Source: Verrucomicrobiota bacterium
GTDB taxonomy: Bacteria > Verrucomicrobiota > Verrucomicrobiia > Opitutales > Coraliomargaritaceae
Assembly: GCA_039815375.1 (NCBI GenBank)
Contig: JBCBZJ010000003.1
Location: forward strand, 203,512 to 267,511
Direction: 5' to 3'
Length of the DNA: 64,000 nt
Shown: piece by piece, positions 1 through 64,000 of the stretch
Layout: each line of letters starts with the position of its first letter
Position numbering within the stretch: position 1 is the first letter of the stretch
The notes under the pieces: generated by a model
Databases searched by the model: none
What the model was told of the DNA's origin: nothing
Seen by the model: the letters and a program-made list of their open reading frames with translations, nothing else
Program-made: the position numbers and the translations under genes

Positions 1-3000
1 GTGACGTCTTCCTTCGTCTTGATGTTGCCATTTGCGTGATACGTATAAGCGAGTGTCGTCGAACCAACGGAGGCATCCTCAAGCCTATTGAGCACATCGT
101 AGCTGAAGGTCTCCGAAGTGGAGTGAACACCATCGCTGCGATAGACGAGGTTTCCGAGACCGTCGTATCGGTATTCATTTTCCTGTATGCCAGCCGAGGC
201 CGAAATACCGCTCAAATCACCTGTGGTCGTGAAACGTAAATTTCCTGCCTTGGGGTCAAAATACTGATCCGTCCATGGACCATTCGGACCACCCTTCTGG
301 AAAAGAACGGGTCTGTCTAAATAATCGTAGCCCTCACTCGCATGCGCTTTCCACCAGGTCTTGCCGTGCGTATCCGTCACCTCGGTGACATAGCTCTCCG
401 CATCGTATGAGGTGGTGTAGCCGTAGCTCTGCCAGACTCCCGGCTCCTGTGCACTGTCGTGCTCCAGGTGCGGCGGACGCCAAAAGTGAGTGACTGTCTC
501 GGGACGGCTCAGGCTATCGAAAGCAGTATGGGTGTAGAACCACTTGTTATCAATATGCTGAAGCATGAGGTAGTTATTCCCCTTATCATCGTAGTAGAAT
601 GAGTTCGCATTCGAGTAGTTTCGCAGACGGTCTTCGGGCGATTGCGACCAGCCCAAATCGAGTTCTTCTCGCTGAACGGAACCAATCCATTGATGATCAG
701 GATCGACGACCACGTGAGGCTTACCTGAATTTTCCGCCGTATCGTAATAATACCAACGCGTGGTTTCGACCGGACCATTATTGGGCTCAGTTATGGTGCG
801 GGTTAGATTGCGACTGAGAATATCGTAGGTATTGACCGTGACATTCTGGTTCGCATCGGTCTGCTGGCGGTTCCGACCGAGCGAGTCGTAAACGTAATCC
901 CACTGACCTTTGTCGGGATCGACAAGCTGCGTCTGATTTCCCAAAGCATCGTAGGCTACGGTCAACGAAACGTATTCTCCTGCGCCTTGACGGGTCTTTG
1001 TTTCGGTCATTTGCCCGAAACCATCATAGATGAATTCAAGTGAAGGATCGGAGTCGCCAGAAGTTTGGGTGATGGCAGTCGACACGTTGTCGGCGTTCCA
1101 AACTTTAACCGTTTCGCCACGCACATTCTTGAGCGTCGTGGTGGTCTGCGGAGCCGGATCGACACCGTTCATCATGGGCGCATCCACTTCGACCTGCAAG
1201 ACACGGCCAAGGTAGGTATTCGTTGTGACGGTTCCGTTTGGATCGGTTACAGTCTTCACACGCCCAGCGTCATCAAATGTGGAAATACTCCAATAAGCTG
1301 TTTCGCCTTGCTCATACGGGTTCGATTGGGCGATGACCTGTCCTCTGACGTTGTAGATGGTATCGGCAAAAGTGACCTTTCCTGCATACCCCTCTGAAAT
1401 AACCCGGATGACACGCCCCAATCGGTCGAAGTGTGTTGTAATCGGGACGGAAGCTGTCGAAACCTCCCGCGAGTAATACTTGGAAGTCAACGACAGCCCA
1501 GTGGCACTTACTGCCGCAGGCACAGTTACAGACTGTGGCCCCAGCAGACCGGATTGACCATCGGTGCTATTCAGAGTTGTTACCGTGCTTAATCCACGCA
1601 GGTTATCCTGAGCACTGATGACTCGACCTAAACCGTCATATTCCGTCGTGGCACTTTCGTTGTTAATATCTGTTGCGGAAAGAACGCGTCCATACGCATC
1701 GAATGTCGAAGTGCTGGAGTGACCGTAAGCATTCTCAACCGTCTTCGGGAACCGACCTGTCGGATCAAAATCGCTTACTTCTGATGTGATGATCTTGGAG
1801 CCGCCATCGATATCGTAGAGTGCGTCGGAAGTGAAATCTTCCAGTTCGGTCTTTTCCAATAAGCCTGTTGAGGAATACGTATACGTTTCCTTGGTGTTGA
1901 GATGTGAGCCTGCGGCTGCATTGAGCACAGGTGCTACGCTGTTCCCCGAACCAGTCGCTTGTGTATCCGTCGTCTTGGTTTCAACTTGCCCTTTGTCGTT
2001 ATAGGTAAAACGAGTTACGGGACTGCCTTGATTGCTGGCTGTGGGGGTATCTGCAACAATCTGAGTCCACTCGATGAGATCATTACGATTACCGTTCGCT
2101 GGTGAGGGTGCAAAATACTTATTGTGTGTGTCGGTCTTGTAACCATCCGAGTAATTGACGCGAATGCGCGTCATATTTCCGTAGGTGATGTCTTGCGGTA
2201 AGCCGAAGCTCGGCACCTCAGTAAGCCAATCCATAAAGCCAACCGGACTTGCGTCCTGCGTACCGGGCGGTGCATTTGCAGGATCATCAAAGGAAGAGGG
2301 CAATTCAGTTTCGGGCAATGAAGCCGTATCCTGCTCATCGAACCACACGTATGTTTCGAGTTCGCTATGTGCTAGAGCACGATTTGCTGCGTATTCGTCG
2401 TTGTATTCGGTGAATAGACTTTCGGGATCGTCAGCATCCAATGTAAGTGGATTGGCGATAGAGAATTCCCAGCGCAACTCACGGGAGTGTGACATAAAGG
2501 GAAAAACCGTGCCAGTGAGGGAACCACCGGGCGCATCAATGACTTCATCGAAGACCACATCATTGTCCTGCGAAGTGATTGGCTGAAGGTCGAGTGAAGT
2601 GATGTTTCCATTATTATCATAGACGACATTGTCCGCACGGTAAGTCTGCTCACGCTTTACTAAGCCTGTCGTGGGGAAGGACTGTGAAAGGAACTGATAT
2701 TTAAGAAGGTTAGTTTGGTGATCGAAAGTGACGAAGCTATGAAAACCTAAGTCGCCACGTCCTGAGAGGTCGGTCCTGAATCCAGAATACTGGTAGGAGA
2801 TGTGATACATATCGCTGTTGATCGTCTCACCGCTATCCCATTTTCCATTGCTATTGCTATCGATGTAGTCTGATCCGGCTCCTGAGTCTTTCCAAATATC
2901 CGAGACCACTCGGATGTGACCACTGCGCTTTTCTCTAATCGGATACTGTACTTCGGCACCCAGTGAGTAATGATCCTTACTGGTGGAATTCGTATAATCG

Positions 3001-5306
3001 ATATAGGTCACAGCACCCAAACCATCACGAATTTCAGTCAGGTAGTCGGCCACCTCGCCCTTATTGTAGGAGACACCAAAACTACCGGTTAAACCCCCAG
3101 TTATAAAATCGGCTAGCCCCGAGCCTCCGAATTCAGTATCTGTCTCAGGGAAGAAGCTTCCCGCAAAGACCTGCACATCCCAGTTTCCACCAATATCTCT
3201 TGGCAAACTCCCGGGAACAAAGACGTAATGAGGCAGAAAGGAATACCCATTAGATAGATAAACTTTAAAGCCGCCGTGACTGGTGCTCCATTTTACGATG
3301 TAATCATCTAACCCATCTCCATTCACATCTCGAAATGATGGCAGTCCGTTCTGACTGACGCTCGGAACATTTAAAGTCCAGTTCTCTGGCTCCTTCAGCC
3401 TTGAGCCGGTGTTGATCAGCACATGCAGGTCTCCATTTTTCCGATATACACCGTCCGGCAATCCGTCTCCATTGAAGTCGCCAAGACTATCAATCTGACC
3501 AATTTCGTTGTAGCCATGATTACTCCACTTCTCTTCGGGGTGATAGCCATTACCGTTGGAGAGTTCGACGTATGTTCCAGAGCCTCCGTCGTAACGATTT
3601 TTGTAAATAAGAACGTAATCGCCCATACCATCGCCATTCATGTCGAAGCCTCCGAAACCGCTGGCATTTCCTCGCTTATCAGGCGCGTGCGTCACTGGTT
3701 GCTGATCGAATATACCCGTTGAGTAACCAGCTGGCACAGCTCCACGTTCACTTTCTACCAAATATTGATAGCTTTTTGTGTAATCATCACGGCCATCACC
3801 ATCAAAATCTGCCTTGGTGATACGACTTCCTCCAACTAGAGCGTAACCCTCTCCACTCGGGCCTAATGAAGGCTGCCCGTAGCTCAGACTATCTGATCGG
3901 AAGAACGGGATCCGGTAAGCCGCCCAATAAGATCCCAGAGAGAAAACAATATCGTCTACGCCATCACCATCTGTGTCACCAACTCGTATCGCCTGAATAT
4001 TTCCGTAGAGATTTTCGCTGCCTCTAAAATCTACTGAGTAAAAATCTTCAAAGTCGTGATCGGGCCCACCGAGAACAACACCAATTGCACTGTTCTGACC
4101 TACGTTGTCTCCGTAAGCAAAGACGAGGTCTGTTGCTCCGTCTCCATTAACATCGCCTGTCTGCATATCAACGTAAGCAGCCTCGTTCTCTCTTGCCAGA
4201 TATCTTTGTTGAGCAAAAAAACTTACGTCAGGCATCGTATTGATATCGTTGATCCTGAACTTCTCATACGCTTTTTGCCCACCGGCTTCGTCAAGTTCAC
4301 CACGATACTTAAAGCTGGTTGGCTCAATATTGTGGGCTACACCGTTTATATACGATGTCCGTTGCACGGACATCAATAGGCTACGAAAAGTGCTGTGGCT
4401 CACCTCATAATTAAGTGTATAGCGCGACAACTGCGTCTCGACGCTACCTGCTAGACTGTAGACATCAATATACTTGAGAATTTGGGTCGAAGGTATGGCT
4501 CCTCCCCACTTGTAGTATTGCCGATGGTCCAAACGATTTTCGTAGATGAATACGACTTTTGCGACAGGGTCTTCCTGTGATTCATTACTGCCATAATGAA
4601 TTTCTTCTAGGACATACTCACCAGTGTTATTGCTGTTGGCATCGAGGATATTCCCGTAGTCATACTTAATGTAACCGTTCGTTGGGTTTTCAACCTGTCT
4701 GAGTTTCCATGCGTATGGGATATCGAGATGAACGTCACCCGCATTCCCACCCAGTAGAGTGGTTGCGTATCCGTCCGTTGCACCAAGGCCACCAAAATCC
4801 ATGGTGATGCCACTCTTGGCTGTTAGCGTAAAGGTCGCACTCTCGTCTGTTGAAACAAGGTTGGCATCAATTTTAGAAAAATCCTCAACTTCGGTGCGGT
4901 ATTGTGTTCCTGCTGCACCATGGGTGCCTGTTACTGGAATAAGCCGTTTGCCATCAAGATACAGCTTGTCTTCAGCTGTAAAATTAACCTCTCGTAGGCT
5001 GCCGTCGCGAGCCATGATATTACGACCGCGAACAATTTGATTGGGATATCCATGAACCAAACTCCAACCAAGTCCGGCAACTCCATTTCCGTTATTACTG
5101 TTATAGTTTAGAGAGACACTAGGCTGCATTCCATTGACACCCGGCGGCAGCTCAATGGGGATTGAGTAATTTGCAGCCCCCTTATTATCGACTGAGAATT
5201 TAGCTGGTAAGGTGCCTACGAGATCGGTCGTGTTGGCATATGCAGAAGTCACAGCTCCGATCAAAAGTGCGGCAACTAGTGAAAATAAGTTAATCCGTTT
5301 AAACAT
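1..5306 (-). CDS. Large secreted RHS/YD-repeat protein with SpvB/TcdB-like N-terminus and FG-GAP repeats (C-terminus lies beyond window start)
   Basis: Absent from ORF track because it runs off the window. Hand translation from ATG 5306 gives MFKRINLFSLVAALLIGAVTSAYANTTDLVGTLPAKFSVDNKGAANYSIPIELPPGVNGMQPSVSLNYNSNNGNGVAGLGWSL (signal peptide plus SpvB-type motif). FG-GAP-like motifs GDVNGDG, GDTDGDG, ADFDGDG, GDFNGDG and DVNGDG lie at ~3300-4160. The same frame reads ...TLAYTYHANGNIKTKEDV at the window edge (YD-type). Not every intervening codon was checked. Confidence 0.88.
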   Translation of the reverse strand, partial: MFKRINLFSLVAALLIGAVTSAYANTTDLVGTLPAKFSVDNKGAANYSIPIELPPGVNGMQPSVSLNYNSNNGNGVAGLGWSLVHGYPNQIVRGRNIMARDGSLREVNFTAEDKLYLDGKRLIPVTGTHGAAGTQYRTEVEDFSKIDANLVSTDESATFTLTAKSGITMDFGGLGATDGYATTLLGGNAGDVHLDIPYAWKLRQVENPTNGYIKYDYGNILDANSNNTGEYVLEEIHYGSNESQEDPVAKVVFIYENRLDHRQYYKWGGAIPSTQILKYIDVYSLAGSVETQLSRYTLNYEVSHSTFRSLLMSVQRTSYINGVAHNIEPTSFKYRGELDEAGGQKAYEKFRINDINTMPDVSFFAQQRYLARENEAAYVDMQTGDVNGDGATDLVFAYGDNVGQNSAIGVVLGGPDHDFEDFYSVDFRGSENLYGNIQAIRVGDTDGDGVDDIVFSLGSYWAAYRIPFFRSDSLSYGQPSLGPSGEGYALVGGSRITKADFDGDGRDDYTKSYQYLVESERGAVPAGYSTGIFDQQPVTHAPDKRGNASGFGGFDMNGDGMGDYVLIYKNRYDGGSGTYVELSNGNGYHPEEKWSNHGYNEIGQIDSLGDFNGDGLPDGVYRKNGDLHVLINTGSRLKEPENWTLNVPSVSQNGLPSFRDVNGDGLDDYIVKWSTSHGGFKVYLSNGYSFLPHYVFVPGSLPRDIGGNWDVQVFAGSFFPETDTEFGGSGLADFITGGLTGSFGVSYNKGEVADYLTEIRDGLGAVTYIDYTNSTSKDHYSLGAEVQYPIREKRSGHIRVVSDIWKDSGAGSDYIDSNSNGKWDSGETINSDMYHISYQYSGFRTDLSGRGDLGFHSFVTFDHQTNLLKYQFLSQSFPTTGLVKREQTYRADNVVYDNNGNITSLDLQPITSQDNDVVFDEVIDAPGGSLTGTVFPFMSHSRELRWEFSIANPLTLDADDPESLFTEYNDEYAANRALAHSELETYVWFDEQDTASLPETELPSSFDDPANAPPGTQDASPVGFMDWLTEVPSFGLPQDITYGNMTRIRVNYSDGYKTDTHNKYFAPSPANGNRNDLIEWTQIVADTPTASNQGSPVTRFTYNDKGQVETKTTDTQATGSGNSVAPVLNAAAGSHLNTKETYTYSSTGLLEKTELEDFTSDALYDIDGGSKIITSEVSDFDPTGRFPKTVENAYGHSSTSTFDAYGRVLSATDINNESATTEYDGLGRVISAQDNLRGLSTVTTLNSTDGQSGLLGPQSVTVPAAVSATGLSLTSKYYSREVSTASVPITTHFDRLGRVIRVISEGYAGKVTFADTIYNVRGQVIAQSNPYEQGETAYWSISTFDDAGRVKTVTDPNGTVTTNTYLGRVLQVEVDAPMMNGVDPAPQTTTTLKNVRGETVKVWNADNVSTAITQTSGDSDPSLEFIYDGFGQMTETKTRQGAGEYVSLTVAYDALGNQTQLVDPDKGQWDYVYDSLGRNRQQTDANQNVTVNTYDILSRNLTRTITEPNNGPVETTRWYYYDTAENSGKPHVVVDPDHQWIGSVQREELDLGWSQSPEDRLRNYSNANSFYYDDKGNNYLMLQHIDNKWFYTHTAFDSLSRPETVTHFWRPPHLEHDSAQEPGVWQSYGYTTSYDAESYVTEVTDTHGKTWWKAHASEGYDYLDRPVLFQKGGPNGPWTDQYFDPKAGNLRFTTTGDLSGISASAGIQENEYRYDGLGNLVYRSDGVHSTSETFSYDVLNRLEDASVGSTTLAYTYHANGNIKTKEDV

Positions 5307-5314
5307 TACAAAAT

Positions 5315-5668
5315 TTATTGAGCGTTGGACGGCTGCGCTGCGTTTGTAAGAGTGTTAAAGACCATATTCTGAAGAATACGCTGGTTTTCAGGTGAATCTG
5401 GATTGCTAATGGCGTCAGTTCGAAGCGGTGCATGTGCCTGAATCATCCGACGCGTATTGGTGACCGCGACGGATTCAGTTTTGGCAGGCTCCTCAATAAC
5501 TTTCGACGCCTGCTTTTCAACCTCGCTGACTCCAGACGTATCAACATCCGGCTTTTGTTCACTAATAATTTCAGCTAAGCTAACCTCATTAGGCAAGTTA
5601 CTCAGGATGATAAAAACCAAAGCAGCGACAGCTGCGATGGATATAAGAATGACTAAACGCAGTTTCAT
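5315..5668 (-). CDS. Small membrane-anchored/secreted hypothetical protein
   Basis: 117-aa ORF with N-terminal hydrophobic helix (MKLRLVILISIAAVAALVFIIL); 8-nt and 18-nt gaps to co-oriented neighbours. Confidence 0.7.
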   Translation of the reverse strand: MKLRLVILISIAAVAALVFIILSNLPNEVSLAEIISEQKPDVDTSGVSEVEKQASKVIEEPAKTESVAVTNTRRMIQAHAPLRTDAISNPDSPENQRILQNMVFNTLTNAAQPSNAQ

Positions 5669-5686
5669 TGTTGATCGAATTCCAGG

Positions 5687-6655
5687 TTAATTACCGAGTT
5701 TATTAAGAGTTCGATTCGCCTGATTGACCGCATAATATCCTTCGCCCGGAACAACGATCAGGCAAGCAGTCCCACTGACAGCAACCTTTGCCTGTAGCGT
5801 GCTATTTAAGATGGCATCAGATCCGTTTTCGATGGGTTCGACAATTGCGTCCGATAGCAGATCACCGTCTGTATCTGCAACAGAACCGGAAACGGCTATA
5901 TTCACTGTTTCGATTACCCTCGGGTCGAATCCCAACTGGAATTCCTCGAGATCCGTAAAGGCGTCGCCATCCCAATTGGAATCGATTCCAGATGCTGTTA
6001 CTAGATCTCCAAACCAATACTCCTCCCAAAAGTCCGGTAAACCATCAGGTCCCTCAATGTCTTCGTCGCGACTAGCCCATTGAATTAGATCCCATGAGAA
6101 CAAGTGCTTTGCCTGGCCGATCAGGGCGATGTTCATATTCTCGGGTGTTTGGTCGTCTTTCCAGGGATAGAGCAACGAGTTGTCGCCCATGCCTTCATCA
6201 AGAACAATCGCAGGATTCCAGCCCGTGCTGCCCGGCTGATAGCCAATTTCAGCAAACCTGTCATAGAATTTGCTCACCACATATTTAAGCTGGCCGATCG
6301 CCGCTGGTGAATAATACGAGGGTGTTTTAGTCGGATCACGGAAATCATCGACAGTAAATCCGGCACCTCCAATCGGCCCGAGCTGTTCGTCGAGCTCCTG
6401 AATGCCAATATCCGCGATGTGCAGCAGCTGTCCCTGCAGAATGGGCGACCAATTGCCGGGATTGTCCAAACTGGACACATCAATCATGCTCTTGGCCGGG
6501 TCTGCATCATACCACCATTCGGGATAACCGGTAGGCCAATTGATCTCGGGAGGGACTTGCCCCATCACGGATGCTGTTGATGCGAGAAGGCCTGCCAAAG
6601 CAGCTGGAATTAAAGCTTTCTGATGAAATGACGTCTTTTGGTGATTCAAATTCAT
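5687..6655 (-). CDS. Secreted hypothetical protein with three GQ(L/A)x repeats and acidic DxDGD Ca-binding-like motifs
   Basis: 322-aa ORF with signal peptide; DGLPDFWEEYWFG, DGDAFTDLEEFQLG and DTDGDLLSD motifs typical of verrucomicrobial extracellular proteins. Confidence 0.8.
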   Translation of the reverse strand: MNLNHQKTSFHQKALIPAALAGLLASTASVMGQVPPEINWPTGYPEWWYDADPAKSMIDVSSLDNPGNWSPILQGQLLHIADIGIQELDEQLGPIGGAGFTVDDFRDPTKTPSYYSPAAIGQLKYVVSKFYDRFAEIGYQPGSTGWNPAIVLDEGMGDNSLLYPWKDDQTPENMNIALIGQAKHLFSWDLIQWASRDEDIEGPDGLPDFWEEYWFGDLVTASGIDSNWDGDAFTDLEEFQLGFDPRVIETVNIAVSGSVADTDGDLLSDAIVEPIENGSDAILNSTLQAKVAVSGTACLIVVPGEGYYAVNQANRTLNKLGN

Positions 6656-7242
6656 TACATGGAGTAAATGTTTCCAGTGAGCTGCGGTAGCGTTTGTTCA
6701 GTTTGATGCGCTTCGGATTCCGTCAAATCGGATTTGTCCAAAGAGGATTCGGAAGTATCGAATGAAGCAATGTGAGGAATGTCAGCGTAAAACTGCGTCA
6801 CAGGAGAAAAACGATCTTCCCTAACGGGCGTAGCCTCCGGACCTTATTCGACAAGATGAGCCGGAGTGTGTGAAATCTGGAGGCTGGAAGGTTGTTGTTC
6901 TGGCTGGAAAGCGAAAGTAAGACCGAGGAATACGGCAAACACGGCTGCGAGTCCAGCGGCCATTCGAATTATAAGCCACCTTCCTAATGCAAAGGATTGG
7001 AAATGCACCCAAATGGTGTTTTCGAATTGTTCCGATTCCGGCGGCGGCCGGACCGGTCTTACCGCTTCGCTCGGAACTTAGGCGGGAAGCGCACATTGCT
7101 GCCCATCAGAGCTACAGTCACGTAGGATGATACGCTTTCTTCGCTCTTCGGTTGCCGAGCACACTTCTCAGCCCATGGCATCATCCAGGATGAAGGATGG
7201 TGAGGATGTATCTTTGCGCTCGGTTGCGCATGTCGATGGTGC

Positions 7243-7282
7243 AAAAAAAGGCCGGCATTTGCGAAACTGCAAACACCGGCCT
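7243..7282 (-). terminator. Rho-independent terminator of the TonB receptor gene
   Basis: Minus strand AGGCCGGTGTTTGC-AGTTTC-GCAAATGCCGGCCT hairpin followed by a T run, 40 nt after the stop at 7323. Confidence 0.8.
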
Positions 7283-7322
7283 GGAGAGATTAGTATAAAC
7301 TATACTATAGAAGTTTTGCTAA

Positions 7323-9440
7323 CTAGAAACGGCCAGTTATAGAGAAGCGTGCGCTGATTGGCGCGCCGACTGTGGCCTGGTGCGTGCTGTGTGAACTTGG
7401 GTAGTATTCTTCGTCGAAGAGATTTTCTATGTTCACCTGGAGCCTTAGGTTCTCATTGATCTGATAGTAGGCTGCTGCATCAACGCGAACGAAGTCAGGG
7501 AGTGTGGCACTGTTGCTATTGTTGATGAAGCTTTCATCCTGATAGATTGCGCCGAGACCCAGAGCAAATTGCTCGGTGAATTGGTATCGATTCCAGATCG
7601 AGAAGGTATTTTGAGGCAATTCGCGAGGGTCGTTTCCTTCAAGAGCAGGGTCGTTATCGAATTTTTCGACTTCACCCTCCAGGTAACTGTAGCCTGCGGA
7701 CAAAAACCAGTTTTCGGTGATTTGACCTGCGAGTTGAGCTTCAAAGCCTTGGACCTCTCTTTCAATTTTTGCCACCAAAGATGGATCATTATCGTCAGTC
7801 TCACGCGAATCTTCATCGATTTGGAAGATCGCTGCAGTCAGGCTGAAGCCGTCGGCGAAGTCCCATTTAACACCTGCTTCGAGATTGCTGAATTCGTCTG
7901 GGTCAAGGCCCGCATCACCAAGGTTGGCGAATTGCTCGCCGCTCTGAGGAAGGAAGGTTTCGCTGTAGCTGGCGTAGAGTGAGATGTTCTTCTGCGGCTT
8001 GTAGATGATGCCACCGCGAGGGGTGAACTCCTCGTCCTTCTGGCTGCCGTTAGTTGTGCCGGATACGTCGATGTCGAAGCTATCAAAGCGAGCACCGAGC
8101 ACGAGTGTGAGTTCTTCAAGAAGCTGGATTTCGTCCTGAATGTAGAAGGAGAAAACTTCAAGGTCTGTTTCGGTGTCGTCGTTGAGATCGGTGAAAGGAC
8201 CTGCATCAAGACCGCCGGCGTTGAAGCCGACGCCCGGGATGTTGCGCTGGCTAATAAGAAAATCCTGTTGGTCTTCTGTGTCAGGGCCTGGATCAAAGTC
8301 TGGGTTGAAACGGTCGTTCTCGGACTGGCTGTCGATGTATTCTGCACCGAAGAGGATCTTGTGCTCGATATCGCCGGTTTCGAGTTCGGCAATCAAGTTG
8401 CCCGAGAGCACGAAATTTTCTCGCTGTGTAGTGTCAACGTATCCGTCCAGGGTAACCGTATCTGGGTCGCCCGCTTCGTCGTATCCTGCTGCGTAGAAGT
8501 TAGAGTAGAGCTTATCATAGTCGCCGTAGGACGCGGTCAGATTGCCCTTCAATACGTCGGAGAACCTGTGCTGAAGCAATGCACGGAAGACATGCGCTTC
8601 GAATTCCGAAAAGTTCCGGTCCGGGTCGCCGAAGACAATGCCGTCGAGTGCGTCGACTGGCTCGCCATCTGAACCGGTTGGAATACCGCGGTCGATCGAA
8701 CGGTCGTAGTCGAGATACTCGTAGGATACATCCAAAGTTGTGTCCTCGCTTAGAATAAACTTGAAGGTTGGGGTTACACCAAAAGCGTCACCATCAGAGA
8801 AATCGCGATGATTTTCGAAGGCATCGTAGTAGGCGTTGAGGCGGAATGCTGAGCTTTCGTTGATACTTACATTGCCGTCGACCTGAGCATCGTATCCGCC
8901 GAAGGTATCAACGCTGAGTGAATAGCCATAGAACTCTTCACCTATTTCAGCTTTCTTCGTAACACGGTTGAGAATACCACCAGCGCCGCCACGGCCAAAG
9001 AGGAGTGCATTTGGTCCGCGAAGGATCTCGACCTGCTCAATATTGTAGAGCGGGCGGTAATATTGCACGTCATCGCGAACGCTATCGACATAGAAGTCAG
9101 CAGTCGAACGCACGCCGCGGAAGACGACGGCGTCACGGTGAGCCTCACCCTGGGAGATGTTTACTCCTGGAGTGTAAGCAACGATGTCTTCAATGCTGTC
9201 AAAGCCACGAAGGGAAATCTCTTCAGCACTAGTCAACGAGAGACTCTGTGGCACGTTAATGATCGGAGTCGGCGTCTTGAGCGCATTGACCTGGTCATTA
9301 TAGAGGGAATTGCCCGTTACGGCATATTCGCTGAGTTCGACAGGGTTCTCGTCGGTATCTTTCTGCCCGTAGAGCGTAGATGCAGACAGCAGCAGGGATA
9401 ATGCTGCTGTCCTTGTGAGTGTTGTGACTCGTTTATTCAT
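7323..9440 (-). CDS. TonB-dependent siderophore/iron receptor (Fiu/PiuA-like)
   Basis: 705 aa, signal peptide, plug motifs (KTPTPIINVPQSLS, VEILRGPNALLFGRGGAGGILNRVTK), NIENLFDEEYY, C-terminal Phe. Confidence 0.9.
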   Translation of the reverse strand: MNKRVTTLTRTAALSLLLSASTLYGQKDTDENPVELSEYAVTGNSLYNDQVNALKTPTPIINVPQSLSLTSAEEISLRGFDSIEDIVAYTPGVNISQGEAHRDAVVFRGVRSTADFYVDSVRDDVQYYRPLYNIEQVEILRGPNALLFGRGGAGGILNRVTKKAEIGEEFYGYSLSVDTFGGYDAQVDGNVSINESSAFRLNAYYDAFENHRDFSDGDAFGVTPTFKFILSEDTTLDVSYEYLDYDRSIDRGIPTGSDGEPVDALDGIVFGDPDRNFSEFEAHVFRALLQHRFSDVLKGNLTASYGDYDKLYSNFYAAGYDEAGDPDTVTLDGYVDTTQRENFVLSGNLIAELETGDIEHKILFGAEYIDSQSENDRFNPDFDPGPDTEDQQDFLISQRNIPGVGFNAGGLDAGPFTDLNDDTETDLEVFSFYIQDEIQLLEELTLVLGARFDSFDIDVSGTTNGSQKDEEFTPRGGIIYKPQKNISLYASYSETFLPQSGEQFANLGDAGLDPDEFSNLEAGVKWDFADGFSLTAAIFQIDEDSRETDDNDPSLVAKIEREVQGFEAQLAGQITENWFLSAGYSYLEGEVEKFDNDPALEGNDPRELPQNTFSIWNRYQFTEQFALGLGAIYQDESFINNSNSATLPDFVRVDAAAYYQINENLRLQVNIENLFDEEYYPSSHSTHQATVGAPISARFSITGRF

Positions 9441-9488
9441 ATGTATGTTAAGCTAGGGTTTGTTTGACTTTTTGTTTTGCTGCGATCC

Positions 9489-9562
9489 TTATTGAGACGG
9501 AGTCGCGAGTTCGAGCAGCACATACAGAAAATTACAGGAGGCAAGATAATGAGTCTCAATAA
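9489..9562. promoter_or_regulatory. Two candidate Fur-type iron boxes
   Basis: GATAATGAGTCTCAATAA (9545-9562) resembles Fur consensus GATAATGATAATCATTATC; TTATTGAGAC (9489-9498) is the exact reverse complement of GTCTCAATAA (9553-9562); both lie upstream of an iron-type receptor. Confidence 0.55.
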
Positions 9563-9750
9563 CAGAAAATATTTTGCATGGCATTTCCTACGCTAATAAT
9601 TTTCGGCATATCTAGTCTGTTTGCTTTATTTATAAAACGTTAGTTTTCGAGCGTCAGAATATCCGTATTTTAGCGTGTTATGCTGAGGACTTGTCCGCAT
9701 GAAGCCCCCCGGTTGTGGATTAACCGGGCACTCGGGCTGATCGTGATTTG

Positions 9751-10311
9751 CTAGGGACGAGCGTAGAAGACCGCATTAGGCTTGTCTTTTCCGGCTTTTC
9801 CGAGGCGTCGTGCAATTTTCCAACCATCCAGTTCGAGCTCAAGACTGCCGGGCATCTCGAAGCAGATCAATCCACCCTCGGCGACGATAGGCGAGATGTG
9901 TTCTACAAAAATATCAGGAATCCGGGTCTCGATCATGGCGTAGGGCGGGTCCATGAAGATGATATCAAAAGGTCCGAGACCGCGTGGGATAGTGTAGATT
10001 TTTTGGGCCAGTAAAGGCCAGTCGTCGGAACTCGCGTTGCAGCTTTTAACCACAGCGGCGATATTCTTGCGCAGGCACGCCACTGCATCAGGGCTATTTT
10101 CGACGAATAGGCCGCCGCTTGCCCCGCGACTCATCGCTTCGAGGCCGTAGGCACCTGTGCCGGCGAAGAGATCGGCGATTCGGGCACCTTCGATACGTGA
10201 GCCAAGGGAGGAGAAGACGGCTTCGCGAAGTTGGTCTGTTGCGGGGCGTGTGCCATCGCCTTTGGGAGCGGTCAATTGAATGCCGCGAGCTTTACCTCCA
10301 GTGACTCTCAT
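9751..10311 (-). CDS. rsmD: 16S rRNA m2G966 methyltransferase
   Basis: MRVTGGKARG...TRPATDQLREAVFSSL, DLFAGTGAYGLEAMSRGA and FMDPPY motifs; start taken at ATG 10311 (ORF track extends to 10350). Confidence 0.92.
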   Translation of the reverse strand: MRVTGGKARGIQLTAPKGDGTRPATDQLREAVFSSLGSRIEGARIADLFAGTGAYGLEAMSRGASGGLFVENSPDAVACLRKNIAAVVKSCNASSDDWPLLAQKIYTIPRGLGPFDIIFMDPPYAMIETRIPDIFVEHISPIVAEGGLICFEMPGSLELELDGWKIARRLGKAGKDKPNAVFYARP

Positions 10312-10667
10312 GGCACTCCGTTCAAAGACATTTCTGAATAAAATAAACAATCAAATCCATTTTGAATGCCGAATATCTGAAAGAGGTTTCCAAACACTTT
10401 TCCCATGCGGATCGATCCGGCTTCTTTGTCGAACCGAAATTATGCCATAGGCTGAGCAACTGTGCTCCGCAAACAAAGATCATAGTTTCGAAAGCACGTT
10501 TGCATCGTTTTGGTAGAATTGGTTGTTACTATGGAAGTAGAACCAAGGTCTTTCATTTTTTGAGGCTGCACCATTGTATTTTGAGGAAATGGCTGTCTTG
10601 GAATGCCCTGTGCTATTCATCTGGTCTCGAAGCTTTGTGAGAACCGAAGCAGAATCGGACCAAGTAG

Positions 10668-12053
10668 GTGTCACTTTTTACGCGCATATTTCGGGACCCT
10701 TTCGGGTTTCAGGCTCTCGGGCAGTTCAGGTTTGGAACCTATTTTAGCTTTTTCAACGCTTTGACTTGGCTGATTGTTGTTGGTTCGCCGATGGTGCTGA
10801 TGGCCGAACATCTGGGAGCAACGGCTTTCCAGGTCGGACTTCTCTACTCGGCGGTCATGCTCTTCGTGCCTTTGCAGATGATGGCCGCGGCATTATTGCC
10901 CTACTTGGGGTACAAGCGGCAGATTGTTTTAACCTGGTCTGCGAGAACCGTCTTACTCATTATTCCGATAGCTATCGCACTGTTCGAGCCTGATGAGGCA
11001 AGGCCGCTTGCTCTTAATATCTTCATTGGAACGATCTTTGGCTACTGCTTTATCCGCTCGCTTGGAGCTTGTGCTTTGCTTCCCTGGTTTGTGGAAATTG
11101 TGCCGGAGAAGCTTCGGGGCCGTTTCTTTTCGGCCGATTCCTTCGTCATAGGCTCTGCCGGAGTGATCATACTACTCTTAAGCAGTGCCTTGTTTGCATT
11201 CTTCGAAACTTACGATGCCTTCGCACTTTTGTTCATTGGTGCGATCTGTGGTGCTGTCACCAGCATTCGATTTGTTATGAAGCTGCCTGATGGAAAGCGC
11301 CCCGAGGTTCTTTCATTTCCGAGGATGCTAAACCGATGGTCTGCTCTTCTCACTGAGCCGAGTTACTTTAGAATCTTTCTTCTCTTACAGATTGTTCACT
11401 CGCTGACGGCTTTTGGTCTTACCCCATTTACGGTCTATTATCTCAAGCGTTCACTCGATTACGGGATAAGTTATATTATGTTTTTAAGTGCACTCCAGTA
11501 TATCGGGATGTCGGTCGGTGCGCTATCGATAAAAGATCATATGGATCGATTTGGAGTGCGGCCATTCTTTGTGGTTACGCATGCCGCAGTTTTGTTTGTC
11601 ATCTTCTACTGGTGCTTGCTCGTCCTTGGATTCAAGTCTCTCTCAATGCTCTTGCCGGTGACTTTTTTTACGACAGGTATGGCGACGGCGGGATATTTTA
11701 CGGCAACTAACAAATATATGGCGAAGGTTTGCCGCCCTCGCGAACGTTCGATTGTTATCGCACTTTTTCAATCAACAGTCGGTCTCACGGCCGGGCTTGC
11801 GGCAACTGTCTGGGGTCAGATTCTTAAAGATACTTCAACGGGTGAAATTGTTGGGTCTCGTTTTCTGATTTATCTGGGAGTGTTTTCCGTGATTCAGTGC
11901 TACATGTGTTGGGGTTATTCCAGAATTCGTGAGAAAGGTCTTCCGAATCTACAAGCACAAGATGTCTCAGGCTGGAATCGTCCTTTGCGCTATTTCTTTG
12001 GCTTTGTAAATCTTGTGGAACCTCGACGGTCGAAGAAGCCGCCAACTCCTTAG
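10668..12053 (+). CDS. MFS transporter
   Basis: 461 aa, ~12 hydrophobic segments, VPEKLRGRFFS and MDRFGVRP loop motifs. Confidence 0.8.
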   Translation: MSLFTRIFRDPFGFQALGQFRFGTYFSFFNALTWLIVVGSPMVLMAEHLGATAFQVGLLYSAVMLFVPLQMMAAALLPYLGYKRQIVLTWSARTVLLIIPIAIALFEPDEARPLALNIFIGTIFGYCFIRSLGACALLPWFVEIVPEKLRGRFFSADSFVIGSAGVIILLLSSALFAFFETYDAFALLFIGAICGAVTSIRFVMKLPDGKRPEVLSFPRMLNRWSALLTEPSYFRIFLLLQIVHSLTAFGLTPFTVYYLKRSLDYGISYIMFLSALQYIGMSVGALSIKDHMDRFGVRPFFVVTHAAVLFVIFYWCLLVLGFKSLSMLLPVTFFTTGMATAGYFTATNKYMAKVCRPRERSIVIALFQSTVGLTAGLAATVWGQILKDTSTGEIVGSRFLIYLGVFSVIQCYMCWGYSRIREKGLPNLQAQDVSGWNRPLRYFFGFVNLVEPRRSKKPPTP

Positions 12054-12337
12054 TCCAAAGAGCGCCCTTGGCGTCTGGCGTAATCTTTTGGCGAGTGAGT
12101 TTTTAATGCGTTGACAGTTTCCCCAACCGTTTAATTCTCCGTGCCGTAGCCATGGTTGTTGGTTCTGGTTGTTGGTAGTCGAATCATTAACGCCTCGACG
12201 GCGACCATGAGCTACACCCCCGACCATCCTTTTTCGGCCAGCTGGATGGAAGCTTTCCTGAAGAACGGTTTTGTCAGAAAAATCCTGCTTTCCGGATTCC
12301 ATGCTTATCTGGACATTTCTCTCGAAGAAACTCCATT

Positions 12338-12353
12338 CGGCACGCTAAGCGCT
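12338..12353 (+). promoter_or_regulatory. Candidate sigma54 (-24/-12) promoter
   Basis: CGGCACGCTAAGCGCT fits GG-N10-GC; predicted start site almost abuts ATG 12366. Confidence 0.4.
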
Positions 12354-12365
12354 GCATTGAGTTGA

Positions 12366-13346
12366 ATGCGGACACTGTTGTTTTGGAACAGGGAGCTGGT
12401 AACGCGCTTTGTTGTTTTATTTTTCGTATTATCTTTTTGTAGTTCGGCTCGCGCAGTGAGATCGATCCGTTTTCAACCGGACTGGTTTCCTAATGGGCAA
12501 TTCGCTGGATTCTTTTTAGCGGCAGAAAATGGCTACTATGAAGAATACGGGTTTTCTGTAGACTTTGCCGGATTCGGATTTGGAGTCGATTTTGTGGAGG
12601 AGGTTGTTTCGAAGCGTGCGCATTTTGGAACCATTGAAAGCTACATTTTTCTTGATCGCGTTGCGAAGGGGGAACCGCTTGTTGCCATTGGAGCGGTGCT
12701 CGCGACAAGCCCTGCGGGATACATTTATTTGAAGTCTTCCGGGATCGAGGAGTTTGCCGACCTCAAAGGTCGATTGCTTGGTGTGCACAATTATGCGGAA
12801 GGGCTTGTGCAACTCTTCGAAAAAGAAGCAGGATTAACTTTCGGAGCGGTCAATTTGAAGAAGGTTGAACATGATCTATCAATCCTTCTCGACGGGCAGG
12901 TTGATGCACACCAGGGCTTTGCTATAGACGAGATGCTTAGCTTGCAAAAAAAGACTGAAGAAGCAGTCGATATTCTTTTGTTTGAGGAGCTTGGTTTGCC
13001 AATGTATTCAATGGTTATCTATACTTCGAGAGAGACCTTGGCTGAAGAGCCGGAGATTGTAGAAGGCTTTCTCGAAGCGACGGCCAAGGGCTGGTCTAAG
13101 GCAATAGATCAGCCGGAGAAAGCGGCTGTCGTTATCAGCGAAAAGCATCCGCATCCTGAAGTAAAGGACACGATCTTAGCGGAGCAGATCAAGATGATTG
13201 GCGATTTTATTAATCTTGATGCTGCGAATCCGAAAATGCGCACAGAGCTAGAGCGTTGGGAATCCATGCAAAAAGCCTTTATCCAAAGTGGCTTGCTGGC
13301 AGAACCTGTAGATTTGAATACGTGTGTCCTGAATGAAAGAGACTAG
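12366..13346 (+). CDS. NMT1/THI5-family ABC substrate-binding protein
   Basis: Signal peptide, then FQPDWFPNGQFAGFFLAAENGYYEEYG; FLEATAKGW motif. Confidence 0.88.
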   Translation: MRTLLFWNRELVTRFVVLFFVLSFCSSARAVRSIRFQPDWFPNGQFAGFFLAAENGYYEEYGFSVDFAGFGFGVDFVEEVVSKRAHFGTIESYIFLDRVAKGEPLVAIGAVLATSPAGYIYLKSSGIEEFADLKGRLLGVHNYAEGLVQLFEKEAGLTFGAVNLKKVEHDLSILLDGQVDAHQGFAIDEMLSLQKKTEEAVDILLFEELGLPMYSMVIYTSRETLAEEPEIVEGFLEATAKGWSKAIDQPEKAAVVISEKHPHPEVKDTILAEQIKMIGDFINLDAANPKMRTELERWESMQKAFIQSGLLAEPVDLNTCVLNERD

Positions 13347-13369
13347 AGGAGTTCGGAACCAAGCTGCTG

Positions 13370-14314
13370 CTAGGGAGTTTTGAGAACTGCTGTTTCTTTG
13401 AGGTAAGCAGTAATGGCATCTAGCTCCGTATCTCCGAAATCCTTGTGGCGGGGCATGATCGTATCGGGATAGACTGTCTTTGGGTCAACGATGACGGAGC
13501 GAAGGTAGGCCTCGTTGTATTGAGCATGTGTTTGAAGGATGATAAAAGGACGCTCTGCAACATTGCCACCTACACTTCCGGGCCCGAGATGGCAGGTGCT
13601 ACATCGTTGTAGAAAGATTTGCCTTCCCGATCGGGCAATCTTGCTAAGCTGATCCATCGGAGGAGCGAAGTAGGGTGCGTATCGCTCTTCCGTATTTACC
13701 GCACGTATCCCTGACATTTGTGTCGCGGAGATCATGCCGAATTTCGGTGATTCCGGATAGCTGTCGAGCTGACCGTCGATAAAGACATAAAAAGGTTCCA
13801 GCGGTTCAATGTTACCTCCGAACCACGGCCAATTCCCGTCTTTGGGGCTTTCATTATTGTAGTAGAGCAGTAGCAGTGGATTCTTCTCTTCAATGTAGCT
13901 GATCTCCATGAAACTTTCCCAGCGGTCGGTGCATTCGAGCACGAGTCCGTCGCCGTGACTTTGGAGTCCGAGCAAATTGATTAGAGACTTGAGCGGGATG
14001 ACACCAAGTTGCGCTTTGCCAGCTTTGGGAACAATCTCGGATTCAATGAGCTTGTAACCATCCAGTTTGGCGAGATCACTTCTTGTCAGATATCCGTCCT
14101 TAGATTGCCAGGCTCCCGAAAAAAATAGTGAATCCTCCGCAGGCTTTTCAGATCGAAGAGTCAATCGACTTTCGGACCCTTGTGATGATGTGCAAAATAG
14201 TAAGGCTGAAAATACGATCCACAGAGCATTCGGAGGAAAAAAAGCTCTTGCTGAACCGCGAAGAGGCTTAGTCCAGAGCGGGCTTTGCCCAAGCATATCT
14301 ATTCGCATTCGCAA
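13370..14314 (-). CDS. Exported protein: sulfite-oxidase-fold (PruR-like) domain fused to C-terminal class I cytochrome c
   Basis: Signal peptide; GRQIFLQRCSTCH heme motif with distal TIMP Met; N-domain pattern LTRSDL..L / GVIPLKSLI / ECTDRWES / LEPFYVF; paralog of 21590-22495. Confidence 0.75.
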   Translation of the reverse strand: MRMRIDMLGQSPLWTKPLRGSARAFFPPNALWIVFSALLFCTSSQGSESRLTLRSEKPAEDSLFFSGAWQSKDGYLTRSDLAKLDGYKLIESEIVPKAGKAQLGVIPLKSLINLLGLQSHGDGLVLECTDRWESFMEISYIEEKNPLLLLYYNNESPKDGNWPWFGGNIEPLEPFYVFIDGQLDSYPESPKFGMISATQMSGIRAVNTEERYAPYFAPPMDQLSKIARSGRQIFLQRCSTCHLGPGSVGGNVAERPFIILQTHAQYNEAYLRSVIVDPKTVYPDTIMPRHKDFGDTELDAITAYLKETAVLKTP

Positions 14315-14382
14315 AGACTTTCTCCTCGAAGGCTTAAAATTTTGAAGTCTGGTAGAGCCTCGATCTCGAGGTATAAAAATAA

Positions 14383-14409
14383 GGTCGGGCGACAGATTGC
14401 CGCCCGACC
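14383..14409. terminator. GC-rich hairpin, probable terminator/attenuator after the second TonB receptor gene
   Basis: GGTCGGGCG-ACAGATTGC-CGCCCGACC with T-rich tracts following on both strands. Confidence 0.65.
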
Positions 14410-14431
14410 AGTTTTTTTTAACAAACCCCGA

Positions 14432-16945
14432 CTAGAATTTGTATTTGAAGGAAAAGATGTAAGTCCGCTCGGGTGCTTTTGTGACCAGTGTATTCGCTGC
14501 GAAAACCGGATCAGAGCCGAGGAAGTAATCCTCATCCGTCAGGTTTTCGATTGAAGCGCCGATCTCCCATTTTTCAGTGGAGTACTTTGCTCCGATACCA
14601 AAAATTAGTGCATCCGGGAGTTCAATTTGATGGTCAAAATCGAGGAAAAACTCTTCCTGATAGATCATGCTTGCGGTGATCTCAAAACCGTTCTCGAAGT
14701 CGTATGCAGCGAATAGCTTGAAGACCTGCTCAGGCGTTCCGGGATAGACAAGGTCGGTGTTCTCGGGAGGAATGCCGAAATTACCGTCAACGTAACGGTC
14801 GCGACCATCAAAGCTACCAGTGCCGAAGTTGCTGTTGAGTTCTCCTCCATATAAAGCCCAGTCCGCTTCAGAGAAGGGGATTGTCCGAAACGGCAATGGA
14901 TCCAGGCGCCTTACTTCCTGGGAAGTAAAGGAACCGATAACAGTAAGCTGGTCCGTGACGAGCCAGGTAGCTTCAACTTCGATGCCATCTCCTTCGAGGG
15001 CCTCACTTGCACCGCTGCGTCCGTTGAATGCACTTTGCTCCCACTCATAGTAGGCGATTGACGCGTAGAGTTTGTTGTCCAGCAGACCTGCTTTGACCCC
15101 AACTTCCCACATTTCGTTATCAGCAAAGTTCGCTTCGCCAACGACTGCACCACCTTGGGTTGGATCCATCGATGTGCCCTCTTGATAATTGCCGTATAGG
15201 AATACCCCTTCGATCGTCTCAAGGTTGAAACCGAGACTGAAATTGATGAAATCCGTATCTCCGTCTCCGTCGTCTTCGAAGGCTATAATGTCCAGCGGAT
15301 CAACTGACTGAAGCTCTGAAGGAACATCGGCATCGAATTCTGCGATCTCACCACGAACCGATGCATTAATAGTAAGGCGATCGTCCAGAAGCTTTGATTG
15401 GCTGTTGGCGAATAAGGCATATTGCATAAGCTCGGATTCAACGTTGCCGCCGATTCCGCCGAAACCACCATCCCAGAAGTTTACTCCGTCAAGAGTGGTC
15501 TGGCCACCTGCAAGAATAATCGAGTTCGCGCTGATGATTGGTTGAGTGATGTCACGACGACTGAATGGCTCGACCCAAAAGTCCTGAAGTTGCTTCGCAT
15601 CAGTGTAGCGTAAACTTACACCTAGATTGACGGTGGTGAACGGGATCAACGTGCGCTCTGTTATGAAAGCTTTGGTCGCCAGAACGGTCTGCTCCGAGTC
15701 AAAGGCATACCCATACGAAGAAAGTTTTTCAGTTTCAAGCGACTCGGCTAAGCCCTTGATTGTAAAGATTCGATCCGAATTGGAATCGAAGACCAAATCA
15801 CCAAACAGGACGATGTTGGTCGAATCAGCGAAGTCACTTGGGTCCGTTAGCACCTCATTCCCGTCAATAGACTGCGTGACGGCCTGACCCCCGTTATCAA
15901 AATACTGTTGAGTGTAGACGTATTTTTCAACCCCGTCGGAATCCACAATGAACGCCATGTCATTGATATCGCCAAACTGAGGAACCAGTGCCTCAGCGAC
16001 TGATCTCTCGAGGGCAAGTGCTACGTCATTACTCACCTGATTCCGATCGGCAAATCCAAGATTGTTACCGTTGGTGATGTTGATCGCCTCGCCAATCACA
16101 TACTGTCCATCATCGATAAGCTCTTGTGTGGGTCGGTTCCAACCAGCGTTTTCGTTTGATTTATAATCAAAATACTCTCCGCCGACAAAAACGGACATCC
16201 CATCTTTTGGACGGAACTTCATGGATGCATAGACCGAGGTGAAATCGTTCGCAAAGTTATCGTAATAACTCTCACCGTCCTGACTCGTTATCGAAACTCG
16301 AAAGGCGGCTGGTATTTCACCCGGGAGGAGAAAAGGGGAGCCATAATCTGCAGTGACCGTCTTTCGCCCCCAGTTATCCACTTCAAGTTCGATTGAACCG
16401 GATTCTTCGTCGAAGAATGGCGACTTCGGGATCAGGTTGACAAAACCGCCAACAAGCGTCGGTGAATAATCAGCAGGCGCAGGACCTTTGACGACTTCGA
16501 TCGCCTCCAACGAACCGAATGACAAAGGCATCTCATTCCGATTAAAGGCACGAAGCATTCCGTTAAGGTAAGTGCCGCCCCTTACGCCACGAATTGTAGG
16601 TGCTCCCGGCACGCCGTAGTAGTTGATTGCCTGGGTTCCGGCGCCGATCTTCTCAAGGTCTCGAAGGTCATCAATGTTGAACTTGTCGAGGATCTCAGGT
16701 GAAAGGAGTGTGACCGAGCGCGGCACTTCAAAAACGCTTACCGAGTCCCCAAAGAGCCCGGATATCTCCCGATCTGTAGGCATCACCGTATCGACAAGCG
16801 CCGATTCGGTTTCGTTGAGGATGAAGGTTTCAAGGACGATGGTTTCATCTTCCTCGTCCGCAAGGAGCGAACTGATTCCAACGGCTGGTAGCAAGAAGAT
16901 GCATCGAAGCATCTTCGAGGTCTGTATTCGCATATTGGCTGTCAT
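14432..16945 (-). CDS. TonB-dependent receptor (non-iron substrate likely)
   Basis: 837 aa, signal peptide, plug (VPRSVTLLS, IEVVKGPAP, GGFVNLIPK), ENLTDEDYF, C-terminal YKF; embedded in NMT1/deaminase island. Confidence 0.9.
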   Translation of the reverse strand: MTANMRIQTSKMLRCIFLLPAVGISSLLADEEDETIVLETFILNETESALVDTVMPTDREISGLFGDSVSVFEVPRSVTLLSPEILDKFNIDDLRDLEKIGAGTQAINYYGVPGAPTIRGVRGGTYLNGMLRAFNRNEMPLSFGSLEAIEVVKGPAPADYSPTLVGGFVNLIPKSPFFDEESGSIELEVDNWGRKTVTADYGSPFLLPGEIPAAFRVSITSQDGESYYDNFANDFTSVYASMKFRPKDGMSVFVGGEYFDYKSNENAGWNRPTQELIDDGQYVIGEAINITNGNNLGFADRNQVSNDVALALERSVAEALVPQFGDINDMAFIVDSDGVEKYVYTQQYFDNGGQAVTQSIDGNEVLTDPSDFADSTNIVLFGDLVFDSNSDRIFTIKGLAESLETEKLSSYGYAFDSEQTVLATKAFITERTLIPFTTVNLGVSLRYTDAKQLQDFWVEPFSRRDITQPIISANSIILAGGQTTLDGVNFWDGGFGGIGGNVESELMQYALFANSQSKLLDDRLTINASVRGEIAEFDADVPSELQSVDPLDIIAFEDDGDGDTDFINFSLGFNLETIEGVFLYGNYQEGTSMDPTQGGAVVGEANFADNEMWEVGVKAGLLDNKLYASIAYYEWEQSAFNGRSGASEALEGDGIEVEATWLVTDQLTVIGSFTSQEVRRLDPLPFRTIPFSEADWALYGGELNSNFGTGSFDGRDRYVDGNFGIPPENTDLVYPGTPEQVFKLFAAYDFENGFEITASMIYQEEFFLDFDHQIELPDALIFGIGAKYSTEKWEIGASIENLTDEDYFLGSDPVFAANTLVTKAPERTYIFSFKYKF

Positions 16946-17229
16946 TGTGTTGTTGGTTCGTGGTTAGTTGTTAGTCGAATCATAAAATGGAAAGTGATTA
17001 ACGGGTGGTGATGCCTGACCGCTTGTAGATGCCTGACGACAGGCATCGCTCTAAAGGCAACAAGCGAAACACGAACCGCTGAAAAATACTCTCGAACCTC
17101 CCTGCAGTATTTTTGCAGGTGGAGAATTACTTTCAGGTTGCGAGGGAAAAGGCTCCTCGCAGCCTGAAGTCCCATTGGCGATGCGGTGGTCATTGTTGGA
17201 TCATTTTTGCGCGGCCGAGACCACGTCTC

Positions 17230-17275
17230 GGAGCAATGACCCGCACGAATTTTTCGCGCTGACTGCTTCTACTCC
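17230..17275 (-). ncRNA. NMT1-motif (xanthine-I) riboswitch-like aptamer
   Basis: Minus strand GGAGUA-GAAGC-AGUCA-GCGCGAA-AAA-UUCGUGC-GGGUCA-UUGCUCC has an outer stem, GAAGC junction and inner hairpin. It matches the layout I recall for NMT1-motif RNAs (GGAGUAGAAGC..UCAGCG..GC..AUUGCUCC). It sits at the predicted 5' end of the receptor mRNA. Confidence 0.7.
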
Positions 17276-17289
17276 TAAGCGATTAATTG

Positions 17290-17305
17290 AGCTTAAGTCG
17301 TGCCA
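17290..17305 (-). promoter_or_regulatory. sigma54 promoter for riboswitch-TonB receptor transcript
   Basis: Minus strand TGGCACGACTTAAGCT (TGGCAC-N5-AAGC, GG-N10-GC); predicted TSS ~17279, ~4 nt before the aptamer. Confidence 0.7.
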
Positions 17306-17355
17306 TTCGAGTCCTAATGGTGATTTTTTGAATAAATATCACCTGATTCACTCAA

Positions 17356-18375
17356 TCATTTCTGGAAGGAAGCATCAAATCGCGTAGGCAGGAACTTGAG
17401 TGGAGCGACTTCATCAACTGTCATTTCCTTGTCGAGAAGGCCAATTTCGCTGAGTGTGTTAATCTGGTCTTGTATCCTGCTTTCACGGATCAGTCCGGTT
17501 TCGTCGATTTGATTCCTTCCGCTGATCAACGCGTTCTCCTTCATTGCGCTCAAACTATAAGCGAGAAACTCGTCAGTCATTTTTGGATTCAACGATGCGA
17601 TTTCGGCATTCGCTTTTTCCCGAGGCCCTTTCATGTAGCTCTCCCATCCGCGGATTGATGCAGCAATGAATGCCTTTACGATCTCAGGCCGATTTGTGGC
17701 AAGCGCTCGGCTCGTGTAGATTACGCGGTAAGGATCAAAGCCTGTATCCGCAAGCAGGAGCGTCCGCGTCGGCGTGTCTTCCTTAGCCATGTAATAAGGC
17801 TCGTTTGTGATAAAGCATTGTTGGATGAACTCCGGATCGCTGATAAATCGACTCATGCCGTAGTCGAGTGGAATGACGTCGACATCAATGTCGAACTTCC
17901 GACGCAGGACATCGACAAAGACCGCTCCCGGTGTGGTCATGATCTTCTTTCCGTCGAGGTCGCCGAATTCTTTTACATCGCTGCCAGCGTGGACAAGCAG
18001 AGCTTGGGGATCGTGCTGCATAAATGAGCCGGTAATGACAAGAGGAACTCCGCGCGCCGACTGAATGATGATGTCGTCACTACGGCCGATCGCAAAGTCG
18101 GCATTCTTGCTCGCTACCTTTTGGTAGGTCATCGCGTTCGGGCCGCCCTGATTGATGGTTACGCTAAGGCCAACTTCTTCATAGTAGCCTTCGGCTACGG
18201 CTTGGTAGAAGCCACCGTGCTCGGCTTGTGCATACCAATCGGTCTGCAGAACGATCCGGGTGAGCCCATTCTCGTCGGTTGTTTGCTTCTTCCCGCAGGC
18301 AGAAAACGCGAGCAAGATAAAGAGAGCAGTCGTGGTTCGAATGAGTGCTTGGATTTTGTTTTCGAAGATCTTCAT
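17356..18375 (-). CDS. NMT1/THI5-family ABC substrate-binding lipoprotein
   Basis: Lipobox-like FSAC; LQTDWYAQAEHGGFYQAVAEGYY motif. Confidence 0.9.
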   Translation of the reverse strand: MKIFENKIQALIRTTTALFILLAFSACGKKQTTDENGLTRIVLQTDWYAQAEHGGFYQAVAEGYYEEVGLSVTINQGGPNAMTYQKVASKNADFAIGRSDDIIIQSARGVPLVITGSFMQHDPQALLVHAGSDVKEFGDLDGKKIMTTPGAVFVDVLRRKFDIDVDVIPLDYGMSRFISDPEFIQQCFITNEPYYMAKEDTPTRTLLLADTGFDPYRVIYTSRALATNRPEIVKAFIAASIRGWESYMKGPREKANAEIASLNPKMTDEFLAYSLSAMKENALISGRNQIDETGLIRESRIQDQINTLSEIGLLDKEMTVDEVAPLKFLPTRFDASFQK

Positions 18376-18392
18376 GATCGGATGCAGGATTG

Positions 18393-19214
18393 TTAGTTGA
18401 CTTCGGACTTTCGAACCGAGTCGTGCCAGTTCTTAAGAAGATACCAGTGCAACAGGTTAACACAGCCCACGAAGATGAAGCCCAAAAGGCAGGCGACAAA
18501 AGCTGTGGCAAAGAGTTCTGGAATCTTCAGTTGCGAGTTGTAAACGATGACCATGAATCCGATGCCACCAACGCCACCCTGCGAGCTACCGGCAAAAATA
18601 TCTCCGGTAATTGCACCGATTGGAGCCAGTGTTCCCGCTATCTTCATCCCGGTCAGGAAGTAGGGCATCGCGTAGGGGACGCGCAGATAGATGATCTCCT
18701 GGGATTTTGTTGCGTTACACATTTCCATCAGGTCGAGCAGGTTTCGGTCAGTTGAGACAAGTCCCATCGTGGTGTTTGCGACGACAGGAAAGAACCCGAT
18801 AAGAAATGTGATTACAGTGATACTGGGAACGCCCTGCCCGAACCAAAGCACGAAGATCGGTGCAAGAACGACTACCGGTGTCATCTGAAGAACAAGCACC
18901 CAAGGATAGAGGCTTTGCTTTACCCATACTGCTGAGGCAAGGATCATCGAGAGCACATAACCCACGACAACCGCCATCAAAAATCCCAGAACCGCAGTGA
19001 AGGCCGTCTGACTGGCAGATGCCAGAAGCACCGCTCGTTCGGCGATCAGTGCATCAAAAATCTGGTGCGGGAATGGAATGACAATGCGCTGGGTATCAAA
19101 GCCCTCCGCTTGGCCGTATGCATAGGAAATAGAATACCAAATCAGAAGAATCGCTGCGCCCGAGATGATCGGCAGCATCCAGAATTGATTATGCTTCCAG
19201 ATTTTCGTCACCAT
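18393..19214 (-). CDS. ABC transporter permease (SsuC/TauC type)
   Basis: QMTPVVVLAPIFVLWFG, FFPVVANTTMGL, LRVPYAMPYFLTGMK. Confidence 0.92.
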   Translation of the reverse strand: MVTKIWKHNQFWMLPIISGAAILLIWYSISYAYGQAEGFDTQRIVIPFPHQIFDALIAERAVLLASASQTAFTAVLGFLMAVVVGYVLSMILASAVWVKQSLYPWVLVLQMTPVVVLAPIFVLWFGQGVPSITVITFLIGFFPVVANTTMGLVSTDRNLLDLMEMCNATKSQEIIYLRVPYAMPYFLTGMKIAGTLAPIGAITGDIFAGSSQGGVGGIGFMVIVYNSQLKIPELFATAFVACLLGFIFVGCVNLLHWYLLKNWHDSVRKSEVN

Positions 19215-19217
19215 AAA

Positions 19218-19991
19218 TCAGTGCACGGTTCGAATTGCATGTGAGACTCGAGCAACGTAGTCGAGATATTCGCGTGTCTCTCGCAGCTCGGCATTGCGTT
19301 CTTGAGGCAGGTCGATTTCGATGACTTCTGAAATTCGACCCGGGTTTGCCGCGAGGACGATAATCTTCGTCGACAGGAAAACCGCTTCGGCGGCAGAGTG
19401 CGTCACAAAAAAGGCGGTCCATTGGTCGCGGGCATGTATTTTCAAAAGATCCTCGTTCAGATAATCCCGCGTCATTTCGTCCAAAGCACCAAACGGTTCG
19501 TCGAGGAGGAGGACCCGTGGCGAGAGCGTAAGAGATCTCGCGATGGAAACGCGCATCCGCATACCACCGGAAAGTTGCCAGGGGTAGCGATCGGTTGCAT
19601 GAGAGAGATTTACGAGATCGAGCATCTTTCTCGAGGTTTCAATCCTTCGGGATTTTTCGATGCCGCGAAGTTTGAGAGGCAGTTCAACGTTCCCCAGGAC
19701 ACGACGCCACGGGAGTAGGTTCGCCTCTTGAAAAATGAAGGACATTTCTTCGCGGGCATTTTTCGGAGTCATCCCATCCACCACGACATTGCCCTCAGTG
19801 ACCGAATATAGCCCGGCAATGATTTTCAAAAGCGTCGATTTGCCGCATCCACTTGGTCCAACCAAACTAATGAATGCACCTTTTTTCGCGCGGAAGTTGA
19901 TGTTATCGAGGACGGTTGTGTCGCCGAAGCGTTTTACAACGGACTCTAATTTAACCATCAGGTGGTCGGAAAATGGGCTTGGATCGCTCAC
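19218..19991 (-). CDS. ABC transporter ATP-binding protein (SsuB/TauB type)
   Basis: Walker A GPSGCGKST, LSGGMRMR, LLLDEPFGALD, FVTH. Confidence 0.95.
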   Translation of the reverse strand: MSDPSPFSDHLMVKLESVVKRFGDTTVLDNINFRAKKGAFISLVGPSGCGKSTLLKIIAGLYSVTEGNVVVDGMTPKNAREEMSFIFQEANLLPWRRVLGNVELPLKLRGIEKSRRIETSRKMLDLVNLSHATDRYPWQLSGGMRMRVSIARSLTLSPRVLLLDEPFGALDEMTRDYLNEDLLKIHARDQWTAFFVTHSAAEAVFLSTKIIVLAANPGRISEVIEIDLPQERNAELRETREYLDYVARVSHAIRTVH

Positions 19992-20060
19992 GATCTAAGA
20001 CGGACCACAACGGTCTTGTGTTCTACAACCATCTCGGTTCGTTCAATTTATATTTTCGGC

Positions 20061-21452
20061 TTAGGCGCTTGCTGCAGTCGTCGCAAACGGGTTTTTCTCG
20101 TAGGTTGCCATCTTCCCGGGATTCATGAGTGCCTTCGGGTCAACTTCATCTTTCAACGCACGCTTCTCGACAATGTCATCGTGCACACCACCTCCTTCCA
20201 TGGTGAAGGTGTGAGGATTTGCGACACCCACACCGATACTTTCGCAGTAGTCGATGATCTCATTGAGGCGCGCTTCGTTCTTATACCGGATCAAGGGAAT
20301 GCCGCCGACCGCCACACCGGTTTTCTCCTGTTTGAATTTTGAGTTTCCAAGCGTCAATTCGAGGTGCATCAAAAACTCGTCGCCGAACTTTGCCTTCAAC
20401 TTGTCGAGATTACCTTTGTAGTCCTCTCCAAATCCGCACTGGAGATAGGTCATGCTCGGATCCGCCTTGATCGCCCAAAGGGTGGTGTGGTTCCAGGTAT
20501 AGTCTGTGATAAAGGGCGGTTTGGGCGGTTCGCCAAAGGGCTTGGAAAAGACGTTTGCAATGCCCTTTTTCTCCGCCGATGCAATCACCTGCTCTGCGTC
20601 CGGCATGTCGACCATAAGAAATGAACTGTGGACGCCCTCGGGAATGTATTTCTTCAAAGGTTTGAAATAGCTCGAGATCGGATCTTCGAAAACTGTCACT
20701 AGCCGTTTTGGAATGTCCGGCTCTTCAGCAATCTCATAGCTCCAGTCGAGTAGATGATGCCAGTCATCATGGGTGAAAATCATCTGTTGCCAGGGATAGG
20801 CTTTTGCAAGACGCATCTCTGCCTCGACCATAATTCCGGTTGTGCCGTAGGTGTGAAGTGCTTTGATGCAATCACGCTCCTCCAGCTTTATGAAGCGCGG
20901 CTCTGCCTCCATAGTCATCAAAGTGACCGACTTCATATTATCCTCGTAGGCAATCCCCCCGTTTCTAATCGAACCGATTCCTCCGGAGCCTCCACATAGA
21001 AAACCACCGAACGAGCTGATTGCCCAGGTCGAAGGCATACAGCGGAGCTCCCAGCCTTTCTCTCGTGCAGCGAGTTCAATCTTACGAAGGGTTGCCCCAA
21101 CTTCAGCATGTGCCACACCATCGACATTATAAATAGTATTGAGCCCCATCAAGTCGATGACGGCACCTCCATATAGAGGAATGAGCTGTCCGTAATTACC
21201 GGAACCGCCTCCACGGAGTGTGACGGGCACCTCGTTTTTGTAGAGCAATGAAACCACACTCCTTAGTTCCTCCTTGCTTTTCACAAGTAGTGCGACCTCC
21301 GCTTTTTTCTCTTCAAGGAGCGCTTTCAGGACCGGCGAATACCAGTAGAAGTCCTTGGAATACTTCTCGGTCTTTTCTCCGGTTACAATCTGGTCTTCAG
21401 GCAATAGCTCGCCAAGTTGAGCGAGCACACTTTGGCTAATTGTTTTTGTCAT
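20061..21452 (-). CDS. FAD-binding oxidoreductase (VAO/PCMH, FAD_binding_4 family)
   Basis: RGGGSGNYGQ, GGFLCGGSGGIGS, HTYGTTGI, DPKALMNPGK; start moved to ATG 21452 because sigma54 motifs lie inside the longer ORF. Confidence 0.85.
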   Translation of the reverse strand: MTKTISQSVLAQLGELLPEDQIVTGEKTEKYSKDFYWYSPVLKALLEEKKAEVALLVKSKEELRSVVSLLYKNEVPVTLRGGGSGNYGQLIPLYGGAVIDLMGLNTIYNVDGVAHAEVGATLRKIELAAREKGWELRCMPSTWAISSFGGFLCGGSGGIGSIRNGGIAYEDNMKSVTLMTMEAEPRFIKLEERDCIKALHTYGTTGIMVEAEMRLAKAYPWQQMIFTHDDWHHLLDWSYEIAEEPDIPKRLVTVFEDPISSYFKPLKKYIPEGVHSSFLMVDMPDAEQVIASAEKKGIANVFSKPFGEPPKPPFITDYTWNHTTLWAIKADPSMTYLQCGFGEDYKGNLDKLKAKFGDEFLMHLELTLGNSKFKQEKTGVAVGGIPLIRYKNEARLNEIIDYCESIGVGVANPHTFTMEGGGVHDDIVEKRALKDEVDPKALMNPGKMATYEKNPFATTAASA

Positions 21453-21476
21453 GGTAGTCGAATCGATAAGGACATA

Positions 21477-21510
21477 AGCAGTTTTTCTGCCATTCGCAAG
21501 AGTGTGCCAA
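21477..21510 (-). promoter_or_regulatory. Tandem sigma54 promoters for oxidoreductase-ABC operon
   Basis: Minus strand TTGGCACACTCTTGCG (21495-21510, consensus) directly followed by TGGCAGAAAAACTGCT (21477-21492). Confidence 0.8.
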
Positions 21511-21561
21511 TTTGACGGCAACTCGGACGCAAGTTGTTATGATGCCAAGTCTGAACCGGAT

Positions 21562-21578
21562 TTGGTATGTCAACTGCT
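21562..21578 (+). promoter_or_regulatory. Divergent sigma54 promoter
   Basis: TTGGTATGTCAACTGCT, GG-N10-GC, upstream of the cytochrome c/SBP/deaminase genes. Confidence 0.65.
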
Positions 21579-21589
21579 AATCGTTCCGA

Positions 21590-22495
21590 GTGAAATCTTT
21601 TCGACTACCGATTTCTCAGGTCGCTGGAACCTGCTGTATTCTTTTTCATTCTGTTTCTCCGCTTCTACTTGCCGTTGCGCTTGGAGCTATGATCGCGGCG
21701 ATTACCTCGGTTAGGGCGGAAGCGGCATCGACCACAGAATCAGCAACTAGTCTGGACCTACTGGTTGAGTTCGCCGGTAGCGACCGCGAACCAATCACCA
21801 TACCTCGCGAGAAGCTCTATACAATGGGGGTGGAAAAGGTCGAAGTCATGATTCCCTACGCAGAAAAAACGGTGACCTGTACAATTCTGCCGGTTCGTAA
21901 GCTCTATGCCTATCTCGAAGTGGATCACTCGATTGCATCAGCAGCTGAAAGTTATGACGGATATTATTCAATCTACCCGACAAAATTTGTTCAGGACTAT
22001 GATCCTTATTTGGTTCTCGATTTCGACGGAGTGGAGAAAGGGAGCCTGAAGCTCGAAGGCACGCCGGAGCTTGGTCCGTTTTATATTACTTTTGCCGCTC
22101 CGCTTGTGCAGGGAAGTGATGAAATGCCGGATCCAGACAATAAGCGTCCATTTGGTGTTACAAAAATGACGCTGGGTAGCTACGACGATCTGCTTGGTTT
22201 CATGTATGAGGGTGCTTTTGCCAATCTCGATGCAGCAGCGAAATATGGAAGAGAGCTTTACACGAACAACTGCATGAGCTGCCACGCCTGGACCGCTGAA
22301 GGCCCCGGAGGAGTCTTCTCAAACCGGACCGCCCAGATTCTCTCTGTGCACGCCAAGTTCAATCGGGATTATTTTAGTAAATACATCATCAACCCGACCC
22401 AATTTATTCCCGATGTTAAAATGCCGAAACACCCGCACTATGCCGATGAAGAGATCGATGCGCTCATTGCTTTCCTTTCCAAAATTGAAATCTAG
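21590..22495 (+). CDS. Exported protein: sulfite-oxidase-fold (PruR-like) domain fused to C-terminal class I cytochrome c (paralog 2)
   Basis: GRELYTNNCMSCH and VKMP; N-domain IPREKL..M / ESYDGYYSIYP / PYLVLDFDG / LGPFYITF; start uncertain (GTG 21590 or ATG 21689). Confidence 0.75.
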   Translation: MKSFRLPISQVAGTCCILFHSVSPLLLAVALGAMIAAITSVRAEAASTTESATSLDLLVEFAGSDREPITIPREKLYTMGVEKVEVMIPYAEKTVTCTILPVRKLYAYLEVDHSIASAAESYDGYYSIYPTKFVQDYDPYLVLDFDGVEKGSLKLEGTPELGPFYITFAAPLVQGSDEMPDPDNKRPFGVTKMTLGSYDDLLGFMYEGAFANLDAAAKYGRELYTNNCMSCHAWTAEGPGGVFSNRTAQILSVHAKFNRDYFSKYIINPTQFIPDVKMPKHPHYADEEIDALIAFLSKIEI

Positions 22496-23486
22496 TCCGA
22501 AGATTTGGTTTCCTGGTGCTTTGGCCCTTGCACTCGGAATTATGCTCGGTTGTGAGACAGTCGACGAAAACGAGGAAACTGCAGGGCTTGAAATGGAAAA
22601 AGTCGTTATGCAGTTCGACTGGATTTTTAACGCGCAGTTTGCGGGTTTTTACCAGGCGGTCGAGCAGGGCTTTTTTGCAGAGGAAGAGATCGAGCTTGAA
22701 ATGCGAGGAGGGCCAACTACGCCGCATATTGTTGATGGAACCCTGAATGAGCCAGCGATCAGCTTCGGAAGCTCCGAGAGTAATGTCCTCATTGCAGAGG
22801 CTGCTATGGGTAAGGATCTAAGGATCATCGGAACGATGTTCCAGTCTTCCCCGATGGGCTGGATGTATGTTCGCGGTAACGAGATTGAGAGCTTCACTGA
22901 TCTGGCTGATAAGCGAGTGGGTGTCCATGATGACGGCTGGCGGGTCATCAAGCTCCTCCTTCAGAAGCAGGGCGTCGATATTTCCAATTTGGAGACCTTC
23001 AACTGTGACTACGATCCGAAAGTGATACTCGAAGGCGAGGCAGATGCGATGCAGTGCTATTACATTGATGAGTTCGTAAAGCTGGAGCAGATGATCGGTG
23101 AGAAGGCCGGGGTCTTTCTGGCTCGGGACTTCGGATATGATGCATTCTCACAAGTGATGTTTACACATGCCGAAACAATTGAAAAGTATCCTGAAGTTGT
23201 TGAAGGGTTTCTCCGTGCGGTAAAGAAAGGGTGGGCCCATGCTTTTGAGAATCCCGAGGAAACAGTCGATCTGATCATCTCTAAATATAGTCCTGAGCTT
23301 GATCGGGACTATCAGCTCGGTTCTCTCGCAAAGATTGAGGAACTTATGGTTCCCGATGGCGGCGAGCTTCTGCAGCCAATTGAAAGCTCTGTTCTTACCG
23401 CTGGCCAGGAGCATCTTTTGAAATACAAGCTTATTGAAGGGACAGTCGACTTCGATAAAATCCTTCAGCAACAGTTCCTGCCTTAG
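22413..23486 (+). CDS. NMT1/THI5-family ABC substrate-binding lipoprotein
   Basis: Lipobox MLGC; MQFDWIFNAQFAGFYQAVEQGFF; true start probably ~22485. Confidence 0.88.
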   Translation: MLKCRNTRTMPMKRSMRSLLSFPKLKSSPKIWFPGALALALGIMLGCETVDENEETAGLEMEKVVMQFDWIFNAQFAGFYQAVEQGFFAEEEIELEMRGGPTTPHIVDGTLNEPAISFGSSESNVLIAEAAMGKDLRIIGTMFQSSPMGWMYVRGNEIESFTDLADKRVGVHDDGWRVIKLLLQKQGVDISNLETFNCDYDPKVILEGEADAMQCYYIDEFVKLEQMIGEKAGVFLARDFGYDAFSQVMFTHAETIEKYPEVVEGFLRAVKKGWAHAFENPEETVDLIISKYSPELDRDYQLGSLAKIEELMVPDGGELLQPIESSVLTAGQEHLLKYKLIEGTVDFDKILQQQFLP

Positions 23487-23599
23487 AGAACATTCAATAA
23501 AAGCTAATTATGCTTACTCTGATTAGCGACACGTGATAATTAAAGTAACGCTTTTATCAATTTATTAGATATACTCTTAGACCTGCTTAATAGAATTCA

Positions 23600-24892
23600 G
23601 TGACAGCAACTCTATATAAGAACGCGCAAGTTCCATCTGCTTTACTCAGTATCCCTGTAGAGGGAATCGCCGAGCCATCGACGGTTTGCGATATCGTAGT
23701 AGCGGAGGGTAGGATTATAGAGATCGCGGAACCGTGTTCTGTGAATCGCACTGACGTGACAGTTGTCGACCTTGACCAGCGGATTGTTTTTCCCGGATTT
23801 CTTGATGCACATGTGCATATCGACAAGGCTTTCAGTTGGGAACGTGCGCCAAATGTCCGTGGCGAATTTTGGGATGCGATCGAACTACTGGGTAAGGACA
23901 AGGATAACTGGACTGCGGAGGATCTTTACCAGCGGGGAACCTTTGCACTGCGATGCGCCGAAGCAAATGGCACTGTTGCGATCAGGACACATGTGGACAC
24001 TTGGATAGGAGGAGGCGAGGTAAGCCATGCAGCGATGCAAACGCTGCGGGAGGAATGGTCCGGTCGCATCCAACTTCAAACTGTGAGCCTTGCCGGCATC
24101 GATCAATACATGGAGCCGGGTGGCCGACGTATGGCTGAGTTTACGATGAGTTATCCGGACTCGCTTTTGGGGGGCATGCCGCAGATGAATCCCGATCTTG
24201 ATCAGCAACTCGACTATTTCTTCGACCTTGCTGCCGAGTATGGCGCTGCGGTCGATTTGCATGTCGATGAAAACGGAAATCCGTATGCCGAATGCCTGCG
24301 CAAAGTTGCTGAAACTGTCCTCCGAAAAGAGTTTCCGCATCCGGTCACCTGCGGGCATGTGTGTAGCCTCGCCGTGCAGGATCCGGAGCGAGCGCTTTCG
24401 ACGCTGCAACTGGTCAAAGAAGCAGGTATTCAAATCATTTCCCTGCCGATGTGTAATCTCTACCTTCAAGGTCGGCCTGCGGAGTCCGGACGGCGCGGCA
24501 CACCTCGCTGGCGAGGGGTCACTCTGCTTCACGAAATGATTGAAGCTGAGATACCTTTTGCCTGTGCCAGTGATAATGTCCGCGATGCGTTCTACGCTTG
24601 GGGTGACTTTGATATGTTCGAAGTCTTTACCCAGAGTATTCGTATCGCTCATTTGGATACAGAAATGGATGCGGCGTGCCGTGCGGTGACGGCTTCGGCT
24701 GCCGATATCATGGGTCTCAAAAATTTCGGATCGATTGAGGTGGGCGCCGATGCGCGACTGGTGGCGTTCGATTCCCGCACGTTCAACGAACTTCTATCAC
24801 GACCAACTCAATCACGTCAGCTCCTGGGCTTTAATTCTGCCGCAGGCAAGAGCCCCGATTACAGCGAACTTGGTGAATTAAAGCGCGTCTGA
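23600..24892 (+). CDS. Cytosine-deaminase-family amidohydrolase (pterin deaminase-like)
   Basis: DAHVHIDK, AIRTHVD, DLHVDE, GHVCSL, ASDNVRDAFYAWGDFD, and the TPRWRGVTLLHE motif of the CodA-like subgroup that clusters with FAD oxidoreductase and creatininase genes. Confidence 0.85.
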   Translation: MTATLYKNAQVPSALLSIPVEGIAEPSTVCDIVVAEGRIIEIAEPCSVNRTDVTVVDLDQRIVFPGFLDAHVHIDKAFSWERAPNVRGEFWDAIELLGKDKDNWTAEDLYQRGTFALRCAEANGTVAIRTHVDTWIGGGEVSHAAMQTLREEWSGRIQLQTVSLAGIDQYMEPGGRRMAEFTMSYPDSLLGGMPQMNPDLDQQLDYFFDLAAEYGAAVDLHVDENGNPYAECLRKVAETVLRKEFPHPVTCGHVCSLAVQDPERALSTLQLVKEAGIQIISLPMCNLYLQGRPAESGRRGTPRWRGVTLLHEMIEAEIPFACASDNVRDAFYAWGDFDMFEVFTQSIRIAHLDTEMDAACRAVTASAADIMGLKNFGSIEVGADARLVAFDSRTFNELLSRPTQSRQLLGFNSAAGKSPDYSELGELKRV

Positions 24893-24919
24893 AGGCGTCA
24901 TCCTAACAAAAAAATAATT

Positions 24920-25426
24920 ATGATACTCATTCGACTTTCAAAAATCCTGCCCGTCCTATCGGTCGCGTTTTTCCTGTTTCTTGTCGTTCTCAACAACCTG
25001 ACGGACTACGGCTCGAACTACCTCTTCGTGGAGAACGTATTGGGTATGACGACTGTCTTCGAAGGCAACCAGCTGATGTGGCGTGCGATTGAAAGTCCTC
25101 TGGTCCATACGGCTTTCTATTTTTCGATCATCCTGTGGGAGGCGGCGGCAATGGCGCTGTGCGCATGGGGTGGATGGAAATTGCTTCAGGTCATCAAGGG
25201 CTCGAAGGCGGAATTTGAGGCTGCAAAGCAAATCGCGATCGCCGGGATTGTCTTGAGCATGCTGCAGTGGTTTGTGGCCTTCATAACGGTTGGCGGCGAG
25301 TGGTTTACGATGTGGCAGTCACAAATCTGGAACGGACAGGATGCCGCCTTCCGCATGTTTGCCTGTCTCGGGATTATACTTATCTTCCTTTATCTGCCTG
25401 AATTCGGAGAAAAGGAAGATGCTTAG
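24920..25426 (+). CDS. DUF2165-family small integral membrane protein
   Basis: NNLTDYGSNYLFVENVLGM, WRAI, GGEWFTMWQSQIWNGQDAAFR. Confidence 0.85.
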   Translation: MILIRLSKILPVLSVAFFLFLVVLNNLTDYGSNYLFVENVLGMTTVFEGNQLMWRAIESPLVHTAFYFSIILWEAAAMALCAWGGWKLLQVIKGSKAEFEAAKQIAIAGIVLSMLQWFVAFITVGGEWFTMWQSQIWNGQDAAFRMFACLGIILIFLYLPEFGEKEDA

Positions 25427-25509
25427 TCGATTTACGAGCTTTGGCCGGTTCGTCCGTAGATCTTAATAAGACGCGTGTTTTGAGTATGGGATATGCTTTG
25501 AAAAAAGAA

Positions 25510-26967
25510 ATGAGAATGACAAGGCTTTGGCTTCGAGCTACTCAGGTTCTGCTTATCCTGTTATTTTTTGATTTTCAGGCCGATGCCGTTACATGGGTCC
25601 GTTCCGACTGCATTCTGACCCTTGCAGATGGTGAGGAGACCCCGATCAATGGCTACCTGAAGATCAGTTCCGAGGGGACAATTGTTGCGATTGAAAGTGG
25701 TGATATTCCCGACGGCGTTACCGGGCGATTTGTGGATGCAATGGGGAAGATCGTGATGCCGGGCTTCGTTTCGGGGCACAACCATCTTTGGCAGAGTGCG
25801 TTTCGAGGTCTGGCAAGTGATCAAGAGCTCTATGGTTGGTTGGAGAGCCTTCACTGGACCTACGGCGATTTCTTCGAAGAGGACGACATGTATACTTTTA
25901 CGCTGTACGGCGCACTGGATCAGCTGGGCCATGGAATCACGACAACGCTTAATCATACCCAGAATATTGCGCCCACGTATGCTCACTATCTCGAGCAATT
26001 CGATGCAGAAATGGACGCGGGGCAGAACTTTGTCTTCTCATATGTGCTCGACCGTAATGAAAAAGACCCGGCACGCCGAAAGGCAAAGTTGGTCGAGCTA
26101 ATGGAGGCAACCGAGGCGATCGAAGATCAACATCCTTGCCTTGGGTTTGGTTTACATGGCGTAGGGGTTTATTTCAGTGCCGAGGTTCACCGCGAAGAGG
26201 TTGCTATCGCCAAGGAGCTCGATCTGGACATGCAGATCCACTACCTTGAAGAAAAAGACCAATCGCTGAAAAAAGGACAAAGTCAGTTTGCTGATCTCCA
26301 TGCGGATGGTGGTGTCTGGGACGGTTTGGTTTATGCGCACTTCATTCACGTAACGGATGAGATTTTGAAGACCTCGGCGGAGGCGGGTGCAAAGATGATT
26401 TGGAATCCTCTCTCAAACGGTCGGTTGGCATCGGGTCTTGCCGATATTCCGCGCTACCTCGATGAAGGTCTTTTGATCGGGATGGGTGTTGACGGAACTG
26501 CCAGTGCCGACGTCTGTGACCCATTCCAAAATATGCGGATGGGTATGTATGCGCTTCGAATGCGCGATTCCGAGGCCAGCGTTATGTCGTGCTATGAGGT
26601 GCTACGACTTCACACCTTGAAAACTGCGGAAGTGCTCGAGGTCGAAGATCGAGTTGGTAGTCTGGAGGTCGGGAAGTATGGGGATTTTCTTGTTGTTGAG
26701 CCAGAGTCTCCGGTTTTTGACCCCTATGCTTCCCTCGTGATGGCGACCAGTGCCGGGGATATTTCTGGAGTCTGGGTTCGCGGTATCGAGCGAGTGCGCC
26801 GAGGAAAGCTGACTGAACATTCGATGAGCAAAGTGAAGAAAGAGATGGTCACCCGCGTTGCGCGAATCGTGGCTGCACAGAAAGTTTCGGCTCAAATGAG
26901 TGGGGGGACTCTTTCGGGCACCTCGGTTTTTCCGGGATGTTTTGGGTGCTGCGGATTGGGGCACTAA
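25510..26967 (+). CDS. Exported amidohydrolase of the guanine/8-oxoguanine/isoxanthopterin/SAH deaminase group
   Basis: MPGFVSGHNHLWQ, QIHYLEE, AHFIH, WNPLSNGRLASG, GMGVDG; signal peptide MRMTRLWLRATQVLLILLFFDFQADA from ATG 25510. Confidence 0.85.
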   Translation: MRMTRLWLRATQVLLILLFFDFQADAVTWVRSDCILTLADGEETPINGYLKISSEGTIVAIESGDIPDGVTGRFVDAMGKIVMPGFVSGHNHLWQSAFRGLASDQELYGWLESLHWTYGDFFEEDDMYTFTLYGALDQLGHGITTTLNHTQNIAPTYAHYLEQFDAEMDAGQNFVFSYVLDRNEKDPARRKAKLVELMEATEAIEDQHPCLGFGLHGVGVYFSAEVHREEVAIAKELDLDMQIHYLEEKDQSLKKGQSQFADLHADGGVWDGLVYAHFIHVTDEILKTSAEAGAKMIWNPLSNGRLASGLADIPRYLDEGLLIGMGVDGTASADVCDPFQNMRMGMYALRMRDSEASVMSCYEVLRLHTLKTAEVLEVEDRVGSLEVGKYGDFLVVEPESPVFDPYASLVMATSAGDISGVWVRGIERVRRGKLTEHSMSKVKKEMVTRVARIVAAQKVSAQMSGGTLSGTSVFPGCFGCCGLGH

Positions 26968-28298
26968 GTTCTCTCTTTCGACGGACTGATCGCTTCCTGA
27001 GGATTGTTAGCGATCCATGAGAGTGCAAATACGATTGGGCAAAACACAATACAAAGCAGAATTGCCGTGGTATAGCCTTTGGTTACTTCGTAGCTGACTC
27101 CAAAGACGAGTGGACCCAAAGCACTGGTGACGACAGTTGCACCCGTCACCCATCCGTTAATTGCACCAAGGTGTTTCCTTCCAAAAAAACGTCCCCACGG
27201 GACGTTAATGAGGACACTGAAGGCTCCCCAGGATATGCCACTGCCTACAATGTAGCACCAACGCCATCCGAGGTCTGAGAAGCTAAGTGCGCCAAGTAGC
27301 GTGAGGCCCTGTGCAAAAACCATCATCGCGAGCATGTACTTTAGTTTAATTCGCTCTGTATAGGCTCCGAGAAGAAAGGTGGTTGCGACTTGAAAGATGA
27401 CCGCCGGCAAAAAGACATCGACTGCTGTTTGCCGGTCGAGCTCGTGTGACGCGGCGAGTCCGACAATATGAAAAGAGATGCCTGTCCCGATCAGTCCGTT
27501 GAGTGCAAGTCCGGCAACGAAGATCCAAAAGGTCCTGGTGCGAATTGCCTCGGAGCTGGAAAAATCTCGAAGCGCGGGAGTGCGGATTTCTGCACGGGAT
27601 TCTGCTTTTACCGGGTCGACCGGCACACCGCAGTCCTCGGGACTGTCGCGAAAGAAAAGGTAGGCGAGTGTGGTCATACCAAAAGCGAAGACTGAACCTA
27701 CGATAATCCATGTTTGTTGCCAACCAATGGAGATGACGAAGCCATTCAAAAGAAGCGGTGCAGAGGAAAAGCTTAACGAAATCATTGTACCGTTGATCGC
27801 TGCGGCAATTCCTCGACGGCCCTCGAACCATCGAAAAACCATCGAGCGGCAGGTTGTCATGGCAAAGCTCAATCCCATTAGGCGCATCCCAAAGAAGGCA
27901 AAGAACACGAGTGCAAGAGCCAGGGGTGCACCGCCAAAGTAGGAGCTCAGTCCAACATAGATTCGATCCAACAGTCCTGTTGCAATCAGGCTAAGGCCCA
28001 GTCCGAAGAAGCTCAGGCACCCCATCGGGCGGGCGCCGATCTGATCGACCAGCCTCCCGGCAAGCGGCGCACAGAGCCCGGCAAGTAGCGTCCCCAGTGT
28101 ATAAGCTATGGCGAAGTTTCCGCGCTCCAATTCCAATGATGAAATCATTTCGTCAACAAAGACGCTCATCCCGGGTGGACTTCCCGGGACTGCTGCAATC
28201 ATGCCGATGGTCCCAACCACAAGAATCGTCCAACCATAGTAACCCGGCCATTTGCGGACGTCGAACGGTCGCTTCGAATCGAAAAGCTTTAGGCGCAT
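26964..28298 (-). CDS. MFS transporter (OFA/MCT-like)
   Basis: YYGWTIL, GRLVDQIGAR, RWFEGRRG, FFGRKHLGAING; ~12 TM. Confidence 0.88.
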   Translation of the reverse strand: MRLKLFDSKRPFDVRKWPGYYGWTILVVGTIGMIAAVPGSPPGMSVFVDEMISSLELERGNFAIAYTLGTLLAGLCAPLAGRLVDQIGARPMGCLSFFGLGLSLIATGLLDRIYVGLSSYFGGAPLALALVFFAFFGMRLMGLSFAMTTCRSMVFRWFEGRRGIAAAINGTMISLSFSSAPLLLNGFVISIGWQQTWIIVGSVFAFGMTTLAYLFFRDSPEDCGVPVDPVKAESRAEIRTPALRDFSSSEAIRTRTFWIFVAGLALNGLIGTGISFHIVGLAASHELDRQTAVDVFLPAVIFQVATTFLLGAYTERIKLKYMLAMMVFAQGLTLLGALSFSDLGWRWCYIVGSGISWGAFSVLINVPWGRFFGRKHLGAINGWVTGATVVTSALGPLVFGVSYEVTKGYTTAILLCIVFCPIVFALSWIANNPQEAISPSKERT

Positions 28299-28423
28299 GG
28301 CATGGATTTCTATTTGCTTGAATGAAGGCGCGGGCGAGAGTCAGAGGGATAGTGGATTGTGGCCGGTCCTAAAACGGCCTGTAGGAACCATCGCTCTCCA
28401 GCGATACGCACCTTTCCGGCAGG

Positions 28424-28816
28424 TTATTTTGCAGGTGCTGCCGCGACGACTTCGATTTCGACGGTAAACTCCTCTCTGGCAAAGCCGGAAACGATGACCA
28501 AGGTTGAAGCGGGAGCTGGTTCGGAAAAGAGTTCGTCACGAACTTTCATGTAGGCAGGCAGGTGTTCCCGTCCGGTAACGAAGGCATTTATCCGAACGAT
28601 ATCCGCCAGATTCATATCTGCGGAGTTGAGAATTGCTTCGACATTTTCGAAACAGAGCCGGGTCTGGGTTTCTGTATCCTCCGGGATTTTTCCGCTCTTT
28701 GTAATTCCGAGTTGGCCCGAGCAAAAAAGGAGCCGAGATCCTTCAGGGATTTCAAGCCCGTGGCTGTATTTTGCGAAAGGGGCGATAATCTCATCTGGCG
28801 TGTGATGTTTGAACAT
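28424..28816 (-). CDS. RidA/YjgF/UK114 family protein
   Basis: YSHG, LFCSGQLG, PASTLVIVSGF, VEIEVVA; ATG at 28816. Confidence 0.9.
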   Translation of the reverse strand: MFKHHTPDEIIAPFAKYSHGLEIPEGSRLLFCSGQLGITKSGKIPEDTETQTRLCFENVEAILNSADMNLADIVRINAFVTGREHLPAYMKVRDELFSEPAPASTLVIVSGFAREEFTVEIEVVAAAPAK

Positions 28817-28878
28817 AGTTTCCCAATTAGGGAGCACTTCAAATACCAATTCGACTATCTACTGATGAAGTGATGAAT

Positions 28879-28895
28879 CTGGTATGGAAGTAGCT
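28879..28895 (+). promoter_or_regulatory. sigma54 promoter of creatininase-family gene
   Basis: CTGGTATGGAAGTAGCT, GG-N10-GC; near-identical to the element at 30927-30943. Confidence 0.6.
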
Positions 28896-28907
28896 CGAAT
28901 GGCAGGC

Positions 28908-29714
28908 ATGGCTACAGAACGCTTTCTCCCCCACATGACTTGGCCCGAGATCAAGAATCTCGATAAAACGAATGCTCTGGTCATTCTTCCGGTCGGGGCA
29001 ACCGAGCAACACGGCCATCATCTTCCGGTCTATACGGATACGCTGATCAGTTCAGGAGTTTTGAGACGGGCTCTGGAAGTCTTACCCGAAGAAGTTCCAG
29101 CCTACATGCTTTCACCGATTACCATTAGCAAAAGCAACGAGCATCGCGGATTTCCAGGGACGCTTTGGATTAGTGCCAAGACGCTCTATGACGTCCTCTT
29201 TGAGATTGGCCGAAGCGTTTATGAATCGGGCTTTCGGAAGATGTGTTTTTTTAATGGGCACGGCGGAAACGTGGGTATTCTACATGCCGTGACTCGCGAC
29301 ATCAGGGATGAGTTTGGCATGACGGTCTTTGCGGGATCGGCCGGCACTTTTCTTGAGTCTCCTGAATTGCCGGACGGGGTCGATGCGCGCGAGAAGAAAT
29401 TCGGAATTCACGCGAACTTTGGAGAGACGGCCCTGATCAAGGCTCTGGCTCCCGAACTCGTTAAGGAGGACAAAGCTCGACCTTGCTTCCCGAACTATCC
29501 GGATTCAGGCATTGGTCTGGTCGGTCCGGGCTACGCACAGTGGAAGACAGAAGACTGGTCATCGACCGGCGTCTTCGGTGACCCGACTCATGTCACCGAA
29601 GAAATCGCAGCAGATTATTTGGACCGTGCCGTCAAAGGAACAGTTCGCTTCCTTACCGAGATGGTTGATTTCGAATATGATCGTCCCAAGATCCAGGATC
29701 GACCTGTAGATTAA
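28908..29714 (+). CDS. Creatininase-family amidohydrolase
   Basis: LPVGATEQHGHHLPVYTD, SNEHRGFPGTL, FNGHGGN, GIHANFGET, GVFGDP; start uncertain (28884-28908). Confidence 0.92.
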   Translation: MATERFLPHMTWPEIKNLDKTNALVILPVGATEQHGHHLPVYTDTLISSGVLRRALEVLPEEVPAYMLSPITISKSNEHRGFPGTLWISAKTLYDVLFEIGRSVYESGFRKMCFFNGHGGNVGILHAVTRDIRDEFGMTVFAGSAGTFLESPELPDGVDAREKKFGIHANFGETALIKALAPELVKEDKARPCFPNYPDSGIGLVGPGYAQWKTEDWSSTGVFGDPTHVTEEIAADYLDRAVKGTVRFLTEMVDFEYDRPKIQDRPVD

Positions 29715-29741
29715 TCTATCTGTTTGTTGCTTAGGGATAGG

Positions 29742-30221
29742 TTATTCTTCACCCGTATAGTAGTCCGCTTCAGTCGGGTAGATACATTCACCCTGCGGTT
29801 TGAGCATTCGCTTCCCGGTGTTCGGATAGGTTGTGATGTCTACCGGATTCTGATCGGCGATGACATAGTAAACCAGGTCAGATGCCGAGTCGTTCATGAT
29901 TTGATGGCTCTCGCCCGGGCAAAAGACAAAATGATCACCTGGTCCGATTTCAGTTGGAGAGTCGGTCGAATCGAAAACAAGTCCGGTTCCCGAAAGAATG
30001 ATGTAGAACTCCGTCTGCGCTGCGTGAGCATGAAGCGGCCAGTTCTTTTTTCCCGGTGGAAGGGTCGCAAGTTCGATATCGAAGGGATGTCCGTTGGCCC
30101 AGGGGCCCTTGTCTTTAATCCCACCGAGTGCGAGCGAGACGTGTTGACGCTGAATTTGAAAATCTCCTTTTGGAGAGGCGACTGTTTCAGTCTCAATTTC
30201 TGATGGGATTACTTTCTTCAT
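29742..30221 (-). CDS. Cupin-domain protein
   Basis: LPPGKKNWPLHAHAAQTEFYIILSGTG...GPGD...PGESHQIMN. Confidence 0.88.
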   Translation of the reverse strand: MKKVIPSEIETETVASPKGDFQIQRQHVSLALGGIKDKGPWANGHPFDIELATLPPGKKNWPLHAHAAQTEFYIILSGTGLVFDSTDSPTEIGPGDHFVFCPGESHQIMNDSASDLVYYVIADQNPVDITTYPNTGKRMLKPQGECIYPTEADYYTGEE

Positions 30222-30906
30222 ATTGATTAGCCCAAGTGAAGACCTGTTCTATCAGAATACGTCCGTCACTGCTGTCTTCCTCATAATCTTCAGGGTGAAA
30301 CTGCACTCCGATAAGCGGTTTGGTTTCGTGCTGGATTGCCTGGATTTTTGTTACTGGGCTGGTTGCGATGGTTTGGAATCCGTCGGGCAGGCTTTTCACT
30401 TCCCAAAAGTGATGTTGGAAGACTTCCATGCGCGCGCTCGCACGATGAAATGCCGTGCCCGGCTTTCGACCTAACTCGATAGAGCAAAATCCTGTTTCTG
30501 AACGCGCCGTTGCTGGAATGATGGGGTCAATTCTCCCTTCGCCGGAGACGGTCTTGTTTCCGATCGGCCCGATGGACGCCCCGTAGGTTTTGGCAAGAAG
30601 CTGGAAGCTGCCGCAAATGCAAAAGGTCGGGTAGCCCGGTGCCCGAAAGTAACTTTGAATCGGTGTGATTTCATCGGCGGCATATTCGCTGTGGTCCATG
30701 TTGTGGCCTGAGAAAATTACTACACGCGGGTTTAGCTCTTCGAGTAGCTTTGCCGAGAATCTGCTGTAATGCAGGAGATAGCAGGGCTCGGCTCCGATTT
30801 CTTCGAAGCGATACTTTGCCGCCACCCGTCGTCTGCAGACTTCCGCCCATAACTCTGGGTGCTCTACACGAAGCTTTTGGTGCTCCATATCAACAAAAAC
30901 ATTCAT
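30193..30906 (-). CDS. Class I glutamine amidotransferase-like / gamma-glutamyl hydrolase-like protein
   Basis: Nucleophile elbow FCICGSFQLL and GVQFHPE His-Glu; no synthase partner adjacent. Confidence 0.82.
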   Translation of the reverse strand: MNVFVDMEHQKLRVEHPELWAEVCRRRVAAKYRFEEIGAEPCYLLHYSRFSAKLLEELNPRVVIFSGHNMDHSEYAADEITPIQSYFRAPGYPTFCICGSFQLLAKTYGASIGPIGNKTVSGEGRIDPIIPATARSETGFCSIELGRKPGTAFHRASARMEVFQHHFWEVKSLPDGFQTIATSPVTKIQAIQHETKPLIGVQFHPEDYEEDSSDGRILIEQVFTWANQYEESNPIRN

Positions 30907-30926
30907 AGAATTCGAGCACTCTACGG

Positions 30927-30943
30927 AGCTACTTTCGTTCCAG
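30927..30943 (-). promoter_or_regulatory. sigma54 promoter of GATase-cupin pair
   Basis: Minus strand CTGGAACGAAAGTAGCT, GG-N10-GC, ~20 nt upstream of ATG 30906. Confidence 0.6.
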
Positions 30944-31011
30944 AAAATCCTGTACCGCAGCCTGCGGAGGAGATTTTTTATCGGCTGATCGAACTTTGCC
31001 GGGCTAGCGGC

Positions 31012-31806
31012 TTAGAGCCGGATCGCTTGCCAAACCCGAATGAGCGACTCGATAAGTTCGGGCAGCTCTTCGAGCGGGATTTGGCTGGCAGCATCGGATA
31101 TGGCCTCGGCTGGATTCGGGTGAGTTTCCAGAAAGACACCATTTGCTCCCGCAGCGAGAGCTGCCCGGGCAAGAGCGGGCACATGTTCGCGTTGGCCGCC
31201 GCTGACTCCCCCGGCTGCTCCTGGCAGTTGCACGCTGTGCGTTGCGTCAATTACGGTAGGATGTCCGTTGATTGCCATGATGCTAAAGCTACGCATGTCG
31301 ACGACGAGATTCTGGTAGCCGAAGGTGGTGCCGCGGTCGGTCTGCCAGATTTCGGCAGCGCCGGCTTCCTCCAGCTTGTTGGTGACAAACTCCATTTCGT
31401 AGGGTGAGAGGAATTGACCTTTCTTGACGTTGATGGCCCGGCCGGTTGCTGCAGCGGCCACGAGGAGATCGGTTTGCCGGCAGAGAAAAGCAGGAATCTG
31501 TAGGGCGTCGACGACTGCGCCGACTGCAGGGCACTGCTCGGGTAGATGGATGTCGGTGATGGTTTTGAAGCCGTATTCGGATTGAATGGTCTTGAAAATC
31601 TCGAGCCCCTCGTCGAGCCCGGTCCCACGGTTGCTTTTGATCGAAGTGCGGTTGGCTTTATCGAAAGATCCCTTGAAGAGAATATTCAGTTCCTCGTGCT
31701 TCTCCTGAAGTGAAGCGAGCACGTCGGCAACTTGACGGCAGGTATCCAGACTTTCAAGCGAGCAGGGGCCAGCCAGTAGTAGAAGCTTGTCAGGGTCGTA
31801 AATCAT
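31012..31806 (-). CDS. kdsA: KDO-8-phosphate synthase
   Basis: [49 protein letters not shown] at 31806. Confidence 0.96.
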
Positions 31807-31846
31807 TCCCGCATTTAGGGGGTCAAGCGGCTTTAGGCCAAGCCGA

Positions 31847-32431
31847 ATGCGGGGAGACATTCTGCTTTTATTTCAAGCCATGTTCCTTTTTGCTGTGAGT
31901 GTGCCCCAAGTTCTTTTCTGTCTTTTTCTTTTGTGCTTCGCGAGTTCAACCGCGCGTGCGGATACACTTTTGGACCATTTGTCGAGATATGAGGGCGTAT
32001 GGATTGGGCAATTCACCATTCACTCGACGGCAACGGGTTACACCGAGTCGTTTCCGGTGCAGCAACGATACTGGTGGGAAGGGGATCAGCTTCATGGCCT
32101 GGCCGTCTCGCAGCGGGACAGCGGAATGGAGAACGCCACTTCGATCACTTATATGAAAGCAGGAAAACTCATCTCGGAAGTGACTCGTGGTGAGATGAAG
32201 GATTCTTACATTGGTGTGCTGAACAAGGATGGCTTGCTTTGGCTACCGTCCAAGATGAGCCGTGCGACAGACTATCAAATCTTTGAGAGCTTCGTTCCGG
32301 TTGAAGGCGGGCCTGACAAACTAATGACCGAGGGCTTCGACACCTATGTTTATTCGGGTGGGCTCGCCCACATTGTATATAAAGGTGAGCTTATTCGTGA
32401 GCCGGAGGTGAAAGGAGAGAAAGCCCGTTAG
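31847..32431 (+). CDS. Secreted hypothetical protein
   Basis: 194-aa ORF with signal peptide ending ARA-D; beta-rich pattern; start uncertain. Confidence 0.65.
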
Positions 32432-33690
32432 TCGACTCCGATTTCGCGTGCAAGTTGCTCTTGGAGGGCGGGCTCGAGCTCGGCGCTAATAACCCATTCG
32501 AGTGCAGCCTTCGGGTCGTTGGCTGCCCAATTCCGGATTGAGCTGCTGATTTGTGCAAGTCTGCGATCCGGGTCTGAGATCGTGTTGGCCCATTCGGTTG
32601 CTGCTTCGGGCTCGAAGCGTTGGATGGACTCAGTAAAGCCAATGATGGCGGCATCCCGCTCTGCACCCAGCGGTTGGTCGCTGAGCCATGTTGAGGCTGC
32701 GATGGAATCAGTTTCTGTCCATGCGGTCATCAATTGCGTCGCATGGCTCGATGAATAGTAGGGGTCGTTCTTTGCCATACTTTCCAGCCAACTTGCGGTT
32801 CCGGCCGGGTCGTTCATGGCTCGAGCTTTAACGAATTCGGACATGTAACTTAGGTCGAACGGGTCCTCGAGAGAAATGTTCCGGACGAAGGCTTCCGCAG
32901 CTTCAGGATTAAGTCCGGCGTAGCTCTCGATCGTATCGATTAACATAGTTCTGTTGCCGCTTCGATTTGCTTCATTGTATGCCCAAGCCGCAGCACTATC
33001 AGGGTCGGTCTCAATCCAGGACTCAGCAAGTGCTGTGGCTGCTTCGTTGCGCAACGTTCCGTCGGGCAGGCTTTCGATCCATGACGTTGCTTCGTTCGGA
33101 GCATTCTGTATCCACGTCGAGGCGAGTGATTTTGCAGCTGTGATTTTGCTCCCGTCGTTGGCCATGCCGTCGATCCAGTCAGCTGCCGCTGAAGGGTCGC
33201 TGGCAGCCCAAAGCGAGACGCCGCTATTCAGAGTTTCGAGGCGGGCTAGACCCTGAGCATTCGATTCGAGCCAGAGCATGGCAGACTCCGAATCATCGGC
33301 TGCCCAAAGGGCAACGACTTCAAGCATCCCTCGCAGGCGCTCCGAACCAGAGCTTTGCTCCTGAAGCCAAAGCATCGCGGCTTCAGGATCCTGTTTCGCG
33401 CGTTGGCGTGCTTCTGCGAGAAAGTCGTCCGGTTCCGTTAATACTTCCTCAGGAGCCTTTACCGGTGTTTCCTCTTGCGGGCTGATGAGCACTCTCTCCC
33501 TCAAATCGGTCTTCTCTGCCTCGGTTGTCACTGGGATCGCTTCAGGTTCTACCGTCTCCTCCCGAGCAAGAGTCCAAGCCTTCCGAAAGTTGGCCATTTC
33601 CCTCTGAATTGCTGGCCAGAAAGGTTTTATTGCGAACAGGGCCAACAGTAGAACCAGCACGAGGTAGAGGTATGGTCTTGGTTTGCTCAC
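32428..33690 (-). CDS. Membrane-anchored alpha-helical repeat protein (W...DP.AA..W repeats)
   Basis: N-terminal TM; repeated [40 protein letters not shown] units. Confidence 0.8.
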
Positions 33691-33694
33691 CTTG

Positions 33695-34492
33695 TTATAT
33701 GAGTTGAAAGAAGGCTCTTGTATTAGCGGTCACCTGCTCGGCGAGGCTCTCAGTTTCCATTGCGAGTGCCTCTGCGCAACGCTCGGCGATGTAGGCGATG
33801 TAGGCCGGTTCGTTGGGCTTGCCCCGGTGCGGCTCCGGCGTGAGATATGGGCAGTCCGTTTCCAACATAAGGCGTTCGATGCCCTGCTCGCGCACGGCTT
33901 CGCGCACGCCCTTGGCGCTTTTATAGGTTGCGATTCCGGTGAAGGATGCCCGACCGCCGCGCTGCTTGATCTGACGCATTTCATTTGCTCCATAGGTGAA
34001 GCAGTGAAAGACAATACGTTGCCAATCTATGCCGGACTCGTCGATCAGGCGCACGCATTCGTCGAAGCAATCCCGGCTGTGAATGATGACCGGACATTCC
34101 AGTTCGGAAGCGAACATCAGCTGCTGTCGAAAGGCGGATTCCTGTTGGAGTATTACCTCGCCAGCCTGAACAGGATCCTTGGGTAAATGAAAATAATCCA
34201 GTCCGATTTCCCCCAGTGCGACAGGTGCCTGTGGCGGCATGAAAAAGGAGGAAATCTGGCTGACGGCTTCCTCCCAACCGTCTTCGGCGTAGCAGGGGTG
34301 GAGACCAACCGTGTAGTCAATCGTGCCTTTATGGGTTTCGTGCATTTCACGGTAGGGCACCCAGTCTTCAGGTGAAGTGCCGATCGTGATGAAGTGCCGG
34401 ACGCCAGCTTCTGCGGCACGATCAAGCACAGCGTCGAGCTCGTTCCTACGCTTGAATCCGAGCAAATGGCAGTGGCTGTCGATCAACTCCAT
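33695..34492 (-). CDS. tatD: TatD family hydrolase/DNase
   Basis: [37 protein letters not shown]. Confidence 0.93.
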
Positions 34493-34540
34493 GATCTCCC
34501 GAAGTTGTTGGAAATTCGCCTTCTGAAAAGCTGAAAGTTG

Positions 34541-35464
34541 CTAAGCTTTTGCTGAAGCCTCATCTCGGGTTGGGCCTTTCAGGGCGATCCAGACGAGAAC
34601 CAGGCAGCTCCAGTAGGTGATGCCACCTACAATTTCGTGCATCAACATGTATTGCTCCATGAAAGACGGAGCAAGCAGGACGATAATGACGATACGCAGT
34701 ATGTTGAAGGCGAAGCCGATGATGAGCCCCGCAAAGATGTTGAGTGCCATATTGAGCAGACCGAGGCGCCGGTAAATCGCGAGTAGGAGAGCCAGTAGCA
34801 AACTGGTCAGGATAACGCCAAACCCATTGCACTCTGAGGCTACGTGAAAAGGATATTGATCCACGAGAAGGATCAACTTGGGTGGCCCGCCTGCATAACC
34901 AACAAGCCCGAGTTCGACGCTTTTACCGATCCAGCCTAAAGCAGCAGCACTCCATTCCCCGGCATACCCGCGTAGTGGCCAGTCGAGTGGTTGCATGAGA
35001 ATACTGAGTAAAAGGAAGGCGCAGAACGTGCCCGCTGCCGTTCGTGTCAGTCGGCGGGTACCCTCGCCGCAAATGAAGCGCACGAGAGCGGCGAGCCCAC
35101 AACAGTAGGCCGGTATCGCAATCAAGGAGACCCATCCTTGCCACTCATTTGGGCATATTTTTCGGCTTACGGCTTGGATGGCGAGCAAGACAAAACTTGC
35201 GATGAGCGCTCGTCGCGCAGACGGATTGAGTGTAAACGTATCCCTAATCTCGACCCCACCGAACCTGACGAGAAGTATTGTTGCGAGTGCAAGCACAACA
35301 AGCGAGTGGAACAGGCGGCTTTGATCGTGTGTGGTAGTTGCAAACCACTGGGTGACTGGCCAGAAGGCGAGTGCAAGCAAGGCAAAAATCGTTGAGTGAA
35401 TCCAGAACTCCGATTGCTGTGCTTTTTCTCTGAAGCTGTTAGCGAGTTGTTTGCGAAACGCCAT
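34541..35464 (-). CDS. Exosortase/archaeosortase-family protein
   Basis: Multi-TM with Cys-Arg-His triad VASECNG, NILRI, MHE; adjacent to a PEP-CTERM gene. Confidence 0.85.
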   Translation of the reverse strand: MAFRKQLANSFREKAQQSEFWIHSTIFALLALAFWPVTQWFATTTHDQSRLFHSLVVLALATILLVRFGGVEIRDTFTLNPSARRALIASFVLLAIQAVSRKICPNEWQGWVSLIAIPAYCCGLAALVRFICGEGTRRLTRTAAGTFCAFLLLSILMQPLDWPLRGYAGEWSAAALGWIGKSVELGLVGYAGGPPKLILLVDQYPFHVASECNGFGVILTSLLLALLLAIYRRLGLLNMALNIFAGLIIGFAFNILRIVIIVLLAPSFMEQYMLMHEIVGGITYWSCLVLVWIALKGPTRDEASAKA

Positions 35465-35633
35465 GAGTGTTTAGACTGGTCAGGGTTTACTGCTTCGCGA
35501 GCGGGAATTTTCAGACCCAGCATTTAATCCTCTGTTCCGCAAGCCGCACACATTCGGAAAGTGGCACTGGTAAATTTGGCAGCCGAGAATCTTGGTTTCG
35601 ATTCCCTCCGGTTTGGATGGGGCGCTTCGGTGA

Positions 35634-37547
35634 TTACCTCCGGGGCCTGCGGTTTCCGACAAGAGTCAGTGCGATCAGGCCGACCAGAAAAGCAAAAGCG
35701 GAATTCTCCGGAACAACAGCTGTAAGCGTAACGGCAGTATCGCTAGTTTGATCATCTCCGAAGTTGTCTCCGAAAGTGGTGCTCTCGTAGTTGATTTGGA
35801 AACGGTTCAACCCGGCGTTGAATTCGTCGCCCTCTGCGAGTGTGATACCGTTGTAGCTGAATAGGCCGCCGTTGTAGTTGCGGTTGTAGTTTACGAGAGT
35901 GACAACGGTTCCGACGGCAAGTGGGCCAGACGCAGCAGCAGTATCGGTCAGGCCCAGATTTATGCTGCCATTCAGCGACAGGTCTCTGGTGGCGACCAAA
36001 ACATCGGCAAAAGTTGCAGCGGGCGCAGACGAGTCGAATTCGAAGTTGAAACTGGACCCATCTTCGAAATCGGCGTCGCGGACAGTGAAGGAGCCAATGC
36101 CTGCTTCTCCCGGTGATAGTTCTCCGCTTAGGTTGAGATCGCCACCGATGCGACCGGAGCCTTGAATGACAGCACCGGGATCGACTTCGACCACACCACT
36201 TGCTCGGGAGGAGTCGCCGTTTACTTCAAGGGTGCCTTCGGCGACGACGATTCCCCGGTCATTCGTGTTTGCCCCGGAGAGAACCAGAATACCCAAGCCG
36301 ATTTTATTGACCCCGGCAGCACCATTGCTACCGATCACGCCCGAAATTTCAAGGCGATCTTCAAGCCCGACATCGACATCGAAGTTGCCGCGAGTGCTTT
36401 CCTGAAGAGTGATTGGTCCCGAAAGCTCGGTCTGGTTGCTGCCTGGCCGATCAAAGCGGATGGTCTTGTTTCCGCCGGAGTTCCGGATGCGGATCGTATT
36501 CGCAATATTTAAACCGGGAAGGAGCTCAAGGACCGGGTCTGTGGCTGCACTGGTTCCTCGATTCTCTATGTCGAGACGTCCAGTGCCGAGCGCCGTGCTG
36601 GACTCCAGGACGAGGGTGCCCTGTTCGATGATGTTGTTTCCGCTGTTTATATTGTCTCCGGACACAACGAGGGTGCCGCTACCACCTTCACGGCGCAGAT
36701 TGATGCCACCCCGTCCCGATATCTGGCCAGCGAGGGTAAGTATTTCATTTTCCCCGATCTCGAAGCGGTTGCCCGCTGTCGTTTCGTCGAGGAAGAGATT
36801 GCCTGATAGAGTTGCAGCGTTGGTTCCGGCCAAATCGAAGCGGATAGTCTTATTCCGTCCCTGATTCGTTACGGAGATATCATTCGACAGGTTTAATCCG
36901 TCACTGCCGAGTTCTAGAACGGGATCGTTGTTCGAGCGATCCTCAATAATAAAAGCGCCTGAGCCGAGTGCAGTATTATTCAGAATGACCAGTGTTCCTC
37001 CCATTAAGCGAGTGCTGGCGTGACTGTTCTGGCCTGCCAACGTTACACGGCCGTCGTCTTGGCTTCCGTTCCCGTTATTGATTTCAAGTTCCTGCGCACC
37101 GCTGATGTTACCGGTCACACGAACATTGTGGCCTGTTCCAGTATTGATGCCTATCCCTGCTGTGTTGAGTACGATATCGAGGGCGATTTCATCCTCTATC
37201 AGGTCATTTGCTGCCGACGCTACAAGGGTTGTTCTGATGTCTTCGTTAAGTAGAATCCGGTTTCCGGAAAGGGTGAAGTTCTGGCCGTTTCCCGTATTTG
37301 AAAACAGGATACCCTCGATCAACGTATCAATTATGAGATCATTGGATGTGCTCGTTTGCGTTGTGCCGGCAAACACCAGAGCATCACCATTGGTCGGAGT
37401 TTGGGCAGGAGACCAATTTGCACTACTTGCCCAGTTCGCGTCCAGATTCCCTTCCCAATCGAGCACAATAGACCATGCACTCTTGCAAGTGGTAAGCGCC
37501 AGAATCGAAACCACGATTCGGACGAGTCTCTTTGATCGAGAATACAT
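35634..37547 (-). CDS. PEP-CTERM protein with autotransporter-associated beta-strand repeats
   Basis: Signal peptide; G.GTLV.SG.N repeats (KIGLGILVLSGANT); C-terminus VVPENSAFAFLVGLIALTLVGNRRPRR. Confidence 0.9.
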   Translation of the reverse strand: MYSRSKRLVRIVVSILALTTCKSAWSIVLDWEGNLDANWASSANWSPAQTPTNGDALVFAGTTQTSTSNDLIIDTLIEGILFSNTGNGQNFTLSGNRILLNEDIRTTLVASAANDLIEDEIALDIVLNTAGIGINTGTGHNVRVTGNISGAQELEINNGNGSQDDGRVTLAGQNSHASTRLMGGTLVILNNTALGSGAFIIEDRSNNDPVLELGSDGLNLSNDISVTNQGRNKTIRFDLAGTNAATLSGNLFLDETTAGNRFEIGENEILTLAGQISGRGGINLRREGGSGTLVVSGDNINSGNNIIEQGTLVLESSTALGTGRLDIENRGTSAATDPVLELLPGLNIANTIRIRNSGGNKTIRFDRPGSNQTELSGPITLQESTRGNFDVDVGLEDRLEISGVIGSNGAAGVNKIGLGILVLSGANTNDRGIVVAEGTLEVNGDSSRASGVVEVDPGAVIQGSGRIGGDLNLSGELSPGEAGIGSFTVRDADFEDGSSFNFEFDSSAPAATFADVLVATRDLSLNGSINLGLTDTAAASGPLAVGTVVTLVNYNRNYNGGLFSYNGITLAEGDEFNAGLNRFQINYESTTFGDNFGDDQTSDTAVTLTAVVPENSAFAFLVGLIALTLVGNRRPRR

Positions 37548-37818
37548 AACCAGAAAATTTCAAGCCTCACAGAGAGCAGAAAAAGGAAGATTGTCCAGTC
37601 TGGTGCTCGAACTATCTTCATCCCAGTTTTGATAGGGCTACCTAAATCTGAACGAGTAGGGGTTCTTCTCCGTGCAGTCTTTTCATGTGTTTGCCGGGAT
37701 AAATAATATCCGTTTCCTGAATACTTACGGTAATGAGTTTATCGGATTCTGCTCATGCTTGGCTTGGAGGGCGTTCAAAAAAAACTAATTATGGTTACTC
37801 TCCAAGGCAAAGTGGACG

Positions 37819-37864
37819 AAATCGAAATCCAAATCGAGTTCGCAATCGATTTGGATTTCGATTT
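37819..37864. repeat. Perfect 19-bp inverted repeat (intergenic palindrome)
   Basis: AAATCGAAATCCAAATCGA-GTTCGCAA-TCGATTTGGATTTCGATTT. Confidence 0.9.
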
Positions 37865-38329
37865 GCTACGCCATCTTCATTTTATTACGTCCGCTTTGCT
37901 GACTGCGATTTCGAGTCATATGAGCAGTAAAGCAACGCTCTTAGAAATCTATTAGACATACTCTTAGAGGAGGATGCTGGAGCAGGTGGACTTAACCTCT
38001 GTTCCGCCTGAACGGCCGGGACGGAACACGTGAAGAATAGAAGACTTTGACGCACTTGAAAAAGTACTGACGACTGCAGTTCTCAAGTCCGTCGGAATGT
38101 CAGAGGCTGCAGTGTTTTCTTTTCGAGTATATCCCGCTGTCGTAGTCCGATCCCTTCGTTGCCTCTATCTTTATCCCTGCTAAGTCCGTTTCTGTTGAAC
38201 CAGCTTCTTGCCTGTTCAATCGAATCCAAAGTTCGAAGGATGATTACATTTTCCCACACTTAAAATAGCTATAACCTCGTCGATTTCACGGTAAGTTCAT
38301 CATCTTTTCATATTGCTTCGATAGGATCG

Positions 38330-40009
38330 ATGCCGATGAAAGTAATCCTATCGATCCTAGTTACTGTTCTTAGCCTGAGCGTTTTTGGTGCGAGGGCTGA
38401 GATTGAGCAGGCAACGGTAACGCTGCCTTACACTGAGCTGTTGGACCTGCTGGAGCGGGTAAAATCGGACGAAGAAGTCGCTGAAGAGCCGTCGAAGCCG
38501 CCGGTTGATGTGATCGTGCAGTCTGCGAAGTATCGCATCAACTGCGTCGACATGGATGCAGTGACCTTTGATGCAAGCTTTAGTGTGATAAACCTATCGG
38601 ATGTTTGGCAGCACGTCATTCTGGTCGAGGCGACGGAAGGTATACGTTCGATAGATCCGCCAGATGCTCGAATTGTGCAGGTGGATGGAGGGATGAGTCT
38701 TTTGTTGGAGCCCAAGGAGTCGGCTAGTGTGACGCTTGAGCTACAAGCCGGCGGAACAGCTCATTCCAAGGGTGCGATGCTGGTTCTAGACTTCTATGCA
38801 GTAGGAGCCGCCCAGAGCTTGCTTGAAGTGACTCATAACGTGGACCCGACGGAGTTGGTGGTTTCGGGCGTAGTTGGCTCCAATCCTGAAAAGACCCTGT
38901 TCACGCTGTCTTCGCGCGAAGGGCCGGTTCAAGTTAAGATTTATGAATCCGAGGCGATCCAACCGACGCGTTGGAATGTTTCAGCCGAGCATTGGATTCG
39001 TGATCTCAGTGGACTTCTGAAAGTTAACTGCCGGGTGCGGCTCAGTGCAACAGATGGCGGCCTCACAACCGGAGCGAAGCTCTTTCTTGGGAGTCCTGCG
39101 ATTGTCCATTCGGTCAGATATTTGAGCGATACTGCGAAGGGGAGAGAATCTATCCAAATGACTGAAGACGGTCCTGTTATTCATATACAATGGCCGCACG
39201 ACGAAGCGGCGCACCGCGAGTTACTGGTCAGCTACGCCGTGCCAATATCTATCATAGATGGTGCATTTTCAGTGCCGCTCATACGTGCGTCAGAGGCGTC
39301 GCAGCAAGAGGCGGGTTGCTACGTTTCACAATTCGATGGTTTTGAAGTAAAGCCTCGGGGCAAAGAGTGGGAGCGGGTCGAGCGATTGCCGTATTGGATT
39401 GATGAGGGTGTGCGAGCGGAGAGCCTTCGTTATCTAGAACTAGGTGAGTCTGATTTGCTGACGCTTACTGCGCGTTTGCTGCCACGTGTGGAAACGGCTC
39501 CGGCCACGGTTCAAATGGCGCAGTATACATCCTCTGTTGTTGCAGATGGAGGCATGCTTCATAAGGCCGAAGTCCATATCGACCATTCTGAATCGTCAGA
39601 GTATCGGGTTAAGCTTCCACAAAGTGCGAAACTACTTTCCTGCACCATGAACGGTCGAACTGCCGAACCGCTACTCGCGGAGGACGGCGCCTTGCTTTTT
39701 ACCCTGCCCGGAGGAGCGGATGGAAACGGCACGAGCCGTGTGACTTACGTCTTTACTGCCAAAGGTGTGAAGATGGACCCGGTGGAGGGTAAGGCCCAAA
39801 TTGAGCTGCCGCGCACAACGTTGTTTGTTCATAAGTTGAGTTGGGAGGTGCAACTGCCGAGTGAGTATGAAGCTACCGCCTTGGAGGGAAATGTCGTGAT
39901 TGAAGCTGGTGGTTCAAAGGGTGGTATTGTGCGGTTGAGCAAGCAGATCTTCGACGATGAAACGCCCTTGGCCTCACTCTATTACACACGCCGTGATCTC
40001 GAGAATTAA
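38330..40009 (+). CDS. Secreted hypothetical protein co-transcribed with creD-like gene
   Basis: 559 aa, signal peptide ending ARA-E, beta-rich; 23 nt gap to next gene. Confidence 0.75.
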   Translation: MPMKVILSILVTVLSLSVFGARAEIEQATVTLPYTELLDLLERVKSDEEVAEEPSKPPVDVIVQSAKYRINCVDMDAVTFDASFSVINLSDVWQHVILVEATEGIRSIDPPDARIVQVDGGMSLLLEPKESASVTLELQAGGTAHSKGAMLVLDFYAVGAAQSLLEVTHNVDPTELVVSGVVGSNPEKTLFTLSSREGPVQVKIYESEAIQPTRWNVSAEHWIRDLSGLLKVNCRVRLSATDGGLTTGAKLFLGSPAIVHSVRYLSDTAKGRESIQMTEDGPVIHIQWPHDEAAHRELLVSYAVPISIIDGAFSVPLIRASEASQQEAGCYVSQFDGFEVKPRGKEWERVERLPYWIDEGVRAESLRYLELGESDLLTLTARLLPRVETAPATVQMAQYTSSVVADGGMLHKAEVHIDHSESSEYRVKLPQSAKLLSCTMNGRTAEPLLAEDGALLFTLPGGADGNGTSRVTYVFTAKGVKMDPVEGKAQIELPRTTLFVHKLSWEVQLPSEYEATALEGNVVIEAGGSKGGIVRLSKQIFDDETPLASLYYTRRDLEN

Positions 40010-40032
40010 TTTAAATCCAACCGTCAATAGCT

Positions 40033-41274
40033 ATGCATAAAAACACATTAACATTTCGTTCCGTTCTCGCGATCGCGTTTATTTTTATCTGCACAACCGT
40101 GGGTTGGTTCATTCTGGGAGGTGCGTTGACGCATCGTTCCATGGACCGTGCCGGCACACTCGTGCACGAAGTGCAAAAAACTTGGGGGCCCGAACTGCGC
40201 CAGCAGCACCCGATCGCCTGGTATGCATCGCCGGCCAGTGCCTCCGGTCGCTCTGCGGTCAGTCCAAGCATGAGTCGCGTGCAGGTAAACCTCCAATATG
40301 AGCCGAAGCGAAAGGGTTTGTTCTGGTATCGCACCTATCAGGCTCAGTTTGAGGCGAATTACGAAATCCCGAACCCTACCCCGATTGAGCAAACCGTCTA
40401 TGTGGCCTTTAGTCTGCCATCCTCAGACGCCAGCTACAACGCATTCACCTTTGACTTGGAAGGAGCAAATGTCGATGAGCCGGTTCTGCGTGATGGTAGG
40501 ATCACCCAAGCAGTTGTCATTCCGGCGCAGAGTGCCGTCCCCTTGAAAGTAACCTACCATGCGCGTGGAATGAATCATTGGAAATATGACCTTAATGGCG
40601 CGACCCGCGTGCAGAACTTCCAGCTCGCGATGACGGGTGATTTCGATTCGATTAACTTTCCCGTTGGCACGGCATCGCCTACGGATCGTTCTGAGATCAA
40701 TGGCGGTGGCTGGAATCTGCTTTGGGACTACCCGGATGTAATTGGGGCACAGTCGATTGGTATGGATATGCCGAAGGTTCTAAATCCGGGGCCGATCGCC
40801 AGCCGGATCAGTTTCTTTGCACCGGTATCTCTCCTCTTCTTTTTTGCGGTGCTGCTGATTCTCGGTGCTGTCAAAGGCATCAATCTGCATCCAATGAATT
40901 ATTTCTTCCTCGCGGCCGGCTGCTTTGCCTTTCAGTTGCTCTTTGCCTATACGGTCGACCTCATGCCGATTCATTTCTGCTTCTTTCTCTCTGCGGGGGT
41001 TTCGCTCATTTTGGTCTGCGGTTATTTGCATGCTGTGGGAGGACGCCAATTAACTCGTATCGCTCTGCCCGCGCAGCTTGCCTATATGGTCCTGTTTAGC
41101 TACAGTTTCTTCTTCGATGGGTTGAGTGGCCTTACTATTGCGATTGGTGCGGTCCTCACTCTGGCCGTGCTGATGAGGACGACCGCCAAGATGGATTGGG
41201 AGCAGGTATTTGTCGCTCGTCGATACCGCGATCCGGTCGAACCACCCGCAATTCCTCCGGCCCCGCAAATCTAG
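40033..41274 (+). CDS. creD: Inner-membrane CreD-family protein
   Basis: N-terminal TM, periplasmic domain, C-terminal TM bundle with LHPMNYFFL and LAVLMRTTAKMDW; next to creBC. Confidence 0.75.
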   Translation: MHKNTLTFRSVLAIAFIFICTTVGWFILGGALTHRSMDRAGTLVHEVQKTWGPELRQQHPIAWYASPASASGRSAVSPSMSRVQVNLQYEPKRKGLFWYRTYQAQFEANYEIPNPTPIEQTVYVAFSLPSSDASYNAFTFDLEGANVDEPVLRDGRITQAVVIPAQSAVPLKVTYHARGMNHWKYDLNGATRVQNFQLAMTGDFDSINFPVGTASPTDRSEINGGGWNLLWDYPDVIGAQSIGMDMPKVLNPGPIASRISFFAPVSLLFFFAVLLILGAVKGINLHPMNYFFLAAGCFAFQLLFAYTVDLMPIHFCFFLSAGVSLILVCGYLHAVGGRQLTRIALPAQLAYMVLFSYSFFFDGLSGLTIAIGAVLTLAVLMRTTAKMDWEQVFVARRYRDPVEPPAIPPAPQI

Positions 41275-41361
41275 TTTATATCAGATGGCTCGCCGCTTGC
41301 ATGAACGCTGCGCTCCACCTTAACTGTCTTTGGATATGATATTTCAGGATACCGGATAAAG

Positions 41362-42078
41362 ATGTCTTTGCTTTCAAATCATACCTCGCGCGTTCTGGTC
41401 GTCGAGGACGAGCCCTCGATTCGCGATAGCGTTGTTTATGCGCTCGAATCGGAGGGCTTTGCCGTCGATTGGGAAGGGGCCGGTGGTGATGCATTAAAGC
41501 GGTTAGACGAGGTCGATTACGCACTCATCGTTCTAGACGTCGGTCTTCCGGATATGAGTGGCTTTGATGTCTGCCGTGAGCTACGCAAGTCGATGCAGGT
41601 GCCGGTCATCTTCCTGACGGCACGGGCCTCCGAAGTGGATCGTGTGGTGGGTCTTGAGATCGGGGCCGATGATTATGTGTCTAAGCCATTCAGTCCCAGA
41701 GAACTTTCGGCTCGAGTGCGGGCGAACATTCGTAGGGCTCAGTTGACTCGACCGGATGGTAAATTGAGCCAGCCGGTTACCACCGACATGCCCTTTGAAG
41801 TCGATTACGAGCGATGGGTTATTTTTTACTTTAACGAGCCGATGAGTCTTTCCCGCTACGAATTCCGCTTGCTGGCCGCTCTGGTAGAGAAGCCTGGCCG
41901 TGTCTATTCGCGTGCGCAACTCATGGACGCTGCATGGGAAGAACCGGATGCATCAATGGAGCGGACGGTCGATACACATATCAAAAGTGTGCGGGCTAAG
42001 CTGAAGCAATTACGGGCTGATATCGACCCGATCGTCACGCACCGTGGCATTGGCTATTCCTTGAGGGAAGACTGGTGA
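41362..42078 (+). CDS. creB: OmpR-family response regulator CreB
   Basis: VEDEPSI, LDVGLPD, KPFSPREL, RTVDTHIK, THRGIGYSL. Confidence 0.88.
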   Translation: MSLLSNHTSRVLVVEDEPSIRDSVVYALESEGFAVDWEGAGGDALKRLDEVDYALIVLDVGLPDMSGFDVCRELRKSMQVPVIFLTARASEVDRVVGLEIGADDYVSKPFSPRELSARVRANIRRAQLTRPDGKLSQPVTTDMPFEVDYERWVIFYFNEPMSLSRYEFRLLAALVEKPGRVYSRAQLMDAAWEEPDASMERTVDTHIKSVRAKLKQLRADIDPIVTHRGIGYSLREDW

Positions 42079-43508
42079 GTCTGACTAATCGTATATTGAT
42101 TAGTCTCGGGCTGATGGCGGTGGCGGGATTTGCGGTCTTGCTCAATCCGATACTGGATCGGGTGGAGCGTCAGTATTTGGAGGCGACTGAAGAGCCCATG
42201 GTTGATGTGGCAGAGATCCTTGCGGCGTTGCTTTCGAATCAGGGTGAGGAGGGCTTGTTTGCGCCCGAGAACTGGCGAAGCGGGATGGAGTCGGTTAAGG
42301 CGAAATCACTCAATGCGAAGATCTATAATCTGATGAAACATAAAGTCCTGATGGACTTTTATATTACGGATGCGGAGGGCATCATTATCTACGATTCGGG
42401 AATCGCTGCCAAGCCGGGCGAGGACTTTAGCATTTATCTCGATGTTTATCGCACGCTTCGTGGCGAATATGGGGCGCGGTCCTCACGTTTGGATGAAGAA
42501 GACCCGACGTCTTCAATTATGTATGTCGGGGCACCGATTGTGAACGAAGGTGAGATTCTTGGAGTGCTTTCCGTCTACAAGCCCCAGCGTAGTATGCTGC
42601 TTTTCATTATCGAGACGAAGGATAGGCTCTTTAAGTTCGGACTGACTGCGTTGGTTCTGGTCCTGCTGCTTGGCTGGTTGCTTTCAAAGTGGGTCACTTT
42701 TCCGCTTAAGCGTTTGACGAATTACGCGGCGGCGGTTGCTCGTGGAGAAAAGCCTGCGGCACCCATTATGCCGGGGCGGCATTTGCGCATTCTTGGGGAG
42801 ACGACGGAGGCGATGCGCGACGCTCTGGAGAATCGGAAATACGTGGAAAGTTACGTTCAATCGATGACACATGAGATGAAGTCACCAATTGCTGGCATAC
42901 GCGGTGCTTCGGAGCTTCTGCATGAGGAGCTTCCGGCGGAGAAACGTACGCAGTTTCTTAACAATATTAAGACTGAGTCGGTGCGCTTGCAGAATTTGGT
43001 GGACCAGCTGCTTGCACTTTCTTCGCTGGAGAATCGAACCAAGCTCGGTGCGCCGACGGATGTCTCGATGGGGTCCTTGCTGCGCCGTGTGGTGAAACAG
43101 CATCAATCGAGCCTCTTGGGCAAAGACATCTGCTTTGAGATCGATGCACGGGAAGACCCGGTCGTCTCCGGGGAGGAATTTTTGCTCGAGACAGCCCTGA
43201 GCAATCTGGTGCAGAATGCCATCGATTTCTCACCTTCGGGCGGTTCGATAGCTTTGATTCTAAGAATTGATGATCAAGAACTTCGTCTCACTATTCTGGA
43301 CGAGGGGCCCGGTATTCCGGACTATGCCCTTGAGCGTATCTTTGACCGTTTCTATTCACTTCCTCGCCCGAATTCAGAGCATAAGAGTTCCGGGCTCGGG
43401 CTTTGTTTCGCACGCGAAGCGATCGAACTGCATGGAGGCAGTTTGGGGCTAAAGAATCGTGGAGACCGTTCCGGGGTGCGGGCCGATTTAATTTTACCTC
43501 AACTGTAG
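42075..43508 (+). CDS. creC: Sensor histidine kinase CreC
   Basis: [58 protein letters not shown]. Confidence 0.92.
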
Positions 43509-44395
43509 CGTGCGTGCATGGCAGCGAGTGGGAAGTTCTTACCGGGGCAGATGGTTTGCTCTCCTTTTAGCTCACGATGCCCGGCGAAGTGGGTTTTCTT
43601 TCTCAGGACGTCGCCTTGCAGCCATTCCATGAGTTGGGTGAAGGCGTCCAACTGGCGGCGGCTTGGATGGGTTTTTTCAAAGTTGCCGATGAGGCAAATG
43701 CCAATTGCAGTGAGGTTCAGCTTGTAGCTTTTGACGTGTCCGCCGAGGAGCTGCTTTTTCCAGCGCGGACCGACTTCGATCTCGCCATCGCCTGAATCGA
43801 TCCCGTTGCCGATAAGGAAATGGTAGGCTAGGCCGTTCTGCATGCCGCGGCGGCGGTGGGCCGCATCGTATTTGGTGGCGTTACCGTATTTGATGCCGCT
43901 GTGGTGGACGACAATGCGTTGCCAGTTGTCGCGGCGCACATTGATGTCGGCAGTTTCTGTCCGAACTGTTGCCAATAAATCAAGTTTTGGGCTTGAGGAG
44001 GCTGGAATGTTGAGCTTTTGCCCAATCCGGATGACATCGTTGTTCAGGCCATTGTGTATTTTAAGTTCGTTCACTGTCACGCCGTAGCGGATTGCGATAG
44101 CACCCAGCGTGTCTCCACGACCCACAATGTGGTGGCTCATCGTTTGTGCCGCTGATTCGGCCAGGCCGCCGGATGGTATGGTGAGTTTCTGGCCGATCTG
44201 GATCAGGTCGCCTGAAATGTTGTTCGCTTGTTTGAGAGAGTGGGTTGAAACTCCGAATTGCTGAGCTATTTGACCAAGGGTATCGCCCCTTTTGACCACG
44301 TAGTTTGCCTGTGCTGAAAGATGGCCTGAGAGTGTGCCAAAGGCTAGCCCCGAAAGCAGAGCGGTTTTGGTAAATTGGCGACGGTTACAACGCAT
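43499..44395 (-). CDS. 2xLysM + N-acetylmuramoyl-L-alanine amidase (Amidase_2), Tat-like signal
   Basis: [20 protein letters not shown] and [36 protein letters not shown]. Confidence 0.9.
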
Positions 44396-44501
44396 CTCTT
44401 TCGAGACATGGAAATTGCATAGTTTGTGCCCTCTGTAAAGGAATGGGTCCTCAGGGCTCGCATTATTTCAGGAATCCACTTTTTAGTCTCCTTTCCTAGC
44501 T

Positions 44502-46010
44502 ATGAACTCACTTCGACATTTTGCTCTTGGAGAGCCATTTCCAGCCAGTCCACATGCAGTGATCAGCTGCCTGCCGACGATGGCTGACGTGTGTGGCTAC
44601 GAGGAGCATGATCCACGAGTCATGGATGTGATGAAGTCGGGCTACCCGCGATTCGTGGTGCATGAATTTGTGCAACAGCTCATCGGATTTTATGCGGATC
44701 GTGAATCCTTGGCGGGGCGTTATGCGCGATTGGTTTCAGGTCGGCGTGCAGCGAATGACATGCTCGAATGGCTGGGTGAGGGCTTCGTGAAGCTGGAAGT
44801 AGATGAGTCGGTTTACCTGATCCACTGTGATGCGTCTGATGAACAACGTTCTCATGACGTGCGCAAGTTTGTCCAGCATACGGGCTGCGGTATTTCTTCC
44901 CGACAGGCGGAGGATCTACTGATTCAGCACGGTCTTCGGGAAAAGCGGTTTGCCGAGGAGTCGTTTGCCGGGAATGCGCTTTCCGAGGTCGAAGCTAAAT
45001 TGGCTAAACAGATTGGTTGTCGGCAATCGGATGTCTTGGTCTGCGCTTCCGGGATGAATGCGTTTTACGCCAGCTTTCGCGCTATACAGGAGTTTCAGCA
45101 AAGCCGTAAACGCACGGCTTGGGTCCAGCTGGGTTGGCTCTATCTTGATTCAGGTAAGATTTTGGCGCAGTATCTTTCTGAAGGAGAGAGTCTGGAATGC
45201 ATCTATGACGTATTTGATGTGGATGCGGTGCTTGCTCGAATTCATGAGCTGGGTGATTCGCTCGCTGCTGTTGTGGTTGAGTGTCCGTCGAACCCTTTGA
45301 TTCAAGTCTGTGAGCTCCGTCGTATTGCAACCGCAGTTCGTGAGCAGGGCGGTGCAATGCTCGTCGATCCGACCATTGCGTCGGTCTATAATACGGATGT
45401 TCTGGCATCCACCGATATTCTGACCACGAGTTTAACGAAGTATGCGGCGATTGAGGGCGACGTCATGATTGGTGCTTTGGCGGTGAACCCGGATTCGCCG
45501 TTTTATGGGGATCTGGTTTTGAGAACATCCAGCTTTCATGTGCCGCCCTATGCGCGTGACTTGGCTCGACTCGCCTATGAGATGGAACTCGCTCCGGCAA
45601 TCATTGAGAAAATGAATGCCAACGCTGCGAAGCTCTGCGCATATCTTAGGCAACACAAGGCAGTGAAAAAAATCTATTGTGCCGGTTGCTCGGAGCATTT
45701 CGAAGAAGTCTCGAGGCAAGATGTTCCGGCCGGCGCCGTTATCTCCATCGAGTTGGAAGGTGATATTGGGAAATTCTATGACTCGGTTCGTTTGATGAAG
45801 GGACCGAGCTTTGGCACCTGCTACACTTTACTGTGCCCGTTCATGTATCTGGCACACTATGACCTTGTGACTTCAGAAGACGGTCGGGCGTTCCTGAAGA
45901 GTGTTGGGATCGATCCAGAGCTCATCCGTATATCGGTAGGCGGGGAGCCTTATGAGCAAATCGAGGCGGTGTTTGCAGAGGCGCTGGATAGCAACTCAGG
46001 CGACTGTTGA
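44502..46010 (+). CDS. Cys/Met-metabolism PLP enzyme, cystathionine gamma-synthase-like (long N-terminal extension)
   Basis: HAVISCLPT..GYEE..GYPRF, SGMNA, ECPSNPL, TSLTKY (PLP Lys), KGPSFGT, IRISVG. Confidence 0.82.
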   Translation: MNSLRHFALGEPFPASPHAVISCLPTMADVCGYEEHDPRVMDVMKSGYPRFVVHEFVQQLIGFYADRESLAGRYARLVSGRRAANDMLEWLGEGFVKLEVDESVYLIHCDASDEQRSHDVRKFVQHTGCGISSRQAEDLLIQHGLREKRFAEESFAGNALSEVEAKLAKQIGCRQSDVLVCASGMNAFYASFRAIQEFQQSRKRTAWVQLGWLYLDSGKILAQYLSEGESLECIYDVFDVDAVLARIHELGDSLAAVVVECPSNPLIQVCELRRIATAVREQGGAMLVDPTIASVYNTDVLASTDILTTSLTKYAAIEGDVMIGALAVNPDSPFYGDLVLRTSSFHVPPYARDLARLAYEMELAPAIIEKMNANAAKLCAYLRQHKAVKKIYCAGCSEHFEEVSRQDVPAGAVISIELEGDIGKFYDSVRLMKGPSFGTCYTLLCPFMYLAHYDLVTSEDGRAFLKSVGIDPELIRISVGGEPYEQIEAVFAEALDSNSGDC

Positions 46011-46137
46011 GTCTAGGCAATTTCTAGGTATACACTAGGAAAATAGCGGTAAAACATCAATCCGTTACCTGAAAACGGAAGAAGGCCCGGCCGGAATCCG
46101 AGTCGTTGATGGTCTCTATGATGATAGGCTCTGATTT

Positions 46138-46154
46138 TTGGAACTATTATTGCT
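46138..46154 (+). promoter_or_regulatory. sigma54 promoter of pyrimidine catabolic operon
   Basis: TTGGAACTATTATTGCT, GG-N10-GC with TTGC. Confidence 0.7.
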
Positions 46155-46167
46155 TAGGGTCCTGTAA

Positions 46168-47562
46168 ATGCTTTACACGATTGAGGATAAACCTCCCTGG
46201 CCCTCGTCGGTAGTGCTCGGTTTTCAGCACTATCTGACAATGTTTGGGTCAACTGTGGCCATCCCGCTTCTGCTCCAATCTCACCTTGGTGCGTCGCAGG
46301 CTGAGTTGGCGCTACTCATTAGCACGATGTTTCTGGTCAGTGGGATTTCAACGCTTTTGCAGACAACTTTTGGCTCTCGGCTACCGATTGTTCAGGGCGG
46401 GACATTTTCGTTTCTCGGTCCGGCTATCGCTATTTGCGGTATGGCATCACTTGTGGATGCGGGCTTCGAAATGAAGATGCGGCATATTCAAGGAGCGGTG
46501 ATCGCCGGCGCTTTCTTTGAGATGGCGATTGGCTTTGGTGGTTTGATGGGGCGTATCCTGAAATTCATTACGCCGGTCACCATTGCGCCGACGATTGCGC
46601 TGATCGGCCTTGCCCTTTTCAAGTTTGGCGCCCCGGTGGCAGGTGAGTATTGGGCCATCGGTGGGCTCACGATTTTCCTACTGATTCTCTTCAGCCAATA
46701 TCTGAAGAAGGTCCATCCATTGATCGGTTTGTTCCCGGTCTTGCTTGGGCTTCTTCTCGCCTGGTTGGTGGCATCTGTTCTTTCGTGGTCGGGTGTTTTC
46801 ACGGTGGGCCACCCCGCTTATGCTGGTTTCGGTGCGGTTAAAGAAGCACCTTGGTTTAGAGTGCCGACTCCTTTTCAGTGGGGAATGCCGATTTTTGGAG
46901 TGGCTGCCATCGTGGGTATGTTGTCCGGCTACATTGCCAGTATGATTGAATCTACCGGAGATTACTTTGCTGCAGCCCGGATGGCCAAAGCTCCAACTCC
47001 TGATTCCAAAACGGTTAATCGTGGCATTGGCTTTGAAGGGATCGGATGTCTTGTCGCGGGAATATTTGGAACGGGCAATGGCACGACGTCCTACTCGGAG
47101 AATATCGGGGCGATTGGATTGACGAGAGTAGGCAGTCGAAGAGTGATCCAGGCAGCTGGTGTGCTTATGCTGGGCTTCGCTATCTTCGGAAAGTTTGGTG
47201 CGCTCTTCGTTTCAATTCCGAGTCCGATTGTCGGGGGCATGTATTGCGTTATGTTCGCGATGGTGACCGGGGTCGGTCTCTCGAATCTGCAGTTCATTGA
47301 CCTGAACTCCCCGAGGAATCTTTTCATCGTCGGCTTTTCTCTTTTTTCCGGTCTATCCGTTCCCGAGTATGTCGGTGCAAATGCGGAAATGGTTGCAGGG
47401 CTTTTCCCGGAAGCATTCCAATGGTTGGGTGGTATTTTAATAACAATTGGAAGCTCAGGAATGGCAGTTGGAGCCTTTCTTGCTCTGGTGCTCGATAATA
47501 CAATTCCCGGAACCGATGCGGAGCGCGGTATTGAATCTTTCTTATCCTCAAAAAACCAATAA
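46168..47562 (+). CDS. NCS2/NAT (SLC23-like) nucleobase permease
   Basis: GFQHYLTMFG, RLPIVQGGTFSF, signature TTSYSENIGAIGLTRVGSRRV. Confidence 0.92.
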   Translation: MLYTIEDKPPWPSSVVLGFQHYLTMFGSTVAIPLLLQSHLGASQAELALLISTMFLVSGISTLLQTTFGSRLPIVQGGTFSFLGPAIAICGMASLVDAGFEMKMRHIQGAVIAGAFFEMAIGFGGLMGRILKFITPVTIAPTIALIGLALFKFGAPVAGEYWAIGGLTIFLLILFSQYLKKVHPLIGLFPVLLGLLLAWLVASVLSWSGVFTVGHPAYAGFGAVKEAPWFRVPTPFQWGMPIFGVAAIVGMLSGYIASMIESTGDYFAAARMAKAPTPDSKTVNRGIGFEGIGCLVAGIFGTGNGTTSYSENIGAIGLTRVGSRRVIQAAGVLMLGFAIFGKFGALFVSIPSPIVGGMYCVMFAMVTGVGLSNLQFIDLNSPRNLFIVGFSLFSGLSVPEYVGANAEMVAGLFPEAFQWLGGILITIGSSGMAVGAFLALVLDNTIPGTDAERGIESFLSSKNQ

Positions 47563-47575
47563 CCCAAGACAAGCT

Positions 47576-48445
47576 ATGGCTGAGATAATCAAGGCAGGTC
47601 TGATACAGGCTTCATCCACACATTCCGGCGCGGAAGATCCCGGTCTTATTCGCGATGCAATGATCGAAAAACACCTTGCAATGATCGGCGAAGCAGCTGC
47701 CGAAGGTGTTCAAGTGCTCTGTTTGCAGGAGCTTTTTTATGGTCCATACTTTTGTGCGGAGCAGGATATCCGTTGGTATGAGATTACCGAGCAGATTCCT
47801 GATGGGCCCACGACGCAGCTGATGTGTGAGATCGCGAAAAAGCACCAGATGGTATTGATCGTTCCAATCTACGAGGTGGATGTTGAAGGAATCTACTACA
47901 ATACCGCCGCAGTGATCGATGTGGATGGTACCTATCTCGGCAAATATCGGAAGAATCATATCCCGCATTGTCATCCTGGTTTTTGGGAGAAATTCTACTT
48001 CCGCCCGGGTAATCTCGGCTATCCTGTTTTCAAGACCAAGGTCGGAACGATAGGCGTTTATATCTGTTACGACCGGCACTTCCCGGAAGGTGCCCGGGCG
48101 CTTGCGCTGAACGGGGCTGAGATGGTGTTTAATCCATCGGCGACAGTTGCAGGCCTCAGTGAGTATCTCTGGAAGCTGGAGCAACCGGCACACTGCGTGG
48201 CGAACGGGTATTTCCTCGGAGCAATTAATCGTGTCGGGACAGAGGCACCCTGGGGTATCGGCGAGTTCTACGGACAGTCGTATTTCTGTAATCCTCGTGG
48301 GCAGCTAATTGCTGAAGCTTCACGGGATCAGGATGAGCTTCTTGTTGCTGACATCAATCTCGCCCAGATCCGCGAAGTTCGCGATACTTGGCAATTCTTT
48401 CGGGACCGCCGTCCGGAATCCTACGGCCCCCTGGTTCAGCCCTAG
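47576..48445 (+). CDS. Beta-ureidopropionase (nitrilase superfamily)
   Basis: [42 protein letters not shown]; operon context; ATG at 47576. Confidence 0.88.
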
Positions 48446-48465
48446 TAAAAATCGGTTTCGTTTTT

Positions 48466-49797
48466 ATGGCTACGCTGCCTCCATTTGAATTTTCACCAAA
48501 GCCCTATTCGGGTCCCAGCTTCGATGAGGTCATGTGCTTGCGCAAAGCACACCTGACACCGGCTTTGGTCACCTACTACGAAAAGCCGGTGATGCTTGTG
48601 GAGGGTAAAATGCAGTATCTTTTCGATGAGACAGGCCGACGATACCTTGATGCCTTCGCCGGGATTGTGACGGTGAGCTGCGGGCATTCTCACCCTAAGA
48701 TCAACGCGGCTGCGCACGATCAAATCGATACGCTAGTTCACAGCACGACCATCTATCCACATCCGGAAGTGGCGAAATATGGTGAGGCATTGGCCGCAAA
48801 GATGCCGGGCGACCTATCTGTGTGTTACTTTGTCAATTCCGGTTCGGAAGCAAACGATTTGGCCCTTCTGATGGCTAGGCTCTATACCGGAAACTACGAC
48901 CTGATCGCTTTGCGGAACTGTTACCACGGCGGCTCGCAGTCGACCATGGGACTCACTGCTCACGGGACGTGGAAATATAACACACCGCAGGGCTTTGGTA
49001 TTCACCATGCGCTCAATCCGGATCCGTATCGAGGCCCCTTTGCGGACCACAAGGATCAGGCCACGGATTACGCAAACGATGTGAAGGAGTTGATCGAATT
49101 TGCGACACCGGGCCAGGTTGCCGGCTTCATTGCCGAGTCGATTCAGGGAGTTGGGGGTGCCGTTGTCTTCCCGGATGGATATCTGAAACAGGCCTACGAA
49201 ATCGTCCGATCTCATGGAGGCGTTTGCATCGCTGATGAGGTTCAGGCTGGATTTGGAAGAACCGGTAGCCATTACTGGGGTTTCGAGGAACAAGGCGCTC
49301 AGCCGGATATTGTCGTGATGGCAAAGGGTATTGGAAATGGCTTTCCGCTCGCTGCGGTTGTGACGACACCGGAAATTGCGAATGCTCTGACTTCCCACAT
49401 TCACTTCAACACCTTTGGTGGTAACCCTTTTATCTCACGAGTGGGGCGTGCTGTGCTCGAGGCGATTGATGAAGACGAACTACAGAAGAACAGTGCGGTC
49501 GTTGGGGGATATCTCATCGAGAAATTGAAACAGCTTGAGGCGAAATACGACCTCATCGGTGAAGTTCGTGGTCGTGGTCTGATGCTGGGAATCGAACTGG
49601 TCTCTGACCGGGCAAGCAAGACTCCCGCTGCCACGGAGTGCGCGGAGATCTGGAACCGGTGCAAGGACCTCGGGTTGCTGCTTGGAAAGGGTGGTCTCTT
49701 TGGCAACGTCCTCCGAATCAAACCGCCGATGTGTATCACCAAGGCGGATGCTGACTTCATGCACGACGTTTTGGATGAAGTGCTTCAAACCATTTAA
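48466..49797 (+). CDS. Class III aminotransferase, AGXT2/PYD4-like (beta-alanine aminotransferase)
   Basis: [64 protein letters not shown] at 48466. Confidence 0.9.
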
Positions 49798-49815
49798 ACA
49801 AAAGAAAGGAAAAAT

Positions 49816-50943
49816 ATGAGCACATTGGAAACAACAGTTGATGGACTTAAAATGAAGAACCCTTTTGTTATCGGATCGGGCCCTCCCGGGACGAACGTGC
49901 GGGTCATCAACCGCGCTTTCAAGGAGGGCTGGGGAGGTGTTATTGCAAAGACGATCAGTCTCGATTCCTCAAAGGTTGTGAATGTCGGTCCGCGCTATGC
50001 GAAGCTACATGCTAACGATGGCAAGGAAGTCATCGGTTGGGAGAACATCGAACTCATTAGTGACCGGCCTTTCGAAAAGTGGCTCGATGAATTCAAGGAA
50101 AGCAAGGACTTGTATCCGGACGGAGTCCTCATCGCGTCGATCATGGAGGAATACAACAAGGACGCCTGGTGCGAGATCGTTGAGAGATGCCAGGATGTCG
50201 GTGTTGATGCCTTCGAGCTTAACTTTTCCTGTCCGCACGGTCTGCCCGAACGGAAAATGGGCGCTGCGATGGGCCAGGACCCCGAGATCCTGGAGGAAGT
50301 TTGTTCCTGGGTTAACGAGGTGGCAACCATCCCTGTTTGGGCGAAGATGACTCCGAATGTCACCCACATTGAGGAGCCTACCCGTGCCGCGCTGGCCGCC
50401 GGGTGCGAGGGAATAAGTGCAATTAATACCATTCGGTCCGTGATGGGAATTGACCTCAAGACGCTCCGTCCGATGCCGACAGTCGAGGGCTATACCACTC
50501 CGGGTGGCTATTCATCGAAAGCGGTTAAGCCGATTGCGCTTCGTATGGTTATGGAAATCGCGCAACTCATCCGCTCGGAATTTTCAGGCAGAACGATTTC
50601 GGCCATTGGTGGCGTCGAGACTGGGTATGACGCGGCTGAGTTTATCCTGATGGGTGGTGACACGGTTCAGGTCTGCACTGGCGTGATGAAGTTTGGCTAC
50701 AAGCATGTGCAAAAGATGTGTGACGAGCTCCTCGAATTCATGGAGGAGAAGGGTTTTGAAACAATTGATGAATTCAAAGGCCATGCCCTCGATTACTTCA
50801 CGACGCATGCAGAGCTGGTTCGGATGCAGACCGAGCGAAAGGCTGCAGAGAAGGCGGCTAAGGAATCTGCGATGCTCACCAAGGATGGCGAGTGGGACGG
50901 CGATGACTTCGTGAAACAGTCCAACGAACTGGCGGGGAATTAG
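49816..50943 (+). CDS. preA: Dihydropyrimidine dehydrogenase FMN subunit, lacking C-terminal 4Fe-4S domain
   Basis: NPFVIGSGPPGTN, NIELISDRP, NFSCPHG, WAKMTPN, VQVCTGVM; no CxxCxxC motifs. Confidence 0.9.
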   Translation: MSTLETTVDGLKMKNPFVIGSGPPGTNVRVINRAFKEGWGGVIAKTISLDSSKVVNVGPRYAKLHANDGKEVIGWENIELISDRPFEKWLDEFKESKDLYPDGVLIASIMEEYNKDAWCEIVERCQDVGVDAFELNFSCPHGLPERKMGAAMGQDPEILEEVCSWVNEVATIPVWAKMTPNVTHIEEPTRAALAAGCEGISAINTIRSVMGIDLKTLRPMPTVEGYTTPGGYSSKAVKPIALRMVMEIAQLIRSEFSGRTISAIGGVETGYDAAEFILMGGDTVQVCTGVMKFGYKHVQKMCDELLEFMEEKGFETIDEFKGHALDYFTTHAELVRMQTERKAAEKAAKESAMLTKDGEWDGDDFVKQSNELAGN

Positions 50944-50947
50944 AGGA

Positions 50948-52441
50948 ATGTCGCTTAAGCCATGCCCCATCCTGATTGATGGCCATTGGTCGGTTCCTGA
51001 AACGGAGAAGACCAGTCCTGTCCACAATCCTTCGACTGGCGAAATCATCGCGGAAGTCCCCCACTGCGGTGAGGATGTCGTCGCCTCTGCGGTGGATGCT
51101 GCGAAGCGGGCGTTTAACCATTGGTGGCAGACGCCTCCGATCAATCGCGTCCGCATTCTTATGCGTTACTGCGCGCTACTTGAGGAGAACTTCGAGGAGC
51201 TCGTCGAAATGATCGTAATCGAGCATGGAAAGACGCGAACCGAGGCACGCGGGGATCTTCGGCGCGGAATTGAGGTGGCGGAGTATGCCTGTGGAATCAC
51301 CGACATGCTCAAAGGCGAAGTGCTCGAGAATGTTGCGGCCGGGATTGACTGTTCAATGGTTCGTCAGCCAATTGGAGTCTGCGTTGGTATCTGTCCATAT
51401 AACTTTCCCGCGCTTGTCCCGATGTGGATGTATCCCATGGCACTTGCGTGTGGAAACTGTTTCATTCTCAAGCCGAGCGAAAAGGTCCCGCTTACGGGGA
51501 TTCGATTAATCGAACTTCTCGAGGAAGCAGGCTTGCCTGCTGGTGTTTTCTCGGTCGTTCACGGAGGCAAAGAATGTGTCGACGCCTTATTGACTCATCC
51601 GGATGTGGCGGCGATTTCATTTGTTGGAAGCTCGCCGGTGGCTGAGTACATCCACAGAACCGGAACTGCGAACGGAAAGCGGGTGCAGGCGGCAGGCGGC
51701 GCGAAGAACTTTGTCGTTGTGATGCCTGATGCAGAGTTTGGTAAAGCGGTCGAGGGCCTGACCGATGCTGCTTTCGGATGTTCTGGACAGCGTTGTATGG
51801 CAGGGTCGACAGCCGTTACAGTTGGCGATGCTTCCGAGCGATTCATTCCGGCGATTGCTGACTCTGCGGCATCTCTCGCGGTGGGGCCGACACACCTTTC
51901 TCAAGCTGCAAAACTCGGTGGAGTGATTACACCACAGCACCGGGAACGAATCGTCTCGCTAATTGGATCTGCGGTCGAGGAGGGCGGTGAGCTAATTGTT
52001 GATGGACGTGCGGTTACGGTGGGCGACTATCCGGAAGGATTCTACCTTGGTGCCTCGGTCGTCGACCGCGTGACGACGGAAATGACGATTTTCCGAGAAG
52101 AGGTGTTTGGACCTGTCTTGAACGTAATGAGAATGGATGGTCTCGACGAAGCTCTTGATCTGGCCTCGAGAGTCGCTTTCGGAAACGGTGCGTGCATCTA
52201 CACTCAGAACGGTCGAATTGCCCGCGAGTTTCGTCACCGGGTCAAAGCCGGGATGGTTGGCGTCAACGTTGGCGTGCCGGCACCGCTCGCCTATTTCCCA
52301 TTTTCAGGATGGGATTATTCCTTTTTTGGCGACTTGCATCTGCAGGGCCGTGAGTCCGTGCTTTTTTTCACGCGCGCCAAGGTCTACACTGAAAGATGGT
52401 TCGCTTCTGGCGAAGGTGACATCTGGCATAAAGACGACTAA
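50948..52441 (+). CDS. mmsA: CoA-acylating (methyl)malonate-semialdehyde dehydrogenase
   Basis: PYNFPALVP, KPSEKVP, GAKNF, FGCSGQRCMAGS, EEVFGPV, GVNVGVPAP. Confidence 0.9.
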   Translation: MSLKPCPILIDGHWSVPETEKTSPVHNPSTGEIIAEVPHCGEDVVASAVDAAKRAFNHWWQTPPINRVRILMRYCALLEENFEELVEMIVIEHGKTRTEARGDLRRGIEVAEYACGITDMLKGEVLENVAAGIDCSMVRQPIGVCVGICPYNFPALVPMWMYPMALACGNCFILKPSEKVPLTGIRLIELLEEAGLPAGVFSVVHGGKECVDALLTHPDVAAISFVGSSPVAEYIHRTGTANGKRVQAAGGAKNFVVVMPDAEFGKAVEGLTDAAFGCSGQRCMAGSTAVTVGDASERFIPAIADSAASLAVGPTHLSQAAKLGGVITPQHRERIVSLIGSAVEEGGELIVDGRAVTVGDYPEGFYLGASVVDRVTTEMTIFREEVFGPVLNVMRMDGLDEALDLASRVAFGNGACIYTQNGRIAREFRHRVKAGMVGVNVGVPAPLAYFPFSGWDYSFFGDLHLQGRESVLFFTRAKVYTERWFASGEGDIWHKDD

Positions 52442-52457
52442 CCCCAAGTTACATACC

Positions 52458-53876
52458 ATGTCTATTTTAATTAAGAACGGTGAAATCGTGACCGCTACGG
52501 ATCGGTTTACGGCCGACATTTATTGTGAGGGCGAAATCATTTCGGAGATCGGCTCGAATCTGGATAAAAAGGCTGACGAAATCATCGATGCGACCGGACA
52601 GTATGTCTTTCCAGGTTTCATTGATCCTCATGTGCACATCTACCTTCCGTTCATGGGCACGTATTCAAAAGACAACTACAAAACAGCAAGTAAAGCTGCC
52701 TTGATCGGCGGGACGACGACCTTGATCGAGATGTGTTGTCCGTCGAGAGCGGAAGAGCCGATAGAGGCGTTGAAGCTGTGGAACTCGAAAGCTGAAGGTC
52801 TCTCGGCTTGTGACTACACTTTCCACATGGGAGTGACGCGTTTTGATGAAGAGGCTGAAGCGCAGCTTCGGGCCATTGTATCTGAATACGGCATCACCTC
52901 CTTCAAAGTGTTTCTAGCTTACAAAGGCGCGTTCGGAATCGATGATGAAGAACTCTACGCCACGCTGAAGCTTGCTAAAGAGCTCGGTGTCGTGGTGACT
53001 GCACATTGCGAGAATGCCGACCTGGTTATGCAGACACAGGCGGCACTTGTGGCCGAGGGAAAAGTCGGCCCGGAGTGGCATGAGCCTTCGAGGCCGGTGG
53101 CGGTGGAAGCCGAAGGATGCCACCATTTGATGACCTTTGCCGAGATGACGGGCGCGAAGGTTTATGTGGTTCACACGTCCTGCAAGCCAGCAGTCGAAGT
53201 TATTGAATCGGCAAGGAAGCGAGGCGTGAAGGTGGGCATTGAAACGGTTATACCTTACCTTGTCTTAGATAGTTCTTTTGCCGAACAGCCGAATTTTGAG
53301 GGTGCGAAGTATGTCATGTCTCCGCCGATTCGTTCGAAGGAACATCAGGAATATCTCTGGGAGAAACTAGCAGACGGAACCATTGACACGGTGGGAACCG
53401 ATCACGCGCCTTTTGACTTTGAAACGCAAAAACACATGGGGCACCCGGATCCGGAAAAGGCGCTTAATGCTGATTTTTCTAAGCGTGGTGAGGGAGCAGA
53501 TTTCACATTGATCCCCAATGGGATTCCAAGTGTGGAGGACCGTGTTAACCTGCTCTACACCTACGGCGTATTGGAGGGCAGGATCAGCCTGCAGCAGTTC
53601 GTTGCATTAGCTTCGACCAGTGCGGCGAAGCAATTCGGGCTCTACCCTCGAAAGGGAGCCATTCAACCTGGCGCCGACGCCGATCTCGTCATCTATGATC
53701 CAAAGTATGAAGGTTTCATTTCCGCTGCAACCCACTCCATGAACACCGACTATTCTGGATTTGAAGGTATGCCAATAAAGGGAAAACCGAGCTGGGTGAC
53801 GGTTCGTGGCAAGGTCTGCATCCGCGAGGGAAAATTCGATGGCACTTTCGGCCACGGGCAACTTCTCAAGCGGTGA
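52458..53876 (+). CDS. hydA: Dihydropyrimidinase
   Basis: PGFIDPHVH, GGTTT, SFKVFLAYK, HCEN, YVVH, GTDHAPF, IPNGIP; ATG at 52458. Confidence 0.92.
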   Translation: MSILIKNGEIVTATDRFTADIYCEGEIISEIGSNLDKKADEIIDATGQYVFPGFIDPHVHIYLPFMGTYSKDNYKTASKAALIGGTTTLIEMCCPSRAEEPIEALKLWNSKAEGLSACDYTFHMGVTRFDEEAEAQLRAIVSEYGITSFKVFLAYKGAFGIDDEELYATLKLAKELGVVVTAHCENADLVMQTQAALVAEGKVGPEWHEPSRPVAVEAEGCHHLMTFAEMTGAKVYVVHTSCKPAVEVIESARKRGVKVGIETVIPYLVLDSSFAEQPNFEGAKYVMSPPIRSKEHQEYLWEKLADGTIDTVGTDHAPFDFETQKHMGHPDPEKALNADFSKRGEGADFTLIPNGIPSVEDRVNLLYTYGVLEGRISLQQFVALASTSAAKQFGLYPRKGAIQPGADADLVIYDPKYEGFISAATHSMNTDYSGFEGMPIKGKPSWVTVRGKVCIREGKFDGTFGHGQLLKR

Positions 53877-53915
53877 TAGTTTCTGGTATCGATTATTTGA
53901 TTAGTTTCAGGAAAC

Positions 53916-54530
53916 CTACCATTCAAGATGCTCGTTTGCTCCGGTCAGGGCGTCGATACGGCGCTGGATGATTTGGCCTCGTAATGCTTCGCGTTCCTGG
54001 AGGAGTTGGTTCAATTCCTGAATTTCTGTTTCGAGGTAGCGGATCTGGTTTTTCTCCATTTCCATCTTCAGGTCGAAGGCAGCCTCAACCTCATTGCGGA
54101 TTTTTACCTCAATTTCCTTGGCATGTTTGGCCTCTGGATCGAAGGATCGGGAAAGAACCATGCTGAGGAGCTCATGCTTCTGGATATTGAGAAAGAGTTG
54201 AGCTTCTTCCGGAGCTTCCTCGGTAAAGAAGAGATAGTCCTCGCGGACTTCCGCGAGTTGTTCGACAACCTCTCTTGCCATCTCGGGCTCGCGTTTGATG
54301 GCGGCTTCGACGAAGGCTGGAATTTCCGAGGGGAAGTTCGTTTTCACGAAGCGCATCAGTTCGACGCCTTCGGGATCTTCTTTTAGAAACGCGCTGATTT
54401 CTTCGTGGAGGTGCTCGCGCTCCTCGTGGCCGTGGTGCTCCTCGTGCTCTTCAGCTTTGAGAGCACCGGCAAGAATGGCGATCAGGCCGAGTGTGGCGAT
54501 TTGGAGATACTTCAGTTGTGCTGTTTTCAT
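53916..54530 (-). CDS. Secreted helical protein with His/Glu-rich N-terminus
   Basis: Signal peptide then EEHEEHHGHEEREHLHEE; coiled-coil-like C-terminus. Confidence 0.75.
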   Translation of the reverse strand: MKTAQLKYLQIATLGLIAILAGALKAEEHEEHHGHEEREHLHEEISAFLKEDPEGVELMRFVKTNFPSEIPAFVEAAIKREPEMAREVVEQLAEVREDYLFFTEEAPEEAQLFLNIQKHELLSMVLSRSFDPEAKHAKEIEVKIRNEVEAAFDLKMEMEKNQIRYLETEIQELNQLLQEREALRGQIIQRRIDALTGANEHLEW

Positions 54531-54538
54531 GATTGGAT

Positions 54539-54994
54539 TTAACTGAGATTGCGGCGGATGGCTGCAATCTGTTCTCGAATTTTCTTTGTCTCGATTTCAA
54601 AGGAAGGTGCAGGCGAACGCGAGTTGGATTGAGAGAGTTGCCGAATGCGGCTGCGGACTGCGTCGCTGCGGTTTTTGAATTTTTCGTCGAAGTCCCAGTC
54701 GAGATGGAGATTCGTGGTCGGAGCGACTTCGACGACTGGATCAGGAACGGGTTTGCGAGTAACAATGGTGGTGGGTTCCGCATCCTTTTGGGTAAAGAAC
54801 GGCACCAGTGCAACGAAGAGGATGAGGCTGCCAACCGTGATGCTGCCGATGAGTTTAAGCAAAGGCCGCGGTTGATGATCAAGGGCGCGGTGGAGCTCGG
54901 CGCGCTTCTCCGGGGCCAGTTTGTAATTTTTGCCAGCGAAACGCTTTTTCAGTTCTTCGACGGTGGCTTCATCGATGGGTTCAGGTGTATTCAT
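54539..54994 (-). CDS. Putative single-TM anti-sigma factor
   Basis: 151 aa with a central TM; overlaps ECF sigma stop by 4 nt. Confidence 0.65.
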   Translation of the reverse strand: MNTPEPIDEATVEELKKRFAGKNYKLAPEKRAELHRALDHQPRPLLKLIGSITVGSLILFVALVPFFTQKDAEPTTIVTRKPVPDPVVEVAPTTNLHLDWDFDEKFKNRSDAVRSRIRQLSQSNSRSPAPSFEIETKKIREQIAAIRRNLS

Positions 54995-55584
54995 TTTTCT
55001 TCGGCTTCGAGGGTTTCACGCATGATTTTGACGGCGTTGCTCATTCGCCAGAGCACAGTGCCAAGAGGCAGGCCAAGCTGTTTGGAGATTTCCTTGAATG
55101 TGAAGTCGCCGAATATCCGGAGGGCGACGATCTGCTTCATCTCCGGAGTCAGGCATTGGAGCAGGTATTTGGTGTCACCGGCGTCGAGTTTGGTCGGATC
55201 ATCTGGGTGCGGTTCGGGTAGTTCGCTGCGCAATTCGATACGGCTTTGTTTGCGTTGATGGTCAAGGGCGAGATTACGCGCTACTTTGAAAAGCCAGGGC
55301 TTGAGGGAGCCTTTCGCAGCACGAAGAGGTGGGCGGCGAATGAGACGAAGGAAGGTCTCTTGAACAAGATCCTCCGCCAGGCCGCGGTCGTGGGTCAAAC
55401 TGGTAAGATAGCCAATGAGTGGGGATTCATATTTGGTGAGGAGTGCACGGAGCGCGGAGGAATCTTTCCGTTTGAGCGAGCGAAGCGCGAAAACATCACT
55501 TGTCTCTAAATCGAGCGGCAACTCCATACTCATCCGAGTCTGGAAGATGTCAGTGGGAAGCGCAATTTCGTTCCTTGTTTTCAT
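54991..55584 (-). CDS. ECF sigma-70 factor
   Basis: AEDLVQETFLRL, WLFKVARNLALDHQRK, FKEISKQLGLPLGTV. Confidence 0.92.
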   Translation of the reverse strand: MKTRNEIALPTDIFQTRMSMELPLDLETSDVFALRSLKRKDSSALRALLTKYESPLIGYLTSLTHDRGLAEDLVQETFLRLIRRPPLRAAKGSLKPWLFKVARNLALDHQRKQSRIELRSELPEPHPDDPTKLDAGDTKYLLQCLTPEMKQIVALRIFGDFTFKEISKQLGLPLGTVLWRMSNAVKIMRETLEAEEK

Positions 55585-55586
55585 TT

Positions 55587-56987
55587 TCAGGACATAAAAC
55601 CGATCGGTGCACCTGAGCCGATGCTGTAGAAGCGATTGAGGTTAGGAAAGATATCGTTGAGGCAGTTGCTTGGCACACCGAACCACTGCGCGAGCTCGGC
55701 GAAATACTCGTCGGTCGAGAGTGTGGGAATGAGTCGTCCGCGGCCGGTATCGAGGCTGTTGCCGAGGCCGAGGTCAGGATAGTTGCCGTAGACGAGGGCG
55801 CCGTTGACCGCGCCACCCATAACGATCTGGTTGCCACCCCAACCGTGGTCGGAGCCGCGTCCGTTGGAAGTAAGGGTGCGGGCAAAGTCGGACGCCGTGA
55901 AGGTAGTCACATCATTGTGGACGTTGAGCTCTTTCATTGCCGTGTTGAACTCGGAGAGTGCTCGACTCACGACGGGCAGCATAGATGCATGGTTATTGAT
56001 CAACTCATCATGGTGGTCGTAGCCGCCCATGAGGACGAAGAAAGTCTGCCGCTTCATGCCGAGCGTGTTGCGTGCTGCGATGGTGCGAGCGACCATCTGG
56101 AGCGCTTGGGAGAGCTCGCTGGGCGAGAAGGCTGTGGTGAGTGTTTGGCCGCCGATTGCGCTGGCAAACTCAGCACTGGCATCGACGGAGTTTGCGGAGG
56201 TATTTGCAAATGTCTCCTGGAATAGATTTTGGTATTGTGCGTCGATTAGGCTGCGCACGCCAGTTTGCGCGATGGCTCCCAAGGCACTGGGCTCTCCGCC
56301 AAGAAAGTCGGGCTGTACAGCTCCGTTGCCGGTTGGGAGAATTTCGTAGCTGACGGTTTGGTTTCCGGACTGAAAGGTATTTGTCCCGGCCAGAGAAATG
56401 TTCATTGAGATGCCGGTGTCGGAGTTGACGCTGTTCAGGATGTCTGCGACTCGGCCACCCCAGCCGCGTGCTGAGCGGGAGTCGGGCACGCTGGTCTGCC
56501 AGTGCATGATCTGATCGGAGTGGGAAAAGAGTCCGAGAGGAAGCCTCGAGCCGCCGCTGTTGAAACCGGAGAGCGTCGTCGGCTCAACAAGGGTGCCGAC
56601 ATTTGCGACGAAGGCGGCGTCGCCACTGTTGAAGAGAGCAGCGAGCTCGGGCATGCCTGCGTGGAGACCAAGGCTCTTGCCATTGTTGTTACCATTGAGG
56701 GCGTGAAGGCTGTTTTGTGTGAGTGCGAGATTTGAGCGGACGGTTGCATACTCGTTGTATTCGGAGGAGCCGCGTGGCACGAGCATGTTGAAGGAGTCGT
56801 TGCCACCGGCAAGGAGGATGCAGACAAGAGCTTTATAGTCGGTGATGGTGGTGTGGGGTAAGGTGCTCGCGGCTAGAGAGTTTGTCATCGACAGATTTAA
56901 AAGCGTCGAGACGAGCGGAGTTGCGGTAACGGCGGCGCAGGCTGCCTCGCCAAGAAATTTACGTCGAGAGAGAGATCGTGCAGACAT
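55587..56987 (-). CDS. DUF1501 Tat-exported protein
   Basis: SRRKFL, YKALVCILLAGGNDSFN, LFSHSDQ, GGYDHH, SDFARTL, GSDHGWG. Confidence 0.92.
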   Translation of the reverse strand: MSARSLSRRKFLGEAACAAVTATPLVSTLLNLSMTNSLAASTLPHTTITDYKALVCILLAGGNDSFNMLVPRGSSEYNEYATVRSNLALTQNSLHALNGNNNGKSLGLHAGMPELAALFNSGDAAFVANVGTLVEPTTLSGFNSGGSRLPLGLFSHSDQIMHWQTSVPDSRSARGWGGRVADILNSVNSDTGISMNISLAGTNTFQSGNQTVSYEILPTGNGAVQPDFLGGEPSALGAIAQTGVRSLIDAQYQNLFQETFANTSANSVDASAEFASAIGGQTLTTAFSPSELSQALQMVARTIAARNTLGMKRQTFFVLMGGYDHHDELINNHASMLPVVSRALSEFNTAMKELNVHNDVTTFTASDFARTLTSNGRGSDHGWGGNQIVMGGAVNGALVYGNYPDLGLGNSLDTGRGRLIPTLSTDEYFAELAQWFGVPSNCLNDIFPNLNRFYSIGSGAPIGFMS

Positions 56988-56999
56988 GACAGTAGGGGT

Positions 57000-64000: not shown

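Follow-up and report, generated by a model that had tools for sequence, protein, structure and literature searches.

Within the window (the whole 64,000-nucleotide stretch analysed here, from a genome that we call G000), an island of 17 genes, all intact, spans 12366 to 30906, so that the gene list of a first-pass annotation of this DNA holds gene by gene while its count of 16 does not. The MFS gene at 10668..12053 is a possible 18th member, since L069 (64%) and L072 (44%), two relatives, have it together with the island. The genes and features are as follows.

10668..12053 (+): MFS transporter, accessory (PF07690), beyond the limits of the first-pass annotation
12338..12353 (+): sigma-54-type box for SBP1, weak (score 3.5)
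12366..13346 (+): SBP1, NMT1/THI5-type binding protein, accessory (PF09084)
13370..14314 (-): CytC1, exported PruR-fold domain plus monoheme cytochrome c (CSTCH; AlphaFold, Foldseek)
14383..14409 (-): terminator-like hairpin of intrinsic type between TonB receptor and CytC1 (12 pairs, 9 G-C, T tail)
14432..16945 (-): TonB-dependent receptor (Plug, PF07715)
17226..17279 (-): xanthine (NMT1-motif) riboswitch aptamer (RF03054)
17290..17305 (-): sigma-54-type box for the riboswitch/receptor transcript (score 4.5)
17356..18375 (-): SBP2, NMT1/THI5-type lipoprotein, core ABC binding protein (PF09084)
18393..19214 (-): ABC permease (PF00528)
19218..19991 (-): ABC ATPase, TauB/NrtD-like (PF00005)
20061..21452 (-): VAO-family FAD enzyme, 6V42/6V43 homologue (phmmer and Foldseek)
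21477..21492 (-): sigma-54-type box for the FAD-ABC operon (score 4.0)
21563..21578 (+): sigma-54-type box for the CytC2-SBP3-CodA-DUF2165-deaminase run (score 4.0)
21590..22495 (+): CytC2, exported PruR-fold domain plus cytochrome c (CMSCH), the conserved type; start uncertain
22413..23486 (+): SBP3, NMT1/THI5-type binding protein, accessory (PF09084)
23600..24892 (+): CodA-like amidohydrolase, cytoplasmic, PRK07583, predicted pterin deaminase (NF005759)
24920..25426 (+): DUF2165 membrane protein (PF09933)
25516..26967 (+): guanine/8-oxoguanine-deaminase-like amidohydrolase, likely exported, unnamed family, accessory
26964..28298 (-): MFS transporter, OFA/MCT-like, accessory
28424..28816 (-): RidA/Rid-family protein (PF01042; start reset to the ATG at 28816, below the box at 28848-28833)
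28833-28848 (-) and 28880..28895 (+): divergent sigma-54-type boxes for RidA (score 3.5) and creatininase (score 4.5)
28908..29714 (+): creatininase-family metallo-amidohydrolase (PF02633; start inferred from L012)
29742..30221 (-): cupin, accessory (PF07883)
30193..30906 (-): class-I GATase-like hydrolase, accessory (PF00117)
30927..30942 (-): sigma-54-type box for GATase-cupin (score 4.5)

The core cassette consists of an NMT1-type ABC importer, the CodA-like deaminase, the FAD enzyme, the creatininase and RidA, and recurs in Opitutales, in Rhizobium (L061/L062) and in Pantoea (L075), which bears out the co-conservation across Opitutales and Proteobacteria proposed as a check. Among 47 related loci, mostly from kindred Opitutaceae and hence giving counts from non-independent loci, the ABC ATPase occurs in 44 (a few being unrelated ATPases), the permease in 40, the CodA-like enzyme in 38, the TonB receptor in 34 and the CytC2 family in 28, and DUF2165 lies no more than 400 bp from CodA in 32 of the 33 loci with both. 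The exported deaminase (4/47 loci), the second cytochrome, the cupin and the GATase (each of the last two in 0/47) and the riboswitch (1/7 relatives' genomes and 1/7 loci) are lineage extras, and the MFS at 26964..28298 is found in 0/47 loci, yet inside the cluster in L005 and L073; the first claim, that all the genes make up a single system, is not supported. SBP3 occurs in 4/47 loci and SBP1 orthologues in few relatives; in L069 and L072 the MFS of 10668..12053 has as neighbours paralogues of SBP1 and of the exported deaminase. Cupin homologues in 4/7 relatives lie on other contigs or at a distance, and the one GATase homologue (1/7 relatives) lies on another contig, and both genes were rejected as core members. 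Clustering of ORFs across loci, dominated by shadow frames, gave no further universal member.

The FAD enzyme, searched with phmmer against solved structures, matched 6V42/6V43 at E 1e-77 with the next match at 6e-9, and Foldseek aligned it with 6V42 over the full-length fold (TM 0.87, 35% identity). The C-terminal motifs WNHTT, HLE and NPH are conserved, and in both fold and sequence the enzyme is of the 6V42 type. The function of 6V42 is taken from its PDB title only ('flavin oxygenase ... involved in folate catabolism'); both entries presumably stem from the Begley-laboratory folate-catabolism project, and 6V43 is the one that we take to hold lumazine. An identity of 35% is insufficient to fix the substrate of the FAD enzyme; the 6V42 match nonetheless argues for pteridines more strongly than do the clues in the first-pass annotation. 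The literature search, with subscription papers and theses beyond its scope, returned no paper on 6V42, and the pathway may be in print.

The PruR-like character claimed for the exported cytochromes is borne out by fold. In the AlphaFold model of CytC1 (pLDDT 84) Foldseek ranks 1-7 are all PruR, comparison with 7rkb gives a VIA Z of 15.0 (rmsd 3.2, 139 aligned), and an N-domain feature search gave Oxidored_molyb at 0.78, as a lead only; the cytochrome fusions are thus modelled as a PruR-type degenerate SUOX fold without the Mo cysteine. CytC1, whose true start likely lies downstream of the listed TTG, is a divergent paralogue with D-R-W at the PruR N-x-Y and without the D-G-Y and K-x-P-W motifs. 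CytC2 has D-G-Y at PruR N102-x-Y104, its P-Y (E-F in the family) aligns with P69-W70, and it carries F where 24 of the 28 motif-bearing family members have W. Across the family N102 and Y104 are matched by D and Y, and the K-x-P-[WF] aromatic, a candidate counterpart of W160, falls outside the aligned stretch; these three PruR residues are pterin contacts in the accessible part of the PruR study (PMC11194511). As far as that part goes, PruR (PDB 7kos, 7kou, 7rkb, 7kp2) has in common with the proteins here an exported degenerate sulfite-oxidase fold, no Mo cysteine and, by alignment, N/D-x-Y at the pterin site. It is a stand-alone protein of ~170 aa whose gene shares a bicistronic unit with one of dcpA type, whereas the cytochrome proteins here are ~270-300 aa, heme-fused and sometimes also fused to an ABC binding protein; their neighbours are binding proteins with no dcpA-type gene, in a presumably catabolic context as opposed to the signalling one of PruR. 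Of 401 genomes of the phylum, 8 carry the FAD gene; the cytochrome fusion occurs in 7, each of them one of these 8. Nine of 19 scanned proteins, picked for unusual length out of 150 listed, are NMT1-PruR-cytochrome fusions, whose binding domain is 38-59% like SBP2 versus 20-29% like SBP1/3. In one case, on a single short contig (P0030), pterin-4a-carbinolamine dehydratase forms a fusion with a protein of the CytC1 type. In G017, CytC1 is remote from the FAD gene and has Rieske oxygenases as neighbours, and in G019 and G322 it lies apart from the cluster; a search of the plasmid collection gave no PruR-cytochrome c.

The CodA-like enzyme belongs to PRK07583 (NF005759, 482.5 bits against a cut-off of 403), a family that bears the name 'cytosine deaminase'. 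It is 44% identical to the Rhizobium cassette enzyme, and the motifs HxH[LI]DK (40/41 CodA-like members) and SDN[VT]RD (37/41) are common to the Rhizobium enzyme, unlike E. coli CodA. RidA is 53% identical to the R. etli cassette RidA, and the Pantoea deaminase (399 aa) has RidA directly downstream. Arad3529 is reportedly a CodA-like pterin deaminase, according to work attributed to Fan in 2013. The characterised pterin deaminase (PDA) of Variovorax F1, of 399 aa, has an 'endoribonuclease' gene downstream in the available text of its description (PMC9513972), and Rhizobiales CDA-like proteins are likely pterin deaminases according to Doi et al. (2025, PMC12391406). Both Arad3529 and the Variovorax enzyme are CodA-like amidohydrolases, the latter alone with a RidA-type neighbour; the available accounts assign no downstream pathway, and the likeness is one of family and neighbourhood. 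On these grounds the CodA-like amidohydrolase is predicted to be a pterin deaminase.

Export of the other deaminase, also claimed at first, agrees with its family, in which 102 of 109 usable members (from a set of 120, with 11 skipped) have a signal-like N-terminus on a heuristic measure, against 4/40 among CodA controls. For the protein in the window itself the hydrophobic core reaches 2.88, but a single charged residue lies within the best 10-mer, so that it narrowly misses the strict filter. The family, with 944 relatives, carries HxHxxQ in 105/109 members, and the window's copy reaches no NCBIfam cut-off (PRK08203, 158 against 532 bits). The 8-oxoguanine/isoxanthopterin deaminases are marked by a PCS/PTT motif after strand 4, which is absent from the exported deaminase, where 'GVGVY' aligns with 'APCS' of 3hpa. 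The creatininase-family enzyme has intact metal motifs, stays below the threshold for creatininase itself (EC 3.5.2.10; TIGR04448, 76 against 235) and has a weak ArfB match; in a tree with a poorly split base, the window copy groups only with L012, outside the main Opitutales clade. SBP2 is 34-35% identical to the Rhizobium cassette SBP and 31% to the Pantoea SBP; among solved structures it comes closest, though weakly, to an ABC binding protein of clostridial type (E 1e-13) and to ThiY (5e-8). Thiamine salvage was rejected as the core purpose, given only this weak ThiY similarity and an Rfam scan of the window that matched only xanthine and 16S rRNA. A feature search on DUF2165 returned nothing named, and the term is in no title or abstract among the literature matches listed.

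Among 14 upstream regions scored loosely for GG-N10-GC with ad hoc weights, 7 have sigma-54-type boxes, namely those of SBP1, the riboswitch/TonB receptor, the FAD enzyme, CytC2, RidA, creatininase and GATase. The background rate of scores of at least 4 is 2.7% in random windows (n = 5000) and 5.1% in windows upstream of ORFs (n = 1806); the GG-N10-GC core was not found upstream of CytC1, CodA and MFS. The -24/-12 motif claimed for most transcription units is seen in this loose form and not under the strict consensus: a TGGCAY-N5-TTGC search gave 11 matches against 8.5 expected, not above chance; a sigma-70 scan gave 7 sites against 16 expected. The FAD-gene box keeps its position across 46 related loci and scores at least 4 in 35 of them. 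G000 carries rpoN, and its boxed genes include glutamine-synthetase-like, guanine-deaminase-like and purine-permease-like ones (named by eye from N-termini). The cluster is likely under sigma-54 control, and the boxes, rpoN and the boxed glutamine-synthetase-like genes support the nitrogen-type regulation first suggested.

The NMT1-type RNA of the first-pass annotation is present, as an RF03054 match at 17279-17226 (-) that scores 54.7 bits, where the gathering threshold is 36, and is the sole one in the whole genome. The aptamer heads a ~330-nt leader, in which no expression platform was resolved, with the TonB receptor ~280 nt downstream; box and aptamer are kept in L009 and G017, the box being alignable in 3/3 sequences. 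The xanthine-I riboswitch (NMT1 motif) is reported only from Proteobacteria, mostly directly before the ORF, in the accessible text of its description (PMC7373994). The present copy resembles it in the Rfam match and in the NMT1/THI5 genes and deaminases nearby, and differs in its Verrucomicrobiota host and its distance from the receptor gene.

The proteobacterial cassette with a 6V42-type enzyme shares with this cluster the FAD enzyme, the NMT1-type ABC importer, the deaminase and the creatininase, and RidA in 2/3 copies. Each of the three copies includes a gene for LysR and one for a cytoplasmic reductase, which is either an NAD(P)H oxidoreductase or of the PDR/VanB type, whereas the Opitutales version has sigma-54 boxes, the TonB receptor, DUF2165 and PruR-fold/cytochrome c instead; no homologues of the reductases were found in 61 loci searched.

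Together, the 6V42 match of the FAD enzyme, the PruR fold and a deaminase-RidA arrangement like that of a characterised pterin deaminase point to a pteridine substrate, and the exported PruR-fold/cytochrome c proteins to a periplasmic stage, both as first proposed. We consider it probable that this is a conserved uptake-and-breakdown cluster for pteridine nitrogen scavenging, likely under sigma-54 control, with a predicted flavin-oxygenase route and not the xanthine-8-carboxylate route. Building on the observed gene content, co-conservation, folds, boxes and riboswitch, we infer its substrate, step order and chemistry. Pteridines are made by all cells, and the source could be the decay of folate and of pigments, which sets free pterins and lumazines. 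The ring would enter the periplasm through the TonB receptor and be bound there by PruR-fold/cytochrome c, which would likely shift its redox state, working with SBP2, its fusion partner in other genomes, and perhaps also with DUF2165. SBP2 and the two ABC proteins would then import the ring. Loss of the 2-amino group through the CodA-like enzyme would give a lumazine, the 6V42-type flavoenzyme would oxidise the ring, and the creatininase-family enzyme would hydrolyse a formamide or an amide of the ring, with RidA removing imine/enamine intermediates. SBP1, SBP3, CytC1, the exported deaminase, both MFS transporters, the cupin and the GATase are lineage additions that probably widen the range to purine-like compounds.

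The first-pass annotation had the pathway run from pterin through lumazines and xanthine-8-carboxylate to xanthine, and knew of no described gene set. Genes for this route, which passes from lumazine to 6,7-dihydroxylumazine and on to xanthine-8-carboxylate, have in fact been assigned in Cupriavidus sp. LA-1, whose cluster I encodes LuDH (Mo), DHLI (amidohydrolase-2 pair), XCDC (UbiD/UbiX) and putative purine/pyrimidine transporters, with carbon use shown (Doi et al., 2025, PMC12391406). Gene maps that the paper gives only as a figure (Suppl. Fig. 20) may be relevant to overlap with this cassette. The window's cluster is like cluster I in a pteridine catabolism apparently begun by pterin deaminase and in a link to xanthine, here the riboswitch, and G000 has xanthine dehydrogenase-like genes and amidohydrolase-2 genes unlinked to the cluster. 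None of the LA-1 enzymes LuDH, DHLI and XCDC lies in the cluster, which has no Mo-hydroxylase, amidohydrolase-2 pair or UbiD; the two Mo-domain genes of G000 sit in xdh-like and ior-like contexts (by eye), and UbiD (PF01977) was found in none of 6 genomes, namely G000 (0/1; 99.9% complete) and cluster-bearing relatives (0/5), with a search control giving hits in 9/14. An LA-1-type route is therefore highly improbable here; xanthine could be the end product via other chemistry.

As a purine signal, the riboswitch on the receptor weighs against a pteridine reading and is in keeping with scavenging of purines or pyrimidines (oxidised or ring-opened purines such as formamidopyrimidines, or modified cytosines), the pteridine resemblances being ancestral. 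The guanine-type exported deaminase with HxHxxQ, the ThiY-like SBP fold, the other sigma-54 genes rich in purine uptake and, together with the weak ArfB match, the formamidopyrimidine deformylases included in the creatininase family in the text available (PMC9478397) fit such a function as well. It is nevertheless unlikely, as it leaves the 6V42 match, the PruR pocket and the pterin-dehydratase fusion unexplained, the riboswitch is absent from 6/7 core-bearing relatives, and purine catabolism is already encoded separately in G000, on C27 and C40. Less likely still is salvage of folate or pterin cofactors as the main purpose, with the periplasmic cytochrome protein conditioning redox state and breakdown secondary. 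The preference of PruR for reduced pterins, in the accessible portion of a review (PMC13259868), would suit it, as would the failure to find FolK and FolP in 2/5 cluster-bearing genomes (G033, G209); both are present in G000, G017 and G019, so that G000 does not require folate, nitrogen release is what the sigma-54 boxes and the deaminase suggest, and a deaminated pterin or folate is lost as a cofactor.

On the preferred reading of pteridine nitrogen scavenging, the cluster points to a second, widespread pteridine route built on a 6V42-type enzyme, with a full candidate gene set; within the scope given above, the LA-1 route of 2025 is the only genetically defined one that the literature search returned. 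More tentatively, the Opitutales might possess a dedicated periplasmic stage, in which the TonB receptor would be an outer-membrane pteridine importer and PruR-fold/cytochrome c a redox enzyme (a cofactor-free sulfite-oxidase pocket plus heme, with DUF2165 as membrane link) acting before SBP2 import, replacing the proteobacterial cytoplasmic reductase and feeding an unpublished flavin-oxygenase pathway that would lead, in this lineage, to riboswitch-sensed xanthine. The PruR fold, which the literature found, itself accessible in part, places only in signalling, would thereby have a redox role, and the available text of the 2026 review treats pterin passage across the membrane as unexplained (PMC13259868). 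The cluster also offers candidate functions for DUF2165, the unnamed exported deaminase family and this class of TonB receptor.

The cluster is real and conserved, and varies on a type of system that is already known in part. Its named relatives assign the organism to the Opitutales. It comprises 17 genes between 12366 and 30906, all of them intact and of the families named in the first-pass annotation, whose count of 16 is at odds with its own list, which also sums to 17. The G+C content of the cluster is 0.48-0.52, and that of the left flank is similar. A 16S rRNA gene lies at 62960-64000, cut by the end of the window. Two features need to be placed:

10668-12053, MFS gene, part of the island in the related loci L069 and L072
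17279-17226, minus strand, xanthine riboswitch, upstream of the TonB receptor gene

Conservation was assessed in all 47 loci retrieved with the FAD protein (20061..21452, minus strand), whose counts are neither independent nor additive because the loci are mostly from related Opitutaceae, two carry non-Verrucomicrobia labels (possibly binning errors) and some may overlap with the genomes given handles here. Of the transport genes, the ATPase is present in 44 loci, the permease in 40, the binding protein in 36 and the receptor in 34. CodA is present in 38, DUF2165 in 35, the PruR-cytochrome in 28, creatininase in 23, RidA in 21 and the exported deaminase in 4; none of the loci has an MFS, cupin or GATase gene. 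For the 22 loci whose flanks both reach 8 kb or more, the counts are ATPase 22, CodA 21, permease, binding protein and DUF2165 20 each, PruR-cytochrome 16, receptor and creatininase 15 each, RidA 12 and exported deaminase 3. The distribution is patchy: among the 41 nearest genomes the CodA gene occurs in 4, and none of 8 further members of the genus has it. Of 401 sampled genomes of the phylum, 8 carry the FAD gene; the cytochrome fusion occurs in 7, each of which is one of these 8. Outside the phylum, plasmids of Rhizobium and Pantoea group the FAD enzyme and creatininase with the deaminase and transporter, with RidA in two of the three copies examined and a LysR gene and a reductase in each. 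No homologues of the Rhizobium and Pantoea cassette reductases were found in 61 loci searched; a weak homologue of the Rhizobium NAD(P)H oxidoreductase adjoins an amidohydrolase-2 gene elsewhere in the genome carrying the window (G000:C12:88073-89409). Many Opitutales loci have a divergent second creatininase-like gene, possibly a non-catalytic subunit, adjoining the normal one (L016:7213-7989, L026:6872-7684, L027:6701-7474, L073:9741-10484), and some relatives have extra genes within the FAD-ABC operon, one for a second, paralogous FAD protein (38%) and one for a CocE/NonD hydrolase (L072:17376-18764 and L073:1428-3080).

The substrate of the cluster is probably a pteridine. The FAD protein matches 6V42/6V43 with E 1e-77 (next match 6e-9), and its model superposes on 6V42 with a TM of 0.87, an entry entitled 'flavin oxygenase with cofactor bound involved in folate catabolism'. 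The CodA-like protein (23600..24892, plus strand) scores above the PRK07583 cut-off, and its substrate motifs are not those of E. coli cytosine deaminase. The Pantoea cassette deaminase resembles the Variovorax pterin deaminase, as described in the accessible part of PMC9513972, in length and in having a RidA neighbour.

The expected PruR-like domain was recovered in CytC1, one of the two cytochrome c fusions: the top seven Foldseek matches of its model are PruR structures, and comparison with PruR gave a VIA Z of 15.0 and an rmsd of 3.2 over 139 aligned residues. The D-G-Y of the family aligns to PruR N102-x-Y104 and is present in 28 of 31 sequences, with D-R-W in CytC1; N102 and Y104 hold neopterin, according to the accessible part of PMC11194511. 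Among 19 atypical proteins chosen from the best 150 representatives, nine are fused to an SBP2-type (core ABC) binding domain; in one more, the fusion partner is pterin-4a-carbinolamine dehydratase. CytC1 is set apart from the receptor by a terminator-like hairpin and has no sigma-54-type box, and in three relatives its orthologue is not near the FAD gene, all of which count against one tight system. A second context of the PruR-cytochrome is locus L068:884-9296 (related genome G017, C100), with a CytC1-type gene, an SBP2-like protein, two Rieske oxygenases, a SnoaL protein and a TonB receptor.

Hydropathy heuristics give signal-like N-termini for the receptor, the three binding proteins, both cytochrome fusions and the second deaminase (25516..26967, plus strand), and none for the FAD enzyme or CodA, in agreement with the proposal that one deaminase is exported. 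This protein matched no named family and retains the HxHxxQ motif of guanine-type enzymes; related genome G209 has up to three paralogues. Since DUF2165 is the CodA neighbour in 32 of 33 loci, a role as exporter or as accessory to the deaminase is as plausible for it as one in redox partnership.

The first-pass annotation had also placed a -24/-12 motif on most transcription units. The strict pattern is not enriched, and a looser GG-N10-GC score, with ad hoc weights, detects boxes in half of the upstream regions examined (7 of 14). For the FAD gene, 35 of 46 loci have an upstream score of at least 4, at 23-63 nt from the start codon side; 26 of 34 loci reach this score for the receptor, 24 of 38 for CodA and only 1 of 23 for creatininase, against a background of 3-5% for 211-nt windows that would be somewhat higher for the 280-480 nt locus windows. 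Conservation across loci makes these boxes credible. In G000, rpoN is present together with three strong matches to activators, and its boxed genes (69 sites, chance matches mixed in) include, as named by eye, glutamine-synthetase-like, nitrate-type ABC, guanine-deaminase-like and purine-transport-like genes, which together fits nitrogen scavenging. A further box at 46139-46153 precedes an ORF from about 46168 (plus strand, 464 aa) that by eye resembles an NCS2 xanthine/uracil permease, and G000:C1:5215-16000 holds a boxed ABC importer, a second creatininase and glutamine-synthetase-like and urea-carboxylase-like genes, likewise named by eye. At G000:C10:2900-5347, a paralogue of the TonB receptor (25% identity) sits among purine-salvage-like genes and also has a box, suggesting that such receptors form a family for nitrogen heterocycles.

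The riboswitch is the NMT1-type RNA predicted for the cluster. Its class is an OFF switch known from Proteobacteria only, according to the accessible part of PMC7373994. The arrangement of box and aptamer is common to G000, locus L009 and G017, and the aptamer was not found in six of seven relatives searched. The long receptor leader (16945-17225) is strongly structured (z -3.5), with poor conservation outside the aptamer and the TTCGACTA motif before the start.

Breakdown had been proposed to proceed via xanthine-8-carboxylate by a pathway for which no described gene set was known. Genes for the classical route, encoding LuDH, DHLI and a UbiD decarboxylase, have in fact been assigned in Cupriavidus (Doi et al., 2025, PMC12391406, accessible part). 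The published set is not the one in this cluster: a search for UbiD gave nothing in G000 or in any of five relatives with the cluster, and the classical route through xanthine-8-carboxylate is unlikely here. The window therefore most likely encodes a second pteridine breakdown route, in which deamination to a lumazine would be followed by flavin-dependent oxidation of the ring, hydrolysis of an amide or formamide, and clean-up by RidA. The riboswitch, found in three genomes only, hints at xanthine as the end product; ordinary purine catabolism genes are located elsewhere in G000. The literature searched, with most subscription papers outside it, contained no description of the cassette or the PruR-cytochrome fusion. 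G000 has FolK and FolP, and neither was found in G033 and G209, related genomes that are both 100% complete and are possible folate auxotrophs carrying the cluster; salvage may therefore matter in some lineages.

What the first reader, a model, noticed from the sequence alone, without database searches (positions are those of the whole stretch)
13370..22495. Two paralogous fusions of a Cys-less sulfite-oxidase-fold (PruR-like) domain to cytochrome c
Seen: 13370-14314(-) and 21590-22495(+) share architecture: export signal, ~170-aa N-domain, then a single CxxCH (CSTCH / CMSCH) with a distal MP motif. Their C-termini align (LQTHAQYNEAYLRSVIVDP..VYPDTIMPRH vs LSVHAKFNRDYFSKYIINP..FIPDVKMPKH). Each lies beside an NMT1 binding-protein gene. 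The N-domain pattern (ESYDGYYSIYP, LVLDFDG, GPFYITF) follows the Oxidored_molyb/SUOX fold but shows no Mo-ligating Cys at the expected place. Established: Agrobacterium PruR is such a Moco-less periplasmic pterin binder. Inference: these may be periplasmic pterin:cytochrome c oxidoreductases that oxidise reduced pterins before uptake and feed electrons to respiration, or pterin redox sensors.
Basis: partly seen in the sequence, partly recalled or inferred. Interest (0 to 1): 0.85.

Follow-up and report, generated by a model that had tools for sequence, protein, structure and literature searches.

The report
Pterin-pocket cytochromes beside nutrient importers
Two genes each join a domain predicted to have the fold of the pterin-binding protein PruR to a heme-c domain and sit among importers and deaminases for nitrogen-ring compounds; they likely pull electrons from reduced pterins outside the cytoplasm, an activity I found described in no paper.

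Summary
Both ORFs are intact: predicted export signal, ~150-residue N-domain, one CxxCH with distal Met. In both models the N-domain's best structural matches are PruR, ahead of YedY and sulfite oxidases. The Mo-binding hairpin is PruR-short and has no Cys in 128 of 128 relatives. PruR's pterin residues N102/Y104/W160 map to D123/Y125/F188 in the 21590 protein; the 13370 protein has a variant pocket (D130/W132/T198).

Corrections: 'Cys-less' is true only of the Mo site, and the two are old out-paralogues.

New evidence: 9 relatives are fused to the cluster's NMT1 binding protein and one to pterin-4a dehydratase. The cluster holds a PRK07583 deaminase, DUF2165 and a xanthine riboswitch. The family is wide (Acidobacteria, Pseudomonas, Burkholderia), often without this context.

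Best reading (0.40): a periplasmic reduced-pterin:cytochrome c oxidoreductase serving heterocycle scavenging. Rivals: resident pterin cofactor (0.25), purine ligand (0.2). Nothing is shown biochemically. No paper found describes the fusion; this scan noted the same architecture before in other genomes, beside pterin-synthesis genes.

The parts
21590..22495 (+). Fusion protein 2 (301 aa): predicted signal peptide, PruR-fold domain (res. ~52-198; P89-Y90, D123, Y125, F188), class I cytochrome c (C228/C231/H232, M278)
13370..14314 (-). Fusion protein 1 (314 aa): same architecture, variant pocket (C128, D130, W132, T198), heme motif C238/C241/H242, M287
12366..13346 (+). NMT1/THI5-like binding protein, convergent with fusion 1
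   Evidence: PF09084 E=3e-38
14383..14409 (-). 12-bp hairpin followed by a T-rich run between the TonB receptor and fusion 1; likely terminator
   Evidence: read by eye from the sequence; not folded with a tool
14432..16945 (-). TonB-dependent receptor; relatives lie near the fusion in several loci
17226..17279 (-). Xanthine riboswitch (RF03054, NMT1 motif), 281 nt upstream of the TonB receptor ORF
   Evidence: 54.7 bits against cut-off 36, E=4.4e-9; same position in G165
17356..18375 (-). NMT1 binding protein of the ABC importer; the subtype fused to the PruR-cytochrome module in relatives (45-59% identity)
18393..19214 (-). ABC permease
   Evidence: PF00528
19218..19991 (-). ABC ATPase
   Evidence: PF00005
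20061..21521 (-). FAD_binding_4 oxidoreductase, divergent from fusion 2
   Evidence: PF01565; 38% to the rhizobial cluster gene
22413..23486 (+). NMT1 binding protein directly after fusion 2
   Evidence: PF09084 E=1.4e-38
23600..24892 (+). PRK07583 'cytosine deaminase'-like amidohydrolase, candidate pterin deaminase
   Evidence: 482.5 bits against cut-off 403; 44% to rhizobial enzymes
24920..25426 (+). DUF2165 small membrane protein, the most constant neighbour of the family in Opitutales and Acidobacteria-type loci
25441..26967 (+). Amidohydrolase of the TRZ/ATZ-deaminase group, below all family cut-offs
28424..28849 (-). RidA-family protein
   Evidence: PF01042; 50% to the rhizobial cluster gene
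28884..29714 (+). Creatininase-family amidohydrolase
   Evidence: PF02633

Best explanation
Each gene encodes a likely periplasmic enzyme in which a domain predicted to have the PruR fold likely holds a reduced pterin and would pass its electrons to the fused heme c, so that scavenged pterins would be oxidised before the neighbouring importer and deaminase take them on. Shown by sequence or calls: intact ORFs; one CxxCH plus distal Met (127 of 128 rows); no Cys in the Mo hairpin; mapping of the PruR pocket residues; fusion to NMT1 binding proteins in relatives; linkage to deaminases. Predicted: the fold (AlphaFold2 plus fold search) and Sec export (hydropathy, no Tat motif). Inferred: pterin binding (strong for the 21590 protein, weaker for the 13370 protein); electron transfer from pocket to heme; direction (oxidation); hand-off of product to the NMT1 protein; re-oxidation of the heme by a respiratory oxidase or through DUF2165. 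It would work like the sulfite dehydrogenase SorAB or the heme-bearing sulfite oxidase with the metal centre removed and the pterin itself as the redox substrate.
For: Fold: Foldseek top 7 hits are PruR for both models (E 7.5e-7 to 1.3e-5; 1.2e-5 to 1.6e-4); VIA Z 16.6 (7kp2, rmsd 2.5, 133 aligned) and 15.2 (7rkb) against 13.2 SoxC and 9.2 YedY; family profile hits PruR 7kos at E=5e-11. Pocket: D123 in 127 of 128 rows, Y/W/F at 125 in 127, aromatic at 188 in 83. No Tat motif in 96 of 96 full-length rows, hydrophobic N-terminus in 88 of 96. Fusions among 86 relatives scanned: NMT1 in 9, pterin-4a-carbinolamine dehydratase in 1. Context: NMT1, PRK07583 deaminase and DUF2165 each in 7 of 9 Verrucomicrobiota loci of the 21590 type. 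Seven genes are shared with a rhizobial cluster whose type of deaminase is proposed to serve pterin use (PMC12391406). A distant copy in G303 lies in an NMT1/TonB cluster whose amidohydrolase best matches PDB 2paj, E=5e-96 (2paj as isoxanthopterin deaminase is recalled). Chemistry: tetrahydrobiopterin reduces ferricytochrome c (PMC10215290); PruR prefers tetrahydromonapterin (PMC11194511).
Against: No binding or activity data. Pocket-to-heme distance was not measured (no coordinates available to scripts). The 13370 clade replaces the W160-equivalent with Thr (29 of 128 rows have Thr). A xanthine riboswitch and purine-type neighbours (adenosine deaminase in 9 and urate oxidase N-terminal in 4 of 80 Acidobacteria-type loci) point to purines as well. 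0 of 14 gammaproteobacterial and plasmid loci, 3 of 4 Pseudomonadota MAG loci and 2 of 5 loci of the 13370 type show none of the marker genes. The rhizobial cluster works without any such cytochrome. The genome lacks the UbiD decarboxylase of the known lumazine-to-xanthine route and pterin-4a dehydratase. The NMT1 fusions are probably one event (7 of 7 tested group at 94/93); the dehydratase fusion is one sequence on a 1,576-base contig. Reduced pterins autoxidise, so free substrate may be scarce in oxic settings (own knowledge).
Confidence: 0.4

Rival explanations
1. The pterin is a resident, recycled redox cofactor or shuttle: pocket plus heme form an electron relay with a membrane partner (DUF2165 here), and the importer supplies the cofactor; the true substrate is something else.
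For: DUF2165 follows the gene in 63 of 68 Acidobacteria-type loci with at least 300 nt downstream, 59 at one identical overlap, and lies in the operon in 7 of 9 Opitutales-type loci. Solitary copies in Pseudomonas and Burkholderia lack catabolic genes. Unchecked scan notes report the same architecture beside pterin-synthesis genes and a membrane protein (leads only).
Against: Here the neighbours are importers and deaminases; in 5 of 5 genomes tested no GTP cyclohydrolase II lies near the fusion. PruR's pocket is a shallow surface cleft with several ligand orientations (PMC11194511). DUF2165 is absent from 14 of 14 gammaproteobacterial and plasmid loci. The 80 Acidobacteria-type loci are close kin.
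Confidence: 0.25
2. The pocket, above all in the 13370 protein, binds a purine or another nitrogen heterocycle (hypoxanthine/xanthine precursors, urate, lumazine), and the protein oxidises or traps it for uptake.
For: Xanthine riboswitch in the cluster, conserved before the same TonB receptor in G165; such switches turn off genes acting upstream of xanthine (PMC7373994). W at 125 pairs with T/S/A at 188 in 26 of 26 rows, a distinct pocket. Purine-type neighbours in other loci. No UbiD-type route from lumazine to xanthine in this genome.
Against: A likely terminator separates the TonB receptor from the 13370 gene; in G165 the riboswitch unit does not hold the fusion; no Rfam hit for it in 13 other loci. 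Pterin breakdown also ends in xanthine (PMC12391406). The one pterin-4a dehydratase fusion belongs to the 13370 clade. Purine hydroxylation normally needs Mo or a dioxygenase, and urate is a poor reductant for a typical His/Met heme (own knowledge).
Confidence: 0.2
3. A PruR-like sensor: pterin binding and heme redox state are read by a membrane signalling protein.
For: PruR itself is a non-catalytic periplasmic sensor with this fold (PMC11194511, PMC13259868).
Against: No GGDEF domain in a 99.89% complete genome; no cyclase or kinase gene recurs among the shared neighbours. A kinase partner encoded elsewhere was not searched for.
Confidence: 0.1
4. An unusual molybdoenzyme or Moco carrier that uses the C-x-D cysteine as metal ligand.
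For: Cys at position 121 in 105 of 128 rows; the genome makes Moco (MoaA); SUOX-fold plus cytochrome c is the classic layout of sulfite dehydrogenases (one search hits).
Against: That Cys aligns with PruR A100, not with the Mo-ligand position W70; it is Ser in the 21590 protein, and 118 of 120 Pseudomonas members have no Cys in the domain. The hairpin is PruR-short (27-28 residues in 101 rows). No Tat motif in 96 of 96 rows.
Confidence: 0.05

Closest known systems
PruR periplasmic pterin-binding proteins (A. tumefaciens Atu3496, PDB 7kos/7kou; 7kom, 7kp2, 7rkb; PMC11194511, PMC13259868)
   Same: Degenerate SUOX fold, truncated hairpin without the Mo-ligand Cys, P-aromatic motif at that site (21590 protein), N/D-x-Y and a second stacking aromatic, predicted export.
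   Different: Fused heme c domain, ~300 instead of ~170 aa; Asp for N102; Trp/Thr pocket in the 13370 protein; no DcpA or DTB partner gene; uptake and catabolism context; 10-18% identity.
Sulfite dehydrogenase SorAB / SorT-SorU, SoxCD and chicken sulfite oxidase (PDB 2blf, 4pw3, 2xts, 1sox)
   Same: SUOX-fold domain working with a heme domain as electron exit (the pairing is established knowledge; fold match Z 10-13).
   Different: No Mo-ligand Cys, short hairpin, no dimerisation domain, no Tat motif; the substrate would be the pterin, not sulfite.
MsrP/YedY (PDB 1xdq)
   Same: Single periplasmic SUOX-fold domain (Z 9.2) with a small membrane-protein neighbour, loosely like MsrQ (recalled).
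   Different: MsrP binds Moco through Cys102 and has no heme c; DUF2165 is not MsrQ and no interaction is shown.
Rhizobial NMT1-ABC / cytosine-deaminase-like / FAD oxidoreductase / creatininase / RidA cluster (NZ_CP071679.1) and Cupriavidus LA-1 pterin catabolism (PMC12391406)
   Same: Seven genes have counterparts in the window at 30-50% identity.
   Different: The rhizobial cluster has no PruR-cytochrome fusion, TonB receptor or DUF2165; this genome lacks the UbiD decarboxylase of the LA-1 route.

Membership tests
PruR pterin-binding proteins | SUOX-like fold | tested here: met
   (predicted models, pLDDT 84 and 74)
PruR pterin-binding proteins | Truncated hairpin, no Mo-ligand Cys (P69-W70) | tested here: met
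   P89-Y90 aligns without gap; 0 of 128 rows have Cys in columns 82-96; the P-aromatic motif itself is kept in only 28 of 128 rows
PruR pterin-binding proteins | Pocket N102/Y104/W160, 21590 protein | tested here: met
   D123/Y125/F188; Asp for Asn occurs in PruR groups C and D (PMC13259868)
PruR pterin-binding proteins | Pocket N102/Y104/W160, 13370 protein | tested here: inconclusive
   D130/W132/T198: second aromatic missing by alignment; no 3D check of compensation
PruR pterin-binding proteins | Single domain of ~170 aa in an operon with a DcpA/DTB regulator | tested here: not met
   Fused cytochrome; neighbours are NMT1 genes; no GGDEF in the genome
PruR pterin-binding proteins | Binds pterins | not testable with these tools
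   needs a binding assay
SUOX-family molybdoenzymes (PF00174) | Mo-ligating Cys on a long hairpin | tested here: not met
SUOX-family molybdoenzymes (PF00174) | Pfam PF00174 above cut-off | tested here: not met
   no hit for either protein or in the genome; 7 of 86 relatives hit below cut-off
SUOX-family molybdoenzymes (PF00174) | Bound Mo/W-pterin | not testable with these tools
   needs metal analysis
Class I monoheme cytochrome c | CxxCH near the domain start, distal Met, fold | tested here: met
   PF00034 and PF13442 above cut-off; M278 in 127 of 128; Z 8.0 to 1w2l
Class I monoheme cytochrome c | Maturation system in the host | tested here: met
   two PF01578 matches
Pterin deaminase of Arad3529 type (neighbour 23600-24892) | Close similarity to Arad3529 and pterin deamination | tested here: inconclusive
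   PRK07583 above cut-off, 44% to rhizobial enzymes; Arad3529 itself could not be fetched; its place in PRK07583 is recalled

The most novel reading that the evidence does not exclude
A widespread class of metal-free 'sulfite oxidases' in which the molybdenum cofactor site has become a substrate site for free pterins: periplasmic pterin:cytochrome c oxidoreductases that let bacteria harvest electrons from, and set the redox state of, the pterins that cells excrete, coupled here to the first candidate TonB/ABC pterin import route and a DUF2165 membrane partner.
Probability: 0.4. Interest if true: 0.87.

Novelty: new variant of a known kind. Interest (0 to 1): 0.72.

Why it matters
The 2026 review of the field calls pterin excretion and uptake paradoxical, knows no pterin efflux system, and has no evidence that pterins react chemically with PruR (PMC13259868). 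A PruR-type pocket wired to a heme is the simplest design for such a reaction and is testable with one purified protein and a spectrophotometer. The family is large and annotated only as 'cytochrome c': 2,538 proteins in a Pseudomonas-centred search, with members in Acidobacteria, Verrucomicrobiota, Burkholderiales and Elusimicrobiota. It could change the redox state of the PruR-DcpA biofilm signal in mixed communities. The two pocket types side by side offer a built-in specificity comparison.

Tried and rejected
Complex prediction of the 21590 protein with DUF2165 (heme riding along): no answer, score 0.00 against a mark of 0.32; not evidence either way. No RNA holder listed for the region. 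My by-eye idea that the C-terminal extension of relative P0081 is a FolB-like pterin-binding fold was not confirmed. The apparent DUF2165 fusions (P0108, P0137) look like read-through or frameshifts of adjacent genes and are not counted as fusions. A 258-aa ORF recurring in 30 Acidobacteria-type loci has no Pfam match and overlaps DUF2165 in another frame; rejected as spurious. The FAD oxidoreductase as flavocytochrome partner was considered and set aside: I saw no export signal in its sequence, and it occurs without the cytochrome in rhizobia. Single-sequence PDB search found only cytochromes. 40 of 51 loci (Bacillota, cytochrome domain only) were dropped. Bacteroidota sample: 1 of 301 genomes; order of G303: 9 of 201; own phylum: 6 of 301 with matches spanning the N-domain, 26 counting cytochrome-only hits; only the best few candidates per genome are scored, so these are lower bounds. 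Recalled locus tags PP_1841 and PA1734 gave 3 listings, none on this protein by title, and 0 papers; their orthology was not checked. The ESM Atlas gave only unnamed cytochrome clusters. The primary Arad3529 paper is not held.

Full report
Observation. Both ORFs exist as described. They align at 23% over 291 columns (E=8e-19); the subfamily profiles align over both domains (99.89%, 224 columns). Pfam and NCBIfam recognise only the cytochrome domain. Close relatives are from Verrucomicrobiota, order Opitutales.

Fold. AlphaFold2 models (mean pLDDT 84.2, 28 sequences; 73.5, 13 sequences) give PruR structures as the top 7 Foldseek hits in both cases, with YedY and sulfite oxidases below. The Foldseek-independent search of 48,161 chains ranks PruR first (Z 16.6, rmsd 2.5, 133 aligned; Z 15.2), then SoxC 13.2, SorA 12.6, YedY 9.2; residues 214-300 match class I cytochromes (Z up to 8.0). 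By sequence alone, an 80-row profile hits PruR 7kos at E=5e-11.

Pocket. PruR binds the pterin ring between Y104 and W160 with N102, and has P69-W70 where SUOX enzymes have the Mo-ligand Cys on a longer hairpin (PMC11194511). The alignment maps these to P89-Y90, D123, Y125 and F188 of the 21590 protein. I aligned the 128 proteins in hand that span both domains (91 of them are among the best 150 of 694 hits, the rest of that list being fragments or cytochrome-only matches). D123 is in 127 rows, Y/W/F at 125 in 127, W/F/Y at 188 in 83, Thr in 29; no row has Cys in the hairpin columns; the hairpin stretch is 27-28 residues in 101 rows, 27 in PruR. A Cys two residues before D123 is common (105 of 128, including C128 of the 13370 protein) but aligns with PruR A100 and is dispensable. 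Trp at 125 always goes with a small residue at 188 (26 of 26), which marks the 13370 clade as a second pocket type. No Tat motif was found in 96 full-length rows and 88 have a hydrophobic N-terminus; Moco enzymes are normally Tat substrates and c-type cytochromes Sec substrates (own knowledge).

Family. The two proteins are out-paralogues (39 chosen rows). The family reaches Acidobacteria (Ca. Sulfotelmatobacter), Elusimicrobiota, Burkholderiales and alphaproteobacterial plasmids (22 records) and Pseudomonas (2,538 proteins among 8,000 scored; 120 of the 120 listed match an N-domain-only model). Of 86 relatives scanned, 9 carry an N-terminal NMT1 domain (6 complete; 45-59% identical to the window's 17356-18375 protein), 1 a pterin-4a dehydratase and 1 a SnoaL-like domain. 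The NMT1 fusions are probably one event.

Context. The cluster (about 12.4-29.7 kb) holds three NMT1 proteins, an ABC permease and ATPase, a TonB receptor, a FAD oxidoreductase, a PRK07583 deaminase, DUF2165, a second amidohydrolase, RidA and a creatininase. NMT1, the deaminase and DUF2165 each recur in 7 of 9 loci of the 21590 type (L005 and L061 left out as near-copies of L001); NMT1 in 3 of 5 loci of the 13370 type; none of the markers in 14 gammaproteobacterial and plasmid loci. In the best 80 of 538 Acidobacteria-type loci, DUF2165 follows directly in 63 of the 68 with room downstream; ABC permease in 12, creatininase in 5, FAD oxidoreductase in 5. A rhizobial cluster shares seven genes but has no fusion; rhizobial cytosine-deaminase-like proteins are proposed to serve pterin use because Arad_3529 deaminates pterins (PMC12391406). 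A xanthine riboswitch lies before the TonB receptor and in the same place in G165, but a likely terminator separates that receptor from the 13370 gene. The genome has cytochrome c maturation, MoaA and two xanthine-oxidoreductase-type subunits, and no GGDEF, UbiD, Pterin_4a or PF00174 match (99.89% complete).

Mechanism. A pterin-shaped pocket on the same chain as a His/Met heme, exported, and tied to importers suggests that the protein oxidises reduced pterins and passes the product on. Tetrahydrobiopterin reduces ferricytochrome c without an enzyme (PMC10215290), so the chemistry is feasible. This is inference (0.40). A resident-cofactor relay with a membrane partner (0.25) fits the DUF2165 coupling and the solitary copies better; a purine ligand (0.2) fits the riboswitch and the second pocket type; a sensor (0.1) and a molybdoenzyme (0.05) fit poorly.

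Novelty. It is not a PruR member (fused heme, no DcpA/DTB operon) and not a SUOX molybdoenzyme (no ligand Cys), though it is built like both. 'Cytochrome' does not occur in the main text of either PruR paper; a search for PruR with cytochrome c listed 4 papers, none on this by title or abstract start (not opened); DUF2165 gave 5 passing mentions (listing only). Most subscription papers are not in the library, and I read no supplements; Dataset S1 of PMC11194511 or the review's similarity network could include such fusions. This scan noted the architecture before in other genomes beside pterin-synthesis genes (unchecked notes); a look-up by sequence found no look-alike. What this window adds is the uptake-and-catabolism context, the NMT1 fusions, DUF2165 and two pocket types.

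Papers seen: PMC11194511 (part 1 of 8 and passages); PMC13259868 (abstract, sections 7-9, passages); PMC12391406 (parts 1 and 3 of 9, passages); PMC9513972, PMC13197243, PMC10215290, PMC7373994 (passages); Fan et al. on Arad3529 and Hall et al. on isoxanthopterin deaminase (not seen; cited by others or recalled).

Noticed in passing
window 17226-17279 (-); G165:C90:9285-9339: Xanthine riboswitch in front of a TonB-dependent receptor in two Opitutales genomes; 'TonB' does not occur in the riboswitch paper's main text, so this may be an outer-membrane purine or pterin importer not yet described.
   Followed up: partly
window 24920-25426: DUF2165 has no known function in the listings seen and many invariant periplasm-side W/M/N/D residues; its linkage to this family and to heterocycle catabolism is a lead to its role.
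   Followed up: partly
window 46168-53876: Reductive pyrimidine degradation-like cluster: Xan_ur_permease, CN hydrolase, class III aminotransferase, dihydroorotate-dehydrogenase-like protein, aldehyde dehydrogenase, amidohydrolase.
   Followed up: no
L060:3007-6828 (G165:C100): A 13370-type copy sits with an NMT1 protein, two Rieske/VanA_C oxygenases, a double SnoaL protein and a TonB receptor; reminiscent of methylxanthine N-demethylases (recalled).
   Followed up: no
L143 (G303:C37): A distant family member lies in a cluster with a PRK12393 amidohydrolase, an AtzE amidase, a BiuH-like hydrolase and an unannotated ~520-aa permease-like protein also found beside the copy in L142.
   Followed up: partly
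proteins P0081/P0190, residues ~306-409: C-terminal domain of about 100 residues with no Pfam or PDB match, fused to a 13370-type protein whose sister carries pterin-4a dehydratase.
   Followed up: partly
L008, L009/L145: In two Pseudomonadota MAGs the 21590-like gene is followed by a DUF7800/PhoD_N-like protein instead of NMT1.
   Followed up: no
G180:C1:413842-415176; G301:C26:105439-106776: Proteins of 535-557 aa with two GTP cyclohydrolase II domains, in genomes that carry two copies of the fusion, far from them.
   Followed up: no
window 1-5686 and 62960-64000: No ORF of 150 aa or more before 5687, not examined; a 16S rRNA gene starts at 62960.
   Followed up: no

Follow-up and report, generated by a model that had tools for sequence, protein, structure and literature searches.

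We find that a 64,000-nucleotide stretch of a genome from a marine member of the order Opitutales, phylum Verrucomicrobiota (hereafter the window), encodes on its minus strand an RNA that is almost certainly a member of the xanthine/NMT1 riboswitch family. The aptamer, at 17279..17226, is an ordinary member of an already described class, its ligand is very probably xanthine or urate, and it probably controls the TonB-dependent receptor gene that lies downstream of it. Novelty lies in the phylum, in the receptor partner, and in the type of promoter, and possibly also in an expression platform whose predicted logic is inverted. The chain taken as a whole, i.e., a xanthine/urate riboswitch that gates a TonB receptor and does so in the ON direction, is a reading that we hold to be evenly poised.

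The identity of the RNA was established with Rfam 15, against which the entire window gave two matches at gathering thresholds: the beginning of a 16S rRNA gene, located where the window ends, and RF03054, “Xanthine riboswitch aptamer (NMT1 RNA)”, with 54.7 bits (E 2e-9) against a gathering score of 36, the match covering model positions 1–56 of 56 and not being truncated. An initial annotation, made from the letters, had described a 46-nt minus-strand element with an outer stem and an inner hairpin and had assigned it to the NMT1/xanthine class; the element was recovered at exactly those 46 positions (Table 1), and both the assignment and the covariation expected among relatives were borne out. 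Folded alone, the 46-nt core forms the outer stem and the inner hairpin with a minimum free energy (MFE) of −16 kcal/mol (z = −3.12), a stability attained by none of 200 dinucleotide shuffles. In an alignment of six related aptamers, 91% of the pair cells are standard (27–50% in slid controls), six pairs are changed on both sides, and the observed covariation score was matched by none of 500 shuffles; the middle P2a pair is U-U in all six. The genome (3.56 Mb) holds this element as its single RF03054 copy, and a permissive scan of 9000..26000 gave neither a second aptamer copy nor a related RNA family at E up to 1.

Table 1. Features of the riboswitch region and adjoining genes in the window (minus strand; positions are those of the window)
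Feature	Position	Strand	Basis or remark
FAD_binding_4 oxidase	21521..20061	−	Pfam/NCBIfam
ABC ATPase	19991..19218	−	Pfam/NCBIfam
Permease	19214..18393	−	Pfam/NCBIfam
NMT1-type substrate-binding protein	18375..17356	−	Pfam/NCBIfam
Sigma54-type −24/−12 box TGGCACGACTTAAGCT	17290..17305	−	sequence reading and regular expression; GG 17304-17303, GC 17292-17291
Xanthine/NMT1 riboswitch aptamer (RF03054)	17226..17279	−	cmscan, covariation in P2b, fold z = −3.12
Aptamer core	17275..17230	−	P1 = 17275-17270 with 17235-17230
J1 GAAGC of aptamer	17269-17265	−	
Aptamer 3' core GGGUCAUUG	17242-17234	−	
Hairpin CCGAGAC-GUG-GUCUCGG directly 3' of aptamer	17215..17231	−	folds; shares last two C of P1
AUG box 1 AAAUGAUCC	17198..17206	−	complementary to GGGUCAUU of aptamer core; MFE fold
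AUG box 2 CAAUGACC	17188..17195	−	8-nt Watson-Crick complement of GGUCAUUG (aptamer core)
Leader open frame, 83 codons (predicted leader)	16942..17193	−	ORF list; stop overlaps receptor ATG (ATGA)
C/A-rich, G-poor 5' UTR GATTCGACTAACAACTAACC..., directly before receptor start codon	16946..16981	−	conservation
TonB-dependent receptor, 837 aa	14432..16945	−	Pfam Plug 34.1 bits, cut-off 23.9

The TonB-dependent receptor that the initial annotation had named as the downstream partner was recognized by its Plug domain and is the next real gene after the aptamer; it matches the NCBIfam TonB-siderophore subfamily partially and below the cut-off, and its orthologues are 72% (locus G032) and 62% (genus g12) identical. 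A receptor of this kind is off the published target list of the class, and an NMT1-type ABC importer is found directly upstream: along the minus strand the order is oxidase, ATPase, permease, NMT1-type gene, aptamer, 83-codon frame, receptor, and a c-type cytochrome protein. Two further NMT1-type binding proteins are encoded within 10 kb, as are DUF2165, MFS transporters, a creatininase-family protein, a protein of the cytosine-deaminase type (NF005759; 482.5 bits, cut-off 403), and an 8-oxoguanine-deaminase-like amidohydrolase below cut-offs, so that the cluster around the aptamer looks like a nucleobase or N-heterocycle scavenging island. Because the NMT1-type gene of this cluster immediately precedes the aptamer, the genes around it do not depart far from the usual regulon of the class. 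GC content is 0.46–0.55 over 1..40000 with no step at the cluster, i.e., there is no compositional sign of recent transfer.

The arrangement recurs among relatives. The order oxidase, ABC genes, NMT1 gene, aptamer, receptor is seen again in G032 and G017, the upstream order oxidase-ATPase-permease-NMT1 in L005 and L007, and the aptamer-leader-receptor unit in G043 and in the metagenome locus L038. In G136, the aptamer stands ahead of the usual dioxygenase, NMT1, and ABC genes, with a receptor homologue (25% identical along its full length, E 1e-60) encoded just upstream. Five loci (the window, G032, G043, G017, and L038) share the whole series of a sigma54-type box, an aptamer at the predicted +1, a hairpin, an AUG box, a leader frame, and the receptor.

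The promoter is of a type that the initial annotation had already proposed, placing the element about 4 nt after a start site predicted from sigma54, and this placement stands: the GG-N10-GC spacing of the box would put the transcript start near 17279, ~4 nt before P1. The box is kept in 5/5 aptamer-plus-receptor loci as TGGCAY-N3-TT(A/T)AGCT, ending 12–15 nt before P1. Its −12 element reads AAGC or TAGC in the aptamer-bearing loci, and the sigma54 consensus at −12 is TTGC. The genome has rpoN (PF04552, 197.6 bits, in a 507-aa frame) and, for enhancer-binding proteins, seven PF00158 matches, three of them strong and none on the window's contig; a search for a shared activator site upstream of the promoter gave no 7-mer in more than 4 of 7 upstream groups. 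GG-N10-GC boxes also precede the receptor homologue of G136 and a second receptor-sized ORF in G043. Receptor orthologues of other genera (L045–L047 and L050–L054) have no aptamer before them at E up to 1, and those of genus g12 among them (L045–L047) carry a box TGGCATGGCTGTTGCT ahead of the receptor, followed after ~15 nt by the same C/A-rich UTR (GATTCGACTACCAACAA...) as in the aptamer-bearing loci; this UTR is kept in the window, G032, G017, L038, and the aptamer-less g12 orthologues. Because the aptamer-less orthologues keep both box and UTR, the sigma54-type promoter would be a trait of the receptor family, and in a few lineages an aptamer plus a ~250-nt leader appears to sit between promoter and UTR.

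Downstream of the aptamer, each of the five loci has a hairpin of 5–10 bp, and the hairpin sequences are unrelated. A terminator platform was considered and rejected, as the hairpin is without a U run and a scan of the minus strand gave only a weak 5-bp site at 17080..17063. Two AUG boxes follow in the window. The AUG of box 1 (17204-17202) opens a mini-frame of four codons whose UGA overlaps the next AUG, and the AUG of box 2 (17193-17191) lies in a box homologous to the conserved RUGAC box of the relatives. The conserved box reads CAAUGACY (with GUG in G043), starts 33–39 nt after the aptamer in the loci, and complements the aptamer 3' core, which contains the pocket residues A39 and U40. 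The contiguous complement run is 8 in the window and 9 in each of G032, G043, G017, and L038, and these runs begin 23–40 nt after the aptamer in all five loci; in 25 other listed aptamer loci the best run is only 5–8. Single-locus runs are equalled by 99–744 of 5000 dinucleotide shuffles (2–15%), and they gain weight because their position is constant and they are conserved in leaders that are otherwise saturated. Every substitution in the box retains pairing via wobble (A>G opposite U, C>U opposite G). The strand that the aptamer contributes to the alternative helix does not vary, which leaves the helix without true two-sided compensation.

Some cautions belong to these numbers. The AUG is a forced by-product of complementarity to the CAU of the core, and the five loci are related, so that their complement runs and open frames are not fully independent. 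Start-codon pairing as a trait of the whole class was also considered and set aside: complement runs often fall on a start codon, yet an AUG yields three pairs free.

In folding calculations, G032, G043, and L038 have the alternative helix in their MFE folds, and so does the window through box 1, with aptamer-enforced folds being 4–9 kcal/mol less stable. We calculated the ensemble unpaired probability of the AUG box at three different 3' limits, with the RNA free or with the aptamer locked. On locking it rises from 0.10–0.12 to 0.48–0.63 in G032, from 0.12–0.28 to 0.48–0.64 in G043, from 0.16–0.35 to 0.63–0.65 in G017, and from 0.22–0.28 to 0.84–0.89 in L038. For the second box of the window (the 9-nt region at the AUG of the long frame) the values are 0.62–0.67 free and 0.70–0.75 locked. 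Nucleotide by nucleotide, AUG1 of the window goes from 0.01–0.21 to 0.40–0.93, and the U and G of AUG2 from 0.18–0.47 to 0.46–0.72; a clear exposure effect in the window is thus limited to the AUG of the four-codon mini-frame, and the AUG of the long frame hardly shifts. The five loci agree in the prediction that the ligand-bound RNA has its start codon exposed, the window being the weakest case.

Between the box and the receptor, the frames starting at the homologous AUG or GUG are open for 83, 80, 84, 68, and 57 codons (five loci, window first). Equal-length open frames occur in 247, 125, 66, 147, and 522 of 5000 dinucleotide shuffles of 300 nt (same locus order), i.e., an open frame taken singly is reached by 1–10% of shuffles. 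The other two frames of the spacer have 2–6 stops each in four loci (G043 left out of this count). The leaders are 46–53% identical pairwise across the five loci, their peptides have only Met-Thr in common, and the peptide of the window has no Pfam or NCBIfam hit; translation seems to be kept, rather than a product, and the 83-codon frame is predicted to serve, when translated, as a spacer or leader and to yield no conserved peptide. The stop of the leader overlaps the receptor ATG in the window (ATGA) and falls 1 nt before it in G043. In G032 it is 64 nt into the receptor gene, whereas G017 and L038 have it 45 and 74 nt, respectively, upstream of the ATG. Because the stop position varies in these last three, tight coupling is not general. 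Over 16850..17420, contigs of four DNA runs give fragmentary cover and have no indels.

How these parts might work together can be put as follows. Transcription would start at the sigma54-type promoter, where an enhancer-binding protein would set the first condition, plausibly nitrogen limitation. Without ligand, the 3' core GGGUCAUUG would pair with the AUG box ~25–40 nt downstream and mask the leader start codon or codons; the start codon itself would be a sensible target because this organism is mostly without Shine-Dalgarno sites (a Shine-Dalgarno-like motif precedes only 3 of 24 window genes). Once xanthine or urate binds, the aptamer would retain its core and leave the AUG box free, and ribosomes could read the 83-codon leader up to the receptor ATG. 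Translation of the leader would then permit expression of the receptor, either by coupling or by protecting the C-rich leader from Rho, for which the genome encodes an RNA-binding domain. The receptor, in turn, would supply the NMT1-type ABC importer and the products of the deaminase/amidohydrolase genes with an oxidised purine carried over the outer membrane. We regard the ON direction through the leader frame, as modelled by the folds, as roughly balanced between true and false. A fuller reading is more tentative, and we offer it as a possibility that we would at present rather doubt than accept: that in Opitutales the xanthine riboswitch may have become a device that is ligand-ON and independent of Shine-Dalgarno sites, in which the binding core would serve also as the strand masking the start codon of a long, sequence-free leader frame, and in which translation of that frame would license a sigma54-driven TonB receptor, making a two-input AND gate of an activator signal (plausibly nitrogen limitation) and a purine.

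The in silico folds run opposite to the published OFF logic, with the start codon hidden in the free RNA and released when the aptamer is locked, and the inversion concerns the platform, not the aptamer. The only published genetic test, as described in the text of PMC7373994, used one Hydrogenophaga reporter in E. coli, which behaved as an OFF switch, and it was proposed that the ribosome-binding site (RBS) becomes sequestered. The main alternative to an ON switch keeps the same aptamer and ligand and makes the RNA an OFF switch: excess intracellular xanthine or urate would stop uptake, with the freed C-rich RNA loading Rho or adopting a fold that lowers expression, the long frame untranslated, and its AUG merely the complement of the core's CAU. 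We consider this alternative unlikely, but serious enough to be weighed in full. It agrees with the published reporter result and its feedback rationale (PMC7373994), with a leader that is C/A-rich and G-poor near the receptor start, with the Rho domain in the genome, with the unconserved leader peptides, and with the fact that the complement of the aptamer's CAU always gives AUG. It sits poorly with the 57–84 codons that are open from a homologous start in 5/5 highly diverged leaders, with a leader stop that overlaps or abuts the receptor ATG in 2/5, and with the modelled folds, all of which mask the start codon in the ligand-free RNA and open it in the ligand-bound state. The C/A-rich UTR, moreover, is not a switch-specific Rho site, because riboswitch-free orthologues have it too.

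A second alternative concerns the ligand. The initial annotation had suggested, from junction letters that differ from the remembered example, that the RNA could be a variant sensing a lumazine or pterin, and a specificity variant for another heterocycle (lumazine, pterin, 8-oxoguanine, or similar) is a reading that we find improbable. The differences from the Rfam consensus are two: GAAGC-A-GU for GAAGC-G-GU and GGG-U-CAU for GGG-A-CAU. By our own mapping of the Rfam alignment onto the text of PMC8266621, from which crystal numbering was assigned, the first falls at G12 (A here) and the second at the middle P2a position (U for A), leading to the U-U opposition. Both features are found in all six Opitutales-type aptamers, and the substrates of the neighbouring cytosine-deaminase-type and 8-oxoguanine-deaminase-like enzymes are unproven, which leaves some room for a variant ligand. 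Against this, every residue contacting xanthine or its Mg ions is kept in the mapped alignment (A6, G7, A8, A9, G10, C11, G35, A39, U40, and U41 are unchanged), as are the A6-U41 pair and the U5-G42 wobble of the crystal structure; a G12A mutant binds xanthine only 7-fold more weakly, at a position described in the text as “not highly conserved” (Xu et al. 2021, PMC8266621); and the bit score equals the level of typical members.

The same letters also occur in aptamers from proteobacterial records. An exact-pattern scan for the GGGUCAUU form over 185,579 species genomes gave at least 28 loci, and 21 of the 28 listed were under proteobacterial titles (e.g., Pantoea, Citrobacter, Hoeflea, Ensifer, and Burkholderiales). 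A stricter regular expression retrieved the aptamer in 25 of these 28 listed loci, and 18 of the 25 had a 2OG-Fe(II) dioxygenase as the first long gene downstream, 3 an NMT1 protein, 3 a TonB-dependent receptor (all verrucomicrobial), and 1 a gene without assignment. GCAGU and GCUGU are both present among these 25, and both deviating letters, GCAGU and the GGGUCAUU form, are seen in proteobacterial-titled aptamers ahead of the usual 2OG-dioxygenase or NMT1 genes. The deviating letters are therefore normal within-class variation; nothing points to a new ligand, and the lumazine/pterin reading is unsupported.

The last and least credible alternative is that the aptamer does not control the receptor and instead either belongs to the 3' end of the NMT1/ABC operon upstream or is a relic without activity that travels with the cluster, for which one may cite that it lies just 76 nt past the stop of the NMT1-type gene with no terminator-like site predicted on the minus strand between the two, and that ~280 nt separate it from the receptor ATG, but against which stand the conserved promoter box that would set it at the 5' end of a transcript of its own, a core that is invariant while its flanks are saturated, the conserved AUG box, and the recurrence of the aptamer-leader-receptor unit before the receptor in L038 and G043.

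As for distribution, the class was described from 649 representatives as “found exclusively in Proteobacteria”, in a main text that does not mention TonB (Yu & Breaker 2020, PMC7373994), and measured against that text the element extends the class to another phylum and another type of gene, as the initial annotation had proposed. The aptamer is rare within the Verrucomicrobiota samples that were searched. Among the nearest relatives it was matched in 4 of 101 genomes including this one (0/8 in the same genus and 3/3 in genus g10), in the same-family sample in 4 of 101 including this genome (3 of 100 others), in the same-order sample in 2 of 151 including this genome (1 of 150 others, G136 with 37 bits), and in the phylum-wide sample in 1 of 151, i.e., this genome only (0 of 150 others). 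These samples overlap, so their counts are not additive, and genome searches covering more than 40 genomes ran under the stricter filters of Infernal. Pattern hits in Armatimonadota (L020) and Chloroflexota (L030) had no Rfam match at E up to 1 and are not counted as further phyla. A full-text literature search for “xanthine riboswitch” with “Verrucomicrobia” or “TonB” found none, and a broader search on TonB, xanthine, purine catabolism, and sigma-54 gave nothing relevant by title or abstract among the matches listed.

A verrucomicrobial member widens the range of a class that was described as exclusively proteobacterial and as having one OFF logic, and it provides a natural setting for asking whether induction, too, can be wired to this aptamer in an organism where Shine-Dalgarno sites are hardly used. 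An orphan receptor family, together with a cluster of NMT1-type importer and deaminase genes, also gains a testable candidate substrate in xanthine, urate, or a close oxidised purine. If the ON-gate reading is true, this would be the first substrate assignment, to oxidised purines of the xanthine/urate type, for an orphan TonB-dependent receptor family. The matter bears on purine-nitrogen scavenging by marine heterotrophs.

Three known systems invite comparison. Nitrogen scavenging is served by sigma54 (RpoN)-dependent promoters of the NtrC type, and the promoter described here resembles them in having GG-N10-GC at the right distance from the first structured nucleotide of the transcript, in a genome that encodes rpoN and enhancer-binding proteins, and in a target that would take up a nitrogen-rich substrate; it differs in the AAGC/TAGC at −12, with no activator gene on the contig and no shared upstream 7-mer. 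Leaders in which translation or Rho decides the outcome are known from translational riboswitches such as the Mg2+ mgtA leader with mgtL and the ribB/FMN leader. The present arrangement would share with them a sensor far from the gene, a leader frame between the two, and translation deciding continuation, with the differences that the leader peptide is not conserved here and that the link from leader to receptor is a putative one.

The closest comparison is with the xanthine-I/NMT1 motif itself (RF03054). As far as the texts of PMC7373994 and PMC8266621 describe it, the motif shares with our aptamer P1, P2a, P2b, the J1 GAAGC, the 3' GGG.CAUUG core, and the ligand and Mg contacts, and the class likewise is without an intrinsic terminator. 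Common to both, too, is the clustering with an NMT1-type ABC importer and purine-type deaminases. Selective binding of xanthine, uric acid, and 8-azaxanthine belongs to the definition of the class. The partners published for the class in those texts are the pcbC-type dioxygenase, NMT1, tauA, tsx, and deaminases, i.e., genes of purine oxidation and transport. The differences lie in the host, which is of Opitutales/Verrucomicrobiota here and Proteobacteria only in the text of PMC7373994; in the next gene, which is a TonB-dependent receptor and not a dioxygenase, NMT1, or tauA; and in the layout, with a sigma54-type promoter, ~280 nt to the gene, and a leader frame between. Finally, the predicted release of a start codon on ligand binding (ON) would here take the place of the OFF control by RBS sequestration put forward in PMC7373994.

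A 373-nt marine metagenome contig (run X2 record 1) aligned to the window through its aptamer only (window 17208-17276, 6 differences). Of its unaligned ends, the upstream one carries a further box of the TGGCACGGCATAAGCT type, and the downstream one the boxes AUGAUCC and UAUGACU; the contig is probably a sixth locus with this architecture. Within the window itself, the sigma54-type pattern has one further match, at 42893 (+) (TGGCATACGCGGTGCT), and no others. Downstream of the aptamer, the C/A-rich, G-poor 5′ UTR (GATTCGACTAC.AACAA.CTAAACA) preceding the receptor family is kept across genera whether the riboswitch is present or not: it occurs in the window, in the aptamer-less receptor orthologues L045-L047, in the relatives' aptamer-bearing loci L005 and L007, and in the metagenome locus L038. 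This UTR could enhance translation, act as a Rho site, or be bound by a protein or sRNA. Separately, the canonical second TonB-dependent receptor is unconnected with the riboswitch unit.

Features of the window and xanthine aptamers of two other loci
Feature	Location	Strand	Evidence or remark
Open frame, at least 1768 aa	window 3-5306	-	extends past window start
Second TonB-dependent receptor, canonical	window 7323-9440	-	beta-barrel 193 bits, Plug 63 bits
NMT1-type binding-protein gene	window 12366-13346	+	
~300-aa protein, C-terminal cytochrome c domain	window 13370-14314	-	
C/A-rich 5′ UTR	window 16946-16981	-	
NMT1-type binding-protein gene	window 17356-18375	-	
~300-aa protein, C-terminal cytochrome c domain	window 21590-22495	+	
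NMT1-type binding-protein gene	window 22413-23486	+	
Cytosine-deaminase-type amidohydrolase	window 23600-24892	+	NF005759, above cut-off
8-oxoguanine-deaminase/TRZ-ATZ-like amidohydrolase	window 25441-26967	+	below cut-offs
Creatininase-family protein	window 28884-29714	+	
Bacterial 16S rRNA gene, 5′ two-thirds	window 62960-64000	+	987 bits; window end cuts gene
Xanthine aptamer, G136 (same order)	L009:8459-8511	-	37 bits
Xanthine aptamer, L036 (record titled Chryseobacterium)	3199-3249	-	55.4 bits
Xanthine aptamer, L036 (same record)	3490-3544	+	50.9 bits

An FAD_binding_4 oxidase is flanked by the three NMT1-type genes and both cytochrome c-domain proteins, and this set may form a flavocytochrome-type oxidation system for the imported heterocycle.

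Beyond the window, the two divergently oriented aptamers of L036 lie on one contig whose leader and start context match Scandinavium/Citrobacter-type loci (e.g., L024), which suggests an enterobacterial contig within the assembly titled Chryseobacterium rather than a Bacteroidota riboswitch.

In the same-order relative G136, an operon of 2OG dioxygenase, NMT1, and ABC genes follows the aptamer, and two Xan_ur_permease genes lie close by. This aptamer has GUACAAGC in place of GUAGAAGC, so that G7 of the crystal numbering is a C here, and the U5-G42 wobble is replaced by a U-A pair. It is the one candidate among all elements seen that might be an affinity or specificity variant; Xu et al. (PMC8266621) report that binding was lost in a G7A-A8G double mutant.

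Follow-up and report, generated by a model that had tools for sequence, protein, structure and literature searches.

A plant PYD1-type, Fe-S-free dihydropyrimidine dehydrogenase in a predicted pyrimidine-degradation operon of Verrucomicrobiota, with free ferredoxin as its candidate electron donor

How does a dihydropyrimidine dehydrogenase (DPD) obtain its electrons when it has neither an NADPH-binding module nor iron-sulfur clusters of its own? In plants, PYD1 is responsible for the first step of uracil and thymine breakdown, and its activity has never been measured because the source of its electrons is not known (PMC2713857, PMC3223058, PMC9930899). The same question was raised by an operon in the window, i.e., the whole 64,000-nucleotide stretch of a Verrucomicrobiota bacterium that was analysed (GCA_039815375.1, JBCBZJ010000003.1:203512-267511). 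A sequence-only reading of the window had placed six pathway genes in one tight operon, and all six were found, in the order claimed and in one orientation (46168-53876; Table 1), with intergenic gaps of 13, 20, 18, 4 and 16 bp in order. The permease start, put by that reading at 46138, was corrected to the ATG at 46168, which is immediately preceded by an in-frame TAA. A promoter and terminator scan returned matches at chance level only (3 vs 5.5; 11 vs 8.2).

Table 1. Coordinates of the operon genes and of two PydA features, counted from the first letter of the window
Feature	Position	Strand	Evidence
SLC23-branch NCS2/NAT permease, 464 aa	46168..47562	+	Pfam Xan_ur_permease
PydC, nitrilase-type beta-ureidopropionase, 289 aa	47576..48445	+	Pfam CN_hydrolase
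Class III aminotransferase, AGXT2/PYD4 type, 443 aa	48466..49797	+	Pfam Aminotran_3
PydA, plant PYD1 type, 375 aa, FMN TIM barrel without Fe-S domain	49816..50943	+	
CoA-acylating (methyl)malonate-semialdehyde dehydrogenase (MSDH), 497 aa	50948..52441	+	TIGR01722, 617 bits vs cut-off 448.5
PydB, dihydropyrimidinase, 472 aa	52458..53876	+	TIGR02033, 525 bits vs cut-off 393
PydA active-site loop, N136-F-S-C139-P-H141	50221..50238	+	Aligned to 1GT8 and C671A/C671S mutant chains
PydA C-terminal tail, residues 327-375, replaces ferredoxin domain	50794..50943	+	Alignments, model, charge survey

Apart from PydA, the operon is the already known extended Pyd pathway: PydA, PydB, PydC, an aminotransferase and MSDH are found together, the substrate of the aminotransferase being a prediction, and the six genes are predicted to degrade uracil and thymine. 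The permease had been described as SLC23/NAT-like, as its closest solved structure confirms (SLC23A1, E 4e-118, vs only 3e-17 for UraA), and uracil and thymine are its predicted substrates for uptake. The nearest solved relatives of PydC are the beta-ureidopropionases of Drosophila (E 2e-61) and human (E 1e-57); it scores under the NCBIfam AguB cut-off, and a distinct paralogue, 45% identical, lies on contig C36. The likeness of the aminotransferase to AGXT2/PYD4 was upheld by nearest-neighbour evidence from a comparison outside the plant aminotransferases, as its top solved relative is human ethanolamine-phosphate phospho-lyase (E 3e-111), which we take to be an AGXT2-family protein, and the Atlas clusters that match it carry the name alanine-glyoxylate transaminase. 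Of 80 related loci, 36 carry a gene of this type, and here the product probably acts as the beta-alanine aminotransferase, the PydD role. The base would be imported by the permease, to judge from its family, and its 5,6 double bond would be reduced at the conserved site of PydA by FMNH2, with Cys139 as the acid, if the chemistry of pig DPD applies. PydB, which passes its family cut-off, would open the ring, and PydC, like its nearest solved relatives, would release beta-alanine, NH3 and CO2; on the precedent of the published extended Pyd pathway, the aminotransferase would then form malonate semialdehyde, and MSDH would convert it to acetyl-CoA, CO2 and NADH.

The unusual member of the operon is PydA. 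The absence of ferredoxin motifs from its 375 residues was borne out by Pfam, NCBIfam and cysteine spacing alike: DHO_dh is its only Pfam domain, its 7 Cys residues are dispersed (119, 125, 139, 163, 197, 287, 302) and form no Fe-S motif, and neither an FAD/NADPH domain nor a C-terminal 2[4Fe-4S] domain was detected. Its C-terminus matches the ending that had been quoted for it. The match to NCBIfam PreA (PRK08318) was limited to profile positions 1-331 of 422, and its score of 410.5 passes the cut-off of 335, which is why the protein is named PreA in databases. A CxxCxxCxxxC motif was found in none of 239 close relatives, all of which conserve the active-site loop, and Cys139 aligns with pig DPD Cys671. 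The FMN/uracil site is kept in the alignment: K45, T46, N77, E79, N136, S138, C139, K177, N204 and T205 align with pig DPD K574, T575, N609, E611, N668, S670, C671, K709, N736 and T737, residues that, C671 aside, presumably contact uracil or FMN. A predicted model superposed on 1GTH with an rmsd of 1.8 Å. A W-x-G-D-x-F motif, which plants share, is found in the tail together with a long basic helix, and the model predicted helices at 331-352 and 362-374 (pLDDT 55-64 beyond residue 350). A charge survey found the tail helix net positive in 49 of 53 rows, and K53, K63, K147 and R218 are basic residues specific to the clade.

A barrel of this kind, which has the class 1 dihydroorotate dehydrogenase (DHODH) architecture (TM 0.73) and no visible reductant site, might work in reverse, oxidising dihydrouracil as the fungal enzyme does, or on another substrate as a DHODH. 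However, PydA scores under the DHODH cut-offs (TIGR01037, 186 vs 270 bits; PRK07259, 181 vs 269), it shares its operon with the downstream hydrolases, and a class 2 DHODH is already encoded in the genome. Among plants, pyd1 mutants cannot degrade uracil and can degrade dihydrouracil (PMC3223058), and the rice enzyme is without DHODH activity (PMC9930899). We find this reading scarcely credible.

The phylogeny that the sequence-only reading had called for grouped PydA with plant PYD1, apart from canonical PreA. Identity to plant PYD1 was 58-60% across 96-98% of the length, tail included, vs 41-49% to Fe-S PreA, confined to residues 1-330 (best, 49% over 88%), and the proposed likeness of the C-termini held for five plant or algal proteins (from Asimina, Salix, Closterium, Citrus and Haematococcus). 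In a barrel-only tree, with the tail left out, the green plants were sister to a Verrucomicrobiota-containing clade that includes PydA (support 88/100), and the wider Fe-S-free clade was supported at 87/94; the corresponding FastTree supports were 0.92 and 0.99. The suggestion that PydA comes from a relative of the donor of the plant pathway is favoured for PYD1 alone, and graded no higher because an AU test left the monophyly of all bacterial forms unrejected (p-AU 0.08). Plant and green-algal PYD1 (DPYD; Arabidopsis At3g17810, rice OsDHPD) and PydA are both FMN barrels without FAD/NADPH or Fe-S domains, with the same tail. The bacterial protein differs in having no transit peptide and in sitting in a whole-pathway operon.

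E. coli PreT-PreA and bacterial PydA1-PydA2 (PRK08318) have an FMN domain homologous to PydA, and an operon of the same kind, with preT-preA in place of the Fe-S-free pydA, occurs in four relatives (G060, G032, G110, G132); PydA, in contrast, has no C-terminal ferredoxin domain and no PreT, and belongs to a separate clade. The claim that PreT is missing was extended to the whole genome, which is 99.89% complete: no cognate preT was found in it, and its sole Fer4_20 (PreT/GltD-type) match is a 495-aa GltD directly downstream of a 1550-aa GltB. The true PreT of a relative matched this GltD at 27-34%, vs 61-63% for three verified PreT genes. With this result and the PYD1-type grouping, the idea of a bacterial model for the plant enzyme stands.

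Nor did a partner emerge from the neighbourhoods. No PreT/GltD-like gene lay near pydA in 80 Verrucomicrobiota loci or in 80 metagenome loci (the latter short, median 5.8 kb), no redox family recurred in either set, and a Pfam scan covering 138/160 neighbouring ORFs produced one formate-dehydrogenase cluster (L171) and again no recurring redox family. Among the best 120 long homologues there was no bacterial PYD1-type fusion; the four long PYD1-type records are all plant or algal and resemble mis-joined gene models, and the one among them that is joined to the complex I 75-kDa subunit (P0123), a single record, was dropped as a lead. GltD, or another PreT-like flavoprotein, might moonlight as the partner, as might the GltD-like domain of NADH-GOGAT in plants. 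GltD is present here and lies beside GltB in 24 of 50 carrier genomes (mostly MAGs of unstated completeness), and an unlinked GltD/PreT-like protein, 32-39% to PreT, was found in 5 of the 50, with 30 of 48 Fer4_20 matches classified. Against this, no Fer4_20 match was found in 20 of the 50, three isolates among them, and no PreT/GltD hit in three 99%-complete carriers, absences on which GltD was rejected, and the C-terminal clusters that form a bridge in PreA are missing from PydA. Such moonlighting is highly improbable.

The distribution of the gene bears on where a donor should be sought. Neither 8 same-genus nor 100 same-family genomes yielded the PYD1-type gene, G066 lacks the block at the syntenic site, and another locus (L005) has the identical six-gene order at 80-90% identity. 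Because the gene was not found in the 100 other same-family genomes, the block was likely acquired by transfer without a partner, and the electron donor should therefore be something that hosts already possess. The codon GC3 of the operon (0.54-0.64) is typical of the genome (0.56 ± 0.07, from a reference set that includes shadow ORFs), so that composition shows no sign of recent transfer. Viral contigs held no relative, and plasmids held Fe-S-type matches only, all below 50%.

A gene that is transferred bare, and has no partner in any locus, might also encode a self-sufficient enzyme, with direct reduction of FMN by NAD(P)H where the substrate binds, in a ping-pong cycle of the kind run by tRNA-dihydrouridine synthases and old yellow enzymes, and NADH returned by the adjacent MSDH. 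The MSDH gene was present in 52 of the 80 loci, often directly after pydA, and a Dus match was found on 11-54% of Atlas cluster members. This reading is distinctly improbable, however, as the uracil pocket is like that of pig DPD, whose NADPH site is separate, the rice enzyme had no activity with NADPH or NADH (PMC9930899), and Arabidopsis PYD1 targeted to the cytosol was inactive despite the NAD(P)H there, a "plastidic cofactor" being needed (PMC3223058). The plant negatives are themselves weak, coming from truncated, tagged protein and "data not shown".

Our preferred reading, to which we give about even chances, is that a free ferredoxin of the housekeeping kind, and no dedicated subunit, would supply PydA with its two electrons. 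A Fer4_13 ferredoxin was present in 40 of 40 carriers and acidic in all 30 that were read (charge -7 to -18), its gene lying in none of the pydA loci; as it was also present in 5 of 5 genomes without a PYD1-type gene, its presence merely permits the ferredoxin model. The most likely candidate in this genome is a 78-aa single-cluster protein (G000:C59:34866-35099; net charge -18). Such a small acidic ferredoxin may dock where PreA has the C-terminal ferredoxin domain that PydA has lost. There it would reduce FMN by two successive one-electron transfers, and an FNR-family NAD(P)H flavoprotein would re-reduce it; the plastid counterpart would be stromal ferredoxin. An FNR-family NAD-binding module was found in 40 of 40 carriers, within 1-2 kb of a Fer4_13 gene in three (G338, G339, G349). 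In the model's favour are the clade-specific basic residues and positive tail helix of PydA, the inactivity of the rice enzyme with NADPH or NADH (PMC9930899), the plastid requirement of Arabidopsis PYD1 (PMC3223058) and the driving of uracil reduction by ferredoxin in Clostridium PydAc (PMC7332683). Counting against the model, plastid ferredoxin is a [2Fe-2S] protein with a fold other than Fer4_13. The dependence of PydAc on [4Fe-4S] clusters of its own (PMC7332683), which PydA does not have, is a further point against.

As to the proteins that might reduce a ferredoxin, pyruvate/2-oxoacid:ferredoxin oxidoreductase is present in 28 of 40 carriers and was rejected in this role, not being found in this genome. 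No stand-alone FNR was found here either, the three PF00175 matches being CysJ-like diflavin proteins of ~600 aa, and both absences tell against the ferredoxin model. A stand-alone [2Fe-2S] ferredoxin, encoded here on contig C11 (86 aa), was set aside, as G203 and G204 have no short Fer2 frame.

Ferredoxin would be unnecessary if an NAD(P)H flavoprotein encoded away from the operon supplied FMN with electrons, be it a CysJ-like diflavin protein, a flavodoxin, a reductase of the FNR family or a flavin reductase giving free FMNH2, for which monofunctional chorismate synthase is a precedent. The FNR-family module of all 40 carriers is compatible with this, as are the three CysJ-like proteins and one flavodoxin of this genome and the plastid requirement of PYD1, and recombinant PydAc required added FMN (PMC7332683), so flavin may exchange. 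However, of 40 carriers, only 27 have a flavodoxin domain that passes the cut-off, for which reason flavodoxin/CysJ was rejected as a universal donor, no flavin reductase recurred in the 160 loci, and the FMN-binding residues are fully conserved, as for a bound cofactor. We judge this explanation unlikely, if far from negligible.

How, then, does the ferredoxin reading relate PydA to known enzymes? Zhu (2020) and Yin (2019) reportedly described, in Bacillus megaterium and Lysinibacillus, a reductive Pyd pathway extended by PydD and MSDH. According to PMC7332683, those clusters likewise bring together PydA, PydB, PydC, a beta-alanine aminotransferase, MSDH and a permease, and lead from uracil to acetyl-CoA, but with a two-subunit PydA1/PydA2 bearing four Fe-S clusters where one Fe-S-free chain is found here. 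Clostridial PydAc, a ferredoxin-dependent DPD, resembles PydA in having no FAD/NAD(P)H module and in being supplied with electrons from outside the enzyme, but it keeps ferredoxin domains of its own, needs their clusters and belongs to strict anaerobes (PMC7332683). The PydAc survey admitted only proteins with a [4Fe-4S] domain, and the Fe-S-free form was therefore excluded (PMC7332683); our literature search found no paper on a bacterial Fe-S-free PYD1-type form. Among database entries named "PreA" there is a widespread class without Fe-S clusters, one that had been screened out of earlier surveys.

Tentatively, and with rather less than even confidence, we suggest that PydA represents a fourth dihydropyrimidine dehydrogenase class, in which a lone FMN barrel without Fe-S clusters takes its electrons directly from free ferredoxin. 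This class may have spread as a drop-in for preT-preA among aerobic Verrucomicrobiota, Myxococcota, Acidobacteriota and Planctomycetota, and the ancestor of the green plants may have received it from a Verrucomicrobiota-related bacterium; in plants it would be powered by plastid ferredoxin. If true, this would settle what donates electrons to plant PYD1, a question that has stood since 2009. The bacterial operon would offer a simple system for finding that electron source: the carriers include cultured species (Haloferula luteola, Luteolibacter marinus, Roseibacillus persicicus), their enzyme is without a transit peptide, and in some no PreT/GltD-type domain was found in the genome, so that assays or genetics can be used to look for the donor. 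Lastly, in four carriers GltB is present but no GltD was found, a hint of a ferredoxin-type glutamate synthase that also speaks for the ferredoxin reading.

The six genes of the operon run in one orientation with intergenic gaps of 4–20 bp, and finding them with the expected families agreed with the sequence-only reading, which had claimed a complete reductive pyrimidine operon with an SLC23/NAT-like permease. It is almost certain that the operon encodes a pyrimidine degradation pathway, a confidence that extends to the pathway assignment alone, and the steps downstream of its dehydrogenase, PydA, would be those of the published extended Pyd pathway. The operon is a real new form of this already known pathway, and the literature searched, largely open-access main texts, contained no description of a bacterial Fe-S-free PYD1-type enzyme and named no electron donor of the plant enzyme. 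The survey of PMC7332683, in its accessible part, demanded an Fe-S domain, and the accessible part of PMC10415118 made no mention of an electron donor.

Coordinates and assignments of features (plain numbers, window positions; G000, source genome; G338, G339 and G349, other genomes with a PYD1-type PydA; C, contig)
Feature	Position	Assignment	Basis
Operon	46168-53876	six genes	
Operon gene		NCS2 permease	family scan; nearest solved relative SLC23A1
Operon gene		nitrilase-family hydrolase	family scan; nearest solved relative beta-ureidopropionase
Operon gene		class III aminotransferase	family scan; nearest solved relative ethanolamine-phosphate phospho-lyase
Operon gene (PydA)		DHO_dh-domain protein	family scan; nearest solved relative pig dihydropyrimidine dehydrogenase
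Operon gene		CoA-acylating methylmalonate-semialdehyde dehydrogenase (MSDH)	family score over cut-off
Operon gene		dihydropyrimidinase (PydB)	family score over cut-off
PLP enzyme	44502-46010	Cys/Met family	best NCBIfam match BesB (310 bits, cut-off 800)
2350-aa protein	1-5306, - strand, past window edge (G000:C62:201768-208817)	start presumably of RHS/YD-repeat (SpvB-like) polymorphic-toxin type	
ORF cluster	~17300-31000	presumably ABC transporter, substrate-binding, deaminase-like, creatininase-like, RidA-like	
2000-aa protein, then CysJ-like diflavin gene	G000:C62:171973-179803	unusual GltB-like fusion	glutamate-synthase FMN domain
Lone DHODH-like protein	G000:C47:4344-5351	third DHO_dh match of the genome	24% to PydA
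Fer4_13 adjoining one or two FNR-family genes	G338:C5:60774-63297		
As above	G339:C10:39901-42427		
As above	G349:C94:783-2059		

PydA matched residues 536–851 of pig dihydropyrimidine dehydrogenase (DPD), its FMN domain, with Cys139 aligned to the catalytic Cys671, and pig DPD was also the best fold match (rmsd 1.8 Å) to an AlphaFold model (pLDDT 94, the final stretch being of lower certainty) in which a TIM barrel is followed by helices 331–352 and 362–374. As had been noted from the sequence, there was no ferredoxin motif in PydA, nor was there one in any of 239/239 close relatives. Basic residues particular to its clade were present, as was a tail helix of basic character. The host is probably a Verrucomicrobiota bacterium, since the named close homologues belong to that phylum and a search of the phylum, centred on one of them, recovered the same genomes. 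Four divergent Fe-S-free PydA-like proteins (P0259, P0306, P0309 and P0310; 36–44%), with a related tail and altered active-site loops, possibly act on other substrates.

The likeness to PYD1 includes the tail, the Citrus record being 60% identical over 96%, that of Asimina 58% over 98% and that of the green alga Haematococcus 53% over 99%, the plant records being imperfect gene models with Arabidopsis and rice not among them, whereas Fe-S PreA proteins were 41–49% identical in alignments that end near residue 330. In a tree of 320 barrel columns, tail excluded (40 rows picked from 60, frameshifted and redundant rows removed), green plants and algae formed one clade (99/99; five named rows, and four others placed there by the tree), the sister of which was Verrucomicrobiota plus three further bacterial rows (88/100). 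Both lie inside a broader Fe-S-free clade (87/94), to which Myxococcota and metagenome rows also belong; a FastTree analysis of 98 rows agreed. Forcing all 24 bacterial PYD1-type rows together lowered the log-likelihood by 18.7 (p-AU 0.08, not rejected), the sampling being without complete Planctomycetota, red-algal and cyanobacterial sequences. Planctomycetota and Acidobacteriota were common members of the Atlas clusters, and a second search named Kofleriaceae/Myxococcales. Since the tree groups PydA with PYD1, as had been proposed, their relationship is shown as far as sequences go; the accompanying proposal, that a Verrucomicrobiota-related bacterium was the donor of the plant gene, is favoured but not established, because p-AU 0.08 leaves bacterial monophyly unrejected. 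The PydA of one locus, L071, from a record titled Candidatus Sulfotelmatobacter that belongs to the phylum sample containing this genome, nests in Verrucomicrobiota, and the title is probably mislabelled.

The absence of preT held for the whole genome (99.89% complete), where the single match to the PreT/GltD-type domain, Fer4_20, was GltD, adjoining GltB. With the PreT of genome G060 as query, three verified PreT genes matched at 61–63%, that of G132 at 38% and this GltD at 27–34%. A Fer4_20 match was absent in 20 of the 50 carriers (genomes with PYD1-type PydA) examined out of 80, completeness unstated, three isolates among them, and three further carriers, 99% complete, had no PreT/GltD hit. 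For the 30 carriers with a match, the top-scoring one was GltD beside GltB (24), an unlinked GltD/PreT-like protein (5; 32–39%) or another protein (1), a classification based on 30 of 48 matches. That GltD is the partner of PydA is thus a most improbable reading.

No PreT/GltD hit was found in 80 Verrucomicrobiota loci (63 of at least 9 kb), which held MSDH (52), PydB (46), aminotransferase (36), M20-type ureidopropionase, PydC (34), NCS1 (29) and nitrilase PydC (8), or in 80 metagenome loci (30 of at least 9 kb), with nitrilase PydC (48), NCS1 (28), PydB (26) and MSDH (20) at 100 bits or more. Fourteen of the latter 80 (L145, L173, L176, L181 and L188 among them) carried a RidA-family gene, the product of which perhaps clears an enamine by-product of the aminotransferase. 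Adjoining the pyd genes of L005, L006, L008, L070 and L073 are what we take to be purine catabolism genes (xanthine dehydrogenase-, uricase- and XdhC-like).

The PYD1 type was present in five of 201 genomes of the phylum, the present one counted, and 20 more had hits of 36–46%, the six of these that were read all having the Fe-S motif; the PYD1 type was not found in eight same-genus or 100 same-family genomes. In G060, G032, G110 and G132, preT adjoins preA amid pathway genes, and because the pair sits among the same genes in these relatives, the two types fill one slot. Genome G066 shares two genes upstream of the operon, followed by a different gene; the PLP enzyme, also in G066, therefore belongs to the host backbone, outside the operon. 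Locus L005 has these six genes too, likewise arranged and 80–90% identical, PydA is 87% identical to that of Roseibacillus versus 72–74% to same-order carriers, and operon GC3 is typical of the genome. From the patchy distribution, the G066 site, the L005 match and the closeness to Roseibacillus, we infer that the block reached this genome with no redox partner.

A gene so mobile and partner-free must draw on something general in its hosts, and we give an even chance to ferredoxin, which would supply the electrons for PydA. An acidic single-cluster ferredoxin (Fer4_13) and an FNR-family module each occurred in 40/40 carriers. In G338, G339 and G349, where the two are neighbours, no flavodoxin/CysJ domain was seen. 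Four carriers (L231–L234; G081, G204, G099 and G203) had GltB without detectable GltD, downstream or genome-wide, possibly a ferredoxin-dependent glutamate synthase in heterotrophic Verrucomicrobiota. Against ferredoxin, the acidic protein was equally present in 5/5 non-carriers, its gene never lay in the operon, and POR and stand-alone FNR were not found in this genome. Another flavoprotein or free flavin is a less likely source. In the plant setting, ferredoxin is plastid-specific. Ferredoxin drove uracil reduction by PydAc, but that enzyme requires its own clusters, which counts against ferredoxin here (PMC7332683, accessible part). Direct reduction by NAD(P)H is improbable, and the plant reports, as far as their accessible parts go, speak against it, albeit as weak negatives: the rice enzyme was inactive with NADPH or NADH (PMC9930899, where PreT was also sought in plant databases without success), the Arabidopsis enzyme showed no activity if retained in the cytosol (PMC3223058), and in PMC2713857 activity was not measurable and a missing partner was postulated. 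That PydA works in the reverse direction is scarcely credible. With the bacterial operon, a fifteen-year-old plant question becomes testable.

Elsewhere in the window, the ORF cluster with the deaminase-like and creatininase-like genes may scavenge another nucleobase derivative.
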